Made by a program: the position numbers and the translations under genes
Notes under the pieces: generated by a model
What the model was told of the DNA's origin: nothing
The model's input: the letters and a program-made list of their open reading frames with translations, nothing else
Databases searched by the model: none
IMG/VR virus record: IMGVR_UViG_3300032335_000499
Length of the DNA stretch: 64,000 bases
Source: a virus
Lineage: Duplodnaviria > Heunggongvirae > Uroviricota > Caudoviricetes
Reading direction: 5' to 3' (one strand)
Shown: piece by piece, positions 1 through 64,000 of the stretch
Position numbering within the stretch: position 1 is the stretch's first letter
Layout: every line of letters starts with the position of its first letter

Positions 1-148
1 CGCTGGATGGAAGAGTTCAGGTACCGGCACAATAACTTTCAATACAATTGGACAAGCTTGTACTTTACAGTATATTAGTAGCAAGTGGTTCTGCATCGGT
101 AACAACGGGGCAACTTTCGCATAACAACAAATATAATAGGAAGCAAAA

Positions 149-2317
149 ATGGTCGATAGCATTAAAATTACCGCATTACAAGATATAGGTGCAAACATTG
201 CCTATACTACCTTAGTTCCATTAGTCAATATGGCAGGAACTCCTACTACTCAGAAAGCTAATCTACAAAATTTAGGCAATCTGATTCTTAACGGTGCGGG
301 TGGTTCGTACTTTGCTCGTGCAGCACAGGCTAACTTAGCTCTCAGTGTTGCAAATGCTGCACAACCAAACATAACGAGCGTAGGTACTCTTACTTCTTTA
401 GTTGTTACAGGAAACATTACTACTGGTAACATTAACGGTGGAAATATTGTAGTGGCAAACTTCTACTACGGTGATGGTAGATTCTTAACTAACGTAGTGG
501 CTAATAGTTCATATAGTAATAGCAATGTTGCAAACTATCTTCCAACCTTCACTGGTAACGTAGGCGCAGGTAACGTTAACGTTACTGGTACAGTATATGC
601 TAATGGATTAAGTTCTACTGGTTTAGCGTCATTAACTACACTAACTGTTGGGGCATCTGCTAATTTAGGTGCTGTTGGTAATATTACAATTACCGGCGGA
701 AGCAATGGTCAAGTTCTTACTACAAACGGCAATGGTGTATTGAGTTGGTCAAATGATGCTAACAGTTCATACGGAAATAGCAATGTAGTTACATTATTAT
801 CAGCGTTTGGTAGTAACACTATCACTACAACTGGTAATGTTTCCGTAGGTAATATCATTGGTAATGGCCAAGCATTGACTAATATTGCCGGTGCTAATGT
901 CTCTGGTTTCGTCCCTAATGCTAATGTTGCTAATACTGCGTTTGCAGTCGCAGCCGCTAATGTTTCTGGCTTAGGTAACATCGCTACTATCAATTTAACC
1001 GGTAGTAATGCTAATGTGTTGTACGGTAACGGAGTATTTGCTCCTGTTTCTGGTGCTGGTGGATTACCATTAGCCAATGGCTCATCAAACTTTAATATTG
1101 CTACCAGTGGTGGTAATGTTACTATTGATGTAGCAGGATTAGAAACTTGGACATTTGATACCAACGGCAACTTGACTATTCCTGGTAGTATCGTTGGTAC
1201 TGCTACTGTAGATATCGACAACCGTGCCACAGGCAACACCGCAGATATCAATTTATATTCAGCCGATGACATATTGATACAAGCCCGTGATCGTGATGCA
1301 GGATCTACTGCTGAAGGTGGTGACATTAATATTTTTGCCGGTGATAGTGCCGAAGATAGTGATACATCAGCAGGTGACATTGTTATTGAAGCCGGTCGTG
1401 GTGGCGCAGCCAATCTTGATTTTGGTGGTGATGGTGGATTCATTCGTATAGAGGCCGGTCGAGGCGGTAATGCCGTAGGTGCTAATTACTCTGCACAAAG
1501 CGGCGGTTCTCTTACACTTAATGCAGGCAATGCCGGTGGTAACAATGGTAATATTGACCTAGGTAATTCAGGCGGTGATGTAACCATAAATGCCGGTGAT
1601 AGTACGGGCAATGGTGATCCTGGTGGCAGTATCATTCTAAGATCAGGCGACGCCGGTGCAAACGCATTAGCAGGACAAATTCAACTAATCATATCTGGTG
1701 GAGATGTTGGCCCCGGCGGCACTTGGATATTCGACGGTGAAGGCATAATTCAACTACCTAATAGCGGAACTATTGGTAATGACGGAAACAATATTGATAT
1801 TGGTAGCACTAGTGCTATCAGTCTTGAAGCATCTAGTGCAGTAAACATCTATACTGATACAGGTACTGCCGCTTGGCAATGGCAATTTCAGGATGACGGT
1901 AATCTAAGATTGCCAACTATTGAATTGGATGTAGGTAACACTATCAACGAGCAGACAGTAATTCAAAGTCAACGTAAGATTATCCCAGGGCTTAGATACA
2001 GTGCTGAAATCAATGGTACTACACCAACAGTTGTTTATACTGCTACCAGTATTGACACAACTTCAATGAAAGTTGCAATGCAAATTCAGCACATTGGCTT
2101 AGGATTTGAATTTTTTGATGTGTCTGCTACATCTACAGGTGGTGATACTTTCTATACAGTAAGCAACAGAGTTCAACCACCTACAATTGATAACAGCGAT
2201 GTAGTAGTTGACTTGAACGGCTCTAATATAATGGAAATTACAGTAACAATTAACTCAGGCGCAGCCAATAGTTGGGTTACATATGATGCTACCGAATTCG
2301 GTATCGCAGTAGATTAA
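149..2317 (+). CDS. tail fibre protein (repeat-rich, Gly/Asn/Thr-rich)
   Basis: 722-aa ORF; low-complexity GN(V/I)T repeats plus recurring W(T/Q)FD.(D/N)GNL.(L/I)P motif; AGGAAG RBS 8 nt upstream of ATG; TATAATA late-promoter-like box at ~131-138. Confidence 0.6.
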   Translation: MVDSIKITALQDIGANIAYTTLVPLVNMAGTPTTQKANLQNLGNLILNGAGGSYFARAAQANLALSVANAAQPNITSVGTLTSLVVTGNITTGNINGGNIVVANFYYGDGRFLTNVVANSSYSNSNVANYLPTFTGNVGAGNVNVTGTVYANGLSSTGLASLTTLTVGASANLGAVGNITITGGSNGQVLTTNGNGVLSWSNDANSSYGNSNVVTLLSAFGSNTITTTGNVSVGNIIGNGQALTNIAGANVSGFVPNANVANTAFAVAAANVSGLGNIATINLTGSNANVLYGNGVFAPVSGAGGLPLANGSSNFNIATSGGNVTIDVAGLETWTFDTNGNLTIPGSIVGTATVDIDNRATGNTADINLYSADDILIQARDRDAGSTAEGGDINIFAGDSAEDSDTSAGDIVIEAGRGGAANLDFGGDGGFIRIEAGRGGNAVGANYSAQSGGSLTLNAGNAGGNNGNIDLGNSGGDVTINAGDSTGNGDPGGSIILRSGDAGANALAGQIQLIISGGDVGPGGTWIFDGEGIIQLPNSGTIGNDGNNIDIGSTSAISLEASSAVNIYTDTGTAAWQWQFQDDGNLRLPTIELDVGNTINEQTVIQSQRKIIPGLRYSAEINGTTPTVVYTATSIDTTSMKVAMQIQHIGLGFEFFDVSATSTGGDTFYTVSNRVQPPTIDNSDVVVDLNGSNIMEITVTINSGAANSWVTYDATEFGIAVD

Positions 2318-2337
2318 TAAGAATAAGGAAAAATAAA

Positions 2338-5300
2338 ATGGCAGCTAACTTACTACCAATCACGTCGGACGGTGGATTTACATCTGGCGGAAATATCAAC
2401 TCATCCGGTGATCCAAGTTCGGCACCAAGTCTAAATGATTTCTTCAGTATAACTTCTGCGGCTAACTTTGCTATTGTAACTGACAATGCTAACACTGACC
2501 AAACTTGGACATTTGATGATACTGGTAACTTGACCTTGCCATTAGGCAGTATTGTTCATGAAACCAACATTCCAGACCAATCACTTAGTGGTAGTGCTAT
2601 TGCTTTAAAACCAATAGGTGGAACTACTGCCAATCAACAGTTATTAATATATCCAACAGCGGCTGATGGTGATCACATTCACTTGACAAGTGGCAACTTG
2701 TACGCAACCGAGTTGTTCTTAGGTAGTGATAACTTATATGTTAAGTTAGCAAACACAGGTAATGTTGTTATCAACAGTAATGATGGTAATAGTAGTAATG
2801 CTATGTGGACATTTGACACAGATGGTAACCTAACACTACCAGGTAATACTTTTGCAGTTAACTACGCTAACGGTACTCAAGTATCAATTGGTGGCGGTGG
2901 TGCTAATACAGGTAATGTGACATTTAGCGACCAAATTGTAATAGGCACTGGCAGCAATGATGGCAGTGGCGGATTGTATTTGGCTCCTGGAAATAATAGT
3001 ATTGCTAATAGTGCATTACAATACCTGAGAGTGCGCGGTGGTGATGTTGTCACACACATTCACCTTGACACAGGCAACAACGCCTTTTATGACCAATACT
3101 TTGGTGATGATGCCAAATATGTAAAACTTGAATTGGGTGATACAGGCAATGTCGTAATCGGTACTGATGATGCTAATGGTAATCAGTACAGTTGGTCATT
3201 TACTAGTGACGGTAATTTAATCCTAGCTGATGGCAACAGTATAATTACGAGCGTTGCTAATAGTTCTTTGGATCCAAATAATGCAAATGTCAGCACAATG
3301 GTCTTTACACCGGATCAAAATTATACCTCACAATCATTAGTTATTGACCCAACTGGTCCAAGTCATATTCACTTACGAGCACCAGGTGCAAATATTGACG
3401 AACCAGATGCTAATATATTCTTAGGTGGTGAAGATTCAAGTTTTGAAGTAGGTTACTATAACGGTGCCGCTCCTAACTTATACATTCACAGTAATAACAA
3501 CACTTGGACATTTGGAACTGATGGTAACTTAACTACACCAAGTAACTTAGTGATTGGCCCAGGTACCGGTAGTGGTTCAAGGATATTTCAATATGACGAG
3601 GGTCTAGAAATTGTAGGAGAAGGTGCTAACTCCGTTGTACTAATGGGTTGGACAGCAAATACAAGCGCACCCGATAGTGTTGCAACAATAGCAATGAATT
3701 ACCCAAGTGGTGGCGAAGGTAATATATTGATTGCTGTAGGTAATAACGCAACTACAGTAAACTACTGGCTCTTCGACAATACCGGTAATACAACATTCCC
3801 GCGTGATACTGGTCCTAATACGACTGATCCTATCTTAACTATTACAGGTGGTGCAAATCCAAAAATCTTGTCAGAAGATGCTAGTTTAGCAGGTCCTGCT
3901 AATCTTGAGATTACTGCTCTTAATACTATATTCACCGGCTCTAGTGGTAGCGCAATCAAGATTTATCCTGATGATGGTGAAGTTGCGTCTGATGGTAATC
4001 TTCAGATTTGGGCTAACTCGGGCGGCAATACTGAATACAGTTGGACATTTGACACAACTGGTATATTAACATTGCCTCAAGGTAGTCAAATAACTGAAAC
4101 TGCTAATACTAGTGTTAATATCACAGCCAATGCTAATACATGGGCCTTTGGTGTAGATGGTAACTTAACAGTCCCGGGTAGTTTGATTAATGATACTTCA
4201 ATAGTTCTATCAGCGCCCGCTGTTTTTAACATCTGCACTATTGCTACTGCCGGCAGTGGATATAATACTGGCAGCAGTTTGAAAGCAACTACTGGAGGTT
4301 CAGGCACAGGAATGACTGTAGGTATAGGCTACGGACTGAGTAATCAATTAACAAGTGTAAGTGTAGTAAATCCAGGTACAGGATATGTTAATGGTGATGT
4401 GATTACTGTATCTGAAGGCACCGGCGGAACATTTGTAATAACCAAATATAATGTATTAGCCAATCAAACCAATAATAACACTGTTCAAACTAATCTTACA
4501 TTTGCTAATAATACATTAACACTACCAATATACGGTGAAATAGCATCCAATGCTAATATGACATTGACTACTAATTATAGTAACGCAGGTAATACAAGTA
4601 GTTGGATACTTGACACAACTGGTAACTTAACTCTACCAGACACCACAAGCGTTCTTGCTAATGTAGGCATAACACTTGAAGCAAACGACACTGGAAATAT
4701 CACGGGATTAAGTGTAATCGGCGATTCCCACGCAAATCTATATGCTCATGGTAATATAACATTATATGCGAATACCGGTGGCGCGGGAAGTAGTTGGACA
4801 TTTGACAATACAGGTAACTTAGTATTGCCAGGCAATACTTTTGCAGTTAACTACGCTAATGGTACTCAAGTGTCCTTAGGTGGTGGCAACGTTACTTGGT
4901 CACAGATAGAAGATAAAGATGGTAACAGTGGACCTACTATAATAACCCTAGGTCAAAATGCAGGATTTGACGGTCAAGGCAATGCCGCAATAGCAATTGG
5001 TAAAAATGCTGGTCAAGGTGGTCAAGGTGATTCATCAATAACAATCGGAGAAGATGCTGGTGGTAACACTACTCAAGGCGCTAATGCAGTAGCAATTGGT
5101 AGATCGGCTGGTTTTGATGCACAGGGTGAGTATGCTGTGGCCATTGGTCAAAATGCTGGTTACGCCTTTCAAGGCCTCCAAACAGTGGCTGTTGGCCTAA
5201 ATGCTGGTTCAAACACACAAAGTAATTTGGCAGTGGCCATTGGTGTTAGTGCTGGTTCAAACACACAAGGTGATGCCGCAGTGGCCATTGGTGCGACGGC

Positions 5301-6327
5301 TGGTTTTGATGCACAAGGCAATCAGGCAGTGGCCATTGGGACCGGTGCTGGCGAAACCTCACAAGGTACTTACGCAGTGGCCATTGGTAGTGGCGCAGGC
5401 GCAAATGCTCAAGGTAACAACTCAATCATATTGAATGCTACTGGCGCAAACTTAAATCAAACTACAGCAAATACATTCACTGTATCACCAGTACGCAATG
5501 ATACTTCAAATATTGCTGAAGTTATGTTCTACAATGCTACTAGTAAAGAAGTTACATATGGTAACACAATAAGTATTGCTGGTAATGCTAACGTTGGTAA
5601 CTTGAGTACAACAACTGCAATCATTACAACCGGTAACATCACTACTATCAATAGCGGTCTATTACAGAATGGTAACTCAAACATCACTCTTACCGCTAAT
5701 GGTAATGTTTCAATTCAAGCAGCCGGTAGCAACGTTGAATTAGTAGTTACAAGTACTGGTGCTAACGTCACTGGTACATTTAATGCCACTGGCAATATCA
5801 CAGGATCATATCTAATATCAGCCCAGGCTTCAGGTGATGAAGGCGGTGAGATTTCGTTGGCACAACCACCAAATGGTAATCTATCAGGTGGTATTACTAT
5901 TGATGCATATCAAAATACATTGCGAATGTTTGAGCAAGGTGGAACTGCAAGAGGCTTATCAGTAGATATTGCTAATAGCCCGGCTGGTGGTGGCACTGCA
6001 ATAGGTTACAGAGATATTCCTCAAGTGGCTGCCGGTAACGTTACATTGGCTGCAACCGATGCAGGTAAACATTACTACTCAACTACTGCTGGTAACTTAA
6101 CGTTGACTATTCCATTGAACTCATCAGTTCCATTCACTACAGGTACAGCAATCAGTATCGTTGTTCAGGCGGCGGGCAATGTCTTAGTCAATGCAGCAAG
6201 CGGTGTTACATTGTATATGGCAGGTAACAGTACAGCGGCTAATCGTGTAGTTGGTGGTTATGGTATGGCAACACTACTGAAAGTAGCAAGTGATACTTGG
6301 TTCATTAACGGTGCAGGAGTAGCATAA
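2338..6327 (+). CDS. large tail fibre protein (1329 aa) with internal duplications and 13-aa tandem repeats
   Basis: Long ORF immediately downstream of previous fibre gene; about 10 copies of WTFD.(D/T)GNLTLP motif; duplicated segment PGNTFAVNYANGTQVS at aa ~165 and ~835; AVAIG.NAG..QG tandem repeats. Confidence 0.6.
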   Translation: MAANLLPITSDGGFTSGGNINSSGDPSSAPSLNDFFSITSAANFAIVTDNANTDQTWTFDDTGNLTLPLGSIVHETNIPDQSLSGSAIALKPIGGTTANQQLLIYPTAADGDHIHLTSGNLYATELFLGSDNLYVKLANTGNVVINSNDGNSSNAMWTFDTDGNLTLPGNTFAVNYANGTQVSIGGGGANTGNVTFSDQIVIGTGSNDGSGGLYLAPGNNSIANSALQYLRVRGGDVVTHIHLDTGNNAFYDQYFGDDAKYVKLELGDTGNVVIGTDDANGNQYSWSFTSDGNLILADGNSIITSVANSSLDPNNANVSTMVFTPDQNYTSQSLVIDPTGPSHIHLRAPGANIDEPDANIFLGGEDSSFEVGYYNGAAPNLYIHSNNNTWTFGTDGNLTTPSNLVIGPGTGSGSRIFQYDEGLEIVGEGANSVVLMGWTANTSAPDSVATIAMNYPSGGEGNILIAVGNNATTVNYWLFDNTGNTTFPRDTGPNTTDPILTITGGANPKILSEDASLAGPANLEITALNTIFTGSSGSAIKIYPDDGEVASDGNLQIWANSGGNTEYSWTFDTTGILTLPQGSQITETANTSVNITANANTWAFGVDGNLTVPGSLINDTSIVLSAPAVFNICTIATAGSGYNTGSSLKATTGGSGTGMTVGIGYGLSNQLTSVSVVNPGTGYVNGDVITVSEGTGGTFVITKYNVLANQTNNNTVQTNLTFANNTLTLPIYGEIASNANMTLTTNYSNAGNTSSWILDTTGNLTLPDTTSVLANVGITLEANDTGNITGLSVIGDSHANLYAHGNITLYANTGGAGSSWTFDNTGNLVLPGNTFAVNYANGTQVSLGGGNVTWSQIEDKDGNSGPTIITLGQNAGFDGQGNAAIAIGKNAGQGGQGDSSITIGEDAGGNTTQGANAVAIGRSAGFDAQGEYAVAIGQNAGYAFQGLQTVAVGLNAGSNTQSNLAVAIGVSAGSNTQGDAAVAIGATAGFDAQGNQAVAIGTGAGETSQGTYAVAIGSGAGANAQGNNSIILNATGANLNQTTANTFTVSPVRNDTSNIAEVMFYNATSKEVTYGNTISIAGNANVGNLSTTTAIITTGNITTINSGLLQNGNSNITLTANGNVSIQAAGSNVELVVTSTGANVTGTFNATGNITGSYLISAQASGDEGGEISLAQPPNGNLSGGITIDAYQNTLRMFEQGGTARGLSVDIANSPAGGGTAIGYRDIPQVAAGNVTLAATDAGKHYYSTTAGNLTLTIPLNSSVPFTTGTAISIVVQAAGNVLVNAASGVTLYMAGNSTAANRVVGGYGMATLLKVASDTWFINGAGVA
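4945..5415 (+). repeat. about 12 tandem copies of a 39-nt (13-codon) repeat inside the tail-fibre gene (..gcagtggccattggt..aatgctggt..caagg..)
   Basis: Nucleotide-level periodicity visible: gcagtggccattgg recurs at ~5088, 5136, 5231, 5280, 5328, 5382; encodes AVAIG.NAG..AQG units; creates spurious alternate-frame ORF 5201..5434. Confidence 0.6.
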
Positions 6328-7064
6328 TGGCAGGTGCAATGTTGGCTATGATGAATAATGTAGCAGGTGTGTCTTATACACCTCTTGCTGGTAGCCTTCA
6401 GTTTAACGGAAGTAGTCAGTATCTTAGTATGTCACCAGGCTCCGCATTAGGCACCGGTGCTTATACTATAGAAGGTTGGTTCTACAACAATAGTACCTAT
6501 GCTACTCAAAAGGCATTTGTTGCAACAGATCAATCAGGCGCACTAAGTCTATTCAACACTGATGCACAGTCATTTACACTAGACAAATACGGTGGTGGTG
6601 GTGCAAGAACTTATACTTTTCCCAATAACACTTTGCAAGTCAACAAGTGGCAGTATATCATACTCAATCGTAATGCCAGCACACAGGTAGAAACAATGTG
6701 GGTAGGCACTTTTGTCAATACCAGTGCTTATGTGACCTGCAATCGTGCTACCGGTGCCGCAGGCGGAACCAGTGTCAGTGGTGGAACACAGGTAAACAAT
6801 CTTGATTACACAGGTGTTTGTAACTGGATAGGTAGATTCTATGGTGGGTATTGGCCTGGCTTTATTACCAACCTTAGAATCACTGTTGGAACGGCTGTGT
6901 ATAACAGTACTAGTAGCACAGTCATAGCTCCTTCAGCGCCGTTAGCTAGCTTAGCTAATACCAAATATTTGATGCTGGGTGCGGCTGTAACCACAGATAC
7001 ATCAGGTACGCAAACTGTGACTAACAACGGCACAGTAACACAAACTGCCACTGTACCATTCTAA
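6327..7064 (+). CDS. LamG/ConA-like jelly-roll protein, probable tail-fibre tip / adhesin
   Basis: Start overlaps stop of the upstream fibre gene (ATAATGG); contains FNGSSQYLS...YTIEGWF motifs typical of Laminin_G_3-type domains; followed by bidirectional terminator. Confidence 0.5.
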   Translation: MAGAMLAMMNNVAGVSYTPLAGSLQFNGSSQYLSMSPGSALGTGAYTIEGWFYNNSTYATQKAFVATDQSGALSLFNTDAQSFTLDKYGGGGARTYTFPNNTLQVNKWQYIILNRNASTQVETMWVGTFVNTSAYVTCNRATGAAGGTSVSGGTQVNNLDYTGVCNWIGRFYGGYWPGFITNLRITVGTAVYNSTSSTVIAPSAPLASLANTKYLMLGAAVTTDTSGTQTVTNNGTVTQTATVPF

Positions 7065-7086
7065 AACAAGATTTGGATACTAATAG

Positions 7087-7112
7087 AAAAGCCCCTTTCG
7101 GGGCTTTTCGTT
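7087..7112. terminator. bidirectional rho-independent terminator (aaGCCCCtttcGGGGCtttt)
   Basis: 7-bp GC-rich stem with tttc loop flanked by A-run upstream and T-run downstream; sits between convergent genes 6327..7064 (+) and 7111..7314 (-). Confidence 0.7.
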
Positions 7113-7314
7113 ATTCTTTCGGAAGTGAATCTACTTCTTCAAGTAAGGTCTGAACCTCAGACAAATCTCGGCATACTAGTTTTGCAGTAGCCCAATCATC
7201 TTCTGCATCCTTGCCCGAAATCTCAACCATATATGCGTTGTCATAAAAATAAACGTTGACGGTCTCGCCAACCTTAGTCAGCTTATCACTGACTTTTGAA
7301 ATACCCTTAGCCAT
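7111..7314 (-). CDS. hypothetical protein (67 aa)
   Basis: ORF only. Confidence 0.35.
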   Translation of the reverse strand: MAKGISKVSDKLTKVGETVNVYFYDNAYMVEISGKDAEDDWATAKLVCRDLSEVQTLLEEVDSLPKE

Positions 7315-7681
7315 TAATCGTCTCCAAAATATCTGCTACAGTTACGTCCTTACGGGGACGGTTCTTAATTGCGTCAAGTGAAACTGTAGCCTTGACTGTA
7401 CCTGAACCCTTACGGGCTTCACGTTCTTTATCTTCAAGCGTATCTTGAATCGTTGCTTGATCGTCCTCTGATGAGAACTCCTTACAAGTCAACATATACT
7501 TGAGTGCTTCAATCTTAGTCATAGGATTCGGCAGTTCGATAAAGTCAATACGACCAGCACCGCCTTTAGCAAACTGCTTCACACGACGAACCATGTCATC
7601 AGTGAAACGAACTTTAACATTGCCACCGTGGTCAGTAATACCAACAACAGTGAATGTGTTTCCAGTAATTCTAAAATTCAT
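7307..7681 (-). CDS. hypothetical protein (124 aa)
   Basis: ORF; overlaps downstream gene by 8 nt, typical phage operon packing. Confidence 0.4.
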   Translation of the reverse strand: MNFRITGNTFTVVGITDHGGNVKVRFTDDMVRRVKQFAKGGAGRIDFIELPNPMTKIEALKYMLTCKEFSSEDDQATIQDTLEDKEREARKGSGTVKATVSLDAIKNRPRKDVTVADILETING

Positions 7682-8043
7682 AATATCTTCCTTATTTTAC
7701 ACTGTTTTACATTATTTTACATTAACACAAAAGGCACCCAAAGTCAATAACTTTAGGTACCCATTTCATTTAAGCGTAGTTCGCAGATTCAGAAATCAGC
7801 AAACGACCATATAGTGCCTTAGCCATCTGAATTGCTTCATATGGATTAGCGGCGTTGACATACTGACGAGCAAAGCCTGCACCCGGCTCATCCTTATACT
7901 TTACGAGAACCCAAAATTGACGCTGTGACATATTAATTTACTCCTGCTATAACGCCAATAAAGGCAATCAATGCGAAAAACCCAACAATCTCCCAATATG
8001 CGGGAGTCTGCTTGTACACCCAAAATCTTAGACGTTCAAACAT

Positions 8044-8412
8044 TTACTTCTCCAAAACATAGGGCGTGTTCCACTTGCCCAAATTAATGTCAATGTAATG
8101 ACTGCAATGAAAATAGTCAGTCATAGCATCCGAATGATCAAAGAACTTCGGACCCTTCATCGCAGCAATGACTTCTGCGAAAAACTTTTTAGCTTTACCG
8201 GTATAATGCGAATCAGTGTGATAGACATTGACCTGATTATAATGCGAACCGGTCGTGCTGTTAGCATCAAAGTCAATCTTACCCGACTTGATATTGAGAA
8301 CCAGGGTAGAGTGATTACGAACTGCAAGCGAACCCTTAAGACCATACTTCTTGAGAATGGTCTTGATTACGGGGGCGAGTTCAGACTTCATTTCTTGTGA
8401 AACATATGCCAT
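8044..8412 (-). CDS. hypothetical early protein (start moved to internal Met MAYVSQ)
   Basis: ORF-track N-terminal extension is read-through of the upstream promoter cassette; ATG at ~8412 preceded by GGAG. Confidence 0.45.
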   Translation of the reverse strand: MAYVSQEMKSELAPVIKTILKKYGLKGSLAVRNHSTLVLNIKSGKIDFDANSTTGSHYNQVNVYHTDSHYTGKAKKFFAEVIAAMKGPKFFDHSDAMTDYFHCSHYIDINLGKWNTPYVLEK

Positions 8413-8443
8413 TTTGTATCTCCGTTTTCTCAGCTTATAATTA

Positions 8444-8472
8444 ACTATATACCCATTTAATGGGCATGTCAA
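8444..8472 (-). promoter_or_regulatory. sigma70-like early promoter TTGACA-N17-TATAGT with palindromic spacer CCCATTTAATGGG
   Basis: On - strand reads ggTTGACAtgcccattaaatgggtaTATAGTtaattataagctgagaaaacggagatat then ATG; cassette repeated at 8808, 11224, 10242, 47815. Confidence 0.6.
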
Positions 8473-8497
8473 CCAAAAAATGACCATATTGTCATTT

Positions 8498-8776
8498 TTA
8501 CCAACTTAAGGTAGCCTTCAACCGATATCCCTTCTTTGAAAGGATGTACGTAGGTGTCGCAAGTCCGTGTTTTGCGGCATAACTAAACAAAGAATCAACT
8601 CGGGCAGTACCGGGGATTGTAGCATTTGAGATACCCATCGCATCAGTAACTTGTCTAGATGCCTTGCCAAGTTCCGCGGCAGTTATTTTTCCTGTCTGGG
8701 AAATAGACCTGCGTGAATGAATGATTGATTCAAAGTGTTCAATCTGTTCGGCTTCTGTTTTAAAAATCACTGACAT
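8498..8776 (-). CDS. hypothetical early protein (start moved to MSVIFKTEAEQ)
   Basis: ATG at ~8776 directly after conserved leader ...gagaaaacggagatatattATG. Confidence 0.45.
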   Translation of the reverse strand: MSVIFKTEAEQIEHFESIIHSRRSISQTGKITAAELGKASRQVTDAMGISNATIPGTARVDSLFSYAAKHGLATPTYILSKKGYRLKATLSW

Positions 8777-8807
8777 AATATATCTCCGTTTTCTCAGCTT
8801 ATAATTA

Positions 8808-8836
8808 ACTATATACCCATTAAATGGGCATGTCAA
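8808..8836 (-). promoter_or_regulatory. sigma70-like early promoter TTGACA-N17-TATAGT (second copy, spacer CCCATTAAATGGG)
   Basis: Near-identical ~70-nt cassette to 8444..8472. Confidence 0.6.
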
Positions 8837-8844
8837 CCAAAAAA

Positions 8845-9090
8845 TCACCTAAGGTTATATTTTTTTGCTAACTCATTATGACCTGCTGTTGCTGCCTCTT
8901 CGGTTTCATACCGGGCCAAAACCTCGCTTCCATCTTTACGAAAGATGCAGCTTTCATAAATCTTACCGGCTGGCGCTGGCAGTAATACGGTAGATAAAAA
9001 GGTTTCATCTTCACGCAGAATACCAAATACATCGTCGGTATCTCGACTAGTCATTTGCCATAATATGTCAAACATTAGTAATTGCTTCAA
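8845..9090 (-). CDS. hypothetical protein (81 aa)
   Basis: ORF only. Confidence 0.35.
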   Translation of the reverse strand: MKQLLMFDILWQMTSRDTDDVFGILREDETFLSTVLLPAPAGKIYESCIFRKDGSEVLARYETEEAATAGHNELAKKYNLR

Positions 9091-9292
9091 GCATCTTCTG
9101 CTTTGCTTCTACCTGCTGATTGGTCCAGTCAACAATAGATACTAGCGCATCAATGCCATTTTCAGCAACATCTTTTAGAGTGGGCTGAAGGTATCCTGCA
9201 ATGAATTGGCTTTCTGCACCCTGAGGAGCCATGATACGAAGATTAGCGTACAGCTGGTCAATCAATTCGCTAGTGGTGTAAGACTTATTCAT
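9068..9292 (-). CDS. hypothetical protein (74 aa)
   Basis: ORF only. Confidence 0.35.
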   Translation of the reverse strand: MNKSYTTSELIDQLYANLRIMAPQGAESQFIAGYLQPTLKDVAENGIDALVSIVDWTNQQVEAKQKMLEAITNV

Positions 9293-9304
9293 ATTGATAT
9301 CTCC

Positions 9305-9490
9305 TTAGTTAGCCTTTTCAAGCAGTGCGTCAAATTGGTCTTCAATCCAATTCACACGGCCCTCAGTTGTAGTGATATCAGCTGGGTCAAGAATGTTGTC
9401 AACAACCCACAACCACTTGTCAATGGTGCTATTGTATGCTAGGGCATTCTCAAGCGTGATATATTCTGCTACACGATCACGAAACGACAT
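9305..9490 (-). CDS. hypothetical protein (61 aa)
   Basis: ORF only. Confidence 0.3.
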   Translation of the reverse strand: MSFRDRVAEYITLENALAYNSTIDKWLWVVDNILDPADITTTEGRVNWIEDQFDALLEKAN

Positions 9491-9502
9491 GTTACTATCT
9501 CC

Positions 9503-9685
9503 TTAATTGAGGATTTCAGCGGCGACCAATTCACGCTCACAACGCTTGGCCCACTTCTTAAAAGAAGCAGCAGAGAGTTCGCTGAACCGAAGCCCATATG
9601 CGTACATCTGTTGAGAAATTTCATAAACTTCGGTTGACGAAGTGCGACCTGTAATCGCAGCGATATTTTTTTCAAAACCGTTCAT
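9503..9685 (-). CDS. hypothetical protein (60 aa)
   Basis: ORF; overlapping alternate-frame ORF 9469..9675 judged less likely. Confidence 0.3.
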   Translation of the reverse strand: MNGFEKNIAAITGRTSSTEVYEISQQMYAYGLRFSELSAASFKKWAKRCERELVAAEILN

Positions 9686-9709
9686 ATCAGTATCTCCTTG
9701 CTATATCTC

Positions 9710-9738
9710 TTTATAGCAAAATGGGTACCTTAAGTCAA
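9710..9738 (-). promoter_or_regulatory. sigma70-like promoter TTGACT-N17-TATAAA (subfamily with spacer gcaaaatgggta)
   Basis: revcomp of ctttatagcaaaatgggtaccttaagtcaag; same architecture as 24268 and 47815. Confidence 0.45.
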
Positions 9739-9764
9739 GTAAAAAATGACCTAAGGTACCTTTT

Positions 9765-10211
9765 TTATCCGTTTAGTCTAGACTGGATTTCAAGATAGAA
9801 TTGATTGTATTTTGCATTACGATCAATATCCTTTTGAGTAATGCCCTTGAGGCGACGGATATCAGTGTTGTGACGAAGGTCACAAGACTTAACACGCATT
9901 GCGTCAAGATTAGCGAAAATCTCTAGTTTATACTCATCGTAGGTCTGACCCGGTTGCTTTGTGAGAACTCGCACAGCAGAGATAACCCGTGATGTACATC
10001 CGATTGCTTCAAGGTCTTTCCAACTAGTGCTGGTATCTTCAATAACATCGTGCAATAGTGCGATGCACTGCAATTCTTCATCATCAGTCTTGAGATAATG
10101 CATCACCTTTAGGGGGTGAAGAATGTAAGGATTGCCACCTCTGTCAAATTGACCTGCGTGAGCGTTAGTAGCGAGAACTAGGACTTTGCCGAGTAATTCA
10201 CCTTTTTTCAT
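9765..10211 (-). CDS. HD-domain phosphohydrolase
   Basis: HPLKV...HDVIEDT motif (H...HD metal-binding signature) in a 148-aa protein. Confidence 0.55.
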   Translation of the reverse strand: MKKGELLGKVLVLATNAHAGQFDRGGNPYILHPLKVMHYLKTDDEELQCIALLHDVIEDTSTSWKDLEAIGCTSRVISAVRVLTKQPGQTYDEYKLEIFANLDAMRVKSCDLRHNTDIRRLKGITQKDIDRNAKYNQFYLEIQSRLNG

Positions 10212-10241
10212 ATTTTGCTCCTTTTTCTTAGCTTATAATTA

Positions 10242-10270
10242 ACACTACACTAGTTTTGGGTAAGAGTCAA
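10242..10270 (-). promoter_or_regulatory. sigma70-like promoter TTGACT-N17-TAGTGT plus conserved leader taattataagctaagaaaaaggag
   Basis: Cassette homologous to 8444/8808 upstream of HD-domain gene. Confidence 0.45.
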
Positions 10271-10304
10271 CCAAAAAATTACCTAAGATACGATTTTTTA
10301 CTAG

Positions 10305-10502
10305 TTAATCGTAGGGGACACCGGGGTCCTGTTTACGGCCCCTATAATGATCGTCACTTACACAAACCATTTCAGCGATTTGCTTTACTTTGACCTTATT
10401 CATTGCAAGATAGCATGAAGCTTTATCTTTATACTGAAATTGTTTCCTACTGATAAACTCACCTTCCGGCGTCAGAAAGAAAATTATCAGCCAAAACTTC
10501 AC
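10305..10502 (-). CDS. small hypothetical protein, paralog of 10499..10699
   Basis: MKFWLIIFFLTPEGEFISRK vs MSFWLIVYLFTQEGEFVAKD: clear paralogy with adjacent gene. Confidence 0.35.
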   Translation of the reverse strand: MKFWLIIFFLTPEGEFISRKQFQYKDKASCYLAMNKVKVKQIAEMVCVSDDHYRGRKQDPGVPYD

Positions 10503-10699
10503 TGGTCAAGTCCACGCTGAATGCGATAGTCTTCATCGCTAGTGCAATAAAACTGCGCTTGCAAATCGCTGTTGACAATGGTCTTAGCAACTTGACCAGC
10601 AAACTCTACGCACTGCTCTTTGTTAGCAGTTTCATAGATATCCTTAGCGACAAACTCGCCTTCCTGTGTAAACAGGTATACAATCAACCAAAAACTCAT
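10499..10699 (-). CDS. small hypothetical protein, paralog of 10305..10502
   Basis: see previous. Confidence 0.35.
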   Translation of the reverse strand: MSFWLIVYLFTQEGEFVAKDIYETANKEQCVEFAGQVAKTIVNSDLQAQFYCTSDEDYRIQRGLDQ

Positions 10700-10986
10700 T
10701 ACTTATACTCCTTAAACCATTTGAGGACATTCTGTTTATTCTTATCAAAGAACGAAACATCCATACCGAAATGCTTCTTACTCTTGAAAATCTTGCCCTG
10801 CCAAGCATAACCGCCTGCATTCTTAGGGCGATACGTCCACTTAAGCTGACCCACAACTTCACCATCACACTTGATAGCAAAGGTATGAAACTTTTCATTT
10901 CCAAGGTCAGCAAAACCGTCACGAACTTTAGCGAGAGTCCACATAGACAATATCCTTATTAGAATTAAGAGGCCTGCAAACAGCAT
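10699..10986 (-). CDS. hypothetical protein (95 aa)
   Basis: ORF, start overlaps upstream stop. Confidence 0.4.
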   Translation of the reverse strand: MLFAGLLILIRILSMWTLAKVRDGFADLGNEKFHTFAIKCDGEVVGQLKWTYRPKNAGGYAWQGKIFKSKKHFGMDVSFFDKNKQNVLKWFKEYK

Positions 10987-11192
10987 TGATCCCAGTACGC
11001 CATTTCTTTGGCAACAGAACGAACACCCTGCTCATCAAGATACACGGTGCGACCATCGTGAGTGCGAACGATAATATCCTGAATGTACTCTTCGGGATCA
11101 TCAGTGCGGAACATAAACGCACCGACTACGAGAACTTCGTTGCCCCGTGCATCGTAGCTATAACCTTGAACCATTTCACCGACTTGAAACAT
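10965..11192 (-). CDS. hypothetical protein (75 aa)
   Basis: ORF preceded by conserved leader/GGAG and promoter at 11224. Confidence 0.4.
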   Translation of the reverse strand: MFQVGEMVQGYSYDARGNEVLVVGAFMFRTDDPEEYIQDIIVRTHDGRTVYLDEQGVRSVAKEMAYWDQCCLQAS

Positions 11193-11223
11193 TTTATATC
11201 TCCGTTTTCTCAGCTTATAATTA

Positions 11224-11252
11224 ATACTACACTAGTTTTGGGTAGATGTCAA
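11224..11252 (-). promoter_or_regulatory. sigma70-like promoter TTGACA-N17-TAGTAT plus conserved leader
   Basis: revcomp of atactacactagttttgggtagatgtcaa; downstream attataagctgagaaaacggagat. Confidence 0.5.
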
Positions 11253-11314
11253 CTAAAATCGTGCCAGCCACAAAAAAAGGTAGAGCCGGTTAGGGCCCTA
11301 CCGATTTTTATATA

Positions 11315-11917
11315 TTATGCTTCGTAAAAAATATGAAGACCAATACGTGTTACTCTATCAAACTTGCGAGACCAGCTGGGCCTTACATAGGTTGCGTGGT
11401 AGAACAATGCATCATCTAATCCATGAATACGCTTACCATTTTCTAGAACATCACGAGCAATGCGCTTAGCTTCAATCCAGCTTTCACCTCGAGGGGTGGT
11501 CCAGCGTCTACCGTGATAGTTAGCCCAAGAAAATTGATAAGGTTCAAAAACTACCGAACACACCGTGTCTTTATACTGCGGTGATTTCATTCTGTTAATA
11601 GTAACTTGCGCTACTGCATATTTACCCAGTGTAGGTTCAGATCCGGCTTCGTGATAAATGTTCTTCGCCATGCAGAATAAATCCTGCTTGCTGTAGCGAA
11701 CGTCATCGTCGGTTTTGACAATCTGTAGGAATTTGGGCTTTACCGGAGCGACGGGTGTCACTTCTATCGGTTTAATTTGTTCGGCTTTTTCTTTGTACAC
11801 TGATGCTTGTACATCTTGTGGACGGAGCATCGTGAATTGCATGGCTGATAGTATCATAAGAAATGCTATAAATGTTTGCCACGGGAATAGCAAGTCTTGT
11901 TCTTTAATTGAATACAT
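11315..11917 (-). CDS. cell-wall hydrolase (SleB-like) with N-terminal TM helix
   Basis: C-terminal half resembles SleB/cell wall hydrolase fold (..RMKSPQYKDTVCSVVFEPYQFSW..FYHATYVRPSW); hydrophobic N-terminus. Confidence 0.5.
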   Translation of the reverse strand: MYSIKEQDLLFPWQTFIAFLMILSAMQFTMLRPQDVQASVYKEKAEQIKPIEVTPVAPVKPKFLQIVKTDDDVRYSKQDLFCMAKNIYHEAGSEPTLGKYAVAQVTINRMKSPQYKDTVCSVVFEPYQFSWANYHGRRWTTPRGESWIEAKRIARDVLENGKRIHGLDDALFYHATYVRPSWSRKFDRVTRIGLHIFYEA

Positions 11918-12264
11918 TTTATTTCCTTAATTGGGCCGCTTCATGATTCTACAGACTGTACGCATTTCAACAAAGTTGAAACATCTGTTAATCTACTAAA
12001 GTAGCACTTCCATCAATACAATATTGAAAGGATAAACCATATCAACTGATATGGTTTACAGACCCTTTACCTTGTAAAGTATGGCAATTAACTGAAATAT
12101 CAGTTAATCAAGGGTAAACATTGTATTAAGATGTTTATCCTTGCGTTTATAAAGAAGCTTTGATTGTACAATCTTTGGTTTGAAGGGACTGTTACTTGCG
12201 TAAAGTTCAATCGCCCGTGTTTTACGACGAGTCAAAGATGGTGCTTTCTTCTTCATAATAAGCT

Positions 12265-12293
12265 ATTATACTAAACTTGACATCAAATGTCAA
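12265..12293 (-). promoter_or_regulatory. sigma70-like promoter TTGACA-N17-TATAAT
   Basis: plus strand attata(12265-70)...17 nt...tgtcaa(12288-93); small basic 50-aa ORF (~12103..12255) lies downstream. Confidence 0.45.
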
Positions 12294-12363
12294 TAGTATT
12301 TAAGAGGATAGCACCCCTATAATATGCTTTTATTAAGTCAGTTCGTCTTGTTTAAAACACGGT

Positions 12364-12687
12364 TCAACTGCGGTGAACCGTGAAGTCTACACACTTCACC
12401 GATTTCTTAGTGAAGCTGCGCCAGCCTTGAACATCAAGGTCAAAGACAGCCATTGTTTCAGTTGAAACCTTACGTTCAGTCTTAGTTTCAGTGCTTTCCT
12501 GTACAGGAAGCTTTGCAGGATCAAGAGTACAGCGCATTACACGCTCGGTGCCGTCCTTCTTAGTGAAGGTGATCTTAATCTCTTGTTCACGCATGACTGT
12601 CTTGAGACGGTCAAAGAAGATTTCAGCACCTTCATCAGTCCATTCATCATCAATTGCGGGGAGTTCAGTAAAAGTTACATTCTGCAT
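12364..12687 (-). CDS. hypothetical protein (107 aa)
   Basis: ORF only. Confidence 0.4.
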   Translation of the reverse strand: MQNVTFTELPAIDDEWTDEGAEIFFDRLKTVMREQEIKITFTKKDGTERVMRCTLDPAKLPVQESTETKTERKVSTETMAVFDLDVQGWRSFTKKSVKCVDFTVHRS

Positions 12688-12837
12688 TATTTTATCCTTT
12701 AAGTTTAGTCATAATATTGTTTCGTTCAGTGTCAGTCATGTTTGACCAACGAGCGATTTCGTCAAGTGTGCGACCACACCCCGCACACTTTTTAGTAAGA
12801 CTATCAATCTTACATAGTTGTATGCAGGGTGTAATCA

Positions 12838-13170
12838 TCAAATTTTAGGCATAGTAGGCTTACGAATCTTTAGAATCTTACGATCCTCTTCGCTAAGACG
12901 ATCCCAAGCCCGTTGCTTGATTTCGTAAACTCTCCAAGCTTCCTTACGCTTCTCAACAGTAGCATTAGCCTGCTTTACAGTCTTAGACCACCATTCGCGG
13001 CTTTCATCGTCACGAAGGAACAAGAAGGCAGCGTGGCCTGACTTAACAAGCGAAACCATTGACTTACGCAGGATACGCTCATTCACATTCAGATAATTCT
13101 TCCTGTCGGTGTTATGAAGGATTTCTTCATACACTTCGGGAGCAATCTGTAGTTCATTGTCTTCCATCAC
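12838..13170 (-). CDS. hypothetical protein (110 aa)
   Basis: ORF only. Confidence 0.4.
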   Translation of the reverse strand: MMEDNELQIAPEVYEEILHNTDRKNYLNVNERILRKSMVSLVKSGHAAFLFLRDDESREWWSKTVKQANATVEKRKEAWRVYEIKQRAWDRLSEEDRKILKIRKPTMPKI

Positions 13171-13616
13171 CGCTTTCCCTTCCTTACCAAACCGAATGCT
13201 TCAAGTTCTTCCTTGGTCAGTTTGGTCATAACTTCTTCACGCAGTGCCTTTTCAGCGGCTTGCTTTTCGGCTAGCTTAGCTAAGCGAATCTTTTCCTGTT
13301 CGGCTCTCTTGAGCCTAGCAGCCCTTTCAGACTGAATATTATACCAAAACTGCCGTACAGCTTTGTTCTTCTTAATCAATGTTTCAAAAGGGACACCATC
13401 CGCATATGCTTCAAGTACCGCGGTAGCTACCTCTTTGCTATTAGTATCTTCGTAATAGCCTCTACTATAGGAGTATGCCATGTCACTTGCCTCATCTATC
13501 CAACTATTATTCGCAGATTTTCCATAGCCACGCTGACTTAAAATCTGTTTAATCAAATCAGTATAATCGTTCTCATTCATAAGATTCACTATACTACAAT
13601 AGTTAGGTGTTGTCAA
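13167..13616 (-). CDS. hypothetical protein (149 aa), coiled-coil C-terminus
   Basis: ORF; 4-nt overlaps with neighbours. Confidence 0.4.
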   Translation of the reverse strand: MTTPNYCSIVNLMNENDYTDLIKQILSQRGYGKSANNSWIDEASDMAYSYSRGYYEDTNSKEVATAVLEAYADGVPFETLIKKNKAVRQFWYNIQSERAARLKRAEQEKIRLAKLAEKQAAEKALREEVMTKLTKEELEAFGLVRKGKR

Positions 13617-14041
13617 CCGATTATTTGTTCAATCAGCTTTTTTTGACGGATAGAAACATCATATTCCCAGGGTAGCTGCATATACTCTTTGTATGAGATT
13701 TTAGCAGGATCCACTTTATATGTCTTGCCCTCCCATACATATAGTCCTGTTCTACTGACTGCTAACTTTCCCTCATACATTTGACTTAGGTGTATCAGTT
13801 CATGCGTTATAGGATAGATTATCTCTTTAACAGACAGGTCTAGATTTATAGTGATAACACGATTGATGCCGGGCTTGAGAATCGCTTCTCCGTAGGTTCC
13901 AGGACCCAAGTTGGCAAAGTGAACTTCGATGTAGTCTGGCAGGTTTAAACATAAAGAGGCAGCCTGACATAAGCGTTCGGCTATAGTAGCTTTGGCTATA
14001 TCAGGCTGTGAGTCTTTGGAGAATACAACTTTAATGTTCAT
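13613..14041 (-). CDS. putative HExxH zinc metallopeptidase-like protein
   Basis: ITHELIHL motif (HExxH) in 142-aa protein. Confidence 0.35.
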   Translation of the reverse strand: MNIKVVFSKDSQPDIAKATIAERLCQAASLCLNLPDYIEVHFANLGPGTYGEAILKPGINRVITINLDLSVKEIIYPITHELIHLSQMYEGKLAVSRTGLYVWEGKTYKVDPAKISYKEYMQLPWEYDVSIRQKKLIEQIIG

Positions 14042-14049
14042 TCATTTAT

Positions 14050-14616
14050 TTAATCTATGGCAGGTCCGTTACCATTACGGAAACCGACCTGCCCGCCCTG
14101 ATCCTTAATCTTCTGCAATACGTTCTCAAACGAAATGGGCCGGTAGTCTGTCTGCTCAACGCAAACGCAGAAGTAGTCAGGGTCGATGTTACCATCAGAG
14201 TCTAACACACGATTGCCGTGAGTATGACCGTGAATGTTAGCACCAAAACGAGCAATACTGTCCTTATGAACAGGGATATGTGATAGGATGCAACCGTTCA
14301 TCACACCATAAGAGCGAATATCACGGAAGTACTTCACATAGTCAGCCAAACGAAAGATATCGTGGTTGCCCTTGTACAGAACCTTATCACCGTTCAAACG
14401 ATCCAAGATGGGCAAAAACTTACGATTGATAACGACATCACCCAAGTGATAGACCTTATCTTTTGGACCTACGGTTTCGTTCCACCGCTTGATCATTTCT
14501 TCGTTCATTTCTTCAACGTCATCCCATGGCCGCACAGGAGAACCATCATAGTTTGTGAACTTGCAAATACCAGCATGACCCCAGTGGGTATCACTTGTCA
14601 AAAATACATTTGGCAT
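14050..14616 (-). CDS. calcineurin-like metallophosphoesterase (Ser/Thr phosphatase family)
   Basis: SDTHWGH...GDVV...GNHD...HGHTH motif series. Confidence 0.6.
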   Translation of the reverse strand: MPNVFLTSDTHWGHAGICKFTNYDGSPVRPWDDVEEMNEEMIKRWNETVGPKDKVYHLGDVVINRKFLPILDRLNGDKVLYKGNHDIFRLADYVKYFRDIRSYGVMNGCILSHIPVHKDSIARFGANIHGHTHGNRVLDSDGNIDPDYFCVCVEQTDYRPISFENVLQKIKDQGGQVGFRNGNGPAID

Positions 14617-14674
14617 GATTCTTCCTTTCTATAATCTGTTATATATGGTTTTGGGTAGAATGTCAACTGTTAAG

Positions 14675-15553
14675 TTAGATATACGGGGGAGAATTTAAAA
14701 TAAAATTAAGTCTGGGGTCGCCGAACATATTTTCATATGGATAACGAAACAGCCAGTCAAACGGCCTTGCTGAGGCTTTGTTGCCAAACTTTAATCTATT
14801 TTTAGGATCATCTTTAACATAGGTATGACTATCATAATGTTCTTTGAATTTCTCAAATCCAGTGAACTTCTGCTCCTGGGGTATTACCGGGAAACCAACT
14901 AAATTATATACACGTGCCTTACGCCGGTATGCCAATTTTTCTAGCTCATTGATTTGATCAAAATTATATTGCTTAAAACCGTGCATACTGTATGCTAATT
15001 CTGGCGTATGTAAGAAAAAATAAGGGATTGTATTTTGTCCCTCACTTGTTCTGCTATATCGGTATATTCCTAAGATAGCATGACTCAATACCGCAGATCC
15101 TGTCATTAAGAAGTTTCCAGAAAAAACATTAGTTCCAGTAAACATAGTTGCCATCTTAATGTGCATGGATATCTGCGGGCTACTGCACTTGTATTTTTTT
15201 GCTATACCATCATATTCTTCTTCTAAGAACTTGAAGTAATCAAAATCTACAATAGTGTAAGGTATGCTTTCCCGCTCACAAAATAAGAATAGCGTTTTTA
15301 TATCATGCATGTTGTAGGTTTGGTTGTAACGAAAAGTGTATACATTGAATGGGTGATTTGATATTTTCCAAGCATAAAGCATTGCCTGACTGTCTATCCC
15401 GCCGCTCACGAATAAGTTATACGGCGGGGGATAGTTGGCTACAATATCATTGACTGCTTCTACCGCTGCTTGGATAGGCGATTTTACGGTTTCTTTAAAT
15501 TCAGAAACCGTAAAATCTAACAGTTGATCTTTTATCTTAACCCAAGAGTGCAT
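14675..15553 (-). CDS. PP-loop superfamily ATP pyrophosphatase (PAPS-reductase / QueC / TilS-like)
   Basis: SGGIDS P-loop motif (FVSGGIDSQAMLYAW) near N-terminus of 292-aa protein. Confidence 0.45.
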   Translation of the reverse strand: MHSWVKIKDQLLDFTVSEFKETVKSPIQAAVEAVNDIVANYPPPYNLFVSGGIDSQAMLYAWKISNHPFNVYTFRYNQTYNMHDIKTLFLFCERESIPYTIVDFDYFKFLEEEYDGIAKKYKCSSPQISMHIKMATMFTGTNVFSGNFLMTGSAVLSHAILGIYRYSRTSEGQNTIPYFFLHTPELAYSMHGFKQYNFDQINELEKLAYRRKARVYNLVGFPVIPQEQKFTGFEKFKEHYDSHTYVKDDPKNRLKFGNKASARPFDWLFRYPYENMFGDPRLNFILNSPPYI

Positions 15554-15583
15554 ACAATTTAATAATTTAAGATAACATCTTCT

Positions 15584-17194
15584 TTAATTAGCGCAGGAGC
15601 AAGCCTTGCCACAGTAACATGACACAAAAGTTGGACAAGTTCTGAAGGAGCAATCACCGGGGGAACCGCATGCAAAGGATGTGCAGGCATTATTCAATTC
15701 GTACGGTATAATTTCATTTACATCCATCGGAATACGGTCAAGATTTGTATTAGTAATTGCAATCTCAAGTTCAGCATCACTAGAATTTCCATCTATGTCA
15801 GTAACAGTTAGTGAGATAAAATGTGCTGCGGTGTCACCTTCAATCGATTCAACATATCCTGCTAGAATTCCGTGATTATTAATGGCAAATCCCGGTGGCA
15901 GCGGATCATGCACCACAACCGACGAGACTACTGCCGGATTAAATAAAGTCGTTCTACAGAGCAGTCCTACTACTACTGTCGCAAATAATTCGGGTTTTGG
16001 ACCAACGTTATAATACGGGTCAACTATGTTAGTAATTAACATACTAGCCTTATTAGGAGAATTTTCGTACTTTGGATCATTCAAATCTAGTAAACCGTTT
16101 TTAGAAAAATATGACAGATTGTTTCTGGTTGCATCATTCCAAATTGAATTAATATTATCATCAAACTTATAGGCTGATAGAGTCACGTTGTACGCAATAA
16201 TTGCTGAATGAATTGCTGCTGCTACTGATGTTCCAGCAGAATATGCATATCCACCATCTAGCGTAGCAGTGTAGATATTTTCTCCGGGTGCCCAGCCTGA
16301 GAGTTTTCCTCCGTTTGTACTCCCTGCAGTCACGCTTATTGCAGATGTTCCTGTATAATCAGAGAAGTTTGAAGGTTGTAACATAGCGTTGTATGAACCA
16401 ACTACGATTGATTCCGGCATTGCAGCAGGAGTAACATCTCCGATATCGGATCCGTCATTACCGGCAGCAACTACAATTTGAACGCCTGCTAAGAATAACT
16501 TTTGCATTTTTGCTTCTACGTATTCGTTTCTTGCAATTTCCCAGCTACAGTTCATAATACCGTATGCGTTAACTGCAATAAAGTCGGTGTATATTGCATC
16601 CATTGCGCTTAAAAAGTCGCTTAACTTAGTAGGGGCGGTGGTATCAAATAGTTTAACTACCTTTAATTTTGCATTAGTAATTCCGCATGTTTTCCCTACG
16701 ATGAGACTGGCTAGTGCAGTACCGTGACCTTTTCGGTCAACAAAATCTTCATTGAATGAAAACAAGTTCTCTATGTCTGCGTCTGCAAATTCTACGTGAT
16801 CGGCTTTGATGCCGCTGTCTACTAGATAAACAATAGAGCCGGCACCACTTAGTGGTAACTCAAAACTTTCTGCATCTAAATCCACTACCGATCCACTGTA
16901 AACTTTCCACCAATCTTGTTGTTCAGCAATAACTACGGTTGTACTACCTTCATCAGATAACGTAGGATGTTCAATAGGAATAGTAGTTAAAAGCTTAATG
17001 TGATTGGTGTGATCATGATCATCTTTGATGTGTTCCACAATGTCATTGGCTGGCGGCTCGGTTAAACATTCTACTAGCACTACTTTTTCAAATGCGCTGA
17101 AAGTTTTAATTACCGTTGCTCCACATGCACTTAGATATTCATTGATATCTGCATCGGTAGCGTCATTAACGAAGTCAATAATATAGTGTGACAT
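15584..17194 (-). CDS. subtilisin-like serine protease (S8) with Cys-rich C-terminal tail
   Basis: Catalytic-triad contexts DSGI, HGTALAS, GTSVAAA; C-terminus CGSPGDCSFRTCPTFVSCYCGKACSCAN. Confidence 0.6.
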   Translation of the reverse strand: MSHYIIDFVNDATDADINEYLSACGATVIKTFSAFEKVVLVECLTEPPANDIVEHIKDDHDHTNHIKLLTTIPIEHPTLSDEGSTTVVIAEQQDWWKVYSGSVVDLDAESFELPLSGAGSIVYLVDSGIKADHVEFADADIENLFSFNEDFVDRKGHGTALASLIVGKTCGITNAKLKVVKLFDTTAPTKLSDFLSAMDAIYTDFIAVNAYGIMNCSWEIARNEYVEAKMQKLFLAGVQIVVAAGNDGSDIGDVTPAAMPESIVVGSYNAMLQPSNFSDYTGTSAISVTAGSTNGGKLSGWAPGENIYTATLDGGYAYSAGTSVAAAIHSAIIAYNVTLSAYKFDDNINSIWNDATRNNLSYFSKNGLLDLNDPKYENSPNKASMLITNIVDPYYNVGPKPELFATVVVGLLCRTTLFNPAVVSSVVVHDPLPPGFAINNHGILAGYVESIEGDTAAHFISLTVTDIDGNSSDAELEIAITNTNLDRIPMDVNEIIPYELNNACTSFACGSPGDCSFRTCPTFVSCYCGKACSCAN

Positions 17195-17472
17195 TAAATT
17201 TTATCCTCTGATTCTCTAATAAACTTTCCCCATTTTCCAACGGGACATTCCGCATTTGGAAGACGTGTTTTTGCCTTCATGAAACACCCGCACTTTTTGC
17301 ACTGGGAAGTTAGTGAAATAAAATGTTCGCACGAATGACAGATATCAAAACGCACTTTACTTTCCTCTGCCGAAAGAGGAGTTACTGTTCGCTTTAAATT
17401 CTTTACTCGTTCTTTTAGATGTTCTAACATATGTTTATTTATCATTAATGGATAGCAAATAAATAATATCAT
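17194..17472 (-). CDS. small Cys-rich zinc-binding protein
   Basis: CHSCEHF..CKKCGCF..C pattern in 92 aa; translationally coupled to protease gene. Confidence 0.35.
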   Translation of the reverse strand: MILFICYPLMINKHMLEHLKERVKNLKRTVTPLSAEESKVRFDICHSCEHFISLTSQCKKCGCFMKAKTRLPNAECPVGKWGKFIRESEDKI

Positions 17473-17914
17473 GCATCTAGAAAAAATATCGTTTGATCAA
17501 ATATTGCCAATATGGAACAACTATCTGTGGCCGGAGAGAGTCAGCGAAATTACTCCTACAAGTGCTATGTGTTATCTGGGCGGGTATGATTTAGTAAACA
17601 TGGATAGCATGCCAACCTTCTTTGCTTACATGATAGATGGGGAAATAGCCGGTGTGAACAGCGGGCACATGTGCAATGGAAAACATTATCGATCCAGGGG
17701 ACTATATGTGTTCGACAAATATCGGGGAAATGGGCTAGGTACCATATTGTTGAAGGCAACAATTGAGCAGGCGATTGTAGAAAATGCATCAATGTGCTGG
17801 AGCTACCCTAAAGATACCAGTTGGAAATCTTATTCTAGAGCAGGATATAGATTAGCTAGTGATTTTGAAATCAGTGAGAACGGCACTAATGCTTATTGTA
17901 CAATTGAACTTTAG
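17471..17914 (+). CDS. GNAT-family N-acetyltransferase
   Basis: YRGNGLGTILL (acetyl-CoA binding R/Q-x-x-G-x-G/A) motif; sole + strand gene in this block. Confidence 0.5.
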   Translation: MHLEKISFDQILPIWNNYLWPERVSEITPTSAMCYLGGYDLVNMDSMPTFFAYMIDGEIAGVNSGHMCNGKHYRSRGLYVFDKYRGNGLGTILLKATIEQAIVENASMCWSYPKDTSWKSYSRAGYRLASDFEISENGTNAYCTIEL

Positions 17915-18402
17915 TACCACTCACCTTCGTTACGCATTCGTCTAATGAAAGTGCAGAATACACTAGTAACGCCGTAGCAACGCAACTTAACGGTGCTAAG
18001 CATCGCTCTATCAGTGATCTCCGGAAGATATACAATACTGTTATTGTCAATAGGAACCGTTCCAGGAACGATTGTTTGACCACCTGTGCTTGTAGTAGGG
18101 CTTGCTTCTGTAGCGACATTACCAAATATGAACACGTTAGGATATAGCTTTCTAGGCTGGGCTAGTAGATAGTCATATGCATCTTGATTCTGGCAGTTAA
18201 GCCAAAATCTTACACCTTGTAGATATTTGTCTGTAACTTCTATCCAATCATTCTCTCTACCGAGATACAACTTATCATCGAATCTCCACACATCAGCCAT
18301 AACAGAATATCCGTTGTTGAACGCGGTTGTTATCTGACTAGGCGTGTTGGCATCCTCAAAGTTCTGCCCGTTATATATACCTTGATATGAAATAATCAGC
18401 AT
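17911..18402 (-). CDS. hypothetical protein (start moved to MLIISYQGIY; ORF-track N-terminus is read-through of tRNA-Gly)
   Basis: ORF track extension overlaps tRNA at 18469..18543. Confidence 0.4.
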   Translation of the reverse strand: MLIISYQGIYNGQNFEDANTPSQITTAFNNGYSVMADVWRFDDKLYLGRENDWIEVTDKYLQGVRFWLNCQNQDAYDYLLAQPRKLYPNVFIFGNVATEASPTTSTGGQTIVPGTVPIDNNSIVYLPEITDRAMLSTVKLRCYGVTSVFCTFIRRMRNEGEWY

Positions 18403-18468
18403 GAAGTATTTATGCAGCCACAAAAATACCCCCGAGTGCGAATGCACTGGGGGTACCGTATTAAGATT

Positions 18469-18543
18469 TGGAGCGGATGATGGGATTCGAACCCACGACC
18501 TTCTGCTTGGCAAGCAGAAGCTCTACCCCTGAGCTACATCCGC
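18469..18543 (-). tRNA. tRNA-Gly(GCC)
   Basis: Cloverleaf read by eye: GCGGATG acceptor, GGTTCGAATCC T-arm, anticodon loop TTGCCAA, CCA encoded. Confidence 0.75.
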
Positions 18544-18668
18544 GCTCTAACTTATAGACACATACGTCCTGCACAGCTGGATAGGCATTTATCGTCTTTG
18601 ACAGCAGTCCTAGTATGTATAATGATATGTGCCGTCCCCGGAATGTTTCACATAACATCGTCTAACTC

Positions 18669-18742
18669 TGGAGCGGAATGCGGGAATCGAACCCGCCTAG
18701 CTAGCTTGGAAGGCTAGTGCATTACCACTATGCTAATCCCGC
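18669..18742 (-). tRNA. tRNA-Gly(TCC)
   Basis: T-arm GGTTCGATTCC; anticodon loop CTTCCAA. Confidence 0.7.
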
Positions 18743-18752
18743 ATTCTATAAT

Positions 18753-18828
18753 TGGTTGCGCAGAGGAGAGTCGAACTCCTAGCGATAGGTTATGAGCCTA
18801 TCATGTTACCGTTACACTACCGCGCGCC
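18753..18828 (-). tRNA. tRNA with CAT anticodon (Met / fMet / Ile-lysidine), copy 1
   Basis: anticodon stem ATAGG/CCTAT loop CTCATAA; T-loop TTCGACT; acceptor pairing imperfect in my reading. Confidence 0.55.
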
Positions 18829-19298
18829 ATTTTTCTTTAAAACTATTTTGAAGAACACACTATAAACTCTACTGCGTAATATGCCGAAACGCCCATAGAG
18901 TCAGTCTTTCGGTCCACACTGTAGTGTATTCATCAAAATAGTCTAATATTATTTAGTCTATTTATAACCCACCCTGAGATTACGGGCTTGTAGCGAGAGT
19001 CTTTGGTCATTACCGAATCCCTTGCGAGGACCGTTCTACCGTTATCCACTAGGGCTTTTTACAGTCACCTAGTAACTCTCAATGCTGCCTTTTTTAGAGT
19101 CTGGCGTTTGACTCGTCGCATATGTCTACTCGACCATCTATCTTTCGCTAGCCTTGCGGGCTATTCAAGGTCGCTAAACCCTTACGCTTTCTTTCCGATC
19201 AATCAGTTCAGCCTTGCGAGCCTTCCTGAACCACATTCCCTTGCGAGTGAGGTATTAAGCATCTTTAAACATATACCGGAGCAGACTTTCGCTTTTGT

Positions 19299-19369
19299 AG
19301 TGCAATACAGGAGTTGAACCTATATCGATTCCTTATTATGGAATTGACTTACCATTAGTCAAATTGCGA
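19299..19369 (-). tRNA. degenerate tRNA-like element (intact D, anticodon and T arms; loop ATAATAA, acceptor with 2 mismatches) - possible pseudo-tRNA
   Basis: GACT/AGTC D-stem, ATTCC/GGAAT anticodon stem, ATAGG-TTCAACT-CCTGT T-arm; no CCA. Confidence 0.25.
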
Positions 19370-20194
19370 ACCTACCAAGATGTGCTGCTCCAGTTGCTCC
19401 ATATCTTGTTAGATACAGAATACAACACACCTTATGTCTTTTGCCTTGCGGGCTACTCAACCATACTTCACGAATCCAGCACAGCACCCTCAGGTCTATA
19501 CTTTCTTCGCTTGTATTGCTATCTTGCCTTTCCTTGCGAGGTCAGACTCAATAACTACCTGTTAACTTTCAATATTCATCAGTTTAGCTGTACTTCGTGA
19601 GGGCGCTAACCCTCTTAACTCCTCAGCGTTGCCCTGGAGCCTATCCCTTTCGGGACGTTCGTACCTGACTTACTACCTACCGCCTTTCTACGGACGGGCC
19701 TTTCGGCTAGTTCAGGCTTGCATAGATGGACCATTGCTGGCGCAAGTTTATAGGAAACCTTGCTTTGACAGAGATTACTCCCTGCTACCCTAGTGAGGCT
19801 ATGCCCCCAATTTCTATTCAATTTTCAAAGAACAAAGACAATCTCTTGTCTTGATTTACTCATTATATCAAAGTTCGTAACGTTTGTCAAGAACTATTTC
19901 GCCTATTTGCAAAAAAAGTTTGGAAGAGAAAAAGTAAGTGATAGACAATGCAATACACAGCGACCCGACCGTACGGTCAAAGTCTACGGACACTAAACAC
20001 TACACAATCTGCAAAAATAACGTATCTCTAAGCGGCAACTCACAAATCTGAATAAAGCTTAGTTCATGCTATTATGGAGCGTTTCAAGCGCCTGATCGGT
20101 ACAGTATCTCCGATACCAGGGTGTCTACTCTCGTCTCTCTTTCTCTTCCTGGTAGCGTCCTCAAGATGGAGTCAGAAGGAACGCTACCAAACTC

Positions 20195-20757
20195 TTAGAT
20201 GATGTCCTCAGACTTGAGAACTTCAACTGTGCTTGTAGCAAGTTCAATTGTAGTGCGAACATTGGCTTCAAGCAACGCATCCTGGACAGCTTGCTTCTTC
20301 TTCTTAGCAAGTGAAACATTGTTTCGGAAGCTTTCCAAATCAGTTTCAGTAAAGATAGAAGTGCTTACTTCGCTTGAATGGAAGCTGTAGCTTTCACCCT
20401 CACGATTAGCAATCTTGTCAAGCTTACCGCTGATGACCTTAAGGTCAGTCTGAACATTTGCCTTAGCAAACGGTGCAAAGAACACGAGGTCCTTTTCAAT
20501 GCGGGCAAGATCGGCAAGAAGGTTGTCGATGTTGTTCTCTGCATTAGCAGTAGCAACCTTAGTGCGAATGTCATAGAGCGCGGAAATTAGATTCCAACGG
20601 CGCTGAACATTGCGGTCAAACTTCTGCTTAGTAAGTTCAATTTCCTGAGCAGGAGTCTGGAACTCGTTGATGCTAACATCAGCCTTAAATTCCAAACCCT
20701 TGAGGGCTTCGTTGATTAAAACTTGAAGTGCATTGGCTTTGCGTAGTGAAACTTGCA
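20195..20757 (-). CDS. hypothetical protein (start moved to MQVSLRKANAL; track N-terminus overlaps tRNA-Asp)
   Basis: AGAGGAAAGAA SD upstream of ATG ~20757. Confidence 0.45.
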
Positions 20758-20777
20758 TTTTTCTTTCCTCTATAAAA

Positions 20778-20854
20778 TGGCGACTCGTACGGGACTTGAA
20801 CCCGTGGCCTCTAGCGTGACAGGCTAGCGATCTAACCAACTGATCTAACGAGCC
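20778..20854 (-). tRNA. tRNA-Asp(GTC)
   Basis: anticodon stem CTAGC/GCTAG loop CTGTCAC; T-arm GGGTTCAAGTCCC. Confidence 0.7.
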
Positions 20855-20920
20855 ATTAAACTCTTTATATACTTCTTATAATGTATTCTAAAACGATAGT
20901 CAATCGTTTTGGGTAAACTT

Positions 20921-20995
20921 TGGTGACGCGGGGTAGAATTGAACTACCGACATGGAGCTTATGAGACTCCTGTTCTACCACTGAACTACCGCGCC
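20921..20995 (-). tRNA. tRNA with CAT anticodon, copy 2
   Basis: anticodon loop CTCATAA; T-arm GGTAGTTCAATTCTACC. Confidence 0.65.
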
Positions 20996-21020
20996 ATTAA
21001 TAAAGGGTGTGTCAAGGATT

Positions 21021-22238
21021 TTACCCCTTGACACAAACTACCTGCTTCAACGTATGAACGATTTCTACAAGGTCAGACTGTGCAGCCATAACTGCATCAA
21101 TGTCCTTGTACGCATTTGGCGTTTCGTCAATAACGTCTGCGTCCTTGCGGCACTCAACCCCTGCCGTAGCAGCGATATGGTCCTCAATAGTGAAACGCTT
21201 CTTCGCTTCGGTACGGCTCATAGAGCGTCCAGCACCGTGTGAACACGAACTGAACGATTCACGATTACCCTTGCCGCGAACGATGAATGACTTTGCACCC
21301 ATTGAACCAGGGATGATTCCCAGTTCGTCCTTCTTAGCTGACACTGCACCCTTACGAGTAAGCAGAATGTCTTCACCGAAGTGACGCTCATGCGATACAT
21401 AGTTGTGGTGACAGTTAACTGCCATCATTTCACTATAGAACGGCTTCGTAATTACTGACTTGATAGCAGCAATAGTTGCTTCCATCATCACTTCACGATT
21501 GCTACGAGCAAAACGCTGTGCCCAAGACACTGCTTGCATGTAGTCGTTGAAGTGGTCAGTACCTTCTGCTAGATAGGACAAGTCCATGTCTGGCAGATTG
21601 ATGAACCACTTACGCATATCCTGCTTAGCAAGTTCAATGAAGTAGGAACCGATACGATTACCTACACCACGAGAACCTGAGTGCAACATGATCCAAACAT
21701 AATCATCTTCATCAAGACAAATCTCTACGAAGTGATTGCCGGAACCAAGCGTACCTAAGTGATACGGAGCCCGTTCAGCAGCCTGACTAATCTTAGGATG
21801 CTTTGCTACAATTTCTGAAAGCACAGGTAAATGTGCAACAAACTTAAGTGCAACTGCATTAGAATAATCACTGAATGCACCACGGTCATTCTTGCCACCG
21901 TTATCAGTACGACCATGTGGGACTCGTGCTTCAATCGCAGAGCGAATGCCGAACAGGTTGTCGGGCAAATCTTCTGCACGAAGGTTAGTACGATGAGCCA
22001 TCATGCCGCAACCGATATCAACACCGACTGCTGCTGGAATAATTGCGCCCTTAGTCGGAATAACCGAACCAACAGTCGCACCCATTCCCCAATGAACGTC
22101 AGGCATAATTGCTACGTGCTTGTGAATGAAGGGCATAGCAGCAATATTGTCAAGCTGGGCGCGGGCTTGATCCTCAACGGACACGCCGTCAATCCATGCC
22201 TTAATAAGACCGCCCTTGTTTCCTTGAATTACTTGCAT
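21021..22238 (-). CDS. rtcB: RtcB-family RNA 3'-phosphate/2',3'-cyclic-phosphate ligase
   Basis: 405 aa; conserved RtcB blocks MPDVHWGMGATVGS, GCGMMA, HNYV, CSHGAGRSMSR; AGGAAG RBS. Confidence 0.8.
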   Translation of the reverse strand: MQVIQGNKGGLIKAWIDGVSVEDQARAQLDNIAAMPFIHKHVAIMPDVHWGMGATVGSVIPTKGAIIPAAVGVDIGCGMMAHRTNLRAEDLPDNLFGIRSAIEARVPHGRTDNGGKNDRGAFSDYSNAVALKFVAHLPVLSEIVAKHPKISQAAERAPYHLGTLGSGNHFVEICLDEDDYVWIMLHSGSRGVGNRIGSYFIELAKQDMRKWFINLPDMDLSYLAEGTDHFNDYMQAVSWAQRFARSNREVMMEATIAAIKSVITKPFYSEMMAVNCHHNYVSHERHFGEDILLTRKGAVSAKKDELGIIPGSMGAKSFIVRGKGNRESFSSCSHGAGRSMSRTEAKKRFTIEDHIAATAGVECRKDADVIDETPNAYKDIDAVMAAQSDLVEIVHTLKQVVCVKG

Positions 22239-22302
22239 AACTACTTCCTTTAAAAAATGGATGGGCAGTTTACCGTCTTACCCAGGACCCTGTTTTTAAA
22301 AT

Positions 22303-22396
22303 AGGGGGAAAGTAGGGACTTGAACCCTAATAACACCGCTGTCACGGCTGCTCTATGATGACAGTCATAAAGCTGTTACGCACCGTACCCTTCCCC
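22303..22396 (-). tRNA. type-II (long variable arm) tRNA-like gene with non-canonical anticodon arm; identity unresolved
   Basis: 8-bp-capable acceptor GGGGAAGG/CTTTCCCC, T-arm TAGGGTTCAAGTCCCTA, long extra arm; anticodon region TTTATGACTGTCATCATAG folds with 6- or 8-nt loop, not 7. Confidence 0.4.
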
Positions 22397-22402
22397 GTTA
22401 AC

Positions 22403-22478
22403 TGGTAGACGATGTAGGATTCGAACCTACGACCTAGGGATTAAGAGTCCCGCGCTCTACCGACTGAGCTAATCGTCC
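22403..22478 (-). tRNA. tRNA-Lys(CTT)
   Basis: anticodon loop CTCTTAA; T-arm GGTTCGAATCC. Confidence 0.65.
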
Positions 22479-22517
22479 ATATAACAACTTAGAAGAACAC
22501 TGTAGAACCGTCGTTCT

Positions 22518-22588
22518 ATAATACTACTGGATTCGAACCAGTTACTCGTCCTTTCGAGGCAGGAAGTCTCCAATGCTTCTCAGTATTC
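22518..22588 (-). tRNA. tRNA-like remnant (good acceptor/D/T arms, no foldable anticodon stem), 7-nt tandem duplication agtattc at 5' end
   Basis: GAAG/CTTC D-stem, ACTGG-TTCGAAT-CCAGT T-arm, but anticodon region TGCCTCGAAAGGACG does not pair. Confidence 0.25.
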
Positions 22589-22748
22589 AGTATTCATCTA
22601 AACTGTTACAAGCAACAAGAAGCCGGTGCACTTAGCAATTCAGCAATTTACGAAACACCATTCGGGGCTTCTCGTCACTTGATATATTCACTATAACGTA
22701 CTTCTTGTTGATTGTCAACCAAAAAATGACCTTTTTCAAAGATAATTG

Positions 22749-24251
22749 TTACCAGCCCTTAAACCAGTAACTAAGCACTGCCTCAGCAGGCTTGTTTCGG
22801 ATACTAGCTGAAAAATCGTAACAAGTATCATTAAGTGTGTCTTTTTTTCTAGGGTTATCCAAATAGTGATATCCCCAGCTAAATATTCCTTTTATGATCC
22901 CTGAACCATCCGACCTTTGCTCATTGACAATTTCAGCAGCAGATTGATAAATGTCAGCTTGCACCTGATAGTCTCTTGTCTTATTGTTAAATTCAGAGCA
23001 ACGTAACCCAGACTCTATATAATCACTTGAAACCAATCCAGTATGAACTGAAGGCGTTCCGATCATAAGAAGAATAGGAACCTTTGCAGAAGAAATCGAT
23101 GCAATATGTTTCTTAATGTCTTTAGTGAGTTTAGTGCGTGATTGGGCAGCATGTAGTGTTTCGTTATTATCAGGAATGATTGGATTATAGAGACTCAACC
23201 CAATCTCATCAAAAAGATCAATAAAAGCGGTTCGCTTATTAACATCAGAAATCCCAAGCAAGCCATTATATGAACCGTTGGTCATAGAAAAATAAGATAT
23301 TTTTCCAGTAAACCCAGCCTCCCTGATAGCTTTGATAAGTTCAATCCATCTAGAATTTCCCTTATTTACCATGTAGTCCATATTAAAACCAATTACAAGT
23401 CTTGTTGCACCAGCTTGTTGTGCTAAAGCTGCTCTATCAACTAGTATCCTCTTATATTCACTAAACCACCTATCCCAGAAGGGGTCATTATCAGAAAGTT
23501 GACTGATGGCAGAATAGAACTTTGGAACGTCCCATGGATCATTTCCGAGAGTATCTCCGGGATAGATTCCCATCATAACTGTAAAATCCATACCCCGTGA
23601 TCTGGCTAAGTTACCCATATCCAAAATCACTTGATTAGCTGGAAAATATTTACCGTACAACTCAACTGACCGAGAATTAACATTCATTGATTTAATGAAT
23701 GCAGAATCAGCATAAACAACATTATTTCCACCAATGCTCTTTATTCTGTCAAAGGTAGTGGGGAAATATCCTCCATTGTAATAATCCATCAGCCAACCGC
23801 CAGCATCGTGCGGAACAATTGCTTTTGTAAAGTTTGGCTGTCTATTAATCGTATTGGCTTTGTACAAGCCGAGTTGTATCGGCGTGCTATCGTGTGATGT
23901 GTATGGGTACCAAGTTGGTTGATACCCTAATTTGTTCACGGAAAGCTGAGAGTATTCGCCGGTAGACTTCGGCGTTTCAACATTGACTGTTTCTTGAGTT
24001 AGACTTGCAATAGCTGACGTAACCGATGCTGGATGAGAGACTGTTGACAATCTTTCATATGTCTGTATATCTACAGGTGTTGTCTGAGGAACAGCAGGAG
24101 CTGGAGTAGGCAGCGCAACTGATGTCGTTGTTGGTATTTGTACAAAATTTGAACTAGTAGAAGACGTATCGCCGCCGCAACCACTGAGTGCTAATACTCC
24201 AGCAGCCGCCGCCATCATCAAAGTTGTTTTGTTCATACACGCTACTTTCAT
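22749..24251 (-). CDS. large secreted lipoprotein (start moved; lipobox LALSGC), possible polysaccharide-active enzyme
   Basis: Signal peptide plus lipobox; Thr/Pro-rich linker then ~420-aa globular domain; track N-terminus LVTHFAIVKYKL is translation of promoter cassette. Confidence 0.45.
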   Translation of the reverse strand: MKVACMNKTTLMMAAAAGVLALSGCGGDTSSTSSNFVQIPTTTSVALPTPAPAVPQTTPVDIQTYERLSTVSHPASVTSAIASLTQETVNVETPKSTGEYSQLSVNKLGYQPTWYPYTSHDSTPIQLGLYKANTINRQPNFTKAIVPHDAGGWLMDYYNGGYFPTTFDRIKSIGGNNVVYADSAFIKSMNVNSRSVELYGKYFPANQVILDMGNLARSRGMDFTVMMGIYPGDTLGNDPWDVPKFYSAISQLSDNDPFWDRWFSEYKRILVDRAALAQQAGATRLVIGFNMDYMVNKGNSRWIELIKAIREAGFTGKISYFSMTNGSYNGLLGISDVNKRTAFIDLFDEIGLSLYNPIIPDNNETLHAAQSRTKLTKDIKKHIASISSAKVPILLMIGTPSVHTGLVSSDYIESGLRCSEFNNKTRDYQVQADIYQSAAEIVNEQRSDGSGIIKGIFSWGYHYLDNPRKKDTLNDTCYDFSASIRNKPAEAVLSYWFKGW

Positions 24252-24267
24252 TTTTAGCTTATATTTT

Positions 24268-24296
24268 ACTATAGCAAAATGGGTAACCAATGTCAA
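24268..24296 (-). promoter_or_regulatory. sigma70-like promoter TTGACA-N17-TATAGT (gcaaaatgggta subfamily)
   Basis: revcomp of actatagcaaaatgggtaaccaatgtcaa. Confidence 0.5.
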
Positions 24297-24311
24297 CCGG
24301 TTTTATAGATT

Positions 24312-24387
24312 TGGTGGACACTCCGGGGCTCGAACCCGGGACCAACAGGTTAAAAGCCCGTTGCTCTACCTACTGAGCTAAGTGTCC
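24312..24387 (-). tRNA. tRNA-Lys(TTT)
   Basis: acceptor GGACACT/AGTGTCC, anticodon loop CTTTTAA. Confidence 0.7.
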
Positions 24388-24393
24388 GTTGTA

Positions 24394-24468
24394 TGGTGTG
24401 CATGGCAGGATTTGAACCTGCGACCTACGCCTTATCAGGGCGGTGCTCTACCGCTGAGCTACACGCAC
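24394..24468 (-). tRNA. tRNA-Ile(GAT)
   Basis: anticodon loop CTGATAA; T-arm GGTTCAAATCC. Confidence 0.7.
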
Positions 24469-24474
24469 GTAAAC

Positions 24475-24556
24475 TGGAGCACCGAGTAGGAATCGAACCT
24501 ACTTCACTTGCGTAGCGGATTTGCAGTCCACCGCATTCCCAATCTGCCATCGGTGC
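24475..24556 (-). tRNA. tRNA-Cys(GCA), unusually long (12-nt) variable loop
   Basis: anticodon stem GTGGA/TCCGC loop CTGCAAA; T-arm GTAGGTTCGATTCCTAC. Confidence 0.6.
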
Positions 24557-24626
24557 ATTAAACTTTATATATTAGTTATATCAACATTCAGGACGAATGT
24601 CAACCGTTTTTATGTTATTAGCGAAA

Positions 24627-25775
24627 TTAAATTACACGAATTAATGATGCTGCCTCGCGGGCGCTTTCAAGTGTATCACCTAGTACAACACCCATGCGAC
24701 GATATTTACGCACAAATGGTTTACCAAAAATTCTAACATCAATTCCTTCAATGTTCATAGCATCTTCGATGCCTTCATATTTTGGTGCATGATCGCTATT
24801 ATCTTGATACAGTACTACAGCACTTGCGCCACCGTTGCAATTCAAATCTGTGGCGTTAATCGGCAATCCTAATACTGCACGAGCATGAAGGTCAAACTCG
24901 GAATACCGTTGACTACGCAATGTAACCATGCCAGTATCATGTGGGCGAGGGCTAAGTTCGCTAAAGATAACTTCGTCATCCCTGATGAAGAACTCAACTC
25001 CAAACAGTCCAGCACCACCAAGATCATCAGTGATAATCTCAGCCATAGCTTGCGCCTGGGCAATTATTGAATTAGTATACTCTACGTTGTTAGGGATAAA
25101 CGGTTGCCAGCTATACTGGTAATCGCCGCGTTCCTGAACATGACCTATTGGTTCACAAAAAAGTGTAGGACCCGTATGTTGCTTAATAGTCAGCAATGTG
25201 ATTTCAGCATCAAACTTAATGAACTCCTCAACGATAACCTTCTTACGATCACCGCGCATATTGTTCACAGCATAATCCCATGCAACTTGCGCTTCCTCTG
25301 AATTGTGAACTACACTCTGTCCCTTGCCAGAACTTGACATTACTGGCTTAACTACGCAGGGAAAACCGATATTTAATACTGCCTGAGTAAACTCATCTAC
25401 ATTCTCTGCATAACCAAACTTTGCAGTACGCAGACCTAATTCATCGGCGCGGTCACGAATCTTATCGCGGTTCATAGTAAGATTGACTGCACGAGCAGAA
25501 GGAACTACTTGAATTCCGTTTGCTTCATAGTCATAAAGAACTTCCGTTGCTATTGCTTCAATCTCAGGAACAATAATATCTGGCATCCAAGCGTCTATAA
25601 TTGTATCCAATTGGTTTGAGTCAAGCATATTAATAACAACATTACGGTCAGCAACCTGCATTGCAGGAGCATCGGTGTAGCTGTCAACTGCGATAACAAA
25701 ATGTCCAAGACGTTTAGCAGAAATAACAAATTCCTTACCAAGTTCACCTGAACCCAATAGCATAATAGTTTTCAT
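24627..25775 (-). CDS. purT: formate-dependent phosphoribosylglycinamide formyltransferase (PurT)
   Basis: Strong block matches to E. coli PurT: LLGSGELGKE, IVPEIEAIAT, VVKPVMSSSGKGQ, LFGVEFF, IFSELSPRPHDTGM; start moved to MKTIML (track extension is tRNA-Ser read-through). Confidence 0.75.
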   Translation of the reverse strand: MKTIMLLGSGELGKEFVISAKRLGHFVIAVDSYTDAPAMQVADRNVVINMLDSNQLDTIIDAWMPDIIVPEIEAIATEVLYDYEANGIQVVPSARAVNLTMNRDKIRDRADELGLRTAKFGYAENVDEFTQAVLNIGFPCVVKPVMSSSGKGQSVVHNSEEAQVAWDYAVNNMRGDRKKVIVEEFIKFDAEITLLTIKQHTGPTLFCEPIGHVQERGDYQYSWQPFIPNNVEYTNSIIAQAQAMAEIITDDLGGAGLFGVEFFIRDDEVIFSELSPRPHDTGMVTLRSQRYSEFDLHARAVLGLPINATDLNCNGGASAVVLYQDNSDHAPKYEGIEDAMNIEGIDVRIFGKPFVRKYRRMGVVLGDTLESAREAASLIRVI

Positions 25776-25793
25776 ATTTTCTCCAGAAGTGTT

Positions 25794-25885
25794 TGGCGGA
25801 GAGTGAGGGATTCGAACCCTCGGTACCAATTTCTCAGTACGCCTTCTTAGCAGGAAGATGGTTTCAGCCACTCACCCAACTCTCC
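25794..25885 (-). tRNA. tRNA-Ser(GCT)
   Basis: acceptor GGAGAGT/ACTCTCC, anticodon loop CTGCTAA, long variable arm. Confidence 0.7.
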
Positions 25886-25895
25886 GTATTCTTAT

Positions 25896-26624
25896 TTATT
25901 TCTCTACGAATGCTCTCTCAAGAACATAATCGCCGGGCTCTCGCAACGAACCTTCTGTCATTCCGTTATTCTTGCACCACTCTGCAACTTCATGATTGAA
26001 GTCAAGATTGCCGCAAATCATAATCTTATCCTTAGTAGGGTCAATCTGCAATGTATCGCCTAGTTGTGCTGTGATACGCTTGCCACCTTCTCCGGTTACA
26101 ATAGGTATATAGTTCAGCACAGGCTTAACCATTTCTTCTAAATCGTCGCCTACGAATCCAGTTGACAGCAAATCATAGTACGCCAAATCATCACGACTAC
26201 GAACACTATGAACAATATGAATCTTTTCCCATGTTTCAAGCGTTTCAACATCACGAATCAAACTCATAAACGGAGCAAGACCGGTGCCAGTAGCTAACAG
26301 ATACAATTCGCCGCCCTTGTTCAGAGCATCGTTGCGTAGCGTACCAGTTGTCTTAGGATTCAATACTACTTCGTCACCTACTTGAATATGCTGTAGTTTG
26401 CTTGTAAGCTGACCATCTGGAATCTTAATGCTCAAGATTTCAAGTTCATCTGCCCAAGGAGGACTGACTACGCTATACGCTCTCAACACATTCTTACCAT
26501 CAATGTTAAGCCCGCACATAGCAAACTCGCCTGCGTTAAACTTGAAAGTTTGACTACGAGTGGTCTTAAAACTAAATGTTCGGTCACTCCAATGCTGGAC
26601 CCATGTAACTTTTTCAGTAATCAT
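25896..26624 (-). CDS. fpr: ferredoxin/flavodoxin-NADP+ reductase (Fpr family)
   Basis: Collinear with E. coli Fpr: RAYS FAD-binding motif, LLATGTGLAPF NAD(P)-binding motif. Confidence 0.7.
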   Translation of the reverse strand: MITEKVTWVQHWSDRTFSFKTTRSQTFKFNAGEFAMCGLNIDGKNVLRAYSVVSPPWADELEILSIKIPDGQLTSKLQHIQVGDEVVLNPKTTGTLRNDALNKGGELYLLATGTGLAPFMSLIRDVETLETWEKIHIVHSVRSRDDLAYYDLLSTGFVGDDLEEMVKPVLNYIPIVTGEGGKRITAQLGDTLQIDPTKDKIMICGNLDFNHEVAEWCKNNGMTEGSLREPGDYVLERAFVEK

Positions 26625-27028
26625 TATATACCTAAATGTTGTTTGGCGTTTTCAATATAGCCAATAATTCTTTCTTTGCCTGCTGGATTCATGGAGTGAA
26701 CAATGTACGGAGGAAACTTCTTGTTCTTTTCGGCACAGTAATCTACTAGCCATTTAGCGCAATCGTATCCAGTCTTTTCAGAACCATAGTCTACGATTGT
26801 CTCTAGCTGTTTCACTGGATCACTTTCGTTTTCTTTAAGCATAGCAGCATAGTGGTCATCGGCTAAGTCATGGTCAAAGCATACGAAACCCGGAACACCG
26901 CTAAGCATAATGTGCTTAACAAATGCATTGTAGTTTCGTACAGTAAAAATCATTTCATCACGAGGAAACATTTCCCATGTCACATCGTCTGGATTTCGAA
27001 CATCGTCAAGAAATAGTACGTATGACAT
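26624..27028 (-). CDS. small receiver-like protein resembling the cyclic-phosphate-processing REC-like (cREC) domain found next to RNA-repair genes
   Basis: Motifs VLFLDDVR, FDHDL, GYDCAKWL, IVHSMNPAG; start moved to MSYVLF (track extension is tRNA-Ser read-through); assignment from memory of motif pattern, not searched. Confidence 0.4.
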   Translation of the reverse strand: MSYVLFLDDVRNPDDVTWEMFPRDEMIFTVRNYNAFVKHIMLSGVPGFVCFDHDLADDHYAAMLKENESDPVKQLETIVDYGSEKTGYDCAKWLVDYCAEKNKKFPPYIVHSMNPAGKERIIGYIENAKQHLGI

Positions 27029-27046
27029 TATGAGCCTTTCTAATGC

Positions 27047-27136
27047 TGGAGGAAGCGGTGGGATTCGAACCCACGGTACTCTTTCAAGTACGCTGGTTTT
27101 CAAGACCAGATCATTAAACCGCTCTGACACGCTTCC
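27047..27136 (-). tRNA. tRNA-Ser(TGA)
   Basis: acceptor GGAAGCG/CGCTTCC; anticodon loop CTTGAAA; long variable arm. Confidence 0.7.
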
Positions 27137-27182
27137 GTATTGTTATTTAGATGTTATAGCATTACCTATATTTTTTATCAAG

Positions 27183-27878
27183 CTATTTTGGAACGTGTTG
27201 AAAATCAATAAAACTCAATGATTCTAGTTGCTTTCGTAACTCACCGTTTCCGTTCGACTTCTTTTCTATCTTAAAGCACTTGCTATATACTGTGTATGAA
27301 GTATCTACTTCTTGACAAAACTGCCAAAGTGCATTGTAAAGAGGAGCGGAATGAACATCGTCTCCGAATATGTAACCACCGTCTTTAACTATGCCCCATG
27401 CATATCTCAAGTCATTTAATACATCTTCATACGTATGGGATGCATCAACGAATACTAAGTCAATATTTTCAAGTTTTAAGTCTGTGCTGTTTCCTAAATG
27501 AGAAATGATATTAGGATAGTCTTCGATATGTAGCTTCCTAATTTCCAGCACATCTTCTACTGATATCCCCAGCAAACCATATGTTTCTTGTATCGTTACT
27601 ATCATCGGGTTCTCAGCGAAGTGGCCAAAATCTGGATTGATAATCGTATCGCCGAAAGTATCAATATCAATTGTGTGTATCGTTATATTAGGATTGGCTT
27701 GTGCAAACAATCGTGTTGTCCCGCCGACAAACGTTCCCATTTCTAAAATAATAGAGCCGGGCGGAAGTGTCTTCACAGTGTCGATAACAAACTGTATCGC
27801 CCAAGGAAACACACAACAATGCGGTGACATAATAATTTTGGCTTTTATTGATTCTCTGTTAGTGTCGTTTATGTTCAT
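27183..27878 (-). CDS. class I SAM-dependent (O-)methyltransferase
   Basis: ILEMGTFVGGTT glycine-rich SAM motif I, FVDASH motif; start uncertain. Confidence 0.5.
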   Translation of the reverse strand: MNINDTNRESIKAKIIMSPHCCVFPWAIQFVIDTVKTLPPGSIILEMGTFVGGTTRLFAQANPNITIHTIDIDTFGDTIINPDFGHFAENPMIVTIQETYGLLGISVEDVLEIRKLHIEDYPNIISHLGNSTDLKLENIDLVFVDASHTYEDVLNDLRYAWGIVKDGGYIFGDDVHSAPLYNALWQFCQEVDTSYTVYSKCFKIEKKSNGNGELRKQLESLSFIDFQHVPK

Positions 27879-27893
27879 GCTTATATTTATACG

Positions 27894-27968
27894 TGGTACT
27901 CCCGGAGGGACTCGAACCCCCAACCAAATCCTTATGAGGGATCGGCTCTACCATTGAGCTACAGGAGT
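27894..27968 (-). tRNA. tRNA with CAT anticodon, copy 3
   Basis: acceptor ACTCCTG/CGGGAGT; anticodon loop CTCATAA. Confidence 0.65.
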
Positions 27969-27974
27969 ATTGTT

Positions 27975-28059
27975 TGGTGGGCCGGTGAGGTATCGATCCT
28001 CCCCCGAAGACGGACGAGATTTACAGTCTCGCTGCTAGAGCCACTAGCTTTACCGACCC
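27975..28059 (-). tRNA. tRNA-Tyr(GTA)
   Basis: anticodon stem CGAGA/TCTCG loop CTGTAAA; long variable arm; unusual T-loop ATCGATA. Confidence 0.6.
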
Positions 28060-28066
28060 TTAAACT

Positions 28067-28282
28067 TTATAGAAATTGATGGAGCCAACCATCAGCGAAT
28101 GTTTTTACCTCATCATCTGCGGCAAAATATGCATCCGCGTTGTTGATTGCGTCAATAGTGTCAAGAATGTCTTCATCATCAACACCCTGTTCACGCAAAC
28201 TATCTAGATAAGCAGTAAGGCTATCAGGCACTTCCTGTGCATCGTTCTTCTTACCAAATTCAACATGAATTACGTTGCTCAT
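28067..28282 (-). CDS. small acidic hypothetical protein
   Basis: ORF only. Confidence 0.3.
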   Translation of the reverse strand: MSNVIHVEFGKKNDAQEVPDSLTAYLDSLREQGVDDEDILDTIDAINNADAYFAADDEVKTFADGWLHQFL

Positions 28283-28311
28283 GATTGGCTCCTTAGATTA
28301 GTTGTAATCCT

Positions 28312-28560
28312 TTATTTGCACTTCTCGTTTTCACCCAATACAGTGCCATCACCGCAAGGGCCGCCAGTTTGTTCTGCTGGAGCAGTAACTTCAACACGAT
28401 CATCAGCGGATGCGCCGACTTCGGGTGCAGTTACGTCAGCATTAGCAGCTTCGGTAGCGGCAGCTTCGGTAGCAGTTACTTCTGCTGGTGCTTCTGCGGT
28501 GCCGCAAGCAGCAAGAGTAGTCAACGCTGCGATTGCAGCAATAGTAGTAATAGTCTTCAT
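28312..28560 (-). CDS. small Ala/Glu-rich secreted lipoprotein
   Basis: Signal peptide with lipobox LAAC. Confidence 0.4.
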   Translation of the reverse strand: MKTITTIAAIAALTTLAACGTAEAPAEVTATEAAATEAANADVTAPEVGASADDRVEVTAPAEQTGGPCGDGTVLGENEKCK

Positions 28561-28634
28561 GTACTTTCCTTTTGTTTTTGGATCCTTAAGTGGATCAAAC
28601 TATTTATATAGTACGCAAATGCTACTAAAAAGAA

Positions 28635-28719
28635 TGGTGCGAGTAGCCGGACTCGAACCGGCACGCCACAAGGACACAAGATTTTAAGTCTCGGGCGTCT
28701 ACCAATTCCGCCATACTCG
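28635..28719 (-). tRNA. tRNA-Leu(TAA)
   Basis: acceptor GCGAGTA/TACTCGC; anticodon loop CTTAAAA; long variable arm. Confidence 0.7.
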
Positions 28720-28831
28720 CATAAAACATTTTTCACCAACGATGAGAAAGAACATAGAAAGTTTTGTTGCTCTCTATGTTCTTACTATACGACATGTTGA
28801 GGGTAATGTCAAGAACTATTTTCAAAAATTT

Positions 28832-28907
28832 TGGCACGGGAGGAGGGACTCGAACCCCCGGCACTCGGTTTTGGAGACCGATGCTCTACCAACTGAGCTA
28901 CACCCGT
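28832..28907 (-). tRNA. tRNA-Trp(CCA), copy 1
   Basis: anticodon stem TCGGT/ACCGA loop CTCCAAA. Confidence 0.6.
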
Positions 28908-28913
28908 ACTTAA

Positions 28914-29306
28914 TTAAAAAGTGATTACGCCACTGTCAATGACAGGGTGTTCATCGTCTGTGCGATCAACAACGGTGTAAGTGAACTTATAGGTTCCAAG
29001 TTCCTTTAGCATTTCTGCTACAGACTCAAGTGCAAAATCTTTGCACGAGTACAAATCAAACTTGTAATAACTCGGTTCACCTGACCAGAAATGTATTGAT
29101 GAGTGACTAGTGGTAATACCCACCATCCCTGTTACGCCTTCGTTACCCTTGTCGTTACACCATACACAGATGGGATCAATTAAGACCGTCATGTCAACTG
29201 CTTCAACTAATCGCTTGAACCAATCTTCAAGAAAAGTAACGTACTCCGCTTGTGGAGCTTCATTTAGATATCCTGTAACTAGGATGTGCTTATTAACCTG
29301 TGCCAA
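28914..29306 (-). CDS. speH: S-adenosylmethionine decarboxylase proenzyme (small pyruvoyl SpeH type)
   Basis: GITTSHSSIHFWSGE...YKFDLYSCKDF aligns with Bacillus SpeH IISESHLTIHSFPEH...IDVYTCGDL (self-cleavage Ser context). Confidence 0.55.
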   Translation of the reverse strand: MAQVNKHILVTGYLNEAPQAEYVTFLEDWFKRLVEAVDMTVLIDPICVWCNDKGNEGVTGMVGITTSHSSIHFWSGEPSYYKFDLYSCKDFALESVAEMLKELGTYKFTYTVVDRTDDEHPVIDSGVITF

Positions 29307-29385
29307 CTCATAAAATCCTTTCCAATATTAATTTTACTGTCAGATAGCGAATGATTATTTATCATTATATACGTAGATTTAAAAA

Positions 29386-29460
29386 TGGTACCTCGTGACG
29401 GGATTGAACCGCCGACCTTATCCGTGTAAAGGATCTGCTCTACCGCTGAGCTAACGAGGC
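29386..29460 (-). tRNA. tRNA-Val(TAC)
   Basis: anticodon loop TTTACAC; T-arm GGTTCAATCC. Confidence 0.65.
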
Positions 29461-29470
29461 ACAAAATCAG

Positions 29471-29785
29471 TTAATCAAACTTATTCATCAAGTCATCTGT
29501 TAACTTTTGATTAACAAGGGTATGACATTTTTTACTAAGTTCAAGAAATCTTTGTCCAACATGAGAGTGTTGTGTATTAACAAGTCGTTCTCCCATTATT
29601 TGAAGGCGGCTTCCGATAATAGCAATGACACCATCAGTAGGTTCTTTGTTCGTGAACCTCAATCGTCTCAAATAGGCCTCACTTTGACCTAACCAGTGTT
29701 CACTGAATTGGTTTTCAGCCTCAACAAGTTTTTGCTGTTTCAAAAAATCAAAAATCTCTAAAACTACGGTACTATTTTTCATCAA
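29471..29785 (-). CDS. hypothetical protein (104 aa)
   Basis: ORF only. Confidence 0.35.
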   Translation of the reverse strand: MMKNSTVVLEIFDFLKQQKLVEAENQFSEHWLGQSEAYLRRLRFTNKEPTDGVIAIIGSRLQIMGERLVNTQHSHVGQRFLELSKKCHTLVNQKLTDDLMNKFD

Positions 29786-29800
29786 TCTTCTTTCAAAAAA

Positions 29801-29877
<77 letters not shown>

Positions 29878-29892
29878 AAAACTTTAATTACT

Positions 29893-30096
29893 TTACTTTG
29901 AATCTGCTTGAATGGCAGAACCAGTAGCATCTACCTTTTCGCCAAGAACAACTACTTCTCCCTTTTCACATTCAACAGTTACATCACCACGTTGAATGGC
30001 AGTTGCGAAACCGTAACCAGTTAACCCGCCAGCAATTAAAAGTCCGATAACTACACCGGCTGCAAACTTAGCTGCATCAATTAAAAATTTCTTCAT
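29893..30096 (-). CDS. small membrane/secreted protein
   Basis: hydrophobic N-terminus; ORF. Confidence 0.3.
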   Translation of the reverse strand: MKKFLIDAAKFAAGVVIGLLIAGGLTGYGFATAIQRGDVTVECEKGEVVVLGEKVDATGSAIQADSK

Positions 30097-30125
30097 ATTC
30101 TACATTATCCTATATGCTTGTTATT

Positions 30126-30201
30126 TGGTGGAGAATAGCGGGATCGAACCGCTGACCTCCTGAATGCAAATCAGGCGCTCTCCCATCTGAGCTAATTCCC
30201 C
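30126..30201 (-). tRNA. tRNA-Ala(TGC)
   Basis: anticodon stem CCTGA/TCAGG loop TTTGCAT. Confidence 0.7.
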
Positions 30202-30244
30202 ATGAAACTATTTATAACTTACTTACTCATCAATCAAAAAAGAA

Positions 30245-30321
30245 TGGTGACCCTGGCAGGGCTCGAACCTGCAACCCCAAGTTTAGAAGACTCGTACTCT
30301 ATCCAGTTGAGCTACAGGGCC
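30245..30321 (-). tRNA. tRNA-Arg(TCT)
   Basis: anticodon loop CTTCTAA. Confidence 0.7.
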
Positions 30322-30403
30322 AATCTCTTGTTATGAATTAACTATATCAATAATATGAAAAGAAGTCAAGAGCTTTTGGGTACTGCTCTTGACTTCTTAT
30401 AGA

Positions 30404-30480
30404 TGGTGCCCCCAGTAGGATTCGAACCCACGACATCCTGATTACAAATCAGGCGCTCTGGCCAACTGAGCTATAAGGGC
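30404..30480 (-). tRNA. tRNA-Thr(TGT)
   Basis: anticodon loop TTTGTAA. Confidence 0.7.
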
Positions 30481-30488
30481 ATTAAGTT

Positions 30489-30563
30489 TGGCTCCCTAAG
30501 ATGGATTCGAACCACCGACCAATTGATTAACAGTCAACTGCGCTACCGCTGCGCCATTAGGGA
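30489..30563 (-). tRNA. tRNA-Asn(GTT)
   Basis: acceptor TCCCTAA/TTAGGGA; anticodon loop CTGTTAA. Confidence 0.7.
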
Positions 30564-30614
30564 ATAAACTCTATAAACTATTTAATCTTGTTATAGCAGC
30601 TTGACAAATAAATG

Positions 30615-30809
30615 TCAAGCCGCTAATTGCGCTACGCAGTAATACCGAACCTCTATGTTTATAGAAGCTTCAAGCGCATACTTGTATCTCTCACCTGTAT
30701 CCTTGCACATTTCAATAGACTCTTGTGGCATATTGTCTTGCCACAAGAGTTCTACCTTCTTAGTGCTAGGATTCATATAGAATACATAAGCTATCAGTAG
30801 TATTTTCAT
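30615..30809 (-). CDS. small hypothetical protein
   Basis: ORF, promoter-like tgtcaag upstream. Confidence 0.3.
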   Translation of the reverse strand: MKILLIAYVFYMNPSTKKVELLWQDNMPQESIEMCKDTGERYKYALEASINIEVRYYCVAQLAA

Positions 30810-30840
30810 ATACTACTCTTAACATATTATTAACTATATG

Positions 30841-31407
30841 TCAAGCCGCTAATTGAACAATTCTACTGTGTTTGGGCACACCGCTCAACAGATACTCCAT
30901 TTGGTCAGCAAGGATGCTGCGATTCTGGAGAATCATGTTTTCGTAGTGGTTGGGCGCATACGGAATGTATAACAGTTCCATACCTGATTGCTTCAAACTC
31001 TTACAGCCCTTCTTTTGGTTGCAAGGAATACAAGCAGTAACAACATTAGTCCATTCGTCAATACCACCGTGGTACCTAGGTACAATGTGGTCTCGACTTA
31101 ACTTAGCGTGATTGTTAATGTGAACACCACAGTAACCACAAATGTTACGATCACGAGCGAACAGAGTTTTGTTAGTCAAGATAACCTTGTTGTGCTTCTT
31201 GAAGTTGAAACCCTCACCTTTAATAGCGATAATGCTAGGAGTTTCAAGATAACTCTGCGTACCATCAATTCGATAGCCGCCTCGATATCTAGCAATTACA
31301 TCGCCCAGTGTCCAACCTACCAAGTTCTTTGCGTGATACGAAATTGCTTCGTCGTGGGAGACCCACGTTCGCGGGGTACCCGATATGTCTAAGGCTAGTA
31401 CTGCCAT
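30841..31407 (-). CDS. HNH endonuclease
   Basis: CGYCGVHINNHAKLSRDHIVPRYHGGIDEWTNVVTACIPCNQKKG (HNH with flanking Cys pairs). Confidence 0.65.
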   Translation of the reverse strand: MAVLALDISGTPRTWVSHDEAISYHAKNLVGWTLGDVIARYRGGYRIDGTQSYLETPSIIAIKGEGFNFKKHNKVILTNKTLFARDRNICGYCGVHINNHAKLSRDHIVPRYHGGIDEWTNVVTACIPCNQKKGCKSLKQSGMELLYIPYAPNHYENMILQNRSILADQMEYLLSGVPKHSRIVQLAA

Positions 31408-31503
31408 AAAAACTCCTATTTCTTTCTATATTTAATTCAACTGATATTCCTTAGTGTCAGTTTACATTACATCAGATTGACCTCATTGTCAACTAGAATC
31501 TGC

Positions 31504-31589
31504 TGGTGCCCAAGAAAAGACTCGAACTTTCACGGGCTTTCGCCCACAACGACCTCAACGTTGCGTGTCTACCATTCCACCACCTGGGC
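31504..31589 (-). tRNA. tRNA-Leu(GAG)
   Basis: anticodon stem CAACG/CGTTG loop TTGAGGT; long variable arm. Confidence 0.65.
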
Positions 31590-31593
31590 ATAT

Positions 31594-31685
31594 TGGTACT
31601 CCTGCTCGGATTCGAACCGAGACCGATCCCTAATCTGGGCTTCGGGATATAAATCCGACCGCTCTAACCATTAAGCTACAGGAGT
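31594..31685 (-). tRNA. tRNA-like gene with ~17-nt expansion of the anticodon region (possible TAT anticodon, tiny intron, or pseudo-tRNA); acceptor identical to CAT tRNA at 27894..27968
   Basis: ACTCCTG/CAGGAGT acceptor, GCTT..GAGC D-arm, perfect CTCGG-TTCGAAT-CCGAG T-arm, 38 nt between D- and T-arms. Confidence 0.35.
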
Positions 31686-31686
31686 A

Positions 31687-32355
31687 TTAAATTTTAAATG
31701 TGAATGCAAAAGATACAGTGTTGTCTTCAATCCGATCCTTTGTATACAAGTCTTGAATTGAGAAACTTGTTTTCTCACTCAATTTGTATTTGATTTCTGC
31801 TTTATTCTGAATGAAGGTTCTAGAACCCTGCTCAATCATGAACTTATTAGATACAGATAGTGCTTTGCTTAGATTATGACTAATCCATACACTTTCACGA
31901 ACTACTACATCGCTGTATCCACCCGTGCCGTGCTTGTAACCAACGCTAAGTTCGTTTGATATCTTAGTCTTATCATTCTTTACGATTCTGAAACCGTGAC
32001 CAATGCTATAAACTGCTTGATCTTCTGAGAATGTTCTTGGATCGTGACGATAGCGAACACCTGCTTGAACATAGTGCTTAGGATGAATGTCCTGATTGAT
32101 TTTAGCAAATGCGTTAATCTGCTCTCTAGAAGTTACGCCGTTAGCACTCTTATAAAGAATGTCACTCTCAAATGAGTATTCTCTAGGGCCCGTGTCAGTA
32201 ACGTGCTTGAATGCTCCTGTCAAAACAATGTTATCGTCATTGATAACTGTTCCGCCTAATGAACCCGTTGTTTCTCTCTCAACCTGAGCATATGCAGGTA
32301 AAGAAAATAATAATGCTGCTGATAGTATAAGTGTTCTAAACATAGTAATCTCCAA
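31687..32355 (-). CDS. outer-membrane beta-barrel protein (OmpA/OmpW-like small porin family) with signal peptide
   Basis: Signal peptide ending AYAQ; alternating hydrophobic beta-strand pattern; C-terminal FTFKI. Confidence 0.5.
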   Translation of the reverse strand: MEITMFRTLILSAALLFSLPAYAQVERETTGSLGGTVINDDNIVLTGAFKHVTDTGPREYSFESDILYKSANGVTSREQINAFAKINQDIHPKHYVQAGVRYRHDPRTFSEDQAVYSIGHGFRIVKNDKTKISNELSVGYKHGTGGYSDVVVRESVWISHNLSKALSVSNKFMIEQGSRTFIQNKAEIKYKLSEKTSFSIQDLYTKDRIEDNTVSFAFTFKI

Positions 32356-32372
32356 ACTACTATTTAGCAGTT

Positions 32373-32458
32373 TGGTGCCCCGAGAGGGACTTGAACCCCC
32401 ACGCCTTTTGGGCAGAAGATTTTGAATCTTCCGCGTCTACCGATTCCACCATCGGGGC
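32373..32458 (-). tRNA. tRNA-Leu(CAA)
   Basis: anticodon stem GAAGA/TCTTC loop TTCAAAA; long variable arm. Confidence 0.7.
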
Positions 32459-32561
32459 AAATTGGTATCGGTTCAGCAGTTCAGGTTCTAGTTATAGTGA
32501 CCCTCATAGTGTGCCTTGAAGCATCGTTCTAGACCGATGACTTCTTCCGATTTCTGAATTT

Positions 32562-32646
32562 TGGTGCGGCTGAAGGGACTCGAACCCCCACACCTTACGA
32601 TACTGGTACCTAAAACCAGGGCGTCTACCAATTCCGCCACAGCCGC
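32562..32646 (-). tRNA. tRNA-Leu(TAG)
   Basis: anticodon stem CTGGT/ACCAG loop TTTAGGT; long variable arm. Confidence 0.7.
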
Positions 32647-32799
32647 ATGTTAAATGTATTTACTCGCCGTAACTAGTGTCTCAAATTTAGTTACTGATAC
32701 TAACTCAATAGTACTGCTACGGACATCAGGTACACTCCTGTTTGGTTTGAGAATGAAACAGGGTCACATATGGTCACCGTACACACACGAGTAAAATTA

Positions 32800-32875
32800 T
32801 GGTGCCTCCCCAGGGAATCGAACCCCAACCTCTGCTTCTTCAGAGCAGCGCGCCAACCATGTACGCCAGAGAGGC
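32800..32875 (-). tRNA. tRNA-Phe(GAA)
   Basis: anticodon stem CTGCT/AGCAG loop CTGAAGA. Confidence 0.7.
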
Positions 32876-32881
32876 ATTAAA

Positions 32882-33508
32882 CTATTTTATACCTGGATCA
32901 ATCAAACCTAATTGACTGAATGCCCAAGCTCTTTCATTGCATCTATTACAAGTGCCACATGGTGTATCAATATCATAAACACAGCTATGCGTCAATGTAA
33001 ATAGCTTTTCCAATCCTAACTGAATAATTAGCTGCACTACATGTGCTTTGGTTAGGTCTTTTAGTGGATAGTTGAACATTTCAGAATTTACAGGTACATA
33101 TGGTTTAGGTACATTATGCAATGCATGTTCTTCCAATGTCTGTATTATTCCTATATAGATCCTATTACGATTAGTTTTATATAACTCACGCATGCCGGCT
33201 GCTACTTGTAATTCACTATCTATTTCATCTATATCAAGTTTAGTAGCATACTGTTGCTCAATACCCAAACTCTCATGAACATAGTCAATGACAGGTTGAG
33301 CATATCGTGATGAACCATCGTTCCTAATTATAGTATAAGGTATAACGCTATATCTATCATCAGATAATGTCAGCTTCCTTATCAAATAATACAGCAATGC
33401 ACTATCTAACCCACCACTAACTAACACTCCTATTCTTCTATGGAGCGTTAATTTTACTTTTACCGGTCTAAGGTCACCATTAATATTTGATTCTAATCTG
33501 ATAGCCAT
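32882..33508 (-). CDS. QueC-like PP-loop ATPase (7-cyano-7-deazaguanine synthase family) with C-terminal Cys4 zinc site
   Basis: LVSGGLDSALL PP-loop plus C-terminal HSCVYDIDTPCGTCNRCNERAW resembling QueC CxxC...C zinc ribbon. Confidence 0.5.
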   Translation of the reverse strand: MAIRLESNINGDLRPVKVKLTLHRRIGVLVSGGLDSALLYYLIRKLTLSDDRYSVIPYTIIRNDGSSRYAQPVIDYVHESLGIEQQYATKLDIDEIDSELQVAAGMRELYKTNRNRIYIGIIQTLEEHALHNVPKPYVPVNSEMFNYPLKDLTKAHVVQLIIQLGLEKLFTLTHSCVYDIDTPCGTCNRCNERAWAFSQLGLIDPGIK

Positions 33509-33593
33509 ATAATATTTAGCCTAAAGAAAAAGAAGGTTACTTTTTAAATCTTCGCAACTTATCCTGCGTAAATACATGATAACGGAGAATAAA

Positions 33594-34403
33594 ATGAAAA
33601 TAATAGTGGTTAGTACTGGTAGAGCTAGATGTACTTTGCTAGCAAAATATCTTCACATCTTACATGACGATTTAGAATTTTGCGGAGAGTTTTACAATGC
33701 ACAGCAGGCAAAACTTGACAGGCAAGTTGAAAAATTTGCAGTAACTCCCTCAATCAGAAAAGACTTTTTAACAGATCCTACCGGCGAAAACATTGACTTA
33801 GTTAAGAGTACTAATGCACTATTTGATAAAGAAAACTTTTTAGTAAAATTAATGGCACTATGTCTTGACTTTGATAAAAATCAAGACCCTTCAGTATTCA
33901 GACTTGCAGAATACGATCAAATACACTTTATTGAACGACATGATTTTTTTGAACAATGTTGTAGTTGGGAAGTATCAACGAAAGAAAAAGTATTTCATTT
34001 AACTAACAATCCCGAAATAGAAAAAGAATTTAGTAACATAAGACAACGAAAATATAAAATATCACCGGAACGAATAGAACATGCTGCAACTTTTGTTGAT
34101 CTTTACTTAAAAATAAAAAAGTATGCAACAGATAACAATCTGCCATATACCGTTCATACCTATGAAAGTGCTAAACAGTTTGACAAAACACAAAATGAAT
34201 TAGTTGATGCAAAACTTGATTATAGCGAGTTAATAACTAACTATCACCTGAAGGAAGAAGTTAATAAACTATTCAATAAATATTTTTCGTATGACGACAT
34301 AACAAGTGATCCAAAAGCGTTTATGGCAGCGATTAGTCAAGTCGAAGGACTTCGTTCTTTACAAAGTTTTGCAGATAAGATGGCTGCTAAATGGAAAAAG
34401 TAA
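33594..34403 (+). CDS. hypothetical protein, possibly P-loop sulfotransferase-like (Stf0-type)
   Basis: Start moved to MKIIVV (GGAG 8 nt upstream); VSTGRARCTLL resembles sulfotransferase 5'-PSB-like loop; weak. Confidence 0.35.
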   Translation: MKIIVVSTGRARCTLLAKYLHILHDDLEFCGEFYNAQQAKLDRQVEKFAVTPSIRKDFLTDPTGENIDLVKSTNALFDKENFLVKLMALCLDFDKNQDPSVFRLAEYDQIHFIERHDFFEQCCSWEVSTKEKVFHLTNNPEIEKEFSNIRQRKYKISPERIEHAATFVDLYLKIKKYATDNNLPYTVHTYESAKQFDKTQNELVDAKLDYSELITNYHLKEEVNKLFNKYFSYDDITSDPKAFMAAISQVEGLRSLQSFADKMAAKWKK

Positions 34404-34413
34404 ATATTTAATA

Positions 34414-34488
34414 TGGTAGCCCGAACGGGTTCCGACCCCGCTTCTCTGCCTTGAAAGGGCAGTGTCCTAGCCACTAGACGACCGGGCC
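34414..34488 (-). tRNA. tRNA-Glu(TTC)
   Basis: Closely resembles E. coli tRNA-Glu (TCGTCTAGTGGCTAGGACACTGCCCTTTCAAGGCAG); anticodon loop CTTTCAA. Confidence 0.7.
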
Positions 34489-34562
34489 ATAATCTCTCGG
34501 GGCCTGCACAGCCCCTTCCCCCGTAACAATTGTGCAGTATCCCAGGGAGTACCTCTATAAAT

Positions 34563-34639
34563 TGGTCGGGGTAGCCGGATTTGAACCGACGACCACTTGT
34601 CCCCCAGACAAGTGCGCTACCTGGCTGCGCTATACCCCG
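34563..34639 (-). tRNA. tRNA-Pro(GGG)
   Basis: C1-G72 acceptor CGGGGTA/TACCCCG; anticodon loop CTGGGGG. Confidence 0.7.
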
Positions 34640-35114
34640 TTGATGTGGCCGCCCGGCAAGTTTGTTCCGTCCCCCTGCGAACAACATAAACAGTGAAGCA
34701 CAAGGTGAGCCGGGCGATAATATGGCGCGCCCGCTTATTTTCTATGCTGGGGCTACTTTCGGAAGGTAGTCCATGCATGCGGACGCATAAGAATGGAGCC
34801 AGCGGTAACGGTATGTTCGTCACTACTATAGTGGGTATCACTCGCCGGCATAAGTTAAATTCCGAGAAACTGCATTACTAGCTTGAAGGGCCAGACATGT
34901 TCCCAGAGAAAGTGTTCTAGTGGATAGCTGATAGTTACGCCAATCCAGAATCTATAATCAGTAATCAAATTTGAACACGAATTCATACACCGAACCAGTA
35001 GTCCAGTCTTCTTGTCTTCGTGATAATGTGGTTCATGGTTTTTCATACAATGTCTATCTCTTTGTTCATATACTAGTATACTATATATCAAGTAGCTTGT
35101 CAACCTAATATGTA

Positions 35115-35189
35115 TGGTACACCCTACTGGGCTTGAACCAGTGACCTTCTGGATGTCGACCAGATGCTCTACCACTGAGCTAAGGGTGC
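35115..35189 (-). tRNA. tRNA-Val(GAC)
   Basis: anticodon loop TCGACAT. Confidence 0.65.
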
Positions 35190-35196
35190 ATAAAAC

Positions 35197-35274
35197 TGGG
35201 GTGAAAGACGGGACTCGAACCCGCGACATTCGGCATCACAAGCCGACGCTCTAACCAACTGAGCTACAATCACC
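35197..35274 (-). tRNA. tRNA-His(GTG) with G-1:C73
   Basis: anticodon stem TCGGC/GCCGA loop TTGTGAT; extra 5' G pairing with discriminator C. Confidence 0.65.
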
Positions 35275-35280
35275 ATAAAC

Positions 35281-35354
35281 TGGCATACGCTGTAGGAGTC
35301 GAACCCACGCTAACTGGGTTGGAACCAGTCGTGCTACCGTAACACTTAGCGTAC
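35281..35354 (-). tRNA. tRNA-Trp(CCA), copy 2 (different sequence from copy 1)
   Basis: anticodon stem ACTGG/CCAGT loop TTCCAAC. Confidence 0.55.
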
Positions 35355-35584
35355 ATGAAATTAGATTCTAGGCGCGGTTGATGTAGCCTCTACCTTGATA
35401 GGGCTTCTTATCTACCGGTGCAGACCTAGGAATATCTTTAAATACGATCTTAATATTCGAAAGTTTATATATTTCTGCTAGCAATAATTCTTTGCCCATG
35501 AATGCCGATCGGTTTTCAGGCGTGTCGGGCACAAACATTACGCATTCTACAGATTCGCTTCTCATATTATCATATTCCTTATAA

Positions 35585-35662
35585 TGGTGCAACCAGAAGG
35601 ATTCGAACCTTCAACCTTCGGTTTCGTAGACCGACGCTCTATCCAGTTGAGGCTATGGCTGC
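35585..35662 (-). tRNA. tRNA-Arg(ACG)
   Basis: anticodon stem TCGGT/ACCGA loop CTACGAA. Confidence 0.7.
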
Positions 35663-35669
35663 ATTAACT

Positions 35670-35746
35670 TGGTGGTCCCTGAGGGATTCGAACCCCCGAC
35701 ATTCTGTTTCGAAGACAGACGCTCTATCCGGCTGAACTAAGAGACC
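35670..35746 (-). tRNA. tRNA-Arg(TCG)
   Basis: anticodon loop CTTCGAA. Confidence 0.65.
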
Positions 35747-35756
35747 AAATAAGAAA

Positions 35757-35832
35757 TGGTGCTGTTGGAGAGGATTGAACTCTCGACCTCTTCATTACCA
35801 ATGAAGTGCTACTACCACTGAGCTACAACAGC
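35757..35832 (-). tRNA. tRNA-Thr(GGT)
   Basis: anticodon stem CTTCA/TGAAG loop TTGGTAA. Confidence 0.7.
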
Positions 35833-36025
35833 ATATTACAATATTGCGCTGCTTTCTTTTCGGCAGTGCTTAATTTTTTATATCGTTTACTTTCGTCAAC
35901 GACCTTCATGAAGGAAGCATATCTTACATAATAGCCTTGTTCGTCTTTGCAAACAGTGGCACCTTTTCTGCTACCAGATAAGCCCCAATATGCTTTAATT
36001 ACTATCATACTTCCTCACAAAATTT

Positions 36026-36099
36026 TGGATGCCCCACAAGGACTCGAACCTCGATTGACGGAGTCAAAGTCCGCTCTCTTACCATTAGAGGATGGGGCA
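36026..36099 (-). tRNA. tRNA-Gln(TTG)
   Basis: U1-A72 acceptor TGCCCCA/TGGGGCA; anticodon loop CTTTGAC. Confidence 0.65.
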
Positions 36100-36151
36100 A
36101 CATCAAAGCAAGTGTTATTATATATGTTTTGTCAAACATTGTCAAATATTT

Positions 36152-36227
36152 TGGATGCCCGACTAGGGCTCGAACCTAGAACCTACTGAGTCAGAGTCAG
36201 TTGATCTACCAATTGATCTATCGGGCA
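36152..36227 (-). tRNA. tRNA-Gln(CTG)
   Basis: U1-A72 acceptor TGCCCGA/TCGGGCA; anticodon loop CTCTGAC. Confidence 0.7.
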
Positions 36228-36898
36228 ATGTGTCATTCATTATTAGAGGACACTCAAAGGTGCCAGTCGGTTTACAAAGCCGGTGCATTTTTTAACAGTG
36301 AATGTTCTCAAATAATGAATGTGAATAACAAGATGTGTGGGCTTCACAGACAACTCCTATAGTTGCTGGCACTGTATGTAAATCTTGATATAGGTTAGCC
36401 TTTTGTTGATAAGCGATCTATGTTTCCTGGCATTTCAGGATTGACCGCTTGAGAGGATCGTAATGTCCTCATCTGATAGTTTTTTCATCACCGCAAAGTG
36501 AATCCATCATTACCACCGCCCGTTTATTTTTTATAGTGCTTTGCAGCCTCGTTCCGACTTGCACTTCTAATGGAAAACCCCAAGAACTTGAGTCCCCGGG
36601 GTCTAAATAAACTAGTTTAACTATGTCTACTTAACCGCCGGGTTCTTGTTCCACTGATGGAGTAAAGTCGCCGCGAATACTTGTATTATATACTGCCGCA
36701 ACTGTACCCGATGGAGCCAATAATTGTCCCCAGAGAGTATGTTGTTTCAGTGATATGTTACAAGTAGTTTTCATAGTATGTTTATTTAGTCCTGGTTATC
36801 AATAACGCTTTTTAACGGCTAGTTTTTCAACTTTCGTCAATTTGCATTACATATACTCTTATATCATTTCAAAACTGTTGTCAAGAAAAAAAATGACC

Positions 36899-37036
36899 TT
36901 AGTCAGAATTTTGTTGTTGCAGTAGAAACTTCTGTGTTTCTTCTAGTGCGGCTTGATAGCCTTTTTGAAAGAGCGTGTCAGCTGGGTCCTTTCCAAAACT
37001 AGCAATAGCTTCTTTCAGATATTCTTCTATATTCAT
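36899..37036 (-). CDS. small hypothetical protein (45 aa) not in ORF track
   Basis: ATG preceded by AGGAGA SD and by promoter 37062..37090. Confidence 0.3.
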   Translation of the reverse strand: MNIEEYLKEAIASFGKDPADTLFQKGYQAALEETQKFLLQQQNSD

Positions 37037-37061
37037 CAGTATATCTCCTTGCTATAATCAG

Positions 37062-37090
37062 ACTATAGCACCGTTAGCTTTCTATGTCAA
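37062..37090 (-). promoter_or_regulatory. sigma70-like promoter TTGACA-N17-TATAGT
   Basis: revcomp ggTTGACAtagaaagctaacggtgcTATAGTc. Confidence 0.5.
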
Positions 37091-37115
37091 CCCCTAATTT
37101 GCTTCTAAATAGAAG

Positions 37116-37676
37116 ATGAACTACGATTCCTTCTCACACGGTCAAATCCAAAGCAAAGTCTGGCTTTGCAAAGAAATTGAACGCTTTGTCCATGCTAACA
37201 TCAAGATTGCTATCTTGGGAAGCTGGTACAATGTGCTTTCATTTATGCTTCTTACACGGAACGCAGATAGATATCAATACATTTTGGGCGTAGACATTGA
37301 CCCGGAGACAAAAGAGATTGCAGACAAGCTTACCGAAGCTTGGCGAATCGGTAAGGATTATAAGGTTGAGAACATCATAGCCGATGCAAACTCTATTGAT
37401 GTGGCGGGCTACGACCTCATAATCAACTGTTCACCGGAGCATATGGATAGCAACGATTGGTTTGAGAATCTTGAGTATGGCACTATGGTCTGTATTCAAT
37501 CAAGCAACGTACATATCGCAGATGATGATGTTTGGAAGTGTGTCAACTCTAACGAATCATTGGAAGACCTGACACTAAAATACCCGTTATCAAAGTATCT
37601 TTACTCCGGGGAGAAGGAGATTCGATATAGCGATGACAACGGGTATAAGAGGTTTATGCTAATCGGTATTAAATGA
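37116..37676 (+). CDS. Rossmann-fold protein, possible SAM-dependent methyltransferase
   Basis: IAILGSW..N then LGVDIDPE (motif I / II-like spacing); weak. Confidence 0.35.
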   Translation: MNYDSFSHGQIQSKVWLCKEIERFVHANIKIAILGSWYNVLSFMLLTRNADRYQYILGVDIDPETKEIADKLTEAWRIGKDYKVENIIADANSIDVAGYDLIINCSPEHMDSNDWFENLEYGTMVCIQSSNVHIADDDVWKCVNSNESLEDLTLKYPLSKYLYSGEKEIRYSDDNGYKRFMLIGIK

Positions 37677-38133
37677 GACACTTACCAATAGCAGGGATTA
37701 AACCTGCTATCTTAGCAATATCTATAAGTTGTTCATCAGTGTAGTCCAACTCTTTCAACCCAATCCTAACAATATCAATACTAAGTTCATCTTTGAGAAC
37801 CATAGCAACAGCTAAATTATAGGGAGTAATCTTGATATCTAAATCAGTAAAGCAATCTCTACTGACATTGTTAATAGTCATATCTAGTACTGATGCAGCT
37901 ACTTCCGCGCGGACATCATTTCCTCTAAGTTCACTACTCATTGAAATTTCAAGAGCCAGTTCACCATAACCTACTGCTAAAGCAGCAGCTAAAGCACAAG
38001 AATGTGCCTCTACAGTAGAAAGACTATTATCTTTCATAACGGCTTCAAGCCGTTCTCCCAACTGCGATGCATAGTCGGGTAAACTCATTGTTACAGCAGT
38101 GACCCAATTGCCGGGTTGTATTAATGGTTGCAT
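37669..38133 (-). CDS. hypothetical protein, possibly AhpD/carboxymuconolactone-decarboxylase-like
   Basis: All-helical, EAHSCALAAALAVGY segment reminiscent of AhpD core; weak. Confidence 0.3.
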   Translation of the reverse strand: MQPLIQPGNWVTAVTMSLPDYASQLGERLEAVMKDNSLSTVEAHSCALAAALAVGYGELALEISMSSELRGNDVRAEVAASVLDMTINNVSRDCFTDLDIKITPYNLAVAMVLKDELSIDIVRIGLKELDYTDEQLIDIAKIAGLIPAIGKCLI

Positions 38134-38714
38134 TATTGCTTTCCTTTTACTACTCTATACATTGCCCTTGCGCCTTGACCACCGGGGTGAATACCATCAC
38201 CTAGTGCGCCATACTTTTCTAGTGAACCCAAGAAGATGGCGCCTTCTTGACGGGCAACTTCTGCTAAACGTGCATTAACGTTCTGTTTAGCAAAGTTAAC
38301 ACGATAGGTACCATATCGATTGGTTAACCAAGGGCTGTAACGTGACCCTGTACCGACAAGATACACAGTAGCACCTGCATTCTTCAACAAGCGAATTTGC
38401 TGATTGATGGGGCTAGTATCAAGATTACGTCCTTCACCATTCTTTCGCTCATATGTGCTATTACTAGCGCCGCTGCTAAGAATAACAATTGCACCCTTAG
38501 CATTACCAGTACTAATGAAACGTTTAATGTAGCCAATGATTACGCGGGTATCTTTGCCACCCTTGCGCCAAACATTATTACCCGCACGATCAAGTCCATT
38601 TGCATTAGCAATACCCACAGCAATACTATCACCAATGACATATGTTGCTGCATTAGCAGGAACTGTGAAGGCGAACAACGCAGCAAAACTCAATACCAAA
38701 TTCTTAAACATCAA
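38133..38714 (-). CDS. secreted SGNH/GDSL-family hydrolase
   Basis: Signal peptide MMFKNLVLSFAALFAFTVPANA then YVIGDSIAVG (block I GDS), later GDGIHPG (block V DxxH-like). Confidence 0.5.
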   Translation of the reverse strand: MMFKNLVLSFAALFAFTVPANAATYVIGDSIAVGIANANGLDRAGNNVWRKGGKDTRVIIGYIKRFISTGNAKGAIVILSSGASNSTYERKNGEGRNLDTSPINQQIRLLKNAGATVYLVGTGSRYSPWLTNRYGTYRVNFAKQNVNARLAEVARQEGAIFLGSLEKYGALGDGIHPGGQGARAMYRVVKGKQ

Positions 38715-38722
38715 TCTTCTCC

Positions 38723-39127
38723 TTAAAGTCCAGAATCTTTTACGATTCTACGGTAGCCGGTAAAAGTTGGATGAACACCATCTTTACTGAGAGACTTAAT
38801 AGTTACTGTTGAGTCGCCATATTGGCTAGCAATTTTCTTAACAATAGCCTGCTTTGCCGGCTTGATTGCAGGTACAATCCAAACCACTCTTTTAGCTTGG
38901 ATTTGTTTACGCAATTTGTTAAGTTCTTTTTCACTATTCAGATACCTGGTATCGTTGCTACCTAAGCTAATGACTACTGTATTTGCATCCAACTGCTTGG
39001 TGTGCAGATATACATCATTCCAATGCTTTGAATTCCAACCACTGTGGGCATAAGATACGCAATGCGTCGGCGCGACCATCTTTGTACCAACTGCAATGCT
39101 ATCGCCCAAAATTAAACATTCTAACAT
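38723..39127 (-). CDS. SGNH/GDSL-family hydrolase (paralog of upstream gene, no signal peptide)
   Basis: MLECLILGDSIAVGT ... SKDGVHPT. Confidence 0.5.
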   Translation of the reverse strand: MLECLILGDSIAVGTKMVAPTHCVSYAHSGWNSKHWNDVYLHTKQLDANTVVISLGSNDTRYLNSEKELNKLRKQIQAKRVVWIVPAIKPAKQAIVKKIASQYGDSTVTIKSLSKDGVHPTFTGYRRIVKDSGL

Positions 39128-39138
39128 TATCTTCTCCT

Positions 39139-39543
39139 TTAAAAATCTACATTATGGTGTTGCCAAATCTTATCAGTGCCGCCTAAATGACCCCAATCGC
39201 TATCAACAACCATTTTGCTACTAATACCGCCTCTTGGCCTAAACTTGATTTCAAGTCGCATTCTGAATGGGCTGTATGCTTCCATTAGATGCTTATACAT
39301 TACATCAATTGCTCGTTCATAACTAATAATAGTATCTCTATATTGTAGCAGATATTCCTTCAAACTCTTTAGTTCAATCGTCTTTTCATTACCGTGAAAC
39401 CAAATCTTAATATGTCCAAAATCAGGCTGATTCTTTACTCCAAGAAAAGTGAATTCTGGAATATCAATCTGTTGTTCATATCCGTTTGCTGCATTTGGCA
39501 AACTAGCTAATGTGTTTTCTATATTCTTCCAAAGTTTTGGCAT
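39139..39543 (-). CDS. hypothetical protein (134 aa)
   Basis: ORF only. Confidence 0.4.
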   Translation of the reverse strand: MPKLWKNIENTLASLPNAANGYEQQIDIPEFTFLGVKNQPDFGHIKIWFHGNEKTIELKSLKEYLLQYRDTIISYERAIDVMYKHLMEAYSPFRMRLEIKFRPRGGISSKMVVDSDWGHLGGTDKIWQHHNVDF

Positions 39544-39596
39544 TAACTATATTCCTTTCTAGATAGGTTGGAAGGGACCGAATTCCCTTCCGTAGA

Positions 39597-40664
39597 TTAC
39601 AGTGCGAGGTGACTGTAATCAAACATTGCCTTTTCCTTAGCACGAGTAAGAATGAGACGGGCACCTTTGCTTTCAAAGATGAACTTACCTTCCTGACTGT
39701 TTAAGTTGATAAGATGCTCAGGGGTGAAGTGCAAATCTGCCCATTCGCCATCCTCATCATTTGGATTAGGATCATATTCTAAACCAATTCCCTTGATAGC
39801 AAGCGGGTTGCCTCGCCAGATTTCAGGACTAATGTCGCCCTTACGAACTTCCTTACCATCACTGATAAGCTTGATTTCGTACTTAGCGCCATCATCATAT
39901 TCAGGCTTAGCGTTAAGCATTTCAAGTGCTTCGGAAGGAGTCTCGTTGTAACGATTCATTTCTTCAACAAGTGCCTTGAGCATGTCAAAATTGAACTCAC
40001 CGAACAAGCTAGTCAACGAACAAATCTGATCGATGTACTGCTTATTGTTGAGGTTGTCTTCGCAATATTCACGAATGAATACCTGGTCAAGACCCTTGAA
40101 GTCAAGCAAGTAGAAGATACGACCGGGGCGATTACGCATGTGCGAATCAACACGCCACTTGTCATTCACTGTCAAGATGTAAAGCTTCTTTGAACCGAAC
40201 ACACCATCAAGCAGTGTGAGGATTTCTTCCTGCTTCTCGCGGTCATAGACCTTTTCAAATTCATCAAAGAGAACGACACACGGCTGGTCAATGTCCTGTA
40301 ACAGCTTGAAGAAACCATCGCCAGTCCAATCACGATTGATTACGATAGTAGGAACGCCTTCCTTCGCAAGTTCAACAGAAATGTTCTTAGCAAGAAGTGT
40401 CTTACCAGAACCTTTTTCACCGTTCAATAGAACACCAGTCTGTTGCGGGCGTTCCCAAAAGCTGTTGATGATTCGGTCAGTATGACGAAGTGTGTTGCCG
40501 TACATCTTTGATGGGATTTCAAAATTGTCAATAGATTCAAGATAGAAGTTGCCCATCGGGTCTACTGCAACAGTGTAGTTGCCTGCAGGAAGCTGTTCAT
40601 GCAAATCCATTGCTTCCTTGCTGGAAACTCGAAAACTTGTACCGTTCTTCAAAAAGTATGCCAT
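39597..40664 (-). CDS. AAA-family ATPase
   Basis: Walker A GEKGSGKTLLAK, Walker B VVLFDEFE; start moved to MAYFLKNG. Confidence 0.55.
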   Translation of the reverse strand: MAYFLKNGTSFRVSSKEAMDLHEQLPAGNYTVAVDPMGNFYLESIDNFEIPSKMYGNTLRHTDRIINSFWERPQQTGVLLNGEKGSGKTLLAKNISVELAKEGVPTIVINRDWTGDGFFKLLQDIDQPCVVLFDEFEKVYDREKQEEILTLLDGVFGSKKLYILTVNDKWRVDSHMRNRPGRIFYLLDFKGLDQVFIREYCEDNLNNKQYIDQICSLTSLFGEFNFDMLKALVEEMNRYNETPSEALEMLNAKPEYDDGAKYEIKLISDGKEVRKGDISPEIWRGNPLAIKGIGLEYDPNPNDEDGEWADLHFTPEHLINLNSQEGKFIFESKGARLILTRAKEKAMFDYSHLAL

Positions 40665-40677
40665 CTTATCTTCTTTC

Positions 40678-40974
40678 TTAGATATGTTCGCCGTCAGGAC
40701 GACGACCCAGAACAACTCGGAATGCTTCTGGCTTTAATGACGCAGTAGTATATGCCGCAACAGTTAATGCAGCAGCGCCAATAAGTACAGCATGAGCGAT
40801 TAGATTCACTCCCATAAACGCATATGTGCCAGTTGCGATTGAGAATGAAATTGCCCACATCCAACCCAAAAGTTGATAGACCATATGCCTAATGTTGCCC
40901 TCAGGGATATTTCGCAGGGGACTCTTGTTATAATCAAAAATAAAATTCCAACTTGCTAATATAATATTCTTCAT
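40678..40974 (-). CDS. small integral membrane protein (2 TM)
   Basis: two hydrophobic stretches. Confidence 0.4.
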   Translation of the reverse strand: MKNIILASWNFIFDYNKSPLRNIPEGNIRHMVYQLLGWMWAISFSIATGTYAFMGVNLIAHAVLIGAAALTVAAYTTASLKPEAFRVVLGRRPDGEHI

Positions 40975-40984
40975 TGGGGTATCC

Positions 40985-41365
40985 TCAAAACTTCAAAAGG
41001 TTAAACGCAAGCAAAATATCTCGCTTGTCTTCATCAATGGGATGAACTGCAATTGCAGTCATTTCACCACCATTCAAGTCTGGCTCAACAAAGTGTTCGT
41101 ACTTGATACCAAACTCAAACAGAATCTTTTCGACAGCAAGAAGTGCCTCAAGATTCCTAACTCCGACACAGGTAAAATATGTATTATCTGCATCAGCATC
41201 CTTACCCAACGCGGAACCTAGCTTGTACGCAACATGTGCAGTCTGCACAAGCTGGTACTCCTTAAAGATATCTTGACGGGTAAAGAAATATGCGTATCGT
41301 TTTGTCATATTCTTCTTATAACAGGGGTTAACCGTAAAGTCAACCCCTATTTTAAGTTTAGGCAA
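40985..41365 (-). CDS. hypothetical protein (126 aa)
   Basis: ORF only. Confidence 0.4.
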   Translation of the reverse strand: MPKLKIGVDFTVNPCYKKNMTKRYAYFFTRQDIFKEYQLVQTAHVAYKLGSALGKDADADNTYFTCVGVRNLEALLAVEKILFEFGIKYEHFVEPDLNGGEMTAIAVHPIDEDKRDILLAFNLLKF

Positions 41366-42188
41366 AAATTTCTAGTGCTGTTCCACACTCGCTACAGAAC
41401 TTTGCAGTAGCTTTGTTCTGCTTGCCGCAAGTTACACACTTAGGCTTAGACTTAACAGTGATTGGCTTGCGAATCGCTTCATTGTCAGGTGTTTCACCTA
41501 GCAACTTGAGAATGATATTGTGCTTCTCTGATTCAGTTGCGAACCAACTTGCAGTCACAAACTTCTGTTCACTCTTACTACCTGCAACAGTGATTCCTGT
41601 TTCAGTCTGCGGTGCTGCGTTGTATGACTGGGCTGCGGCACTTGTGTTTATTGTCGCAGAACCAACTGCCATACTAGTTGCGGCATAGGATGCGCTTGAA
41701 CAAGTAATGGTGCCTGACATTGACTTAGGTGCGGCGGCTGTTGTATGTCTTATTACATCGCCATAATATGAATCCATTGAAGTAGGTTGCCAATTTGGCG
41801 TAGTGACAGCCCAGGTCGCTGGCTGATATGTCGTATAGACTTTTTCAAACTGATATTCTACACGAATCAAGCCATCTTCTAGCTTGACACCGCGATGGTC
41901 TTCAATCTTACCAGTGCGTTCAATAAACTTGAACTTGTTACCTTCATTCATGTTACCATTGCGAATGGCTCGTTGTAAGTCAATCTCTTGCCCCGCATTT
42001 AACACGAGTCCGCCTGGCACGATATTGTCACCATCAATATAGATGTTAATCAATGCTCTTACTGTGTTGAGATTTTTGAGAAGAATACTGTATTCACTTC
42101 CGAATGGAACATAAACAGTATCTTTGAATTCGCGGAGTACTTTTCCGTTGGCTTTGATGCTGGCAACCAGCTTACTATTATACATCAT
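41358..42188 (-). CDS. hypothetical protein with C-terminal zinc ribbon
   Basis: CVTCGKQNKATAKFCSECG at C-terminus. Confidence 0.4.
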   Translation of the reverse strand: MMYNSKLVASIKANGKVLREFKDTVYVPFGSEYSILLKNLNTVRALINIYIDGDNIVPGGLVLNAGQEIDLQRAIRNGNMNEGNKFKFIERTGKIEDHRGVKLEDGLIRVEYQFEKVYTTYQPATWAVTTPNWQPTSMDSYYGDVIRHTTAAAPKSMSGTITCSSASYAATSMAVGSATINTSAAAQSYNAAPQTETGITVAGSKSEQKFVTASWFATESEKHNIILKLLGETPDNEAIRKPITVKSKPKCVTCGKQNKATAKFCSECGTALEIFA

Positions 42189-42266
42189 GTTTCTTCCTTT
42201 CTACGGACCACAGACTAAGGCCCTAATTCTTAAAGTCTGTTACGAAGCTTCATACTTCAACTATAT

Positions 42267-43253
42267 TTATATTATGACGAGGTTGTTTTTAAAAATCAAC
42301 CAGCAGTTTTCCCAAGTCCACTTTTTGCTTTTTTCATATACGGTTGTCCTGTCTAAATCCAAACAGTGGTCAATAGCAACAGACAGACTATTATCCATAA
42401 AGCCTGTTTCGTGTTGGTCAATAACATCTTTAGGACCAGTAACATTGTAAGCTGCGACAGGGACACCACAAGCCATTGATTCAATCATTACAATACCGAA
42501 TGTATCTTCTCTGCTTGGAAACACGAATACATCACTGTTAGCATAATATTCTGCTAACTCGTTGCCACGCTTTACCCCAACAAATTCTACATTAGGATAT
42601 TTTGATTCTAGTTCTTTTCTATAAGGACCATCGCCTACTACAATCTTTTTAGCATTAGGATACGCCAGTGAACAAAAATCATCTAGTCCTTTTTCTTTAC
42701 TGACTCTACCCACATTGATTAAGGTTAGACCAGATGTTTTTGTTCTAGGGTAAAATATCTTAGTATCTACTCCTCGGGTCCATGACAGTATATTGCCAGT
42801 AAAGCCATTGTCTTTTAATTCTTCTACCATAGTCTGAGTAGTAGTTAGTACAACACCGCTATGTTTGTGGAACCAGCGCAAATAGTTGTATGTATATTTT
42901 TCAGGTATGTGGTATATTCTTTCTACAAATTCTGGAAACTTAGTATGATAGCTTGTATTGTATTTCCACTTGTGTTTATCAAGCCAAAGTTTAGCAGCAA
43001 GACCAATAGGTCCTTCTGTTGCAATATGCACATAGTCTGGATTTATATCTTTAATCTTCTTACCTATCCTAAGTGGTATAGAAAGCTTTACCTCAGGATA
43101 TCTAGGTGCTGAAAAATTATAGAAACAATGCGGATTGATGAACTCTATCTTAAAGTTATCTTTTCCAGCCAGCATTTTTAGATTTTCAAATGTGGTTGCT
43201 ACACCATTCACTTGTCCATCAACAATATCAGTAATTACAAGTATCGTTTTCAT
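42267..43253 (-). CDS. GT4-family glycosyltransferase (GT-B fold)
   Basis: FPSREDTFGIVMIESMACGVPV (E-x7-E motif) and overall GT4 architecture. Confidence 0.65.
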   Translation of the reverse strand: MKTILVITDIVDGQVNGVATTFENLKMLAGKDNFKIEFINPHCFYNFSAPRYPEVKLSIPLRIGKKIKDINPDYVHIATEGPIGLAAKLWLDKHKWKYNTSYHTKFPEFVERIYHIPEKYTYNYLRWFHKHSGVVLTTTQTMVEELKDNGFTGNILSWTRGVDTKIFYPRTKTSGLTLINVGRVSKEKGLDDFCSLAYPNAKKIVVGDGPYRKELESKYPNVEFVGVKRGNELAEYYANSDVFVFPSREDTFGIVMIESMACGVPVAAYNVTGPKDVIDQHETGFMDNSLSVAIDHCLDLDRTTVYEKSKKWTWENCWLIFKNNLVII

Positions 43254-43346
43254 TTTATAACGAAAGTGTTTTTATGCTTGAGCGATTTTTTTAATGACTT
43301 CATCCAAAGCTCTTTTTCTTTTTTTTGGTCTTTATTCAAAATAGCT

Positions 43347-44132
43347 TCATACATCTTTCTTACTAGTGTTTGTACCTTCATTTTTCATCTCCTGCCAAGT
43401 AATGATTTCCCAGCGTCCATCGTGATGCTCTACTAATGCAGTGCATGATTCTACCCAGTCACCGTCATTCATATAAACAATACCGTCTATCATTTTTATT
43501 TCAGCATTATGGATATGACCGCATATTACACCATCATAACCTTTACGCTTACAGTATGCAGTAACGTTTTGTTCAAACTTAAACATGAAGTCTACTGCCT
43601 TTTTGACTTTATGTTTGAGAAACTTTGATAGCGACCAATACCCGAAGCCCATCCGGTGTCTAATCCAGTTGAACCTACTGTTTAGTTCTAGCACAAAATC
43701 ATACGCTTTATCACCCAAAAAGCTTAACCAAGGAGCCAATCTAGTGATGCCATCAAACAGGTCGCCGTGTACTACGAGATACTTTTTGCCATCTACGCCC
43801 AAATGAGTATGCATGTTAGCGATTTGCATTCTGCCAAAACTTGCTGCATAAGGAATCATAGGGCGCAGAAATTCGTCATGGTTACCGGCAACATAAATCA
43901 CATCAGTATCTCTTTTACTGTGACCAAGAATCCTACGGACCACATTAGTATGTGATTGTTTCCAGCGTAGTTTATTTTGCTGCATTTTCCATGCATCTAT
44001 AATGTCACCTACAAGATATAATGTCTCACAAGTATTGTGCTTTAGAAAGTTGTTGAGAAGTTCTGCTTTACAGGATTTAGTACCCAAATGGACATCGCTG
44101 ATAAAAATTGTTCTGTAGGTTTTCTGTGACAT
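43347..44132 (-). CDS. LpxH-like metallophosphoesterase (UDP-2,3-diacylglucosamine pyrophosphatase family)
   Basis: ISDVHLG, LVGDIID, GNHDEFL, HGDLFD, GHIH motif order matches LpxH. Confidence 0.55.
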   Translation of the reverse strand: MSQKTYRTIFISDVHLGTKSCKAELLNNFLKHNTCETLYLVGDIIDAWKMQQNKLRWKQSHTNVVRRILGHSKRDTDVIYVAGNHDEFLRPMIPYAASFGRMQIANMHTHLGVDGKKYLVVHGDLFDGITRLAPWLSFLGDKAYDFVLELNSRFNWIRHRMGFGYWSLSKFLKHKVKKAVDFMFKFEQNVTAYCKRKGYDGVICGHIHNAEIKMIDGIVYMNDGDWVESCTALVEHHDGRWEIITWQEMKNEGTNTSKKDV

Positions 44133-44140
44133 ACAGCTAT

Positions 44141-44371
44141 TTAGCTAAACTTGCTGCGGACCGCTGTTGTAACATTATTAATGTCGGTGTTCTGTTTACG
44201 AATCTGCCTGCTATTAAGATTGAGTGTAGAAGCCATCTTGTGCAATTGTTCGCTTAACATGCGAACCTTTTCCTCTAAAACTTTAATACGCTTTTCGGCA
44301 TCAAGTTCTTTTTTATCAAACTCAACTATTTCTGTTTCTATTACCGGCTTGTTTGTATACATCGTCGCCAT
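44141..44371 (-). CDS. small coiled-coil protein
   Basis: ORF only. Confidence 0.3.
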   Translation of the reverse strand: MATMYTNKPVIETEIVEFDKKELDAEKRIKVLEEKVRMLSEQLHKMASTLNLNSRQIRKQNTDINNVTTAVRSKFS

Positions 44372-44373
44372 TG

Positions 44374-45270
44374 TTATTTCCTTTTTAAAGATATCTTATA
44401 CTTTATATATTCAGCAATATGCTCGGCTACATTTATTCCGCAGTATTTTTCAAATCCTTCGAAGCCTGGAGCACTATTTGCTTCACATATTTTATAGCCA
44501 TCTTTGTCAAACAACAAGTCTATTCCTGCAATTTCTAAACCACAGATTCTTGCTGTTTCTCTAGCAAGGTATTCTATTTCTCCAGTGACTGCAAACGGTT
44601 CGCCGTACCCACCATTTGAAATGTTTGCTCTGAAATCTCCGGGCGGAGCAATACGCTTCATTGCACCTATAACTTTTCCGCCAATGACTAATACACGCAA
44701 ATCTTCACCTGGTCGTTCGCCTATATATTCTTGAACTAGTAATGTTTTTGGAGTAGCAAGATTGCCTATGAACTCCATCATCTTTTTAAATGCTGTCTTG
44801 TTCTCGCACAGATAGATGCCCTCGCCATAACTACCACTGATGATTTTAACAACGCAAGGCCATCCTATTAGATTGTCTGCGATATCTACATCTACAGGAA
44901 ATCTAACAAGCATGGTATTAGGTACTGGCATTCCCTTACTAGCCAGTAACTGGTGACTACGCATTTTATCTTTTGCAATGTCTACGCCTACGGAAGAATT
45001 AATACATTTGATATGTTCTTCTTCAAACTGTCTAACGATAGCAGTGATGAACTCTGTGGTGCCTGAGCCTGTACGGGGTAATACGATATCAGGCATGTCA
45101 AACTCTTGTCCATTGTATTTGACACCATGACCGGTACCTTTTCCCACAACAACATCAAAGTTATCTGGATGATAAATGGTTGCAGGAATGCCTAAGTCAC
45201 GAAGACTTTCTACGAGACGACGATTTTCGTATTCGTCCTCGTCTTTTTTAGACAATATAAGTATTGACAT
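44374..45270 (-). CDS. RimK-family ATP-grasp ligase (alpha-L-glutamate ligase-like)
   Basis: Collinear with E. coli RimK (RSHQLLASKG vs RSMQLLARQG; VVKIISGSYGEGI; ILVQEYI; DLRVLVIGGKV; GDFRAN; GIDLL; EANSAPGFEG). Confidence 0.7.
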   Translation of the reverse strand: MSILILSKKDEDEYENRRLVESLRDLGIPATIYHPDNFDVVVGKGTGHGVKYNGQEFDMPDIVLPRTGSGTTEFITAIVRQFEEEHIKCINSSVGVDIAKDKMRSHQLLASKGMPVPNTMLVRFPVDVDIADNLIGWPCVVKIISGSYGEGIYLCENKTAFKKMMEFIGNLATPKTLLVQEYIGERPGEDLRVLVIGGKVIGAMKRIAPPGDFRANISNGGYGEPFAVTGEIEYLARETARICGLEIAGIDLLFDKDGYKICEANSAPGFEGFEKYCGINVAEHIAEYIKYKISLKRK

Positions 45271-45315
45271 TCATTAATCCATTTATAGTATTTATCGGAT
45301 TAACATACATATAAA

Positions 45316-45340
45316 GAAACGGGGACTTGCCCCGTTTCCC
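45316..45340 (-). terminator. rho-independent terminator after peroxiredoxin gene
   Basis: aaACGGGGacttgCCCCGTtt hairpin, U-run on - strand transcript. Confidence 0.6.
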
Positions 45341-45880
45341 TTAATTAGAACCCTGCAAGTATGCAAGGATTGTTTCAGGCGAAGTTTCACCATACGGGTC
45401 AGTTTCGCAGTTATGTTCAATGCCTGGTTCAATGAACCACTTTTCAACGTTACCGTTGTCAACGATAACTGCATAACGCCATGAACGAACACCGAAACCA
45501 AGATTGTCCTTTTGAACAAGCATATTCATCTGCGAAGTGAACGCGCCAGAACCGTCTGGGATAACCTTGACGTTTTGAATGTTTTGATCCTTAGCCCAGC
45601 AATTCATGACAAATGCATCATTTACTGACATGCAGTAGATTTCATCGATGCCCGCAGCCTTAAACTGGTCAAAGTTCTGCTCAAAGCCCGGAAGCTGATA
45701 AGTTGAGCAAGTTGGGGTAAAAGCGCCCGGAAGCGAAAATAGGATTACTCGCTTACCAGCGAAATAATCATATGAAGTTACGTCCTGCCAACGATATGGA
45801 TTCGGGCCCTCGATGGAGTCATCGCGGACACGAGTCTTAAAAGTTACAGCAGGAACAACTGTGGGTAATTGTTCAATCAT
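45341..45880 (-). CDS. peroxiredoxin (Prx5/glutathione-dependent type)
   Basis: GAFTPTCS peroxidatic Cys motif; thioredoxin fold size. Confidence 0.65.
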   Translation of the reverse strand: MIEQLPTVVPAVTFKTRVRDDSIEGPNPYRWQDVTSYDYFAGKRVILFSLPGAFTPTCSTYQLPGFEQNFDQFKAAGIDEIYCMSVNDAFVMNCWAKDQNIQNVKVIPDGSGAFTSQMNMLVQKDNLGFGVRSWRYAVIVDNGNVEKWFIEPGIEHNCETDPYGETSPETILAYLQGSN

Positions 45881-45889
45881 TAGTTTCTC

Positions 45890-45930
45890 CTAAAAAAATA
45901 TTGGGTAGGAGCACTATACCCCTACCCAAT
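45890..45930 (-). terminator. rho-independent terminator after SPFH gene
   Basis: 10-bp stem ttgggtagg..cctacccaa followed by U7 on - strand transcript. Confidence 0.65.
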
Positions 45931-45935
45931 TATAC

Positions 45936-46733
45936 TTACTTTACGTTAACGATACCCTTAAAGTCGTAAGGGACGATGATCGTATTGACCTTGCCTTCCT
46001 TAACAGCTTCGGCAATCGTCACAAGAGCAGTTGCTTCCATGTACTTAGTAGCGCCTGCGTTAGCATTAAGAGCAGCAATACGCTCGGCTTCAAGCTTTGC
46101 AGTACGAACTTCTACCTGCTTCTGCTTTTCAGCATTTTGTGCCTCGACCAAAAGGTTAGCTGATGCTACGATATTCGCAGCAGGCTTAACCTGACGAACA
46201 AGAACCTGTGAGATTGAAATTGCACCATCTAGCTTTTCAGCAGCGAGGCTAGCAACGATTTCAGCACGAACAAGCTGTTCAATTTCAGCACGGTTGTCAG
46301 CCATCTTCAACGACTCGTAACGACGAGCAACCTTGTATGCAGCGTTACGACCAAGCTGACGAATGTAGTTATACATCAACAGAGTGTCGCCGTCTTCGGT
46401 TTCGGCGTGAAATCCGCGATTCTTTTCAATATAGATTTCAGCAGCACTTGTTGGATTGATTGAATAGATAACTGCCATATCAAAGTCGGCAACAGTTGAG
46501 TTATCGCTAGCGAGAGGGGTCAAGTCAGCAATATCAACCTGAACATCCTTAGTCGGGAAAGTGAGAACTTCACCGATCATAGTCTGGTTAATTGAACCAG
46601 GTTGAAGTTCAGTAGTTTGAATCTGCTTATCAAAGCCGCGACGAACGCCGACTTCACCAGTTTCAATACGAGTACAAGCAGCAGTCGTGGCCATCAAGCC
46701 AGCGAGAACGGCAATCTTAGCAATACGATTCAT
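45936..46733 (-). CDS. SPFH/band-7 (prohibitin-like) lipoprotein
   Basis: Lipobox signal MNRIAKIAVLAGLMATTAAC; SPFH-like core then Ala/Glu-rich coiled coil. Confidence 0.5.
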   Translation of the reverse strand: MNRIAKIAVLAGLMATTAACTRIETGEVGVRRGFDKQIQTTELQPGSINQTMIGEVLTFPTKDVQVDIADLTPLASDNSTVADFDMAVIYSINPTSAAEIYIEKNRGFHAETEDGDTLLMYNYIRQLGRNAAYKVARRYESLKMADNRAEIEQLVRAEIVASLAAEKLDGAISISQVLVRQVKPAANIVASANLLVEAQNAEKQKQVEVRTAKLEAERIAALNANAGATKYMEATALVTIAEAVKEGKVNTIIVPYDFKGIVNVK

Positions 46734-46977
46734 TTTAGTTTATTCCTTAAAAAAGTAGAACGATTAATGTTACAGCACCAATTGCTAGTAACGAACACAC
46801 TGTACTATAGCCTAACCACTTAGTCAAGCTAATTTTTTCTTTTCCGGTCATTTTCCGAAAAATATCGATCCCAAAAAAGAAAATGAGAAAGAGTGAAATA
46901 AAGGCAACGATAATCTTAACCATACGTAGGTCTCCTTGTTATTAACAATTAAGTTATAGCAGATAATTAGGAGGATG

Positions 46978-47238
46978 TCAAGAGTTTTGGTTGTCCATTT
47001 TGTAACCTTGTACAAAACGTTTCTCTTGAATGGTAGGCTTGTTGAAAACCTTTTCTGAATGGCAAACCAAACATTCGGTATTGCCGCAGTCTAGTGCGTG
47101 GTGCTTTGCATAGCGATGAGGTTGATTATGTGAGTGTGCTACACCTAACGATTTAGCGATACGAGTTTGGCGTTTGATTACTGCATCTGTCTTAGCAATA
47201 CGCTTTGACTTTTTGAATTTAGTAACTTCATCGCTCAT
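46978..47238 (-). CDS. small basic zinc-finger protein
   Basis: CGNTECLVCHS motif. Confidence 0.3.
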   Translation of the reverse strand: MSDEVTKFKKSKRIAKTDAVIKRQTRIAKSLGVAHSHNQPHRYAKHHALDCGNTECLVCHSEKVFNKPTIQEKRFVQGYKMDNQNS

Positions 47239-47417
47239 TGTTTCGGGCTTTCGTCTCTGGTTTTTTTAGTATGTGGGTTTTTACGCTGGTTGATAGCATC
47301 TTTTTGCTGCTGGCGTGTCCATCGCATATTTTTTACTAAGCCTTGATCAGCAATTTGCTGTATCAGTTTGCGACCTGATCCTAAACGGTTTAAATTCATA
47401 ATTTCCTCTGAGAGTAT

Positions 47418-47783
47418 TTAGTCACAGAGTTGCGATGCCTCTTCATACCGCTTAAAGCCAAACGTATCACACATATAGATGTTACCGTTAACTACAAACA
47501 GATCGCCAATCATCGAACTACGATGACCGTACTTGCGACCGTCAATGGTCAAGAGAGGCATAACGGCGACAACGTTTTCGCTATAATCTTCGTTTGAAGT
47601 ACCGTCTTCAAACGTCGAACCCATGCTCCAAGAGCCAAAGATGTTTTGAGTACGAGCAAATGCATATTCACATGCATCCAGTTCAGCTTCTTTGAAGCCC
47701 AGCTGGTGTTTGGGGACATTCACGAGAGCAATCGTGTCCATTGCACTCGTAGTAGCATCAAAATGAATAACCTTGACTAACAT
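47418..47783 (-). CDS. hypothetical protein (start moved to MLVKVIHF)
   Basis: conserved leader ...gagaaaacggagatacgaaATG. Confidence 0.4.
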   Translation of the reverse strand: MLVKVIHFDATTSAMDTIALVNVPKHQLGFKEAELDACEYAFARTQNIFGSWSMGSTFEDGTSNEDYSENVVAVMPLLTIDGRKYGHRSSMIGDLFVVNGNIYMCDTFGFKRYEEASQLCD

Positions 47784-47814
47784 TTCGTATCTCCGTTTTC
47801 TCAGCTTATAATTT

Positions 47815-47843
47815 ACTATAGCAAAATGGGTAACTAATGTCAA
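47815..47843 (-). promoter_or_regulatory. sigma70-like promoter TTGACA-N17-TATAGT
   Basis: revcomp of actatagcaaaatgggtaactaatgtcaa. Confidence 0.5.
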
Positions 47844-47866
47844 CCGATTTTTCAAAAAAATGGATA

Positions 47867-48127
47867 TTAGGCAGCGGCGGATTCTTCATGAGTGTAGTTT
47901 CGGAAAGTGACTACAAACTTCATCATTTCAAGAGATGTATCAGCAAGCCGGGCAATAGAGTAGTTGCAAGGAGACTTTTCGTTATGATATTCAACGTAAA
48001 TCCAATCAATTAGCTTGCCTGCTGCGTTTGGCGCCCTCATAATTTTAACTACTTCACCGCTGATAGTACCAGCAGCAGACTCATAACGAACACGATCACC
48101 AATAAGAACAGTTTTAGGGGTAGCCAT
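47867..48127 (-). CDS. hypothetical protein (86 aa)
   Basis: ORF only. Confidence 0.35.
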   Translation of the reverse strand: MATPKTVLIGDRVRYESAAGTISGEVVKIMRAPNAAGKLIDWIYVEYHNEKSPCNYSIARLADTSLEMMKFVVTFRNYTHEESAAA

Positions 48128-48189
48128 TTGTATAGAACCTTTTGTTGCTCTTTATTTATGACTAATAATATCAGTTTTGAGTAATCATG

Positions 48190-49287
48190 TCAATCAAAAA
48201 GATCAACCTTTTCCCAAGGGAGATACGATTTTCCAAAGTGTCCGTAGTTGGTAGTAGAACTATAGATTGGTGAGAATAACTCAAAACGTTCAATAATACC
48301 TTTAGGGGTTAGGTCTACGTTTTCACGAATCCACTTTTCAATATCACGATTTTCACTGTCACTATCGACATAAAGACTAGTAGGTTCTTCTACTCCGATT
48401 GCATAGCTAAGCTGCACTTGTGCCCACTTAGCCTTACCACTAGCAACGATATTCTTAGCAAGATAACGAGCCATGTATGCTGCTGACCGGTCTACCTTAG
48501 TAGGGTCCTTACCGCTAAATGCGCCGCCTCCGTGTGGTGCGTAGCCGCCGTAAGTATCTACTATGATCTTGCGACCAGTTAAGCCAGTGTCACCGTTTGG
48601 TCCACCAATGACAAATCTTCCAGTAGGGTTGATAAGGAATTTAGTATCTTTGTCAATGTACTCTTTCGGTAATAATTCAGTGATAAATTCTTGTACTGAA
48701 CTTCTAACGTCTTCGATAGCAATATCAGGACTATGTTGGGTAGAGCATACAATTTTATCAAACCGCTTGATGGTATTATCATCATTGTACTCAATAGTAA
48801 CCTGACTCTTTGCATCAGGTCCTAACCAAAGAGCATCAGCGTTCTTACGAGCAAACGAAAGTCCTTCTACAATACGATGACTATAGTGAAGTGCTGCGGG
48901 CATATACGTGTCGGTGTCACTACATGCATATCCAAACATGATCCCTTGATCTCCGGCGCCAAAAGTATCAGTACCTAATGCAATATCAGGACTCTGACCG
49001 TGCATCAAGTTAGTAATCGCTAGGTCCTTCCAGTGAAAGCCTTCTTGGTCATAACCGATATTTTTTACAGTCTTACGAACTAGATATTCAACATCAAGTG
49101 AATCAAGTTCACCCTTATATTCTCCTGCAATAATAACTTGGTCAGTAGTTACTAACGTTTCGCAAGCGCAACGAAGTTTGGGGTCTTTATTAGTCATGAA
49201 CAAGTCTAGAATTGCATCGCTAATAGCATCTGCAACTTTGTCTGGATGTCCTTCTGACACTGATTCACTGGTAAATAGGTATGACAT
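48190..49287 (-). CDS. metK: S-adenosylmethionine synthetase (MetK)
   Basis: MSYLFTSESVSEGHPDKVAD, GAGDQGIMFGYA, GGGAFSGKDPTKVDRSAAY hallmark blocks; start moved to MSYLF (AGGAAA SD). Confidence 0.8.
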   Translation of the reverse strand: MSYLFTSESVSEGHPDKVADAISDAILDLFMTNKDPKLRCACETLVTTDQVIIAGEYKGELDSLDVEYLVRKTVKNIGYDQEGFHWKDLAITNLMHGQSPDIALGTDTFGAGDQGIMFGYACSDTDTYMPAALHYSHRIVEGLSFARKNADALWLGPDAKSQVTIEYNDDNTIKRFDKIVCSTQHSPDIAIEDVRSSVQEFITELLPKEYIDKDTKFLINPTGRFVIGGPNGDTGLTGRKIIVDTYGGYAPHGGGAFSGKDPTKVDRSAAYMARYLAKNIVASGKAKWAQVQLSYAIGVEEPTSLYVDSDSENRDIEKWIRENVDLTPKGIIERFELFSPIYSSTTNYGHFGKSYLPWEKVDLFD

Positions 49288-49350
49288 ATTATTTCCTTTA
49301 TTAAGAATTATAGAATAGTTTGCAGGGATTTGCAATATGTTTTGGGTGAT

Positions 49351-52227
49351 TTAAATCCAGCAATCGCAATTACATTCAACTACTTGATCGATAGCATCTT
49401 GAATTGTCGGTGATGCTGGTAGTAGAGTAGTTGCTGTAAAGTTTGGATTAAGGTTTGGTGGAAGATTATCCGGCGAGAGTTCTAACGGTGCCTGAACGAT
49501 AGGTGCTGTTACTCTAGTTTCAATAACGTTTATTGGTCCAGCTGGTACGACCGTAGAAACTGACGGAATAGGATTGCCTTCTAAGATAGGTTCAATGCCA
49601 CCTGGCTTGATTTCAGTAGTAGGCAAGAATTCTCCGGAATATCCAGCTGGATCAAAATATCCATTTGGTGTCGGAAACCCAATTTCTGTAGCAGGCCATG
49701 CCGGAATAGTAAATTCAACATTAGTATCTGCAAACGGAATGCCGGTACCGGGTATGGCTCCGGCAATAACGCCATTAGTAGTAAGTATCTTAACTTCTTT
49801 ATCAGATAATGCATCTGGTATATTGTTATCTTGATCTATACCTACTTGTTGCAGTCTGCGTTGATTTCTCTCTTGACGCATTCCACCAATCGTACTTTGA
49901 CCGCCCACTGTTGATAAATCTGAGATTGCTTCTAGGGTCTGTGCATTCATATGAGGTCTAGTATCTTGAGCTAACGACGGGATAGAATCAGTAAAGCTGT
50001 ACAAAGATGTATGAAGTGGGTTTAGAAACACATCTTTAGGAACTGACACCGGAGTCACTGCAAGATATCTAGCACGTTGTTCAATTTTTAACTGAGTGCC
50101 TAATATATTCCAGTACGCATTTAACAGCCTAGCCGGTCTAGGATTACTCTGTAGGATTGAAACGAGTTCTGCATTAGCTTGGTCAATATAATCTTGCACA
50201 ATACTATTAGAAAAAGATGAACCTCCCGGAGGATATGCAATTGATATAGTAGGAACAGATGATGTTGTTCCTGGTGTAAAATTCAATGCAGTAACTCTAC
50301 CAAAATTTGTAATGTCAGTAGCATCGGTTCCTATAGTAGCAGTAACAGTAGCACCGTTAACTGTAACTACAGGTGCAGCGGCACCTTCACGACCGTAACC
50401 ACCTCCCGGATCAGTAATTGTTACACCGGTAGTAGTATATGTGCTTATTCCATCATATGTATATTGAACTGTTGCTGTTGCACGTTCCCATGTGACAGCT
50501 AGATATAACTGTTGATAGATGTCATACAGCGTTGGCGTTTCTAGTTGACTTATGCTTTCATAAATTTTTTGCCATGGATAAGGTAGACCACTCATACTTC
50601 CAAACATGTCGCTCATAGTGAACGAACCGTATGGACCTGATCCTAATGCACCTTTTGATATGTTAGTGTCAATTGATTCTTGATTTGTGGGCTTACTAGT
50701 TCCAGCAACTAGTGGAAGATTCTGCATGTTTTCCATGCCTTGTGCAATTTTTGCAAATTTCTTAAAATCTACTTGGTCAATTTTACGAACTTGACGCATA
50801 GTGAATGACAATGCGCCTGCTGCAATAACTTGATCTCCAGGAATTATTCCTCTAGCATATGCACCGAAACCAATTGGAAGGTCTCCGTAATTATTAGGAT
50901 CTACTTTAGTAATAGCCCTGTCATATACTGGAGGAGTTCCTTTGGGAACTTGGATGCCTACGTAGTCTCGCATATCAGGGGTATCTAGTGCTGCGTTTAC
51001 TGCACCATTCTCGTAGATTAGGTAATACGTTTTGCTATTCGTTGGTCCTGGATTAGCATTATATTTAGGAACAGTTAATGAGGTATAACTTAGAGGGAAC
51101 ATTTTTTTGACGTTCAACAAATCAGCCAATGATGTAAGCCCTTGAGTTACGCACTGCAATGGAGCTAGTATCTCTGATAGATTTGTGCCTGCAATAATCA
51201 AAAATGCCCCGTATGCTTTACGCTCTTGTTCAGGAGTAATCGATTGTGCTGAACTTGAGGTCAGTGTACTGATCTCATCACTGGCTAGACCAGACGCTAA
51301 TAATGCTAGACTTAAATCCGGAGTGACGGCGTTGTTTGCACCTAAAATCTCTAGCAAGGTAGAGGGCAATCCAAATGCATCTAGCTTCTTTAGGTTAAAT
51401 GCTTTGCCCAAATTGATTAAGTCAGTACCAAAATCTTTACTTGAGAGGCTAATGCCAGAAATATCAGCAGTAACTAGGTCATCCATGTTACTGTACGTAT
51501 CTTCTAGGAATGAGTTAGAATTATGTGCTGCTAGAATTGCTTCATTAACATAAGCTACATACGAACTCATGGTTGTAAAGGAAGAAGTAAAATCATTATA
51601 CTGGGGAGCAGCTTGATTTACTTCATTACCGTTCCAATTAAATTCATTCCATGCTTGTAATGCATGACACCGAATCCAACCCCACTGAGTAATAGAATCA
51701 TTGGGGTTAGTCATGTTATACGGGTACCAAGTAGCGTTTTGCTTTTGGTCAGTTAATCCGTAACCTTGCAACGAATCCCCGTATGTGCCGTCATAGTTTC
51801 CATAACCCGAAGTTGCTGGACCGGGTAATACATCATTGGGATCATATCCGCCAGCAACTGCGTTTTGCTCTCCGTACATAACAGCAGCATCAGTCCAGAC
51901 ACCTGATGGGTCTTCAACTGTGTAAGTTGGTGGCTTAGCATTACCTAAAGCAGGAAGTGTGGTTGCCCCGATAGATATGAGATTGTCGTATGTGCTAGTA
52001 CCTGCGGGAGTCTTTAATACTTGTCCTCTATTGTATGCATCATTGATAGCATACGTTAACCAACGTAGTGCAGTTTGCTCTACTAGTGAACCAGGAGTGT
52101 ATGCAGCATTAGTTTTGCTTGCACCCATGTACTTAGCTGCTACTGAATTGATAGCATACCCTGTGTTATTGAGGATAGAACCCGTTACGTTTACCCCTAA
52201 AGGACTATTTTTACCTGTGTTAGCCAT
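49351..52227 (-). CDS. large virion structural protein (baseplate / tail-associated, 958 aa)
   Basis: Large ORF co-oriented and adjacent to PAAR gene; no enzymatic motifs. Confidence 0.45.
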   Translation of the reverse strand: MANTGKNSPLGVNVTGSILNNTGYAINSVAAKYMGASKTNAAYTPGSLVEQTALRWLTYAINDAYNRGQVLKTPAGTSTYDNLISIGATTLPALGNAKPPTYTVEDPSGVWTDAAVMYGEQNAVAGGYDPNDVLPGPATSGYGNYDGTYGDSLQGYGLTDQKQNATWYPYNMTNPNDSITQWGWIRCHALQAWNEFNWNGNEVNQAAPQYNDFTSSFTTMSSYVAYVNEAILAAHNSNSFLEDTYSNMDDLVTADISGISLSSKDFGTDLINLGKAFNLKKLDAFGLPSTLLEILGANNAVTPDLSLALLASGLASDEISTLTSSSAQSITPEQERKAYGAFLIIAGTNLSEILAPLQCVTQGLTSLADLLNVKKMFPLSYTSLTVPKYNANPGPTNSKTYYLIYENGAVNAALDTPDMRDYVGIQVPKGTPPVYDRAITKVDPNNYGDLPIGFGAYARGIIPGDQVIAAGALSFTMRQVRKIDQVDFKKFAKIAQGMENMQNLPLVAGTSKPTNQESIDTNISKGALGSGPYGSFTMSDMFGSMSGLPYPWQKIYESISQLETPTLYDIYQQLYLAVTWERATATVQYTYDGISTYTTTGVTITDPGGGYGREGAAAPVVTVNGATVTATIGTDATDITNFGRVTALNFTPGTTSSVPTISIAYPPGGSSFSNSIVQDYIDQANAELVSILQSNPRPARLLNAYWNILGTQLKIEQRARYLAVTPVSVPKDVFLNPLHTSLYSFTDSIPSLAQDTRPHMNAQTLEAISDLSTVGGQSTIGGMRQERNQRRLQQVGIDQDNNIPDALSDKEVKILTTNGVIAGAIPGTGIPFADTNVEFTIPAWPATEIGFPTPNGYFDPAGYSGEFLPTTEIKPGGIEPILEGNPIPSVSTVVPAGPINVIETRVTAPIVQAPLELSPDNLPPNLNPNFTATTLLPASPTIQDAIDQVVECNCDCWI

Positions 52228-52235
52228 AATTTACC

Positions 52236-52505
52236 TTAAGGAACAAATACATCGGGACTACCTTCGGTAATTTTGTGACCACAATTATTACCTGACCCAA
52301 CTCGTAGAACGGCGACGCCTTCAGCGAAGACAGTTGGACTGCCTTCTGTAGTTTTAGCTGCATTGTGTTTGCCGCCACCAGGATGCTTTGTAATGTCACT
52401 TACATGCAATCCTACTTGAATACCGTTAGCAAATACGGTACTTGCGCCTCGCACAATTTTACCACCTACTGCGTTAGCATCGCCTTTTCTACTTAGTTTT
52501 GCCAT
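52236..52505 (-). CDS. PAAR-repeat protein (spike tip, gp5.4-like)
   Basis: 89 aa, repeated G..V..G/S..V.ANG and GHK/HPGGG motifs typical of PAAR beta-structure. Confidence 0.6.
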   Translation of the reverse strand: MAKLSRKGDANAVGGKIVRGASTVFANGIQVGLHVSDITKHPGGGKHNAAKTTEGSPTVFAEGVAVLRVGSGNNCGHKITEGSPDVFVP

Positions 52506-52508
52506 CCA

Positions 52509-52808
52509 TTATCCCAAAATTAGCTTTTTATCCGGAACGATGATTCCAGAAGTTGCTTGTATGTATTTAGCTTTTACGGATTCGTCGGTTAATGCAAAGA
52601 TAGTAACGTTATTCATATTCAATCTTGCAGATTCTTTAGGATCTGCGGTAAACATGCTTTGAATCAATCCGAGACCCTGTGGTCCCGGTGCAACTGAAAC
52701 CGGATCATGCAGTAATGCAATATTATCTTCAAGTGCGGTAACTTTTCCTACAACTTCTTCACCGCTTGTAAGCTTGAATGTATAGGTTTCTCCAACTTTA
52801 ATTGTCAT
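52509..52808 (-). CDS. hypothetical protein (99 aa)
   Basis: ORF only. Confidence 0.4.
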   Translation of the reverse strand: MTIKVGETYTFKLTSGEEVVGKVTALEDNIALLHDPVSVAPGPQGLGLIQSMFTADPKESARLNMNNVTIFALTDESVKAKYIQATSGIIVPDKKLILG

Positions 52809-52821
52809 ATTTTTTTCTTTC

Positions 52822-53055
52822 TTATGCTGCTTCTGCTAATAACTTAGCACGAAGTTCTGTAAATCCACCGACAAGTTCTCCGTCGAGGAAAATCTGAGGT
52901 ACGGTACGTGCATTAGGGACTGCTTCAAGCAAGTCTTCCTTAGTGTACCCTTCACCAATCTTCTTTTCTTCAAATTCAATACCCTTCTGTTCTAGAAGTG
53001 TCTTAGCCTGCACACAATAGGGGCAGTGATCCTTTGACCAAATTATTGCTTTCAT
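52822..53055 (-). CDS. glutaredoxin (NrdH/Grx-like)
   Basis: CPYC active site at N-terminus; TVPQIF..G..IGG. Confidence 0.7.
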   Translation of the reverse strand: MKAIIWSKDHCPYCVQAKTLLEQKGIEFEEKKIGEGYTKEDLLEAVPNARTVPQIFLDGELVGGFTELRAKLLAEAA

Positions 53056-53066
53056 TCGTTTTCTCC

Positions 53067-54167
53067 TTATAAATTCGGTAGTTCATCGTAATCTAGTGAA
53101 TCACTCATCACTCCGATTACATATGAGGTTGATTCTGATTCTTGAAGTGCAGTCTGTTTCTTACTAGTATCCATATGCTTATTGAACCAAGGAATAGGAG
53201 TAGTCTTTGGGGCTGGATTCCAATACTTAATGCCAATCTGCTTAAGAGCGTCTACCGAGTTGTAGTCAACAAAATCCATCATAATCTTTTCGTTCAGACC
53301 GATGACTGGACCCTTCTTAAAGAGATACGCAGCCCACTCTTTTTCTTCACGAATTACATCTTCATAAATCTTACGAACTTCATGTTCGCAGTCAATCTTT
53401 GCCTTAGCAAAACGAGGGTCTTCTTTGATAACCTGATTAATCATCCAAGCAGTCCACTCTTTGTGCAAGAGTTCGTCTTGTAGAATCAAACTGATAATAT
53501 TGCCATTACCCATGAACATCTTATTCTCGACCATTGCAAGACTTGTAGCAAACGATACCATAAAGCGGAAAGCTTCAAGTGCATAACTTGCGTGTAGAGC
53601 TAACCAAATCGCATTGATATGTTCTTGTTCAGTTACAGCTATTCCAAGTTCTTTCTTGCAATTAAGAGCGTGTAGCTTATCATAATAATCACCTACACTA
53701 GAAGCCATATCAATGATTTCTTGAGTGTCGTGAATAGTGTTAAACACTTCTTTAGGAACATTGTAGATGTTGCGAATGATGTGACTGTATGAACGAGAGT
53801 GAATGTTAGTTTCAAAGAAACTCCAGTTACTCATAATAGCTTCAAGTTCAGGGATAGAGCATACAGGGGTAAAGACCTGTGCTGGTGCTCTGCCCTGCAA
53901 TGAGTCAAGTGCAGTCTGTCTAAGAACGTTACTAGTAAAGATATGAGCAACGGCTTCACTTGCATCCTTCATATCATTAGCATCTTTAGAAAGATTGACT
54001 TCTTCCGGAACCCAAAAGAACCCACGGGCTGATTGTTCAATCTTCTGTAGCTTTTGATACTTGACTTCTTCAAAACGCTGAATGGTTACAGGGCCTGCTG
54101 GGTCAAGAAACATCTTGCGATTAAGGTAGTCTGTTTTTGTAGTTAGATTATATTGACTCTTGCTCAT
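53067..54167 (-). CDS. nrdB: ribonucleotide reductase class Ia small (beta) subunit
   Basis: Di-iron/tyrosyl radical helices (E..H pairs), C-terminal tail; size 366 aa. Confidence 0.8.
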   Translation of the reverse strand: MSKSQYNLTTKTDYLNRKMFLDPAGPVTIQRFEEVKYQKLQKIEQSARGFFWVPEEVNLSKDANDMKDASEAVAHIFTSNVLRQTALDSLQGRAPAQVFTPVCSIPELEAIMSNWSFFETNIHSRSYSHIIRNIYNVPKEVFNTIHDTQEIIDMASSVGDYYDKLHALNCKKELGIAVTEQEHINAIWLALHASYALEAFRFMVSFATSLAMVENKMFMGNGNIISLILQDELLHKEWTAWMINQVIKEDPRFAKAKIDCEHEVRKIYEDVIREEKEWAAYLFKKGPVIGLNEKIMMDFVDYNSVDALKQIGIKYWNPAPKTTPIPWFNKHMDTSKKQTALQESESTSYVIGVMSDSLDYDELPNL

Positions 54168-54800
54168 TTAATAATTCCCCGATGCTAATACGATTTTACA
54201 AATATGTTCTAGGCGCTCAATATGTTCATATGCTCGCCAAGGAGTAGTGTCAATAGCAACTACTCCGTGCCCCTTAATGCCTACAATATCATAAGCGATG
54301 TTGCCTTCACTGTCAAGTCCTAAGTTATTATGACACTGTGTAGCAAGTTCTTCACTGATAGGAGGAACATCACCTACATTAGGAGCAACTCTAGTGTACC
54401 TGCCCAACTCAGGGAAGTGTGTCACTAGCTCGTTCAAGTTAATACCGGCATGCATTGCGGCAACACAGTAAGTAGGGTGAACGTGAACTACTACACGAAT
54501 GTCATCACTGTGCTGTCCCAGTTCTTTGAGTAAGCCAAAGTGCAATGGCAATTCACCGCTTGGCTGTAACTCGCTAGAGATAGCAGTGTAGGGTAGAATC
54601 TTACAGATTGTTTCAGTACCAGTGTCCACTAGCCCAATCTTTTTGAATTGATCGGGCTGTAGTGTCTGCTTTCTTACACCACTAGGTGTGATATAGAAGT
54701 GGTCACGGTCATGATGGCGAATACTGATGTTGCCGTCGCGGCTAGTAATCCAGTTACGAGCATAGGAATCCTTTAAAATATCGCAAATTGTTTCTAACAT
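54168..54800 (-). CDS. class II aldolase/adducin-family protein (FucA / MtnB-like)
   Basis: GNISIR, ITPSG, VVHVHPTYCVAAM, GHGVVAID align with E. coli FucA blocks. Confidence 0.55.
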   Translation of the reverse strand: MLETICDILKDSYARNWITSRDGNISIRHHDRDHFYITPSGVRKQTLQPDQFKKIGLVDTGTETICKILPYTAISSELQPSGELPLHFGLLKELGQHSDDIRVVVHVHPTYCVAAMHAGINLNELVTHFPELGRYTRVAPNVGDVPPISEELATQCHNNLGLDSEGNIAYDIVGIKGHGVVAIDTTPWRAYEHIERLEHICKIVLASGNY

Positions 54801-57109
54801 TATAATTTACAACTTTCGCAATCACCATCATCTTCAAAGAAGTCAATAACTTCTAGTGGTGCTTCATCTTCTTCTTCTTTAGAACCCTTCTTATTAATCA
54901 AGCTGTAATAGAGAGTCTTAATTCCCCACTTATGAGCAAGCATCAAGTTCTTTGCGATAAGAGTTGTTGGAACTTTACGATCAGGGAAGTGAGCAGGGTT
55001 ATAGAATGTGTCAGTACTGATTGACTGATCCATATAAGCAGCAAGAACAGCAGAGGTCTTGAGATAGCCTACGCAATCTGTTTGGTCCCACATAAGCTGA
55101 TACTTGTTCTTCAACTTCTGATATTCAGGAACAACCTGAATGAACGAACCAGCCTTACTTTCCTTTACAGAAATCAAGCTCATGGGCATAGCAATTCCGT
55201 TAGTAGAATTGATAACTACTGAACTTGATTCTACTGGAGCAATTGCACCAACAGTAGCATTACGCACACCGTATTCTACCATGTCCGCACGAAGCGTTTC
55301 CCATTCAAGTTCGGGAGTAAAGTCAGCTAGTTCGTTAGCTCCATTTGAGCGAAGCTCCCACGAAAAGATTCCGTTACCATAACGAGTCTTGTCACTGTCT
55401 AAGCACTTGCCACGTTCTTTAGCGAGTTCAACATTAGCTTCCATCAAATAATATGTTTGATGTTCTGCCCAACTCTTTACGTCTTGTAGTGCTTCTGATT
55501 CACCATACTTGTATCCACGCTTGGCATGCCAGTAAGCAAGATTAGTTACTCCAATGCCAATTGGACGAATCTCATCATTAGATAGCTTACTCTGAATTGA
55601 CAAGAAATCTTGATAGTCTAGGATGTTATTCAAGCTGCGTAATAGAATACGACAAGCTCTACGCATATCTTCTGGGTTTCTAAACGCACCCCAATTCATA
55701 CTCCCGAGGGTACACAGTGCGATACGGCCAGCTGGATCATCTAGGCGCTTGAATGACTTTGTAGGAAGAAGAATCTCTACGCAAAGGTTTGACTGATAGA
55801 TAGTATGATACTCAGGGTCAAACGGACCTTGATTCATTACATTATCAATAAACACTAGATAGATTCTGCCAGTGTCAGTGCGTTCCTTGAGAATACCGCC
55901 CTTGAATACTTCCTCAGCACTCATAGTCTTCTTACGCAAGTCTTTACGCTTCTCATACTTCACATAAAGTTCTTCAAACTTTGCTGTGTTCTGATAGAAG
56001 GCTTCATACAATTCAGGCACTTCGTTTGGATCGAAGAATGTAATGTTCTCTTTGTTCTTGAAACGCTTCCAAAAGAATGCACTAAGAACAACACCATAGT
56101 CCATGTGACGAACACGAGTTTCTTCGGTGCCCTGATTGTTTTTGAGAACGATCAAGTCATCAAACTGGTAATGCCAGATAGGGTAGAACACAGTAGCACT
56201 TGCATTACGAATGCCGCCTTGTGAACAAGAGCGCAAGTCACCGAACCACTTCTTCAGAAACGGAATCATACCAGTATGCATGATTTCGCCCCCTCGAATA
56301 GGCGAACCGAGGGAGCGAAGCCTGCCGATTTCTAAGCCAATGCCAGCTCGTTTGCTAGCATATTTAGCCATCATTTCTCCAGAAGCGAAAATCGAATCCA
56401 AATCATCATCACTGCGAATAAGTACGCAACTACTAAATTGCTTTGTAGGAGTGCCCAAACCAGCGAGAACAGGAGTAGCGAGAGTAAACAAACCATCACT
56501 AGCTGCATTGTAATATTCTTTAACAAGCTTAAGTCGTGTAGATGGACCTTCACTATGGAAGATAGTTGCAGCCGCAATCAAGTAGCGAACTTGCGGGGTT
56601 TCGTAGATTTCTTTTGTTGCTCTATTGCGAACAAGATATTTTTCAATCATCTGTTCGATTGCTGCGTATGAGTATTCCTCATCCTTTTCATGGTCAATGA
56701 AGTCATTCATCTTGTTCCAATCGTCTTCGGAATACCATTCTAAAAGTTCATTAGTATATAGGCCTGTTGCTATATTAGTCTTAACGATTTCATACAAGTG
56801 TGGTACTTGGTAGTCTCCGTAAACATCTTTGCGAAGCATGGAGAGTCTTTGTCTACCTGCAACGTACTGATAGTTAACGTGTCCAACGTCAGGGTTACTT
56901 TCAACATCAATCAAGTCTACAATAGCTCTAAGAGTGATTTCATCAATCTCTCGTGTAGTGATGCCATCATAAAATTGTGGATGTGCCTTGATTTCTATCA
57001 TAGATTGACTTACATCAGCCGTGCCATTGCACACCTTTGTAATCTGTTGTTGCCACTTTTCCAGGGCAAGCGGCTCTGTGTTACCTGATCGTTTCTTTAC
57101 ATTAATCAT
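54800..57109 (-). CDS. nrdA: ribonucleotide reductase class Ia large (alpha) subunit
   Basis: 769 aa; ATP-cone N-terminus, catalytic NLCVEI / C-terminal CESC redox pair. Confidence 0.85.
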   Translation of the reverse strand: MINVKKRSGNTEPLALEKWQQQITKVCNGTADVSQSMIEIKAHPQFYDGITTREIDEITLRAIVDLIDVESNPDVGHVNYQYVAGRQRLSMLRKDVYGDYQVPHLYEIVKTNIATGLYTNELLEWYSEDDWNKMNDFIDHEKDEEYSYAAIEQMIEKYLVRNRATKEIYETPQVRYLIAAATIFHSEGPSTRLKLVKEYYNAASDGLFTLATPVLAGLGTPTKQFSSCVLIRSDDDLDSIFASGEMMAKYASKRAGIGLEIGRLRSLGSPIRGGEIMHTGMIPFLKKWFGDLRSCSQGGIRNASATVFYPIWHYQFDDLIVLKNNQGTEETRVRHMDYGVVLSAFFWKRFKNKENITFFDPNEVPELYEAFYQNTAKFEELYVKYEKRKDLRKKTMSAEEVFKGGILKERTDTGRIYLVFIDNVMNQGPFDPEYHTIYQSNLCVEILLPTKSFKRLDDPAGRIALCTLGSMNWGAFRNPEDMRRACRILLRSLNNILDYQDFLSIQSKLSNDEIRPIGIGVTNLAYWHAKRGYKYGESEALQDVKSWAEHQTYYLMEANVELAKERGKCLDSDKTRYGNGIFSWELRSNGANELADFTPELEWETLRADMVEYGVRNATVGAIAPVESSSVVINSTNGIAMPMSLISVKESKAGSFIQVVPEYQKLKNKYQLMWDQTDCVGYLKTSAVLAAYMDQSISTDTFYNPAHFPDRKVPTTLIAKNLMLAHKWGIKTLYYSLINKKGSKEEEDEAPLEVIDFFEDDGDCESCKL

Positions 57110-57552
57110 TCGTTGCCTATTTTCTGTTTTAATGAACTTATATTTAATTGATTTGTCACAGTGAAGTCTGCAAGAGATGTATTTAATACCGACTCGGGCC
57201 AGTAATTCATCACATATTTTGCGTCATCAACTAAAACTAATACTACATTTTCTCTATTATAATCTATTGCATCAACAAAGTCAATGTCGTTGATACCCAA
57301 TAGCATTAGCGTGTATACCATTCCCAAAGCTCGGGCATACTTGCAATAATCATTATCACTAATAAGTTCCCAAGGTCCAGGCCAATCTACTACATCTGCT
57401 GGATGCAGGTAGTGAGAACTGATTGGTGCTCGTTGCCAAAATCTATCGACCTCAACACATATGGTTTGCAAGTCAGACTCTTGTAAATTATCTCTAAGTT
57501 TGTGCCACTCGCGGAGACGAGTGTAATAATCTAATAGGAATACATTAATCAC
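57106..57552 (-). CDS. hypothetical protein (148 aa; GTG start in track)
   Basis: ORF, 4-nt overlap with nrdA. Confidence 0.35.
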   Translation of the reverse strand: MINVFLLDYYTRLREWHKLRDNLQESDLQTICVEVDRFWQRAPISSHYLHPADVVDWPGPWELISDNDYCKYARALGMVYTLMLLGINDIDFVDAIDYNRENVVLVLVDDAKYVMNYWPESVLNTSLADFTVTNQLNISSLKQKIGNE

Positions 57553-57565
57553 AGTGTACTTATCA
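57546..57565. repeat. 20-bp direct repeat taatcacagtgtacttatca (copy 1); second copy at 58798..58817
   Basis: Identical 20-mers flank gene 57591..58754; TATAAATT late-promoter-like box adjacent (revcomp of 57571-57578). Confidence 0.55.
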
Positions 57566-57590
57566 TATGTAATTTATACCGATTAGATAA

Positions 57591-58754
57591 TTATAAATCC
57601 CCTGTATTTGTTGATGGGAATTGGCGTGTGTTTCCGGGCCAGATGATGCGGACAGTGCCGCCTCCACCATTGCCTCCGGCTCCCCATTCAGTATAGTCTT
57701 GAATGTTATTGTCGTATACGGCCCCGCCCATGCCGCCGCCAGCGCCATAGCCGCCGCCTCCTGCAGAGCCGGTGTATCCGAAGCCTCCTGTCGCACCGCC
57801 AGAGCCGCCTAATCCAGCCTGACCCGGCGCAGCGCCGCCGGCACCGTTCGTGCCTTGTCCAAGCGATCCTACCCCGCCGCCTCCGCCGCCGCCGTAGTAA
57901 AAAACGTATTGACCCTGGACACTATCGCTGAAGCCTCCACCGCCTCCACCGCCGCCGCCCGCGCCAGCCGATCCAGACGAACCTGCTGCGCCAGAGCCTC
58001 CCTGCCCGCTGTATCCACCAGCTCCGCCGCCGCCGCCGTTAGTACCACCAGCGCCACCCTGTCCGCCAGTTCCAACTACGACAGTGCCGCCAGCGCCCCT
58101 TGCGGCATACACCCAACTACCGCCGTTTGCTGAGACAAGAGATGTTGCGCTTCGAACAAGCCTGCTATTCCCGCCGTCTCCGACCTCCGAGCTTCCGCCA
58201 TTTATACCAGCTCCACCTGCGCCAACCACAACAGTTAATGTCTCTCCTGGGGTTACGGAAATATTGTTCGTATAGGCAAGTGCGCCGCCGGACCCGCCGC
58301 CGCCATTGAAGATATTTTGTCCGCCGCCGCCGCCGCCGACTGCCACAGCCGAAATGCTTGTAACACCCGCAGGGACAACAAAACTAAATGTGCCAGCAGT
58401 AGTGTATTGCTGCTGCCCCTGAGCAATGGGCGTCACGCTGTTCGACGCGGCACTTGCAGGCCCGGTACCAGCGGAGTTGGTTGCTGTAACTGTAAATGTA
58501 TAAGATGTGTTAGTAGTCAATCCAGATACAGTAATAGGACTACTTGCACCACTAGCAGTTATGTTGCCCGGACTTGAAGTGACGGTGTAGCTTGTAATAG
58601 CGGAAGTTCCGGAGTTAGCGGGGGCGGAAAAACTTACTGAAGCGGTTGTAGATCCTGTAGCAGTAGCACTTGCACCTGTTGGTGCTCCAGGCGGGAAGGT
58701 AGTTGCAAAGCTAATTCCACCAGAAAATTTTACTCCAGAAAACGAAAATGGCAT
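57591..58754 (-). CDS. virion-associated protein: N-terminal fibronectin type III domain plus C-terminal glycine-rich domain
   Basis: FN3 signature (..SYTVTSSPG...TNTSYTFTVTATNSAG..) followed by poly-Gly tracts and C-terminal GGGGTVRIIWPG. Confidence 0.5.
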   Translation of the reverse strand: MPFSFSGVKFSGGISFATTFPPGAPTGASATATGSTTASVSFSAPANSGTSAITSYTVTSSPGNITASGASSPITVSGLTTNTSYTFTVTATNSAGTGPASAASNSVTPIAQGQQQYTTAGTFSFVVPAGVTSISAVAVGGGGGGQNIFNGGGGSGGALAYTNNISVTPGETLTVVVGAGGAGINGGSSEVGDGGNSRLVRSATSLVSANGGSWVYAARGAGGTVVVGTGGQGGAGGTNGGGGGAGGYSGQGGSGAAGSSGSAGAGGGGGGGGGFSDSVQGQYVFYYGGGGGGGVGSLGQGTNGAGGAAPGQAGLGGSGGATGGFGYTGSAGGGGYGAGGGMGGAVYDNNIQDYTEWGAGGNGGGGTVRIIWPGNTRQFPSTNTGDL

Positions 58755-58797
58755 TGATTATCCTTTATGTATTAGCTTTCATTATTGTATTTAGTCA

Positions 58798-58817
58798 ATA
58801 ATCACAGTGTACTTATC
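58798..58817. repeat. 20-bp direct repeat copy 2 (taatcacagtgtacttatca)
   Basis: see 57546..57565. Confidence 0.55.
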
Positions 58818-58985
58818 ACCACTTATTGAGCGGACAGGTTCCTTGTTCTTCTGAGGTTTGCACTGAAAGTGGAATATCATTAAGTCTACATTTTGGATAG
58901 GGTAGTTCAATGTTTTCTTCACAAGTGGTACAGAATGAAATTCTTATTGCTTGAGTTGCAGGGTCAATGTTGTTTCCTAATTGTG

Positions 58986-60188
58986 TCATACTCCGTATTT
59001 CCCTCTAAATGCAGCAAAGTTTAATGCAACCTGTTCTGCTGTCAGTGCGACATTATACACTTGTATAGCGGGTATGCTACCTGCAAATTTTGCGTTCCAA
59101 GAGTTGCCTATTGTATCAACCGGGTTATTATTTCCTGATGTAGAGTTTGCCACATTACTGTCTAATACCCCGTCTACATACATAGCCATCGTACTATTAG
59201 AATTGTTTACCCAAGTTAGCAAATGCCAGTTATTATCGTTGACAGTTGTACCAACGCCTAACTTCTGTGCCCATGCAGAGTTTTGATAAGTCCAATATGC
59301 AATCTTTCCGCTGTTTACACATAAAGCTGAGTATACTGGTCCGCCACTTAAGTTGGACAGTATTGAACCTTGACCAAGACCGGTTGCATCAGTAGTAGTT
59401 TTAACCCAAGCACTAACAGTCCATGGCAGATTTCCATTACCTAAACTAATTGTAGGGATAGTTAAGAAGTCGGTTGATCCGTTAAAGCTAAATGTATTAT
59501 TAGATGCGTAGGTTAAACTATTGATAGTTATTGTTCTACTTCCAGTAACATCTAGCAGTGCATTAGTTGAGCTTCTGGAGCCAAACGGACCTACAAACGG
59601 AGCAGTAAAGTTACTAGATGAACTAATTAATACCTGAGGGTTTTTATAAAGAATGAATCCACTAGTAGCTAAACTAGTTCCGTTACATGCACCTGGATAT
59701 AATAACATTCTACATGTGCCAGTAGATCCGGCCTGAGCAGTAAATGTAGCCGTTTTCCAAACGCCGGTTACTGTCGGCGTAGGATCGGCTGCTGAGTTAC
59801 TTACTGCCGATTCAAAATTAGCGAGATAGTTGGTAACAGGATATCCGCCAGCACCCGGGGAAATATAATAATCAAATGTAAACGTTGCCCACTGACCAGC
59901 AGTAATACTAACATCATTGCCGTGATAATAGCAGCCGGCGGCTGCAACTAAATCATATCGGTATACTACATCATTATTCGTAATAGAGTAGTTATCAAAT
60001 GTTCCTGAATATGTTCGCTGAAACGTTCCGGTGCCTTGAACTTGAAAGGCAACATTATTGCTACCATCGGGAATAGGGACCGCAAATTGGTTTGATACGG
60101 CTGCTCCTCTATACGACTGCGGATCATACATATCATAACCAAACAGTAATCCATCAGTTGTTATTTTAGGACCGGATGCTACGCTCAT
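58986..60188 (-). CDS. LamG/ConA-like jelly-roll domain protein, paralog 1 (putative adhesin / receptor-binding protein)
   Basis: C-terminal YN(R/V)ALTAEQV..NF.A.RG.YGV signature; internal NNTFSFNGSTDFL motif; shared N-terminus MS(V/L)ASGP. Confidence 0.55.
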   Translation of the reverse strand: MSVASGPKITTDGLLFGYDMYDPQSYRGAAVSNQFAVPIPDGSNNVAFQVQGTGTFQRTYSGTFDNYSITNNDVVYRYDLVAAAGCYYHGNDVSITAGQWATFTFDYYISPGAGGYPVTNYLANFESAVSNSAADPTPTVTGVWKTATFTAQAGSTGTCRMLLYPGACNGTSLATSGFILYKNPQVLISSSSNFTAPFVGPFGSRSSTNALLDVTGSRTITINSLTYASNNTFSFNGSTDFLTIPTISLGNGNLPWTVSAWVKTTTDATGLGQGSILSNLSGGPVYSALCVNSGKIAYWTYQNSAWAQKLGVGTTVNDNNWHLLTWVNNSNSTMAMYVDGVLDSNVANSTSGNNNPVDTIGNSWNAKFAGSIPAIQVYNVALTAEQVALNFAAFRGKYGV

Positions 60189-61507
60189 AAGTTGAATCTC
60201 CCGCGGATAGCGTTGAAGTTTTGTGCTACTTCAGCATCAGATAGTGCCCTAGTGTAGGCAGTAACCATAGCCATATCACCCTGCCAAAATCCTGCATAAC
60301 CATTACCAATGGTGATGTTCGCTGCGGTGGTTGCGAGAGTTCCGTATGGATTGGATGCAGTGCTACTAAGACTTCCGTTGATAAACCACTTATATTGAGT
60401 TGTGCTTCTAACTGCACACATCACATTCCATACATTCCTGGGAGTTGCGGGGCTTGATACTCCAACATATGGTTCTGCATTAGCTCCCGCATTTCCGTAA
60501 TACTGACTAATAGAGTCTCCCTGTTCATGCGTCCAAGTGCCATAACCACCGTATGCTTGGTCCCATGGATTTCTTCTGCCTGAAGTATAAGAATGTCTCA
60601 TTACTATCTGCAATGTTTGTGCAGAGGAAAAGTTCAACGAACTAGTATTAATAACAGTTCCATAGTTACTAGTACCGTTAAATGTATAGGAGCTGGTGCT
60701 AGTAGAAGGCAAGTCTAAGAATGTGCAATTGTTATTGTTGCCACTTATATCATACCAAGTGTTACCTGCATTTTGCAGTAGTTCTTGAATACTAGGCTCA
60801 GTACCATCACATAAATCTACCCGTGGTTGATAGAATTGTAATCTTGTTGTGTTATCAGGGCAATAATATAGATATGTTCTATGTATACTCGTAGTTGAAT
60901 TAGAATTCCACTTTAAATCGCCGGAACCAATATTACAACCATTAATGTTACCTGCTCTACCGTTTACTGTATAGTAACCGGTATTTGGATTTCTACCGGT
61001 AAAAGTAGTATTAGCTGGATATATATGACCTACAAACAAGTACCAAGTATTTTGTGCTAATATCCCTGTATTGCTGCACTCCCAATATGGATTGTCTGCT
61101 GCCGTGCTATCATCTGTTTTACGCACTCCGCCGTTACTTCCAGTACCTAAATAAAAGGTGCCGCCTGATGTACTTGATGTTCTACGCACCCATACTGAAA
61201 AACGATATAGTTGAGTATTGTCTATAGCAAAATCTGTTGTATTCCAGCCACCGTCATCATTTGTTTCTGCAAGCGGTCTTGCTTCCCAAACAACTGCATT
61301 GTTTCCCCAAGGATTGCTTGCGACTACTCTTTCGTTCTCAGCGGTTTGACCGTTTTGAGTATAACCAGTAACGCCTCCCGAACCGACAGTCCAGTTGTTC
61401 CAGTTGATGAGAGAGCGATTACCCACATTTGACTGTGGGTTAGTAGCGTCAAGCATTAACGCTAGATTGCTCGTACTAGCAAAAAGAGGACCGGATGACA
61501 CGCTCAT
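60185..61507 (-). CDS. LamG-like protein, paralog 2
   Basis: YTRALSDAEVAQNFNAIRGRF C-terminus; 4-nt overlap with neighbours. Confidence 0.55.
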   Translation of the reverse strand: MSVSSGPLFASTSNLALMLDATNPQSNVGNRSLINWNNWTVGSGGVTGYTQNGQTAENERVVASNPWGNNAVVWEARPLAETNDDGGWNTTDFAIDNTQLYRFSVWVRRTSSTSGGTFYLGTGSNGGVRKTDDSTAADNPYWECSNTGILAQNTWYLFVGHIYPANTTFTGRNPNTGYYTVNGRAGNINGCNIGSGDLKWNSNSTTSIHRTYLYYCPDNTTRLQFYQPRVDLCDGTEPSIQELLQNAGNTWYDISGNNNNCTFLDLPSTSTSSYTFNGTSNYGTVINTSSLNFSSAQTLQIVMRHSYTSGRRNPWDQAYGGYGTWTHEQGDSISQYYGNAGANAEPYVGVSSPATPRNVWNVMCAVRSTTQYKWFINGSLSSTASNPYGTLATTAANITIGNGYAGFWQGDMAMVTAYTRALSDAEVAQNFNAIRGRFNL

Positions 61508-62670
61508 ACTCCATATCTCCCTCTGAGAGCGTTGAAGTTTTGCTGTATCTCTTGAGCAGAGAGTACCCTATTATAAACTTTTGCAACACTTATTTGACCA
61601 TTAAAGACTTCAGTGTTTACCCCATAGCACCCAATTAGTAAATTACTTGCGGTTGCATTAGCGGGAGAATATGCAGAACCGGATGATCCTACTAGATTAC
61701 CATTAACATAAAGATAAATTCCAGTAGAACCAAAAGTAGCAACACAATGCCACCATGATCCATTTGTACATAGTGGCGTGCTTGAAGTTGCTCCGTTACC
61801 ATTAGAATAAGCCCAAAGTTCACCATTCTGTATTCTATATCTATACCCACTATTTTCATTTTTAGAAATTATATTTCCTAGTCCGCTAGAACTAGTCGGG
61901 TTAACCCAAGATTCTAATGTAAGAGCAGAGGATAGTTGTAATGCAGTTGAATTTCCACCATCAACATAATTACTAGAACCATTAAAACTAAATGTATTAT
62001 TAGAAGCATATGTTAAGCTAGTAGCAGTAAGGGTGTTTTGGCCAGTAGGGTCTAATAATGCTTGTGTGGTTGAGCGAGTGCCATTGACAAATGGAGTGGC
62101 ATACGTACCAAGTTCTAATTGAAATCCACAATACTGAATTGTGTATCCGCCCGTCAATGAACCGGAGTGTATCGGGAAATAATCTAATGAAGTACCAGCA
62201 GTACACGGTCCAGTAGTTGAATATCTTACCCACTCAGTAGTATATGTTGGATTCCAATCGCCGGTAACCGACTGGTCAACTCCATTCGATCTCCACAACT
62301 GAGCGTTGTTAAGATTAGAGCTAGCGGTTGGGCCGCCGACAAGTCTAGCATAATATGAAAAGGTATGAGTGCCCGTTGTCGCTATTGTACTTGCAATTGC
62401 CCAATATTTATAGCCAGTCGTGCCAGTAGTATATTGCATTACTGCGGGAGAACCAATTGGATTTGGAACATTAGTAACATAATTGTATGCAGCGCCTCCG
62501 GAACCATCATAGTTATAACTTAATACAAAACTAGATCCGTTCCAATTAGCGTACGGGTTTGGTACTAGGTTTGTAGTGGGGGCGCCTTTCCAGGAACGGC
62601 CCGTATTGCTCATATCATAAACAAGTACTAATCCATTAGTAACTATAGAAGGAGAGTGACCGAGTGCCAT
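61504..62670 (-). CDS. LamG-like protein, paralog 3
   Basis: MALGHSPSIVTNGLVLVYD N-terminus; YNRVLSAQEIQQNFNALRGRYGV C-terminus. Confidence 0.55.
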   Translation of the reverse strand: MALGHSPSIVTNGLVLVYDMSNTGRSWKGAPTTNLVPNPYANWNGSSFVLSYNYDGSGGAAYNYVTNVPNPIGSPAVMQYTTGTTGYKYWAIASTIATTGTHTFSYYARLVGGPTASSNLNNAQLWRSNGVDQSVTGDWNPTYTTEWVRYSTTGPCTAGTSLDYFPIHSGSLTGGYTIQYCGFQLELGTYATPFVNGTRSTTQALLDPTGQNTLTATSLTYASNNTFSFNGSSNYVDGGNSTALQLSSALTLESWVNPTSSSGLGNIISKNENSGYRYRIQNGELWAYSNGNGATSSTPLCTNGSWWHCVATFGSTGIYLYVNGNLVGSSGSAYSPANATASNLLIGCYGVNTEVFNGQISVAKVYNRVLSAQEIQQNFNALRGRYGV

Positions 62671-63344
62671 TAGATGCCATACCTCCCTCGAGTCGCATTA
62701 AAGTTTTGTAGTACTTCTGCGGCTGATAATACTCTGTTGTACACCCTGCAAATAGACAATGCACCGTTGTAAAAATATCCAGTTCCCGTACCATACGCAC
62801 CGATAAACATACCTGAACTATTAGTGCTGATTGTTCCGGTTTGTGCATCTGAATTTACTTGGACACCGTTAATATAAAGTATTCTACTACCAGATGTATA
62901 AGTCCCTACAACCTGAAACCAATTAGATGTATTCATAAATGATGCAGTAGTTGTAGAAAGATTTGTGACACCCCCAATATTCATTCTCCATTGTATCAAA
63001 CCGCCTTCTTGAAACAATGCATATTGAGAATTTACAGTTCCTTTTTCGAACCAGAATCCATTTTGTGTAGTTGCGTTTGTCTTAACCCATACTTCAACTG
63101 TAGGAGTTTGTGTGTTAAGTGCAGTGTTGTCACTTGCGCTTGCAAAGTCATTTACGCCATCAAACGTAAATGATCCCAAATTGCTACTTGAATATACGGG
63201 ACCATTAGTTAGGGCAAAATTAAAACCACTACTAGTGGCATCGTTCCATTGGGTACCCGACCCCGAATATGATCTAGGATTCCCTGCATCTACGCATAGT
63301 ACTAATCCGTTAGTTACGATAGAAGGAGAGTGTGCTAGAGCCAT
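62670..63344 (-). CDS. LamG-like protein, paralog 4 (short, single domain)
   Basis: MALAHSPSIVTNGLVLCVD N-terminus nearly identical to paralog 3; same C-terminal motif. Confidence 0.55.
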   Translation of the reverse strand: MALAHSPSIVTNGLVLCVDAGNPRSYSGSGTQWNDATSSGFNFALTNGPVYSSSNLGSFTFDGVNDFASASDNTALNTQTPTVEVWVKTNATTQNGFWFEKGTVNSQYALFQEGGLIQWRMNIGGVTNLSTTTASFMNTSNWFQVVGTYTSGSRILYINGVQVNSDAQTGTISTNSSGMFIGAYGTGTGYFYNGALSICRVYNRVLSAAEVLQNFNATRGRYGI

Positions 63345-63347
63345 GTA

Positions 63348-63617
63348 TTATACCAGAGGAATATCAATAGTCCAGGCTTCAGTGGACATTAGTTCTAGTG
63401 CTTCATCATGCGTCATATATGGGCCTTTTGTTGTCAATGCTGCTACTGAGCTAGGAACACCATTGGCTGTTATCCACTTGACAATTGTTTCAGTTCCATC
63501 TACACTGATACGAAGTGTATCAATTGATGTTTGTTCTATCTGTTCAAAGTCCAACGATGACGCTTCGCTCAAATCAAGCGTAACATATGTTAGACCGTTT
63601 TCTTCTGTTAAAATCAT
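63348..63617 (-). CDS. hypothetical protein (89 aa)
   Basis: ORF between LamG paralogs. Confidence 0.3.
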   Translation of the reverse strand: MILTEENGLTYVTLDLSEASSLDFEQIEQTSIDTLRISVDGTETIVKWITANGVPSSVAALTTKGPYMTHDEALELMSTEAWTIDIPLV

Positions 63618-63988
63618 AATCCGTATCTCCCTCTAGTGGCATTGAAATTCTGTGTTACTTGGTCAGCCGTTAGTGCAGTGTTATACATCATAACGTTTGA
63701 AATGAGACCTTGCCAAGCATATGCTCCTCCGGGTTGCCACCAGCCTACACGCAAGCCAACTGACCAATCAGCAGTTCCGGTAGTTGATTGCTGACCCTGA
63801 TAGATACCCTGCCTATAAATTGATACATTTGAACCGTTATATGACACGCAATAACATCCCCAAGTTCCGAGTGGGATACTTGTAGGCTTGCTATAATAGT
63901 ATTCTCCCGTTGCTCCCCCGTGAGTGTAGAACCAACTGTTGTCACCATACCAATAAAATGAAGTGTTAGTTCTTGCTGCTACTGGCAT
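63614..63988 (-). CDS. LamG-like protein, paralog 5 (may extend beyond window end)
   Basis: YNTALTADQVTQNFNATRGRYGL C-terminus. Confidence 0.4.
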   Translation of the reverse strand: MPVAARTNTSFYWYGDNSWFYTHGGATGEYYYSKPTSIPLGTWGCYCVSYNGSNVSIYRQGIYQGQQSTTGTADWSVGLRVGWWQPGGAYAWQGLISNVMMYNTALTADQVTQNFNATRGRYGL

Positions 63989-64000
63989 TCTGTTTTCAGC

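Follow-up and report, generated by a model that had tools for sequence, protein, structure and literature searches.

A GOLLD-containing island of 36 tRNA genes as a probable translation-support module of an uncultivated phage lineage

The window considered here, a stretch of 64,000 nucleotides from IMG/VR viral record IMGVR_UViG_3300032335_000499, contains a dense block of tRNA genes interleaved with protein genes, and the question that it raises is what such a block would do for a phage. Gene complement, transcription signals, conservation among relatives and comparison with described systems are considered in turn.

Gene complement and decoding capacity

ARAGORN at default settings on the whole window made 37 tRNA calls, all on the minus strand between 18469 and 36227, and none in the remaining ~46 kb; Rfam at its gathering threshold (29 bits for the tRNA family) gave 36 matches at the same places (41-74 bits, E 2.6e-5 to 2e-14). 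The two programs are concordant, and 35 of the 37 ARAGORN calls are canonical with an encoded 3' CCA; that leaves a tRNA-like element inside the GOLLD RNA (19299-19369, no CCA) and an aberrant element (22304-22395). Together with a tRNA-Tyr called at relaxed settings, the 35 canonical genes make 36 CCA-bearing tRNA genes for 20 amino acids plus the initiator. An earlier sequence-only reading had counted at least 35 tRNAs on one strand for all 20 amino acids; both programs bear out the 35, and the amino-acid set is complete when the Tyr gene is included. Its list of isoacceptors also agrees except for Leu, for which there are four genes (TAA, CAA, TAG, GAG) and not five; the supposed fifth is probably the 92-nt long-armed tRNA with anticodon TAT. 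In the list below genes were called by ARAGORN unless stated, and bit scores are from Rfam.

18422..37090, minus: whole tRNA island, outermost consensus promoter to intrinsic terminator past the last tRNA
36152..36227, minus: tRNA-Gln(CTG), 65.6 bits, CCA encoded
36026..36099, minus: tRNA-Gln(TTG), 58.3 bits, CCA encoded, own promoter 36117-36145
35757..35832, minus: tRNA-Thr(GGT), 66.3 bits
35670..35746, minus: tRNA-Arg(TCG), 64.6 bits
35585..35662, minus: tRNA-Arg(ACG), 59.0 bits
35281..35354, minus: second tRNA-Trp(CCA), 52.2 bits, kept in relatives
35197..35274, minus: tRNA-His(GTG), 63.4 bits, G-1 encoded (35274) opposite C73
35115..35189, minus: tRNA-Val(GAC), 66.3 bits
34563..34639, minus: tRNA-Pro(GGG), 63.2 bits
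34414..34488, minus: tRNA-Glu(TTC), 48.8 bits
32800..32875, minus: tRNA-Phe(GAA), 51.7 bits
32562..32646, minus: tRNA-Leu(TAG), 52.7 bits
32373..32458, minus: tRNA-Leu(CAA), 52.1 bits
31594..31685, minus: long-extra-arm tRNA(UAU), 54.9 bits, 92 nt
31504..31589, minus: tRNA-Leu(GAG), 49.1 bits
30489..30563, minus: tRNA-Asn(GTT), 68.7 bits
30404..30480, minus: tRNA-Thr(TGT), 70.0 bits
30245..30321, minus: tRNA-Arg(TCT), 62.7 bits
30126..30201, minus: tRNA-Ala(TGC), 66.2 bits
29801..29877, minus: tRNA-Pro(TGG), 68.2 bits
29386..29460, minus: tRNA-Val(TAC), 60.9 bits
28832..28907, minus: tRNA-Trp(CCA), 68.0 bits
28635..28720, minus: tRNA-Leu(TAA), 57.1 bits, own promoter 28784-28812
27975..28059, minus: tRNA-Tyr(GTA), relaxed ARAGORN only, below default ARAGORN and Rfam thresholds
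27894..27968, minus: tRNA(CAT), probable tRNA-Ile2, 66.2 bits
27047..27136, minus: tRNA-Ser(TGA), 55.1 bits
25794..25885, minus: tRNA-Ser(GCT), 53.3 bits
24475..24556, minus: tRNA-Cys(GCA), 54.4 bits, 82 nt, variable region enlarged
24394..24468, minus: tRNA-Ile(GAT), 73.9 bits
24312..24387, minus: tRNA-Lys(TTT), 71.1 bits
22403..22478, minus: tRNA-Lys(CTT), 72.6 bits
20921..20995, minus: elongator tRNA-Met(CAT), 66.9 bits
20778..20854, minus: tRNA-Asp(GTC), 68.7 bits
18753..18826, minus: initiator-type tRNA(CAT), 56.8 bits, C1xA72 mismatch
18669..18742, minus: tRNA-Gly(TCC), 68.4 bits
18469..18543, minus: tRNA-Gly(GCC), final island gene, 74.3 bits

By Watson-Crick and wobble pairing these tRNAs can read 57 of the 61 sense codons, so that the near-complete private decoding set proposed earlier is upheld, and on a phage-like genome; dedicated readers for GCC/GCU and UCC/UCU are missing from the island set, which is thus not fully host-independent.

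Three of the genes call for more detail. The tRNA(UAU) joins an Ile-like class I body (7/5 geometry, class I D-arm, C4-G69, U12-A23, A73-CCA) to a long extra (V) arm whose loop reads CAGAUUA, and was found in 105 viral contigs as well as in a single cultured phage, of Lactobacillus. A long variable arm and UAU anticodon (AUA codon) are shared with nematode nev-tRNA (PMC3333845) and bacterial allo-tRNA (PMC5389517), but the former is eukaryotic and Leu-charged, unlike the Ile-like phage tRNA, and the latter has an 8/4 or 9/3 acceptor/T-stem and Ser identity; the extra-armed tRNA(UAU) may be a feature new to science. The tRNA(CAT) at 27894-27968 has C4-G69 and C5-G68, its acceptor stem is identical to that of the UAU tRNA, and it is probably a lysidine-dependent tRNA-Ile2. 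The tRNA-Tyr has the type II form of the cloverleaf, a CUGUAAA loop and A73-CCA; its T-loop is atypical (AUCGAUA, U54->A), and it occupies the slot held by a normal Tyr gene in relatives.

GOLLD RNA, promoters and other non-coding elements

Near the end of the island lies a GOLLD RNA that has a promoter to itself and encloses a tRNA-like element, none of which appeared in the sequence-only reading.

18971..19853, minus: GOLLD RNA, ~880 nt, Rfam 203.2 bits (cut-off 150, model 1-416)
19862..19890, minus: GOLLD promoter, TTGACA-17-TATAAT, 12/12, TG extended
19299..19369, minus: tRNA-like element in GOLLD linker, ARAGORN, Rfam 41.2 bits

The Rfam model spans the 3' domain only (18971-19433); the 5' domain (19434-~19812) is kept in relatives, the start given above is inferred from the promoter, and GOLLD and promoter are both conserved in relatives L001, L005 and L009. 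The nested element has anticodon AAT, a 5-bp acceptor stem and no CCA, and its anticodon arm is swapped in relatives (CTT, GAT). GOLLD RNAs are found close to tRNA islands, can carry a tRNA in the linker and form a 14-mer cage (PMC12286853); by homology to the solved member, this one would be expected to form a cage made of RNA alone, its linker carrying the tRNA-like element.

The window has 12 exact TTGACA-N17-TATANT sites where 0.12 would be expected. Every one is on the minus strand, and seven lie inside the island, which these perfect or near-perfect predicted sigma-70-type promoters divide into seven units. The six besides that of GOLLD are listed with the other non-coding elements.

37062..37090, minus: outermost consensus promoter, followed by small ORFs, then the first tRNA
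36117..36145, minus: consensus promoter, 12/12, between the two Gln tRNAs
35075..35103, minus: consensus promoter upstream of 63-aa ORF and NCCA-ended RNA element
28784..28812, minus: consensus promoter upstream of tRNA-Leu(TAA)
24268..24296, minus: consensus promoter upstream of GH113-like lipoprotein gene
22690..22718, minus: consensus promoter of the unit Phe-like / Lys-CTT / aberrant element / rtcB / Met / Asp / ORF187
18422..18455, minus: intrinsic terminator read from sequence, GC-rich hairpin and U-run, 13 nt past the last tRNA
34723..34849, minus: structured RNA candidate, conserved, two modules, (a) 34849-~34793 and (b) 34786-34723
34646..34716, minus: third NCCA module, 8-bp closing stem and GCCA, only in the window, L081 and L089
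22600..22684, minus: conserved hairpin leader, ~85 nt, downstream of promoter at 22718
22518..22588, minus: Phe(GAA)-like relic, stem mismatches, no CCA, shared with L007 only
22304..22395, minus: aberrant type-II-like tRNA-like element, ARAGORN, between Lys-CTT and rtcB
19891..20194, minus: conserved non-coding segment, 304 nt, strong folding (z = -4.78), between ORF187 and GOLLD promoter

Each module of 34723-34849 has a 7-8 bp acceptor-like closing stem followed by N-CCA and is not a cloverleaf; this lineage-specific structured RNA, ending in acceptor-like stems and NCCA, may be a new feature. In the aberrant element the anticodon stem has 8 bp and the loop 6 nt (CUGUCA), and CCA is absent; it has no Rfam match even at E<0.1 and is missing from all relatives. 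It is a strain-specific insertion and probably not a working tRNA.

Accessory genes and conservation among relatives

33576..34403, plus: 275-aa ORF without family match, sole plus-strand ORF of the island
34855..35046, minus: 63-aa ORF downstream of promoter at 35103
32882..33508, minus: QueC-like PP-loop protein, below family cut-offs
31687..32355, minus: DUF481 outer-membrane-type protein, directly upstream of the UAU tRNA, always in this lineage
30841..31407, minus: HNH endonuclease
29471..29785, minus: DUF6626 protein
28914..29306, minus: S-adenosylmethionine decarboxylase-like protein (SpeH type)
27183..27878, minus: class I SAM methyltransferase (Methyltransf_24)
26624..27028, minus: cREC (cyclic-phosphate-processing receiver) domain protein, Pfam PF20274
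25896..26624, minus: ferredoxin-NADP reductase-like flavoprotein, family level only
24627..25775, minus: PurT, formate-dependent GAR transformylase, NCBIfam NF006766, 538.8 bits (cut-off 339)
22749..24236, minus: predicted lipoprotein, 495 aa, GH113-like domain
21021..22238, minus: RtcB RNA ligase, 405 aa, Pfam PF01139, 438.5 bits, full length
20195..20758, minus: ORF187, 187-aa protein without assigned function, conserved upstream of GOLLD

Pfam and NCBIfam confirm the accessory genes named earlier, including the co-location of an RNA ligase with the tRNAs; RtcB and a cREC domain protein both lie inside the island, a linkage known from jumbo phages (PMC7824862). The suggestion that several ORF N-termini are read-through of tRNAs also holds, since the trimmed starts closely match independent gene calls on an identical contig (for PurT and the methyltransferase the two disagree by a few codons). 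The picture of tRNA sub-clusters parted by single accessory genes is only roughly right, since in several places the tRNAs are separated by two or three genes, by non-coding RNAs or by promoters.

A collinear island occurs in at least 20 viral contigs of IMG/VR, with a maximum of 43 tRNAs on one contig, and the accessory genes, among them RtcB, cREC, PurT, HNH and DUF481 genes, differ between relatives. The order of the tRNAs is kept while accessory ORFs and HNH genes vary around them, which shows a stable tRNA backbone that doubles as a cargo landing zone. Variable stem pairs across relatives are still pairable in 175 cases and broken in 13, with changes on both sides in 150, which supports selection for the cloverleaf acting on the island tRNA genes.

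Proposed role, alternatives and known systems

The island is probably a translation-support module of an uncultivated, probably large, virulent-type phage lineage. Host RNA polymerase would transcribe the units early, and host RNase P and 3' nucleases would excise the tRNAs, for which CCA addition would be unneeded; charging would fall to host synthetases, since no aminoacyl-tRNA synthetase gene was seen within the window. The phage would thereby gain a decoding set independent of the host tRNA pool, and its AT-leaning genes could still be translated if the host's tRNAs fitted them badly, were broken down or were cleaved by anticodon nucleases. RtcB, tied to tRNA repair by family and position, might reseal cut tRNAs, perhaps with help from cREC at the 2',3'-cyclic phosphate ends. 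Phage tRNAs are known to counteract tRNA-targeting defences (PMC10264068, PMC11555353, PMC11464382).

The classical explanation of phage tRNAs is codon-usage compensation (PMC10264068, PMC11025619), in which they supply codons common in the phage and rare in a host whose base composition differs, here with no defence or repair role. Phage genes (41% GC) do prefer A/U-ending codons, and AUA makes up 20% of their Ile codons and has two or three encoded readers; however, the encoded tRNAs come close to a full set instead of concentrating on a handful of rare codons, the seldom-used CGG (4%), GGG (5%) and CUC/CUG (7% each) also have readers, and an RNA ligase and a cyclic-phosphate-processing domain lie within the island, so that compensation alone is an unlikely account. 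Less likely still is a selfish or decaying cassette zone, whose tRNAs hitch-hike with HNH and mobile cargo, many of them redundant or becoming pseudogenes, and bring little benefit. Cassettes do come and go between near-identical relatives (the aberrant and Phe-like elements and six tRNAs vary in presence), degenerate relics lie inside the island, and across contigs the gene most often found beside the UAU tRNA is an HNH gene (26 of 102); against this stand the strictly kept order of ~36 tRNA genes, the compensatory stem evolution, the CCA and canonical loops of all 36 (the Tyr T-loop being atypical) and the strong predicted promoters upstream.

It is very improbable that the island belongs to a bacterial chromosomal or plasmid array of the Mycobacterium type, or to a prophage remnant, rather than to an infectious phage genome. 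Arrays with GOLLD, HNH and tRNA-Ile(TAT) do exist on bacterial chromosomes (PMC6582537), and no capsid or terminase gene was identified within the window; yet every close relative is a viral contig of IMG/VR, with lengths reaching 111 kb, and the window has an RNR, virion-structural and tail-fibre-like PHROG matches (weak for structural proteins) and a dozen early promoters of identical style. Phage identity is taken from these relatives and weak structural matches. No tRNA arrays adjoin the nearest cellular RtcB genes, and a search of 185,579 species genomes anchored on DUF481 found no close copy.

The presence of GOLLD ties the island to a previously described class of tRNA arrays, and islands with GOLLD, HNH and tRNA-Ile(UAU) are of a kind already known. 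The Mycobacterium arrays (M. aubagnense '32-tRNA cluster', M. abscessus M24, M. conceptionense MLE), presumed to be of phage origin, share more than 30 clustered tRNAs, an internal GOLLD with nested pseudo-tRNA, an HNH gene and a rare tRNA-Ile(TAT) (PMC6582537; Morgado et al. 2020 as cited in PMC12286853). Those arrays are on actinobacterial chromosomes, whereas this island is on viral contigs of 41% GC with sigma-70 consensus promoters and Shine-Dalgarno sites, and unlike them it carries RtcB/cREC, metabolic cargo and a long extra arm on its tRNA-Ile(UAU). The only cultured phages with DNA similarity detectable to this GOLLD core are the phiCbK group of Caulobacter jumbo siphoviruses, in which GOLLD is present but unannotated (165 bits), the nested element is annotated 'tRNA-Gly' and other tRNAs adjoin; apart from GOLLD these phages show no gene-level relatedness to the window, and in the 18-kb phiCbK stretch examined only a few tRNAs and a permuted tmRNA flank GOLLD, with no block like the 36 genes here.

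Dozens of clustered tRNAs, interpreted as freeing the phage from the host's tRNA pool or as countering tRNA-targeting defence, are also found in other large phages, with up to 67 in complete huge-phage genomes (PMC7162821) and 36 in C1 mycobacteriophage Rizal (PMC10264068); given these, and the 43 among its own relatives, the earlier ranking of this complement among the largest reported was overstated. The present lineage is separate from those phages and combines GOLLD and RtcB with the cluster, in a window where no aminoacyl-tRNA synthetase was seen. Phage T4 has eight tRNAs and uses ATP-grasp ligases rather than RtcB. In T4 the Rnl1/PNK pathway, with its phage-encoded RNA ligase, mends anticodon-nuclease damage, and the tRNA cluster also gives small stable non-tRNA RNAs, RNAC and RNAD (PMC3014915; PMC10264068), to which the NCCA-ended RNAs are likened by kind, with no sequence relation claimed.

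tRNA gene complement and decoding capacity

At default settings ARAGORN makes 37 calls within 18469-36227, all on the minus strand, and none elsewhere in the 64-kb window; co-located with these calls are 36 matches to Rfam RF00005, which score 41.2-74.3 bits (E 2.6e-5 to 2e-14) against a gathering cut-off of 29 bits. The one-strand tRNA island proposed in a sequence-only reading of this DNA is thus confirmed as an array of 36 genes of many isotypes over 17.8 kb, with none elsewhere in the window. The sequence encodes a 3' CCA for 35 of the 37 calls. The two that lack it are not ordinary tRNAs:

19299-19369, minus strand: call typed 'Ile AAT', within the GOLLD RNA
22304-22395, minus strand: aberrant type-II-like element between Lys-CTT and rtcB

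Tyrosine has no call at default settings, so the claim that all 20 amino acids are represented depends on a gene found by ARAGORN only when its settings are relaxed, tRNA-Tyr(GTA) at 27975-28059 (85 nt, type II), for which RF00005 gives no match even at E<0.1. The minimum-energy fold of this sequence is a cloverleaf with anticodon loop CUGUAAA and A73-CCA, but its T-loop reads AUCGAUA. The gene lies directly 5' of a CAT tRNA; relatives hold a normally scoring tRNA-Tyr in the same slot, from which the window copy differs by compensatory stem changes. With this gene counted the claim is borne out, and the total is 36 CCA-bearing tRNA genes that cover the 20 amino acids plus an initiator (initiator-type tRNA at 18753-18826, with C1xA72). 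The proposed list of isoacceptors holds for every amino acid except leucine, which has four genes and not five; the fifth was most likely a long-armed tRNA with anticodon TAT, considered below. The description of the set as among the largest reported for phages is overstated, as huge phages carry up to 67 tRNAs (PMC7162821) and mycobacteriophage Rizal carries 36 (PMC10264068).

Selection on the cloverleaves is apparent when ungapped homologues of each window tRNA are gathered from related contigs and the varying stem pairs are counted: 175 such pairs can form in every homologue versus 13 that cannot, and 150 have changed on both sides, the pattern of compensatory substitution expected of RF00005 members. 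The long-armed tRNA(UAU) has a covariation score of 0.435, versus 0.18 for shuffled and at most 0.10 for slid alignments. By Watson-Crick pairing with G:U and inosine wobble, the set reads 57 of the 61 sense codons; GCC, GCU, UCC and UCU have no dedicated reader, and the Ala-GGC and Ser-GGA tRNAs of relatives cover them.

tRNA-Cys(GCA) (24475-24556, minus strand) is 82 nt long with a variable region enlarged to 13 nt; the length is also 82 nt in the related viral contigs L001, L005 and L009, and 77-78 nt in L007 and L102.

Transcription units, interleaved genes and relatives

The exact sequence TTGACA-N17-TATANT occurs 12 times in the window versus 0.12 expected, always on the minus strand, with seven occurrences inside the island as bounded by its outermost promoter and terminator (18422-37090). 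The promoters span 8444-47843; first bases are as follows:

47843, minus strand: promoter
37090, minus strand: promoter, in island
36145, minus strand: promoter, in island, between Gln genes
35103, minus strand: promoter, in island
28812, minus strand: promoter, in island, before Leu-TAA
24296, minus strand: promoter, in island
22718, minus strand: promoter, in island, before Lys-CTT/rtcB
19890, minus strand: promoter, in island, before GOLLD
13616, minus strand: promoter
12293, minus strand: promoter
8836, minus strand: promoter
8472, minus strand: promoter

Several of the 12 have an upstream T-run/GG element in common, and those of protein genes also have a common leader. The leaders at 8472, 8836 and 47843 are near-identical (taattataagctgagaaaacggagata); the spacers of 24296 and 47843 are nearly alike. 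A GC-rich hairpin with a U-run (18422-18455) follows the last tRNA. The seven promoters and this hairpin indicate that the island is organized as sigma-70-type transcription units with a final terminator. The 22718 promoter is followed at once by a leader of about 85 nt that forms a long hairpin (22600-22684, minus strand) and precedes the tRNAs and rtcB; it is conserved, and is present in L001, L005, L007, L009, L011, L082 and L084.

Among the interleaved genes, RtcB gives a full-length match to PF01139 (438.5 bits; residues 28-405 versus profile positions 1-426), and PurT matches an NCBIfam equivalog at 539 bits. The others encode an Fpr-like flavoprotein, a cREC domain protein, a Methyltransf_24 methyltransferase, an AdoMet decarboxylase-like protein, DUF6626, HNH and DUF481 proteins, a QueC-like PP-loop protein, a GH113-like lipoprotein and several small ORFs; the single plus-strand ORF in the island is at 33576-34403. 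The suggestion that some ORF N-termini merely read through tRNAs is well founded, in that the trimmed starts nearly coincide with those called independently on an identical contig. Elsewhere in the window are genes for a RimK-like glutamate ligase, SAM synthetase (MetK), a GT4 glycosyltransferase and class I RNR alpha and beta (44374-45270, 48190-49335, 42267-43253 and 53067-57109; minus strand), which with the PurT, SpeH-like and Fpr-like genes of the island amount to a rich auxiliary metabolic load.

Searches anchored on RtcB and DUF481 recover many IMG/VR contigs, and in at least 20 of these the island recurs with its order unchanged. One contig (L096 plus L001) carries 43 tRNAs in addition to the nested one; missing from the window by comparison are second copies of Asn and Glu as well as Ser-GGA, Pro-CGG, Ala-GGC and Thr-CGT. 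Accessory ORFs vary among relatives, and single tRNA-like cassettes are gained or lost. The window encodes RNR and virion- and tail-fibre-like proteins; judged from its sequence the source is a phage, and probably a large one, since related contigs reach 105-111 kb. No close cultured relative of the lineage was found: megablast of the island gave only tRNA- and rtcB-sized fragments, tblastn of a 958-aa protein gave no match, and a virion-structural protein has only remote matches (28-38% identity).

A host search with the DUF481 anchor gave no match in 185,579 species genomes. Among cellular RtcB proteins the nearest homologues come from Caulobacteraceae (68-75%), and no tRNA arrays were found near them. 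The island tRNA-His has G-1/C73; tRNA-His of Caulobacter-type Alphaproteobacteria has A73 and no G-1, which argues weakly against a host of that type.

The island would be transcribed early by host RNA polymerase, with host RNase P and 3' nucleases processing its tRNAs and host synthetases charging them, and the benefit to the phage would be a decoding set free of the host tRNA pool. That the set is nearly complete and includes readers of codons the phage rarely uses is more in keeping with making good the loss of a damaged or depleted host pool than with supplementing a few rare codons. RtcB, together with the cREC protein, may repair tRNAs cut by nucleases; the cREC domain, predicted to process 2',3'-cyclic phosphates, is linked in jumbo phages to RNA ligases (PMC7824862), and published work supports a role for phage tRNAs against tRNA-targeting defence (PMC10264068, PMC11555353, PMC11464382). 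The sequence-only interpretation, a private decoding set kept with an RNA ligase against host defences or codon mismatch, is partly supported.

Long-armed tRNA(UAU) and other atypical RNAs

Three further elements of the island are considered here:

31594-31685, minus strand: tRNA(UAU), 92 nt
34646-34849, minus strand: NCCA-ended element, three consecutive GC-rich modules
19891-20194, minus strand: 304-nt non-coding segment between ORF187 (a 187-aa protein gene, 20195-20758, minus strand) and the GOLLD promoter

tRNA(UAU) combines a class I, Ile-like body (C4-G69, C5-G68, U12-A23, A73-CCA) with a hairpin variable arm whose loop is CAGAUUA, and it has its acceptor stem in common with the CAT tRNA at 27894. 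Its four canonical arms covary across ten relatives. A motif scan places it in 105 viral contigs, many of them unrelated and up to 333 kb long (carriers include L083-L105 and L187-L288), with conservation of the CAGAU loop being partly ascertained by the search pattern. All 49 distinct sequences are typed as Ile(TAT) with an invariant UAU anticodon; A73-CCA is present in 48, C4-G69 in 43 of 48 and C5-G68 in 41 of 48. The variable-arm stem, of 2-5 bp, closes a 7-nt loop and covaries (position 2: TA 21, CG 19, GC 8, AT 1). A comparable arm is present in a 91-nt tRNA-Ile(TAT) of the cultured Levilactobacillus phage ENFP1 (L289:5999-6089), where the annotation reads just tRNA-Ile and makes no remark on the arm. 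Other loci have tRNA(UAU) genes of the ordinary short form.

The long variable-arm hairpin is a trait of bacterial class II tRNAs (Leu/Ser/Tyr type), but the type of D-arm, the acceptor pairs and the geometry tell against a fifth Leu and against a class II tRNA of Leu/Ser type. In bacterial class II tRNAs the D stem is of 3 bp and the anticodon is one for Leu, Ser or Tyr; tRNA(UAU) has a D stem of 4 bp (GCUU/GAGC) with a class I loop, and the anticodon UAU. An allo-tRNA is excluded by acceptor and T stems of 7/5, where the acceptor branch of allo-tRNAs is 12 bp long and divided 8/4 or 9/3 (Mukai et al., PMC5389517). Its closest parallels are allo-tRNA(UAU) (PMC5389517) and the nev-tRNA(UAU) of nematodes, which carries Leu (PMC3333845). 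The same 7/5 geometry is found in the element at 22304-22395, with its 7-bp acceptor stem and 5-bp T stem, and tells against its being an allo-tRNA; nor is it a tRNA for Tyr or Sec, as the anticodon stem of 8 bp closes a loop of 6 nt (CUGUCA), CCA is absent, Rfam gives no match even at E<0.1, and no further copy was found in IMG/VR.

No description of a long-armed tRNA(UAU) was found in the searchable literature, and no partner protein is consistently beside it across 102 contigs. It is a tentative and rather doubtful proposal that tRNA(UAU) represents an undescribed phage-borne class of Ile-type tRNA with an acquired CAGAU-loop arm, and that, as the NCCA modules and the GOLLD cassette suggest, such islands yield non-tRNA RNAs dependent on tRNA processing. 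One possible role of the extra arm is to confer a private identity, by which, for example, the tRNA is charged efficiently in spite of U34 or is recognized by a modification enzyme; another is protection from a host nuclease; and a third, by analogy to nematode nev-tRNA(UAU), is reassignment of AUA to a different amino acid. If truly a distinct phage class, tRNA(UAU) bears on lysidine-free AUA decoding and tRNA identity rules, and possibly on escape from tRNA-directed immunity.

The element at 22304-22395 is an insertion found among relatives in this strain only. A degenerate Phe(GAA)-like cassette (22518-22588, minus strand) is common to the window and L007 only. The two lie on either side of Lys-CTT, upstream of rtcB, and show cassette gain and loss between near-identical phages. 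Absent from the window is an amber-type tRNA with anticodon CTA (ARAGORN label Pyl) found at L010:3734-3808 and L102:719-793, which may be a suppressor tRNA in these relatives.

The NCCA-ended element lies between the small ORF of the 35103 promoter and Pro-GGG. Each module has an acceptor-like closing stem of 7-8 bp followed by N-CCA, and none forms a cloverleaf; modules 1-2 (about 135 nt) recur at 85-98% conservation in 17 or more relatives, each time only a few nt 5' of the next tRNA. RNAalifold gives 35 pairs with compensatory changes in 8. The covariation figures of an alignment (A5) that includes two sub-threshold matches and is itself fitted to the model are an upper bound. A covariance model and a motif scan found no copy outside the lineage, and the element matches no Rfam family at E<0.1 and no ARAGORN model, mitochondrial included. 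A precedent is RNAC and RNAD, small RNAs from the tRNA region of T4 whose role is not known (PMC3014915).

The 304-nt segment is 90-92% conserved in L001, L005 and L009 and has an MFE of -101.7 kcal/mol, far better than that of shuffles (z = -4.78); it could be a 3' UTR, a terminator region or a further ncRNA.

GOLLD RNA and comparison with known arrays

The island includes a GOLLD RNA, which is absent from the sequence-only reading. RF02032 matches at 18971-19433 with 203.2 bits (E 6e-56; model 1-416 of 416) against a gathering cut-off of 150 bits, the model covering the conserved 3' domain only; relatives score 151-213 bits. Some 430 nt upstream of the match is a perfect extended promoter. 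From the promoter position and the conservation in relatives of the stretch between, the RNA is probably about 880 nt long (19853-18971, with both transcript ends inferred). The 5' part, of about 380 nt, is conserved apart from local indels in L001, L005 and L009, and the same promoter and leader stand ahead of GOLLD in all three. The RNA conforms to RF02032 in its length, which is around 800 nt in the class, in a less conserved 5' domain, in the tRNA-island context and in a tRNA-like insert in the linker.

That insert is the 'Ile AAT' element at 19299-19369, which lies within the variable linker of the model and in the window has a 5-bp acceptor stem and no CCA. Its anticodon arm is swapped wholesale between strains with fully compensatory stems (AAU in the window, CUU in L001, GAU in L005 and L009); on our reading of the alignment rows, the copies of L005 and L009 appear to end in ACCA. 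The cultured phages with DNA similarity to the window GOLLD are alphaproteobacterial jumbo phages only. Caulobacter phage phiCbK (NC_019405) has a GOLLD at 9029-9515 (165 bits) that lacks GenBank annotation and a nested element annotated as tRNA-Gly. A permuted tmRNA (8202-8520, 71 bits) adjoins the phiCbK GOLLD.

The island is thus of a kind already known, a phage tRNA array with GOLLD; the extra-armed tRNA(UAU) and the NCCA-ended RNAs may be new, and the former is the more interesting by-product. As a well-resolved, multi-genome array from an uncultivated lineage, with a promoter map and conserved gene order, it is useful for asking why phages hold near-complete tRNA sets and what GOLLD does, given a GOLLD with its own strong promoter and a nested tRNA cassette that differs between strains by exchange. 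GOLLD genes lie close to tRNA islands in phages and prophages, the linker of some includes a tRNA, and GOLLD env-38 is the sole member known as a D7 14-mer nanocage (PMC12286853); in mycobacteria, clusters of 32-37 tRNAs include a GOLLD, with a pseudo-tRNA nested in it, besides an HNH gene and tRNA-Ile(TAT) (PMC6582537). With GOLLD, a nested tRNA-like element, HNH and tRNA-Ile(UAU), the island of the window resembles these published arrays (PMC12286853, PMC6582537).

What the first reader, a model, noticed from the sequence alone, without database searches (positions are those of the whole stretch)
18840..20190. 1.35-kb ORF-poor region inside the tRNA island with six copies of CCTTGCGRG, GNRA-tetraloop hairpins and a degenerate tRNA - candidate structured ncRNA(s)
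No convincing ORF is present: the two track ORFs overlap a tRNA-like element and have no RBS. The motif CCTTGCG(A/G)G recurs at ~19020, 19156, 19216, 19243, 19444 and 19526 with irregular spacing. Read on the - strand (the strand of all tRNAs), the 19600-19800 segment forms several short GC stems capped by GAAA loops (CCC-GAAA-GGG, GCC-GAAA-GGC, plus GAGGG..CCCTC). An 11-bp imperfect hairpin lies at 20148-20190. The T4 tRNA cluster encodes two stable small RNAs of unknown function (species 1 and 2); this region could hold analogous or novel phage ncRNAs, or a protein-binding repeat array.
Basis: partly seen in the sequence, partly recalled or inferred. Interest (0 to 1): 0.6.

Follow-up and report, generated by a model that had tools for sequence, protein, structure and literature searches.

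The report
GOLLD RNA plus a second phage RNA
The ORF-poor stretch holds a gene for GOLLD, a known giant phage RNA that builds hollow RNA cages, and next to it a second, apparently undescribed, conserved structured RNA that always travels with one small helical protein gene.

Summary
All six CCTTGCGRG copies exist (0.41 expected by chance), and so do the GAAA hairpins, the degenerate tRNA and the hairpin at about 20150-20190. All functional features lie on the minus strand.

(1) Window 18971-19433 matches Rfam GOLLD (RF02032) over its full length: 203 bits, E=6e-57. The 380 nt upstream (19434-19812) form its variable 5' domain. That domain is conserved in 22 other phage contigs, and 59 of 80 predicted pairs show compensatory changes. 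A perfect TG-extended sigma-70 promoter (19890-19862) and a leader hairpin precede it. The six motif copies are C-GCAA-G tetraloop hairpins of this RNA. The degenerate tRNA sits in the GOLLD linker, a known feature of the family. This part is a new member of a known family.

(2) Window ~20191-19911 is a separate structured RNA of about 280 nt with no Rfam match. It occurs in 78 of 80 IMG/VR loci that carry the adjacent 187-aa all-helical gene, directly after or directly before that gene. 60 of 64 pairs covary. It carries repeated UGNNNNUUG motifs. Its function is unknown; a complex with the protein is my inference.

The comparison with T4 species 1 and 2 RNAs and the idea of a protein-binding repeat array are not.

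The parts
18971..19433 (-). GOLLD RNA, conserved 3' domain. It runs from the first hairpin of the Rfam model, through the variable linker, to the last hairpin.
   Evidence: Rfam RF02032 matches over model positions 1-416 of 416: 203.2 bits against a gathering score of 150, E=6e-57. The same family is found at the homologous place in 11 related loci.
19434..19812 (-). GOLLD RNA, variable 5' domain. It starts at UUGGGGGCAUAGCCUCA. It contains the GAAA-capped hairpins at 19707-19698 and 19654-19645 and two of the six GCAA hairpins.
   Evidence: blastn identity to IMG/VR relatives is 79-87%. On a structure-blind MAFFT alignment of 23 sequences, RNAalifold predicts 80 pairs and 59 show compensatory changes. 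93.8% of cells are paired against 34-41% in slid controls, and 0 of 500 shuffles reach the observed values. There is no sequence similarity to the 5' domain of env-38 GOLLD.
19299..19369 (-). tRNA-like element embedded in the GOLLD linker. It has anticodon AAU, only 5 acceptor pairs and no encoded CCA.
   Evidence: ARAGORN. Rfam tRNA gives 41.2 bits over model positions 3-68 only. Relatives carry Lys-CUU, Ile-GAU or Arg-UCU versions at the same place, or none. tRNAs in the GOLLD linker are documented (PMC12286853, PMC6582537, PMC12990946).
19020..19540 (-). The six CCTTGCGRG copies, which read CYCGCAAGG on the RNA strand. They are short stems capped by GCAA (GNRA) tetraloops, at 19020-28, 19152-60, 19212-20, 19239-47, 19444-52 and 19532-40.
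   Evidence: Motif count against chance. Two copies (19212-20 and 19152-60) align to hairpin loops that the Rfam consensus itself writes CGCAA or GgaA. The copy at 19239-47 caps another model hairpin, and 19020-28 lies in an insertion within a model hairpin loop. The two copies in the 5' domain cap covarying stems, at A4 columns 557-567 and 462-473.
19862..19890 (-). Promoter of GOLLD: TTGACA, 17 nt, TATAAT, with a TG extension at 19870-19869. The predicted start of transcription is about 19857-19855.
   Evidence: It matches 12 of 12 consensus positions. The window holds only 3 such sites against 0.05 expected, all on the minus strand. The promoter is conserved in L016, L022, L011, L005, L009 and L019. 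Transcription itself has not been shown.
19835..19852 (-). 5' leader hairpin: AAGACAA-GAGA-UUGUCUU.
   Evidence: Read directly from the sequence. The stem covaries in relatives, for example ACGAG/ATCGT and ACAGT/ACTGT. A stabilising role is my inference.
19911..20191 (-). Second structured RNA ('element 2'), about 280 nt. Hairpin H1 is 20188-20151. A 13-bp closing helix pairs 20149-20137 with 19934-19922 around a multibranch core. UGNNNNUUG motifs lie at 20044-20036, 20013-20005 and 19959-19951, and heptad repeats at 20014-19990. It ends with AAAC-U7 at 19917-19911.
   Evidence: Minimum free energy -95.7 kcal/mol, z = -4.5. It is more conserved than the neighbouring ORF. On 9 sequences aligned with MAFFT, 28 of 64 pairs show compensatory changes. 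Covariance model R1 finds full-length copies in 78 of 80 loci; on those, 60 of 64 pairs covary and 90% of cells are paired against 38-45% in slid controls. Rfam gives no match even at E<=10.
20195..20758 (-). 187-aa ORF that always accompanies element 2.
   Evidence: It is a conserved coding family with 247 database relatives, none with a consistent functional name. It has no Pfam, PHROG, NCBIfam or PDB sequence hit. The AlphaFold2 model has pLDDT 92, is all-helical, and has no informative fold match.
18827..18970 (-). Spacer between the 3' end of GOLLD and tRNA-Met. It has no intrinsic terminator and only a weak promoter-like site at 18887-18859.
   Evidence: Promoter and terminator scan. It is partly conserved in relatives from 18922 onward. 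I did not characterise it further.

Best explanation
The region holds two RNA genes on the minus strand, the strand of all 37 tRNAs.

Gene 1, from about 19855 to 18971 (roughly 885 nt), is a GOLLD RNA. A consensus sigma-70 promoter is predicted to drive it, and it begins with a short leader hairpin. A 5' domain of about 380 nt follows, then the universally conserved 3' domain. A tRNA-like insert occupies the variable linker of the 3' domain. By inference from solved GOLLD structures, the RNA should self-assemble into a closed homo-oligomeric nanocage of 10 to 14 subunits. In those cages the 3' domains form the ring, the 5' domains form the caps, and the linker points into the lumen. Here the linker carries a pseudo-tRNA. 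The recurring CYCGCAAGG motif is a set of GNRA-tetraloop hairpins, the kind of element that makes the A-minor and tetraloop-receptor contacts that hold such folds and assemblies together. No terminator follows the RNA, so it is probably cut out of a transcript that runs on into tRNA-Met, tRNA-Gly and tRNA-Gly.

Gene 2, from about 20191 to 19911, is an independent structured RNA of about 280 nt, co-transcribed with the 187-aa helical protein gene. I infer that the RNA and the protein act together as a ribonucleoprotein, or that the protein binds the repeated UGNNNNUUG and heptad motifs.

Shown: family membership, conservation, covariation, promoter consensus and gene linkage. Inferred: transcription, processing, cage assembly and RNA-protein partnership.
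For: GOLLD: Rfam RF02032 matches end to end, 203 bits against a gathering score of 150, E=6e-57. The same hit occurs in 11 related phage loci, including Caulobacter phiCbK and Roseobacter DSS3P8. The 5' domain is 79-87% conserved and 59 of 80 pairs covary. The promoter matches 12 of 12 positions and is one of 3 such sites in 64 kb against 0.05 expected. The tRNA insert lies inside the model's linker. The cage architecture, the split into 5' and 3' domains, the linker facing the lumen and tRNAs in the linker come from PMC12286853 and PMC12990946. GOLLD inside a 32-tRNA cluster with a pseudo-tRNA is reported in PMC6582537.

Element 2: z = -4.5. It is more conserved than the flanking ORF, with 78% nucleotide identity against about 55% amino-acid identity to L011. 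28 of 64 pairs covary on MAFFT alignment A5 and 60 of 64 on 56 distinct sequences. Full-length copies are found in 78 of 80 gene-bearing loci, either abutting the stop codon or ending just before the start codon. In some loci it follows a tRNA 3' end or its own TATAAT box. The same architecture appears in the 287-nt gap after the homologous gene of Brevundimonas phage Kikimora.
Against: There are no expression data, so the transcript ends are only predicted. The 5' domain shows no sequence similarity to the 5' domain of env-38 GOLLD, so its equivalence to helices P1-P13 and the stoichiometry of any cage are unknown. The biological function of GOLLD is unknown for the whole family.

For element 2, the large alignment was fitted to the model's structure and therefore leans towards it. 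Helices 6 and 7 are weaker, at 75-84% paired. Model R1 did not score the Kikimora gap, so homology there rests on fold resemblance. Strict co-transcription with the gene is equally compatible with a cis-acting UTR element. Nothing shows that the protein binds RNA.
Confidence: 0.9

Rival explanations
1. Element 2 is not a trans-acting RNA. It is instead a cis-acting untranslated region of the 187-aa gene: a stabilising 3' UTR or terminator where it follows the gene, and an autoregulatory leader where it precedes it.
For: It is always on the gene's strand and directly abuts it. In the window the closing helix is followed by AAAC-U7, which resembles a terminator. No separate promoter was found for it in the window.
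Against: The same 280-nt fold lies downstream of the gene in some phages and upstream in others, which is unusual for a bacterial cis-regulator. In several loci it starts right after a tRNA 3' end or 7 nt after its own -10 box. It is more conserved than the protein. The U-run is absent in L017 and L019.
Confidence: 0.3
2. The CCTTGCGRG copies are DNA-level binding sites, such as operators or iterons, for a phage or host protein.
For: The motif is enriched 15-fold over chance, is confined to 520 bp, and all copies lie on one strand.
Against: Every copy sits at the tip of an RNA hairpin. Two copies (19212-20 and 19152-60) align to loops that the Rfam GOLLD consensus writes CGCAA or GgaA, and the other two copies in the 3' domain lie in model hairpin loops. 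The two in the 5' domain cap stems with compensatory changes while the GCAA loop stays fixed. The spacing is irregular.
Confidence: 0.03
3. The region is decaying spacer or pseudogenised coding sequence between tRNA genes.
For: It lacks long ORFs and contains a degenerate tRNA.
Against: The whole stretch 18922-20250 is 79-92% identical in contigs whose neighbouring protein is only about 55% identical. Covariation is pervasive. Indels are not multiples of three. The Rfam hit has E=6e-57.
Confidence: 0.01
4. The embedded tRNA-like element is a working tRNA-Ile(AAU) that is released from GOLLD and used in translation.
For: ARAGORN and Rfam both detect a cloverleaf with good D, anticodon and T arms. 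The version in L005 and L009 ends in ACCA and looks more canonical.
Against: In the window the two terminal acceptor pairs are mismatched, which fits the Rfam alignment covering only positions 3-68. No CCA is encoded. An unmodified A34 anticodon is unusual (my own knowledge). The anticodon differs among close relatives (Lys, Ile, Arg) and the insert is absent in L011. The window already has Ile-GAU and Ile-UAU tRNAs. No expression of the pseudo-tRNA inside GOLLD was detected in Mycobacterium (PMC6582537).
Confidence: 0.07

Closest known systems
GOLLD RNA (Rfam RF02032): env-38, Lactobacillus brevis prophage, Streptococcus agalactiae, Mycobacterium tRNA-array GOLLDs, Caulobacter phiCbK phages
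   Same: The conserved 3' domain matches the covariance model over its full length. The total size is about 850-890 nt with a separate 5' domain. The variable linker carries a tRNA-like insert. It lies in a phage, inside a large tRNA array and on the tRNA strand.
   Different: The 5' domain is not sequence-similar to that of env-38, the structurally solved reference. The family is known to vary there. The host phage is an uncultured large phage absent from GenBank phage records: the best nucleotide hits cover only about 100 nt. Here the RNA has its own perfect sigma-70 promoter.
ROOL RNA (rumen-originating, ornate, large)
   Same: It is another large phage or prophage RNA found near tRNA islands that forms RNA-only nanocages with an internal disordered linker (PMC12286853). 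It is therefore a functional analogue of gene 1.
   Different: ROOL has an unrelated sequence and fold. No ROOL hit occurs in the window.
   Same: They are small stable RNAs of unknown function encoded at the end of a phage tRNA cluster on the tRNA strand.
   Different: They are 139 and 119 nt long. Model R1 of element 2 gives at most 3.3 bits over them. GOLLD is far larger. The resemblance is positional only.
Repeat-bearing protein-binding RNAs (CsrB/RsmZ-type sponges, toxI antitoxin RNAs of type III toxin-antitoxin systems). This is an analogy for element 2, from my own knowledge.
   Same: Element 2 is a structured RNA with several copies of a short conserved single-stranded motif, encoded next to and co-oriented with one small protein gene.
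   Different: Its motif is UGNNNNUUG with heptads, not GGA. It has no tandem 34-36-nt repeats. The partner protein is a long helical bundle, not a CsrA or ToxN fold. No family membership is claimed.

Membership tests
GOLLD RNA (RF02032) | Sequence and structure match to the curated covariance model of the conserved 3' domain, at or above the gathering score | tested here: met
   203.2 bits against a gathering score of 150, model positions 1-416 of 416, E=6e-57.
GOLLD RNA (RF02032) | A large structured 5' domain directly upstream of the 3' domain, giving a total length of about 700-850 nt or more | tested here: met
   379 nt (19434-19812) are conserved in 22 other contigs. 59 of 80 pairs covary, and 93.8% of cells are paired against 34-41% in controls.
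GOLLD RNA (RF02032) | 5' domain homologous to helices P1-P13 of the reference structure (env-38) | tested here: inconclusive
   An nhmmer profile of the 5' domain finds nothing in env-38 (E=0.31, wrong strand). The env-38 sequence came from a machine-read PDF and is 815 nt rather than 833. The literature describes the 5' domain as variable. No structure-aware comparison was possible.
GOLLD RNA (RF02032) | Variable linker after the first 3'-domain hairpin, sometimes holding a tRNA or pseudo-tRNA | tested here: met
   The tRNA-like element at 19299-19369 falls in the unstructured linker of the model. The insert is interchangeable or absent in relatives.
GOLLD RNA (RF02032) | Phage or prophage context next to tRNA genes | tested here: met
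   The window holds 37 tRNAs on the same strand, together with RtcB, ribonucleotide reductase and other genes typical of large phages.
GOLLD RNA (RF02032) | Self-assembly into a closed homo-oligomeric nanocage | not testable with these tools
   This requires in-vitro transcription followed by cryo-EM or mass photometry.
Canonical tRNA (for the embedded element) | Cloverleaf with a 7-bp acceptor stem and a usable anticodon conserved among orthologues | tested here: not met
   A cloverleaf is detected, but Rfam aligns only positions 3-68 at 41.2 bits. The two terminal acceptor pairs are mismatched (read). The anticodon is AAU here and CUU, GAU or UCU in relatives.
T4 rnaC / rnaD stable RNAs | Detectable sequence or structure homology to T4 species 1 or 2 RNA | tested here: not met
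   Model R1 searched with filters off against T4 69000-75000 gives at most 3.3 bits over rnaC and rnaD.
Any Rfam 15 family (for element 2) | A covariance-model match, even a weak one | tested here: not met
   Nothing reached E<=1 in a 6-kb scan. In a 306-nt scan at E<=10, the only hits were chance matches to eukaryotic families, SNORD62 and bxd_7, far below their gathering scores.

The most novel reading that the evidence does not exclude
Element 2 (window ~20191-19911) is the founding example of an undescribed class of phage non-coding RNA of about 280 nt. It is resident in the tRNA islands of large, mostly uncultured phages, is obligately paired with a 187-aa all-helical protein of unknown function, and often lies within a few kb of GOLLD. 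Its conserved single-stranded UGCA/UGNNNNUUG motifs and heptad repeats serve either as multiple binding sites for that protein (a new phage ribonucleoprotein) or, because UGCA is self-complementary, as contacts for RNA self-assembly.
Probability: 0.55. Interest if true: 0.7.

Novelty: new member of a known kind. Interest (0 to 1): 0.5.

Why it matters
GOLLD is one of the largest bacterial and phage RNAs whose function is still unknown, and it was recently shown to form RNA-only nanocages. This locus adds a well-delimited member, with a predicted promoter, leader, 5' domain variant and pseudo-tRNA cargo. It also adds a clade of more than 20 relatives in which the 5' cap domain differs from the solved examples, which is useful for asking how cap variation sets cage size.

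More importantly, the same intergenic stretch reveals a second covarying RNA, not in Rfam, that is coupled to a conserved protein. Among the 80 loci examined, 78 carry the RNA and 31 also have GOLLD within 10 kb. One cultured phage, Brevundimonas phage Kikimora, appears to carry the gene and a similarly folded RNA. That gives an experimental handle on what the non-tRNA RNAs of phage tRNA islands do.

Tried and rejected
- blastn of the region against GenBank phages found only matches of about 100 nt, to phiCbK-like and Roseobacter phages. The window's phage is not a deposited genome.
- I compared the 5' domain with env-38 GOLLD using nhmmer and found no similarity. I could not obtain Weinberg 2009 or Morgado 2020.
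- I considered a bacterial Y RNA with Ro, because RtcB is nearby. No TROVE/Ro protein is present: the 515-aa ORF resembles GH113, and there is no Rfam Y RNA hit.
- I considered tmRNA, because related Roseobacter and Caulobacter phages carry a permuted tmRNA next to GOLLD. The window has none.
- I considered homology of element 2 to T4 rnaC or rnaD and rejected it.
- I considered that element 2 is obligately linked to GOLLD and rejected it. Only 31 of 80 loci have GOLLD within 10 kb, and seven GOLLD-negative loci were confirmed negative by Rfam.
- The 187-aa protein gave nothing informative in Pfam, PHROGs, NCBIfam, PDB sequence search or Foldseek against PDB.
- Model R1 did not detect the Kikimora gap. 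Only the predicted fold resembles element 2.
- The literature search found one large IMG/VR catalogue of structured RNAs (PMC10690425). Its candidates are 29-151 nt long, and I could not check them for overlap with element 2.

Full report
**Observation.** The described features are all present. CCTTGCGRG occurs six times in the 64-kb window, only between 19020 and 19540 and only on the + strand. Shuffles give 0.41 on average and none of 100 reached six. The GAAA-capped stems at 19707-19698 and 19654-19645, the GAGGG/CCCTC stem at 19613-19599, the hairpin at 20188-20151 and the weak tRNA at 19299-19369 can be read directly from the minus strand. No ORF longer than 104 aa lies in the interval. 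The window carries 37 tRNA genes, all on the minus strand. It also carries RtcB, both ribonucleotide reductase subunits, SAM synthetase and other genes typical of a large phage.

**What most of it is.** An Rfam scan identifies window 18971-19433 (minus strand) as GOLLD RNA, RF02032. The match is end to end: 203.2 bits against a gathering score of 150, E=6e-57. RF02032 models only the conserved 3' half of GOLLD. [quoted passage not shown] In env-38 these are residues 421-833 and 1-420, with a disordered linker at 497-538 that faces the cage interior and sometimes contains tRNAs (PMC12286853; PMC12990946). GOLLD inside a 32-tRNA cluster with an internal pseudo-tRNA has been reported in Mycobacterium (PMC6582537).

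The window matches this description point by point. The tRNA-like element falls in the model's unstructured linker. Four of the six motif copies lie in hairpin loops of the 3' domain. Two of them (19212-20 and 19152-60) align to loops that the consensus itself writes CGCAA or GgaA, and the one at 19020-28 is an insertion in a model loop. On the RNA strand the motif reads CYCGCAAGG, a short stem closed by a GCAA (GNRA) tetraloop.

**The 5' half and the promoter.** GenBank phages gave only matches of about 100 nt, to phiCbK-like Caulobacter phages and to Roseobacter, Ruegeria and Phaeobacter phages. Rfam confirms GOLLD in three of these loci, and Kretsch et al. already list phiCbK phages in their GOLLD alignment. 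A pattern scan of IMG/VR with the junction sequence returned 22 contigs. blastn shows window 18922-19899 conserved at 79-87% in the closest of them.

I made a structure-blind MAFFT alignment of 23 sequences upstream of the Rfam start. It shows a conserved domain beginning at UUGGGGGCAUAGCCUCA (window 19812). RNAalifold predicts 80 pairs, and 59 have compensatory changes. 93.8% of cells are paired against 34-41% when partners are slid, and 0 of 500 shuffles reach the observed scores.

An nhmmer profile of the domain finds nothing in env-38, which is consistent with the known variability of the 5' domain. I therefore score homology to helices P1-P13 as inconclusive.

Directly upstream lies TTGACA-17-TATAAT with a TG extension (19890-19862, matching 12 of 12 positions). 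It is one of only three such sites in the window, against 0.05 expected, and all three are on the minus strand. The promoter is conserved in six relatives. It is followed by a covarying GAGA-capped leader hairpin at 19852-19835. No terminator follows GOLLD, so I infer read-through into tRNA-Met, tRNA-Gly and tRNA-Gly, followed by processing.

**The embedded tRNA.** Rfam aligns only model positions 3-68, at 41.2 bits, the lowest tRNA score in the window. The two terminal acceptor pairs are mismatched and no CCA is encoded. Relatives carry Lys-CUU, Ile-GAU or Arg-UCU versions at the same site, and L011 carries none. The insert behaves as an exchangeable pseudo-tRNA module, as the literature describes.

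**The remaining 300 nt.** Window 19885-20250 is about 90% identical in L004, L009 and L016, which is more conserved than GOLLD itself. It remains 78% identical in L011, whose neighbouring protein is only 55% identical. The minus strand folds at -95.7 kcal/mol, z = -4.5.

The anatomy is as follows:
- Hairpin H1 (20188-20151) lies a few bases after the TAA stop codon of a 187-aa ORF.
- It is followed at once by GGAAGAGAAAGAG (20149-20137), which pairs with CUUUUUCUCUUCC (19934-19922) to close a multibranch core.
- AAAC-U7 follows at 19917-19911.

On nine MAFFT-aligned sequences, 28 of 64 pairs show compensatory changes. 96% of cells are paired against 38-49% in slid controls. Rfam has no match, even at E<=10 on the isolated 306 nt.

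In L009, L004 and L011 a 78-aa ORF with its own promoter is inserted between this element and the GOLLD promoter. The element therefore belongs with the 187-aa gene and not with GOLLD.

**Distribution of element 2.** A profile of the 187-aa protein retrieved 219 IMG/VR relatives, of which the best 80 were fetched. A covariance model built from the nine sequences finds a full-length copy in 78 of those 80 loci, always on the gene's strand. The copy either starts at the stop codon or ends a few bases before the start codon. In some loci the RNA begins right after a tRNA 3' end, and in others 7 nt after its own TATAAT box.

On 56 distinct sequences, 60 of 64 pairs show changes on both sides. 90.4% of cells are paired against 38-45% in slid controls. 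This alignment is fitted to the model and so leans towards the structure.

The most conserved bases are single-stranded: UUUGG at the 5' end, three UGNNNNUUG motifs, and heptad repeats.

GOLLD lies within 10 kb, on the same strand, in 31 of the 80 loci. Seven loci without it were confirmed GOLLD-free by Rfam, although five of them hold large tRNA islands.

The protein has no Pfam, PHROG, NCBIfam or PDB sequence match. Its 247 database relatives carry no consistent functional name: nearly all are unnamed or 'hypothetical protein'. The AlphaFold2 model is confident (pLDDT 92) and consists of long helices, with no informative Foldseek match.

The only cultured phage with a detectable homologue is Brevundimonas phage Kikimora, at 28% identity. 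There the gene is followed by a 287-nt unannotated gap. That gap folds with z = -5.7 into the same layout: a 5' hairpin, a 15-bp purine/pyrimidine closing helix, a UUGAAAC loop, and five NNCUGUG heptads. Model R1 itself does not score the gap.

**Mechanism and status.**
- *GOLLD.* Membership is secure. I infer the mechanism from the family: self-assembly into a nanocage with the pseudo-tRNA-bearing linker inside. The biological role is unknown for the whole family.
- *Element 2.* The best-supported reading is an independent structured RNA that works with its neighbouring protein. The main rival is a cis-acting UTR.
- *T4 analogy.* Element 2 shows no homology to T4 rnaC or rnaD.

**Verdict.** The bulk of the region is a new member of a known family. 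The last 280 nt appear to be a previously uncatalogued RNA and deserve follow-up.

Noticed in passing
window 12265-12293 (-) and 36117-36145 (-): Two further perfect TTGACA-N17-TATAAT promoters lie on the tRNA strand (3 in the window against 0.05 expected). The second sits between the two tRNA-Gln genes. This suggests the tRNA island is split into several units driven by host sigma-70.
   Followed up: partly
window 22304-22395 (-): ARAGORN reports a 92-nt 'tRNA-???' with a two-base anticodon (gt), just upstream of tRNA-Lys and next to the RtcB gene (21021-22238). Rfam tRNA does not call it at the gathering score. It could be an intron-bearing or otherwise aberrant tRNA.
   Followed up: no
L001 1566-1952, L002 1465-1880, L003 3078-3396; also L139 16522-16922 and L153 18947-19300: Roseobacter, Phaeobacter and Caulobacter phages and two IMG/VR contigs encode a permuted (two-piece type) tmRNA. 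In L001, L002 and L003 it lies close to GOLLD; the other two are GOLLD-free loci with large tRNA islands. The window has no tmRNA.
   Followed up: partly
L004 ~5985-6080, L013 ~4075-4215, also L017 and L010: In these relatives a conserved block of about 95-140 nt (...ACCTAGTGTGAGAACTAGGGGAGTGCGACTCTCACCCGTGCA...) lies immediately upstream of the first GOLLD helix. In L004 and L013 it separates the promoter/leader from that helix. It has no Rfam hit and its nature is unknown.
   Followed up: no
L009 3946-4182 (+), with homologous inserts in L004 and L011: A 78-aa ORF with its own TTGACA-N17-TATAAG promoter is inserted between element 2 and a duplicated copy of the region upstream of the GOLLD promoter. 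The insertion resembles a moron and is absent from the window.
   Followed up: partly
L192 6577-6862 (Brevundimonas phage Kikimora, ON529857 ~79456-79741): An unannotated 287-nt gap follows the distant homologue of the 187-aa gene. It folds (z = -5.7) into an architecture like element 2, with five tandem NNCUGUG heptads. This phage is a culturable system for testing the RNA.
   Followed up: partly
L185 11435-11507 (+): Rfam freshwater-2 RNA (RF02980, 55.6 bits against a gathering score of 49.9) lies about 900 nt downstream of the 187-aa gene homologue in a 330-kb IMG/VR contig.
   Followed up: no
window 20778-25885 (-): Protein genes are interleaved with tRNAs in the island: RtcB RNA ligase (21021-22238), a 515-aa ORF with a GH113-like domain (22749-24296), and a PurT-like ATP-grasp enzyme (24627-25871). 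The list includes one RNA-repair enzyme alongside metabolic ones.
   Followed up: partly

Follow-up and report, generated by a model that had tools for sequence, protein, structure and literature searches.

RtcB ligase and cREC receiver-domain genes in the tRNA array of a jumbo phage

Introduction

Phage T4 Pnkp and Rnl1 restore tRNAs that PrrC has cut in the anticodon loop, and the same purpose can be proposed for the RtcB ligase analysed here. The chemistry differs, however: RtcB carries out sealing directly, and the 3'-phosphate on which it depends is the group that Pnkp takes off. RtcB accepts a 3'-phosphate or a cyclic phosphate and, according to PMC3458531, hydrolyses the cyclic form itself in its own cyclic phosphodiesterase step. 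In bacteria the ligase family is also found in rtcBA and rsr-yrlA-rtcBA operons, for which PMC7790460 implicates tRNA fragments.

The 'cyclic-phosphate processing receiver' (cREC) domain was described computationally by Iyer, Anantharaman, Krishnan, Burroughs and Aravind, together with its links to RNA ligases and to NAD/ADP-ribose genes and with the RtcB of jumbo phages (PMC7824862, PMC9503650). RtcB and cREC proteins are thus kinds already known in jumbo phages from computer analysis (Iyer et al., 2021). That cREC is operonically linked to RNA ligase families (Iyer et al., 2021; PMC7824862) counts against treating the two as independent. The domain has been termed 'experimentally uncharacterized' (PMC9503650), and our literature search found no experiment on a phage RtcB or on cREC. 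The initial annotation of the locus studied here, which held that an RtcB ligase with a cREC partner is not a characterised phage system, is borne out as far as experiments go and overlooked these computational descriptions.

Here we analyse a 64,000-nucleotide stretch of viral DNA (the window) that would represent the tRNA and accessory-gene island of a jumbo phage of ~330–350 kb, known only from metagenomes. It carries both genes, which we consider are probably two independent accessory genes, rtcB serving tRNA resealing and cREC encoding a separate phosphoesterase, rather than one module.

Results

ARAGORN called 37 tRNA genes in the window, all on the minus strand (Table 1). Rfam confirmed 36 of them, and alignment revealed an additional divergent tRNA-Tyr (27975..28059). 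As initially annotated, rtcB and the cREC gene are both embedded in this long array; chance matches are ruled out for the RtcB, cREC and tRNA-array observations.

Table 1. Positions of the features discussed, in window coordinates.
Feature	Position	Strand	Description
tRNA array	18469..36227	-	37 ARAGORN calls plus divergent tRNA-Tyr; accessory genes interspersed
Terminator-like hairpin	21008..21035	-	11 bp, weak T tail; overlaps rtcB stop codon
rtcB	21021..22238	-	Intact 405-aa RNA 3'-phosphate/5'-OH ligase; Pfam PF01139, PHROG 1075
Orphan non-canonical tRNA-like element	22304..22395	-	Between tRNA-Lys(CTT) and rtcB; ARAGORN 'tRNA-???'
tRNA-Lys(CTT)	22403..22478	-	ARAGORN and Rfam; upstream neighbour of rtcB, conserved in relatives
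Promoter-like TTGACA-N17-TATAGT	22690..22718	-	Ahead of tRNA-Lys(CTT), tRNA-like element and rtcB
GH113-like predicted lipoprotein	22749..24251	-	Pfam GH113, 47 bits; lipoprotein-like N-terminus in translation
purT, formate-dependent GAR transformylase	24627..25775	-	NCBIfam equivalog NF006766, 539 bits (cut-off 339)
Fpr-like ferredoxin-NADP reductase	25896..26624	-	Pfam FAD_binding_6 and NAD_binding_1
cREC gene	26624..27028	-	Stand-alone 134-aa cREC domain protein; Pfam cREC_REC PF20274

The rtcB product matches its Pfam family over the full profile (positions 1–426 of 426; E=4.2e-131, 438.5 bits, cut-off 27) and the PHROG family 'tRNA splicing ligase' with 496 bits. It contains the blocks quoted in the initial annotation, CHHNY at residue 276 and SHGAGR at residue 333. 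Alignment with P. horikoshii RtcB revealed that the metal and nucleophile positions are all kept (D47/H49, D74, C77, N168/H169, H186, H278 and H334), with D74, C77, N168/H169, H186, H278 and H334 corresponding to D95, C98, N202/H203, H234, H329 and H404; the metal ligands (Asp, Cys and three His) and the GMP-accepting His are present, and the catalytic residues are kept relative to both PH1602 and TTHA1785. Judged by its sequence, the protein is a genuine member of this RNA-repair ligase family with intact catalytic residues, as had been claimed. Its ATG is preceded by the Shine-Dalgarno sequence AAGGAAG at a spacing of 6 nt.

The protein resembles compact bacterial RtcB in its length of ~405 aa and shares 75% identity with cellular RtcB (that of Tardibacter, for example). 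Because of this identity and because the GC content of the gene (47.5%) lies above that of the window (41.5%; cREC gene, 39.3%), rtcB looks recently acquired. An RtcB annotation appears in 660 of 50,697 phage records; jumbo phages of Pseudomonas, Erwinia, Ralstonia and Caulobacter are among them, with 60–66% identity. Where rtcB departs from other bacterial and phage examples is in its insertion between two tRNA genes of a large array, its polymorphism among close strains and its company: unlike the rtcBA and rsr-yrlA-rtcBA operons, the window had no match to the RtcA cyclase, the RtcR regulator or the Ro protein, it has no Archease, and the only Y RNA match in it, to YrlA, reached 25.8 bits, far short of the gathering score (69), and fell on ordinary tRNAs. 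Nor did Pfam match a T4-type polynucleotide kinase, HAD phosphatase or ATP-dependent RNA ligase among the ~70 window ORFs scanned.

For the second protein, the initially annotated ORF is retained and its length becomes 134 aa, counted from the ATG, instead of 135 aa; an alternative GTG start at 27130 would overlap tRNA-Ser (27047..27136). Its assignment to cREC holds: it matches the Pfam family with E=3.8e-18 and 66.4 bits (cut-off 27), and the motifs that had been noted lie at residues 7 (LDDVR), 51 (FDHDL) and 110 (VHSMNP). The protein has a four-stranded receiver (CheY-like) fold in which D8 and D9 follow strand 3–7 and D52 follows strand 48–51, placing acidic residues at the C-terminal ends of strands 1 and 3, and all three are invariant among 24 and among 46 homologues. 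No two-component partner (HisKA or HATPase) was matched by Pfam among the ~70 window ORFs scanned. With the cREC of Iyer et al. it shares the receiver-like fold, the conserved Asp pocket and the lack of a histidine kinase partner, as well as residence in a jumbo phage close to RNA-repair and translation-related genes. It differs in three respects: firstly, the subfamily here has a variable helical insert of 20–45 residues between FDHDL and EKTG; secondly, the gene has a fixed place in a tRNA array, coupled to an Fpr-like reductase gene; thirdly, it is neither fused to Nudix nor placed beside Sir2 or 2H.

We surveyed the best 80 loci of each set with flanks of 8–10 kb, which gives local, not genome-wide, co-occurrence. 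At least five tRNAs were present in 37 of the best 80 viral cREC loci. Contexts of cREC without RtcB include a CCA-adding enzyme, PTH2 with NADAR, and RNaseH_like with RNase_T, and fusions without RtcB comprise a Nudix fusion with Sir2 and NAMPT and an NT5C fusion.

In another reading, cREC has nothing to do with RNA ends and may degrade a small-molecule cyclic phosphate or ADP-ribose-derived compound, as already proposed in PMC9503650, its position in the array reflecting accessory-gene storage only; example substrates are ADP-ribose 1''-2'' cyclic phosphate and an immune signalling nucleotide. Consistent with this, Nudix-cREC fusions stand beside Sir2, NAMPT and NMNAT in CBB-like phages, where the neighbour annotated as an RNA ligase is small and taken to be a 2H-type phosphoesterase; NADAR lies two genes from cREC in one locus (L172), ADP-ribosylglycohydrolase lies near it in two (L011, L174), and the NT5C nucleotidase fusion and the apparent coupling to an NADP-dependent reductase here point the same way. 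However, the conserved neighbours in this lineage are tRNA genes, several within 1 kb of cREC in ~28 loci, those elsewhere include the CCA-adding enzyme, PTH2 and RNase T-like exonucleases, and no Sir2, Macro, KptA or Nudix gene was found among the ~70 window ORFs scanned. We consider a purely small-molecule role possible but doubtful.

It is an unlikely prospect that cREC is a catalytic, tRNA-end-unblocking phosphoesterase which this jumbo-phage lineage keeps within its tRNA array as the permanent part of a tRNA-maintenance kit, whose sealing or rebuilding enzymes are swapped according to the host tRNases met. The swapped enzymes would be RtcB here and the CCA-adding enzyme, PTH2 or RNase T-like trimmers elsewhere. 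If this were true, cREC would become the first example of a receiver domain with demonstrated enzymatic activity on RNA, and natural RtcB-plus and RtcB-minus strains would provide a ready-made comparison.

The initial annotation had combined the two genes into a dedicated counter-defence module for tRNA repair. In such a module, the cyclic-phosphate end would be processed by cREC before RtcB seals it. Gene order argues against this. A gap of 4.4 kb separates the non-adjacent genes and contains six tRNAs and the unrelated GH113-like, PurT and Fpr-like genes (the GH113-like gene is missing in L009 and L012; the Fpr-like protein scores 124 bits, below cut-off, against NCBIfam PRK10926). The cREC stop and the Fpr-like start overlap as TAATG, read from the sequence, so that cREC is predicted to be translationally coupled to the Fpr-like gene, not to rtcB. 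The same promoter-like sequence, a consensus match only (11 of 12 positions for the site in Table 1), recurs three times on the minus strand (28812, 24296 and 22718) and splits the region; rtcB and cREC each follow their own site, with no shared promoter-defined unit.

Comparison with relatives revealed a fixed cREC gene and a variable rtcB. Among close relatives the position of cREC in the array is constant, and RtcB differs in both presence and position. In the closest cREC relative (L092, cREC 96% identical), tRNA-Lys(CTT), the 60-nt rtcB leader and tRNA-Met follow one another without a break, with the rtcB ORF precisely absent; four others (L004, L094, L095 and L110) keep the stretch from cREC to o187 without RtcB. 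The cREC-Fpr pair is kept in L004, L005, L008, L012, L092 and L093, not in L006. On the other side, RtcB and cREC share one tRNA island in at least six relatives (L008, L012, L016, L020, L010 and L011), although at varying distance: in L010, RtcB lies 4.5 kb outside the array, beside WYL_2 and Hydrolase_2 and 12 kb from cREC, and in L011 the two are 9.5 kb apart. The L011 interval also carries a P-loop kinase, the ADP-ribosylglycohydrolase and a HAD_SAK_2 phosphatase; it looks like a loose RNA-repair island, which counts against independence of RtcB and cREC.

Co-occurrence of RtcB and cREC within 8–10 kb is rare outside this lineage. cREC was found within the flanks of 5 of the best 80 viral RtcB loci, even with a broadened HMM, and RtcB within those of 4 of the best 80 viral and none of the best 80 genomic cREC loci. 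The link of RtcB to tRNA genes extends more broadly: a same-strand tRNA lay within 500 nt of RtcB in 21 of the best 80 viral RtcB loci. Isolate-phage genus lists for RtcB (660 records) and cREC (135 records) hardly overlap. An unrelated viral contig (L083) provides an independent pairing, cREC preceding RtcB by 1.8 kb on the same strand. Iyer et al. do assign cREC a proposed role in clearing cyclic ends for RNA ligases (PMC7824862, PMC9503650), but that end clearing concerns ATP-dependent ligases, not RtcB (PMC7824862). Since RtcB opens 2',3'-cyclic phosphates unaided, no healing enzyme is needed, and a healer that left 3'-OH or 2'-P ends would destroy the substrate of the ligase. Taken together, we regard a two-enzyme module as improbable.

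Discussion

In the two-gene reading that we prefer, rtcB would be a recently acquired, variably present, stand-alone ligase, transcribed from its own promoter with tRNA-Lys(CTT). We infer that RtcB most likely reseals phage or host tRNAs cut by metal-independent host tRNases, a counter-defence role; the earlier proposal that it reseals tRNA cut by anticodon nucleases is kept in this form as the most reasonable one. The tRNA halves to be joined would carry 2',3'-cyclic-phosphate and 5'-OH ends; RtcB would open the cyclic phosphate, activate the 3'-phosphate with GMP via His334 and join it to the 5'-OH.

Within this phage lineage, the cREC gene appears to belong to the conserved backbone of the array; it encodes a receiver-fold protein with a putative Asp-Asp/Asp-His-Asp pocket. 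Its product is most likely a small phosphoesterase acting on a terminal or cyclic phosphate, with a blocked RNA or tRNA 3' end and an ADP-ribose-derived cyclic phosphate as candidate substrates. Its action would run alongside that of RtcB instead of preceding it. The window contains no NAD/ADP-ribose gene, and the neighbourhood links of cREC vary in relatives.

That RtcB is no counter-defence enzyme, and repairs rRNA, joins fragments of a phage RNA (an interrupted tRNA-like transcript or GOLLD) or buffers damage by the phage's own nucleases, is quite improbable: bacterial RtcB paralogues repair 16S rRNA according to PMC9304027 and PMC13166195, and rtcB has an odd tRNA-like element immediately upstream and a GOLLD RNA (Rfam) 1.6 kb downstream, but the element is missing from other RtcB-bearing relatives, GOLLD is kept in relatives whose RtcB is elsewhere, no PrfH-like release factor or splicing endonuclease was found in the window (Pfam, ~70 ORFs), and presence/absence polymorphism among near-identical strains better fits an arms-race gene than a required processing enzyme.

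The tRNA-like element itself is structured (fold z=-3.65), has no Rfam tRNA match, and a search for relatives of it found none. It is precisely missing from L012, L016 and L092, and it is a strain-specific insertion; tRNA-Lys(CTT) lies 63 nt ahead of rtcB in L012, L016 and L020.

RtcB and cREC are encoded within a phage tRNA array

The initial annotation had placed one phage protein in the RtcB family and a smaller one in the cREC family with a receiver-like fold, both embedded in a tRNA array; profile searches, structure prediction and tRNA gene calls bear out each of these assignments. RtcB covers the Pfam RtcB profile (PF01139) end to end (positions 1–426 of 426, E=4.2e-131), and alignment with the Pyrococcus and Thermus enzymes, whose crystal structures are known, revealed that its metal ligands and GMP-accepting histidine are all kept (D74, C77, N168/H169, H186, H278 and H334). 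The GC content of rtcB is 47.5%, as compared to 41.5% across the window and 39.3% in the cREC gene, and its product is 75% identical to cellular RtcB; the raised GC content and this identity are consistent with a recent acquisition of rtcB.

cREC scores 66 bits on Pfam cREC_REC (PF20274), where the cut-off is 27; an alternative, longer GTG start would run into the tRNA-Ser gene at 27047..27136. A sequence search detected no solved structure related to cREC. From 46 homologues AlphaFold built a confident model (pLDDT 90.2, pTM 0.83) that contains four strands, with residues that are invariant in homologue alignments directly following three of them: D8 and D9 after strand 1, D52 and then H53 and D54 after strand 3, and H111 and S112 after strand 4. 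In the model these residues sit where receiver domains have their acidic pocket, a placement from which we infer the pocket geometry, while a helical insert between the FDHDL and EKTG motifs is poorly conserved. The model predicts that cREC really does adopt a receiver fold.

ARAGORN called 37 tRNA genes from 18469 to 36227, of which Rfam confirmed 36; all lie on the minus strand, as does every gene of the whole region, and both rtcB and cREC fall inside the array. From rtcB toward cREC the order is the tRNA-like element, tRNA-Lys(CTT), a GH113-like lipoprotein, tRNA-Lys(TTT), tRNA-Ile, tRNA-Cys, PurT, tRNA-Ser and the Fpr-like reductase, whose start codon overlaps the cREC stop codon (TAATG). 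The PurT-like ATP-grasp protein was considered as a hidden RNA ligase and rejected, since it matches the NCBIfam PurT equivalog with 539 bits (cut-off 339). From the placement of three promoter-like sites, themselves consensus matches only, cREC and rtcB would belong to different units. Similar sites also precede rtcB in two related loci (L010 and L011), and the motif may represent a sigma-70-type promoter consensus of the phage itself.

Coordinates of features in the window and of related loci
Feature	Position	Strand	Basis or remarks
rtcB	21021..22238	(-)	405-aa ORF; Pfam RtcB and PHROG 1075 ('tRNA splicing ligase')
cREC	26624..27028	(-)	134 aa from ATG; Pfam cREC_REC
Orphan non-canonical tRNA-like element	22304-22395	(-)	Between tRNA-Lys(CTT) and rtcB
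Divergent tRNA-Tyr(GTA)	27975-28059	(-)	Alignment to relatives' tRNA-Tyr; encoded CCA
GOLLD RNA	18971-19433, probably to about 20190	(-)	Rfam RF02032, 203 bits; 1.6 kb downstream of rtcB, in array
Promoter-like site TTGACA-N17-TATAGT, three identical copies	28784-28812, 24268-24296, 22690-22718	(-)	Intergenic, coding strand; consensus matches only
Metabolic genes of the island (PurT, Fpr-like reductase, AdoMet decarboxylase, AdoMet synthetase, QueF-like, RimK-like)	24627-25775, 25896-26624, 28914-29306, 48190-49335, 39139-39543, 44374-45270		
Loci with tRNA-Pro(TGG) beside rtcB	IMG/VR L028, L030, L031, L033, L039, L041, L042, L052, L062, L065, L067, L070, L089, L090		

The remainder of the window encodes, among others, tail-fibre-like lectin proteins, ribonucleotide reductase, MetK, AdoMet decarboxylase, QueC/QueF-like proteins and RimK, and the region is the accessory island in a jumbo phage genome. 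When the region was compared with isolate phages by megablast, only a patch of 81–83% identity inside rtcB came up, and the phage thus has no cultured relative. No Pnk, Rnl, RtcA, Archease, Ro, Sir2, Macro or Nudix gene was found in the window. Metabolic genes abound in the island, and PurT is an unusual gene for a phage to carry. Just beyond the array lies a calcineurin-like phosphoesterase (14050-14616, minus strand; PHROG 547, 183 bits) that is kept in a 352-kb relative (L006/L010); such phosphoesterases are sometimes members of RNA end-healing sets.

cREC is fixed and RtcB movable among related phages

Metagenomic contigs of 330–360 kb carry cREC at 77–81% identity in the same slot, after AdoMetDC, a small ORF and tRNA-Ser(TGA). 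One relative, L092, whose cREC is 96% identical, has cREC-Fpr-PurT-GH113, tRNA-Lys(CTT) and the 60-nt rtcB leader of the window followed directly by tRNA-Met, with the rtcB ORF cleanly missing; four others (L004, L094, L095 and L110) have no RtcB within the syntenic interval. RtcB occupies the same slot as in the window in L012, L016 and L020, yet lies 7.5 kb from cREC. In the 352-kb phage it is found 4.5 kb past the array end and 12 kb from cREC, with WYL_2 and a cell-wall hydrolase as neighbours, and in a 179-kb contig (L011) the two genes are 9.5 kb apart, separated by a P-loop kinase, an ADP-ribosylglycohydrolase and a HAD_SAK_2 phosphatase. These data show that cREC keeps its place among the relatives and RtcB does not.

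On a wider scale, within flanks of 8–10 kb and in sets of the best 80 loci, many of them mutually related, co-occurrence of RtcB and cREC is low: cREC is held by 5/80 IMG/VR loci with an RtcB relative (57 of which have at least 8 kb upstream), four of the five being from the window lineage; RtcB lies within 10 kb in 4/80 IMG/VR cREC loci, all of the window lineage; and RtcB lies within 8 kb in 0/80 cREC loci of bacterial genomes, most of which are one conserved locus of Chryseobacterium. The fifth RtcB locus, L083, is an independent case, in which a short, same-strand cREC lies 1.8 kb upstream of RtcB. Subfamily bias of the cREC HMM was rejected as the cause of the low count, since an HMM rebuilt from 60 diverse representatives again gave 5/80. 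Isolate-phage records, where RtcB annotation is routine, include 660 RtcB and 135 cREC entries with scarcely any shared host genera.

At least five tRNAs accompany cREC in 37 of the best 80 viral loci, and about 28 of the 80 have several within 1 kb. RtcB, too, frequently has tRNA neighbours: in 21 of the best 80 viral loci a tRNA on its strand lies within 500 nt. In many viral contigs tRNA-Pro(TGG) directly adjoins rtcB on the same strand, with an RtcB only 65–75% identical to that of the window. CTA-anticodon tRNAs of the amber-suppressor type (ARAGORN 'Pyl') occur in the related viral contigs L021, L114-L117, L124, L135 and L165.

RtcB and cREC probably act separately

tRNA-cleaving defences (PrrC, RloC, PARIS, retron effectors and Schlafen-like nucleases) are a major arm of bacterial immunity, and an RtcB among array tRNAs would be an obvious direct-sealing response to them. 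Phage tRNA arrays are now reread as an answer to such defences (PMC10264068, PMC11555353). The initial annotation had interpreted RtcB and cREC as a candidate joint tRNA-repair counter-defence module; RtcB as a candidate tRNA-resealing counter-defence ligase survives, but the fixed cREC, the movable RtcB and their low co-occurrence indicate that the pairing is not a conserved unit, and the locus does not represent a novel type of system. We consider it reasonably probable that these are two independent accessory genes, of which RtcB would be a stand-alone counter-defence ligase resealing tRNA and cREC a lineage-conserved predicted phosphoesterase separate from it.

RtcB itself performs the cyclic phosphodiesterase step as well as 3'-P/5'-OH ligation (PMC3458531). 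A partner converting the 2',3'-cyclic phosphate to 3'-OH or 2'-P would take away RtcB's substrate, and one yielding 3'-P would be redundant with it. The paper naming cREC proposed that end clearing serves ATP-dependent ligases, with ADP-ribose cyclic phosphate breakdown as another role; published work had already described the domain with its receiver-like topology and its links to RNA repair, reported it from up to 18% of jumbo phages and as absent from two-component systems, and called cREC experimentally uncharacterised (PMC7824862, PMC9503650). Our literature searches turned up no experimental work on a phage RtcB. The new findings are modest: the constant position of cREC within the tRNA array across a phage lineage, a clean insertion/absence polymorphism of rtcB and a confident model supporting cREC's predicted fold. 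The locus offers natural rtcB presence/absence between near-identical phages, together with structure-based support for the receiver fold.

Elsewhere, cREC neighbours a CCA-adding enzyme, PTH2 and NADAR, or RNaseH_like and RNase_T, and is fused to Nudix or NT5C; these contexts fit a predicted enzyme that unblocks a phosphate, either on a nucleotide or at the 3' end of an RNA, and would act independently of RtcB. In one Chryseobacterium locus (L223, 7417-11146, from which alone the order is taken) cREC stands between RNaseH_like (PF04308) and an RNase_T exonuclease followed by a PIF1-like helicase, and a Flavobacterium encodes an NT5C nucleotidase-cREC fusion (L180, 7461-8390). This gene order and this fusion suggest that the substrates of cREC are nucleotide or RNA 3' phosphates. 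About 60 further Chryseobacterium genomes (L178-L254) carry cREC at similar identity.

Unusual RNA elements in the array

In the tRNA-like element ahead of rtcB, the acceptor stem has 8 bp and the T stem, which ends in a canonical T loop, has 5 bp; the D arm is tiny, the variable arm is long, and the 'anticodon' stem of 9 bp carries the 6-nt loop CUGUCA. No relatives were found among about 1100 tRNAs, nor any exact match in IMG/VR. It is a strain-specific insertion, precisely missing in L012, L016 and L092, and in L009 another spacer takes its place ahead of an identical RtcB; a conserved RtcB substrate or partner was rejected on these grounds. As a stand-in for tRNA-Tyr it was dismissed because the array has a divergent, foldable tRNA-Tyr, and as tRNA-Sec because its D arm and anticodon loop appear unfit by eye. 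Spacers upstream of rtcB in L009 and L011 do not fold significantly (z -0.1 and -1.8). The idea that the sequence ahead of rtcB holds a Y-RNA-like element, or one linked to Ro, was likewise rejected: the search revealed no TROVE protein, and the sole YrlA match was below threshold and lay elsewhere, not 5' of rtcB.

The tRNA-Tyr, missed by ARAGORN and Rfam, has an unusual T loop (AUCGAUA) and folds into a cloverleaf (z=-2.7). The GOLLD RNA has an embedded tRNA-like element (19299-19369), and the ORF-poor stretch beyond its Rfam match is probably its variable 5' half. L010 carries the same GOLLD RNA at 4359-4820, and proximity of GOLLD to tRNA islands is already known (PMC12286853). Finally, the minus-strand leader at 22520-22600, between a promoter-like site and tRNA-Lys(CTT), contains the T-arm-like sequence CTGGTTCGAATCCAG without a callable tRNA, and is possibly a decayed tRNA gene.
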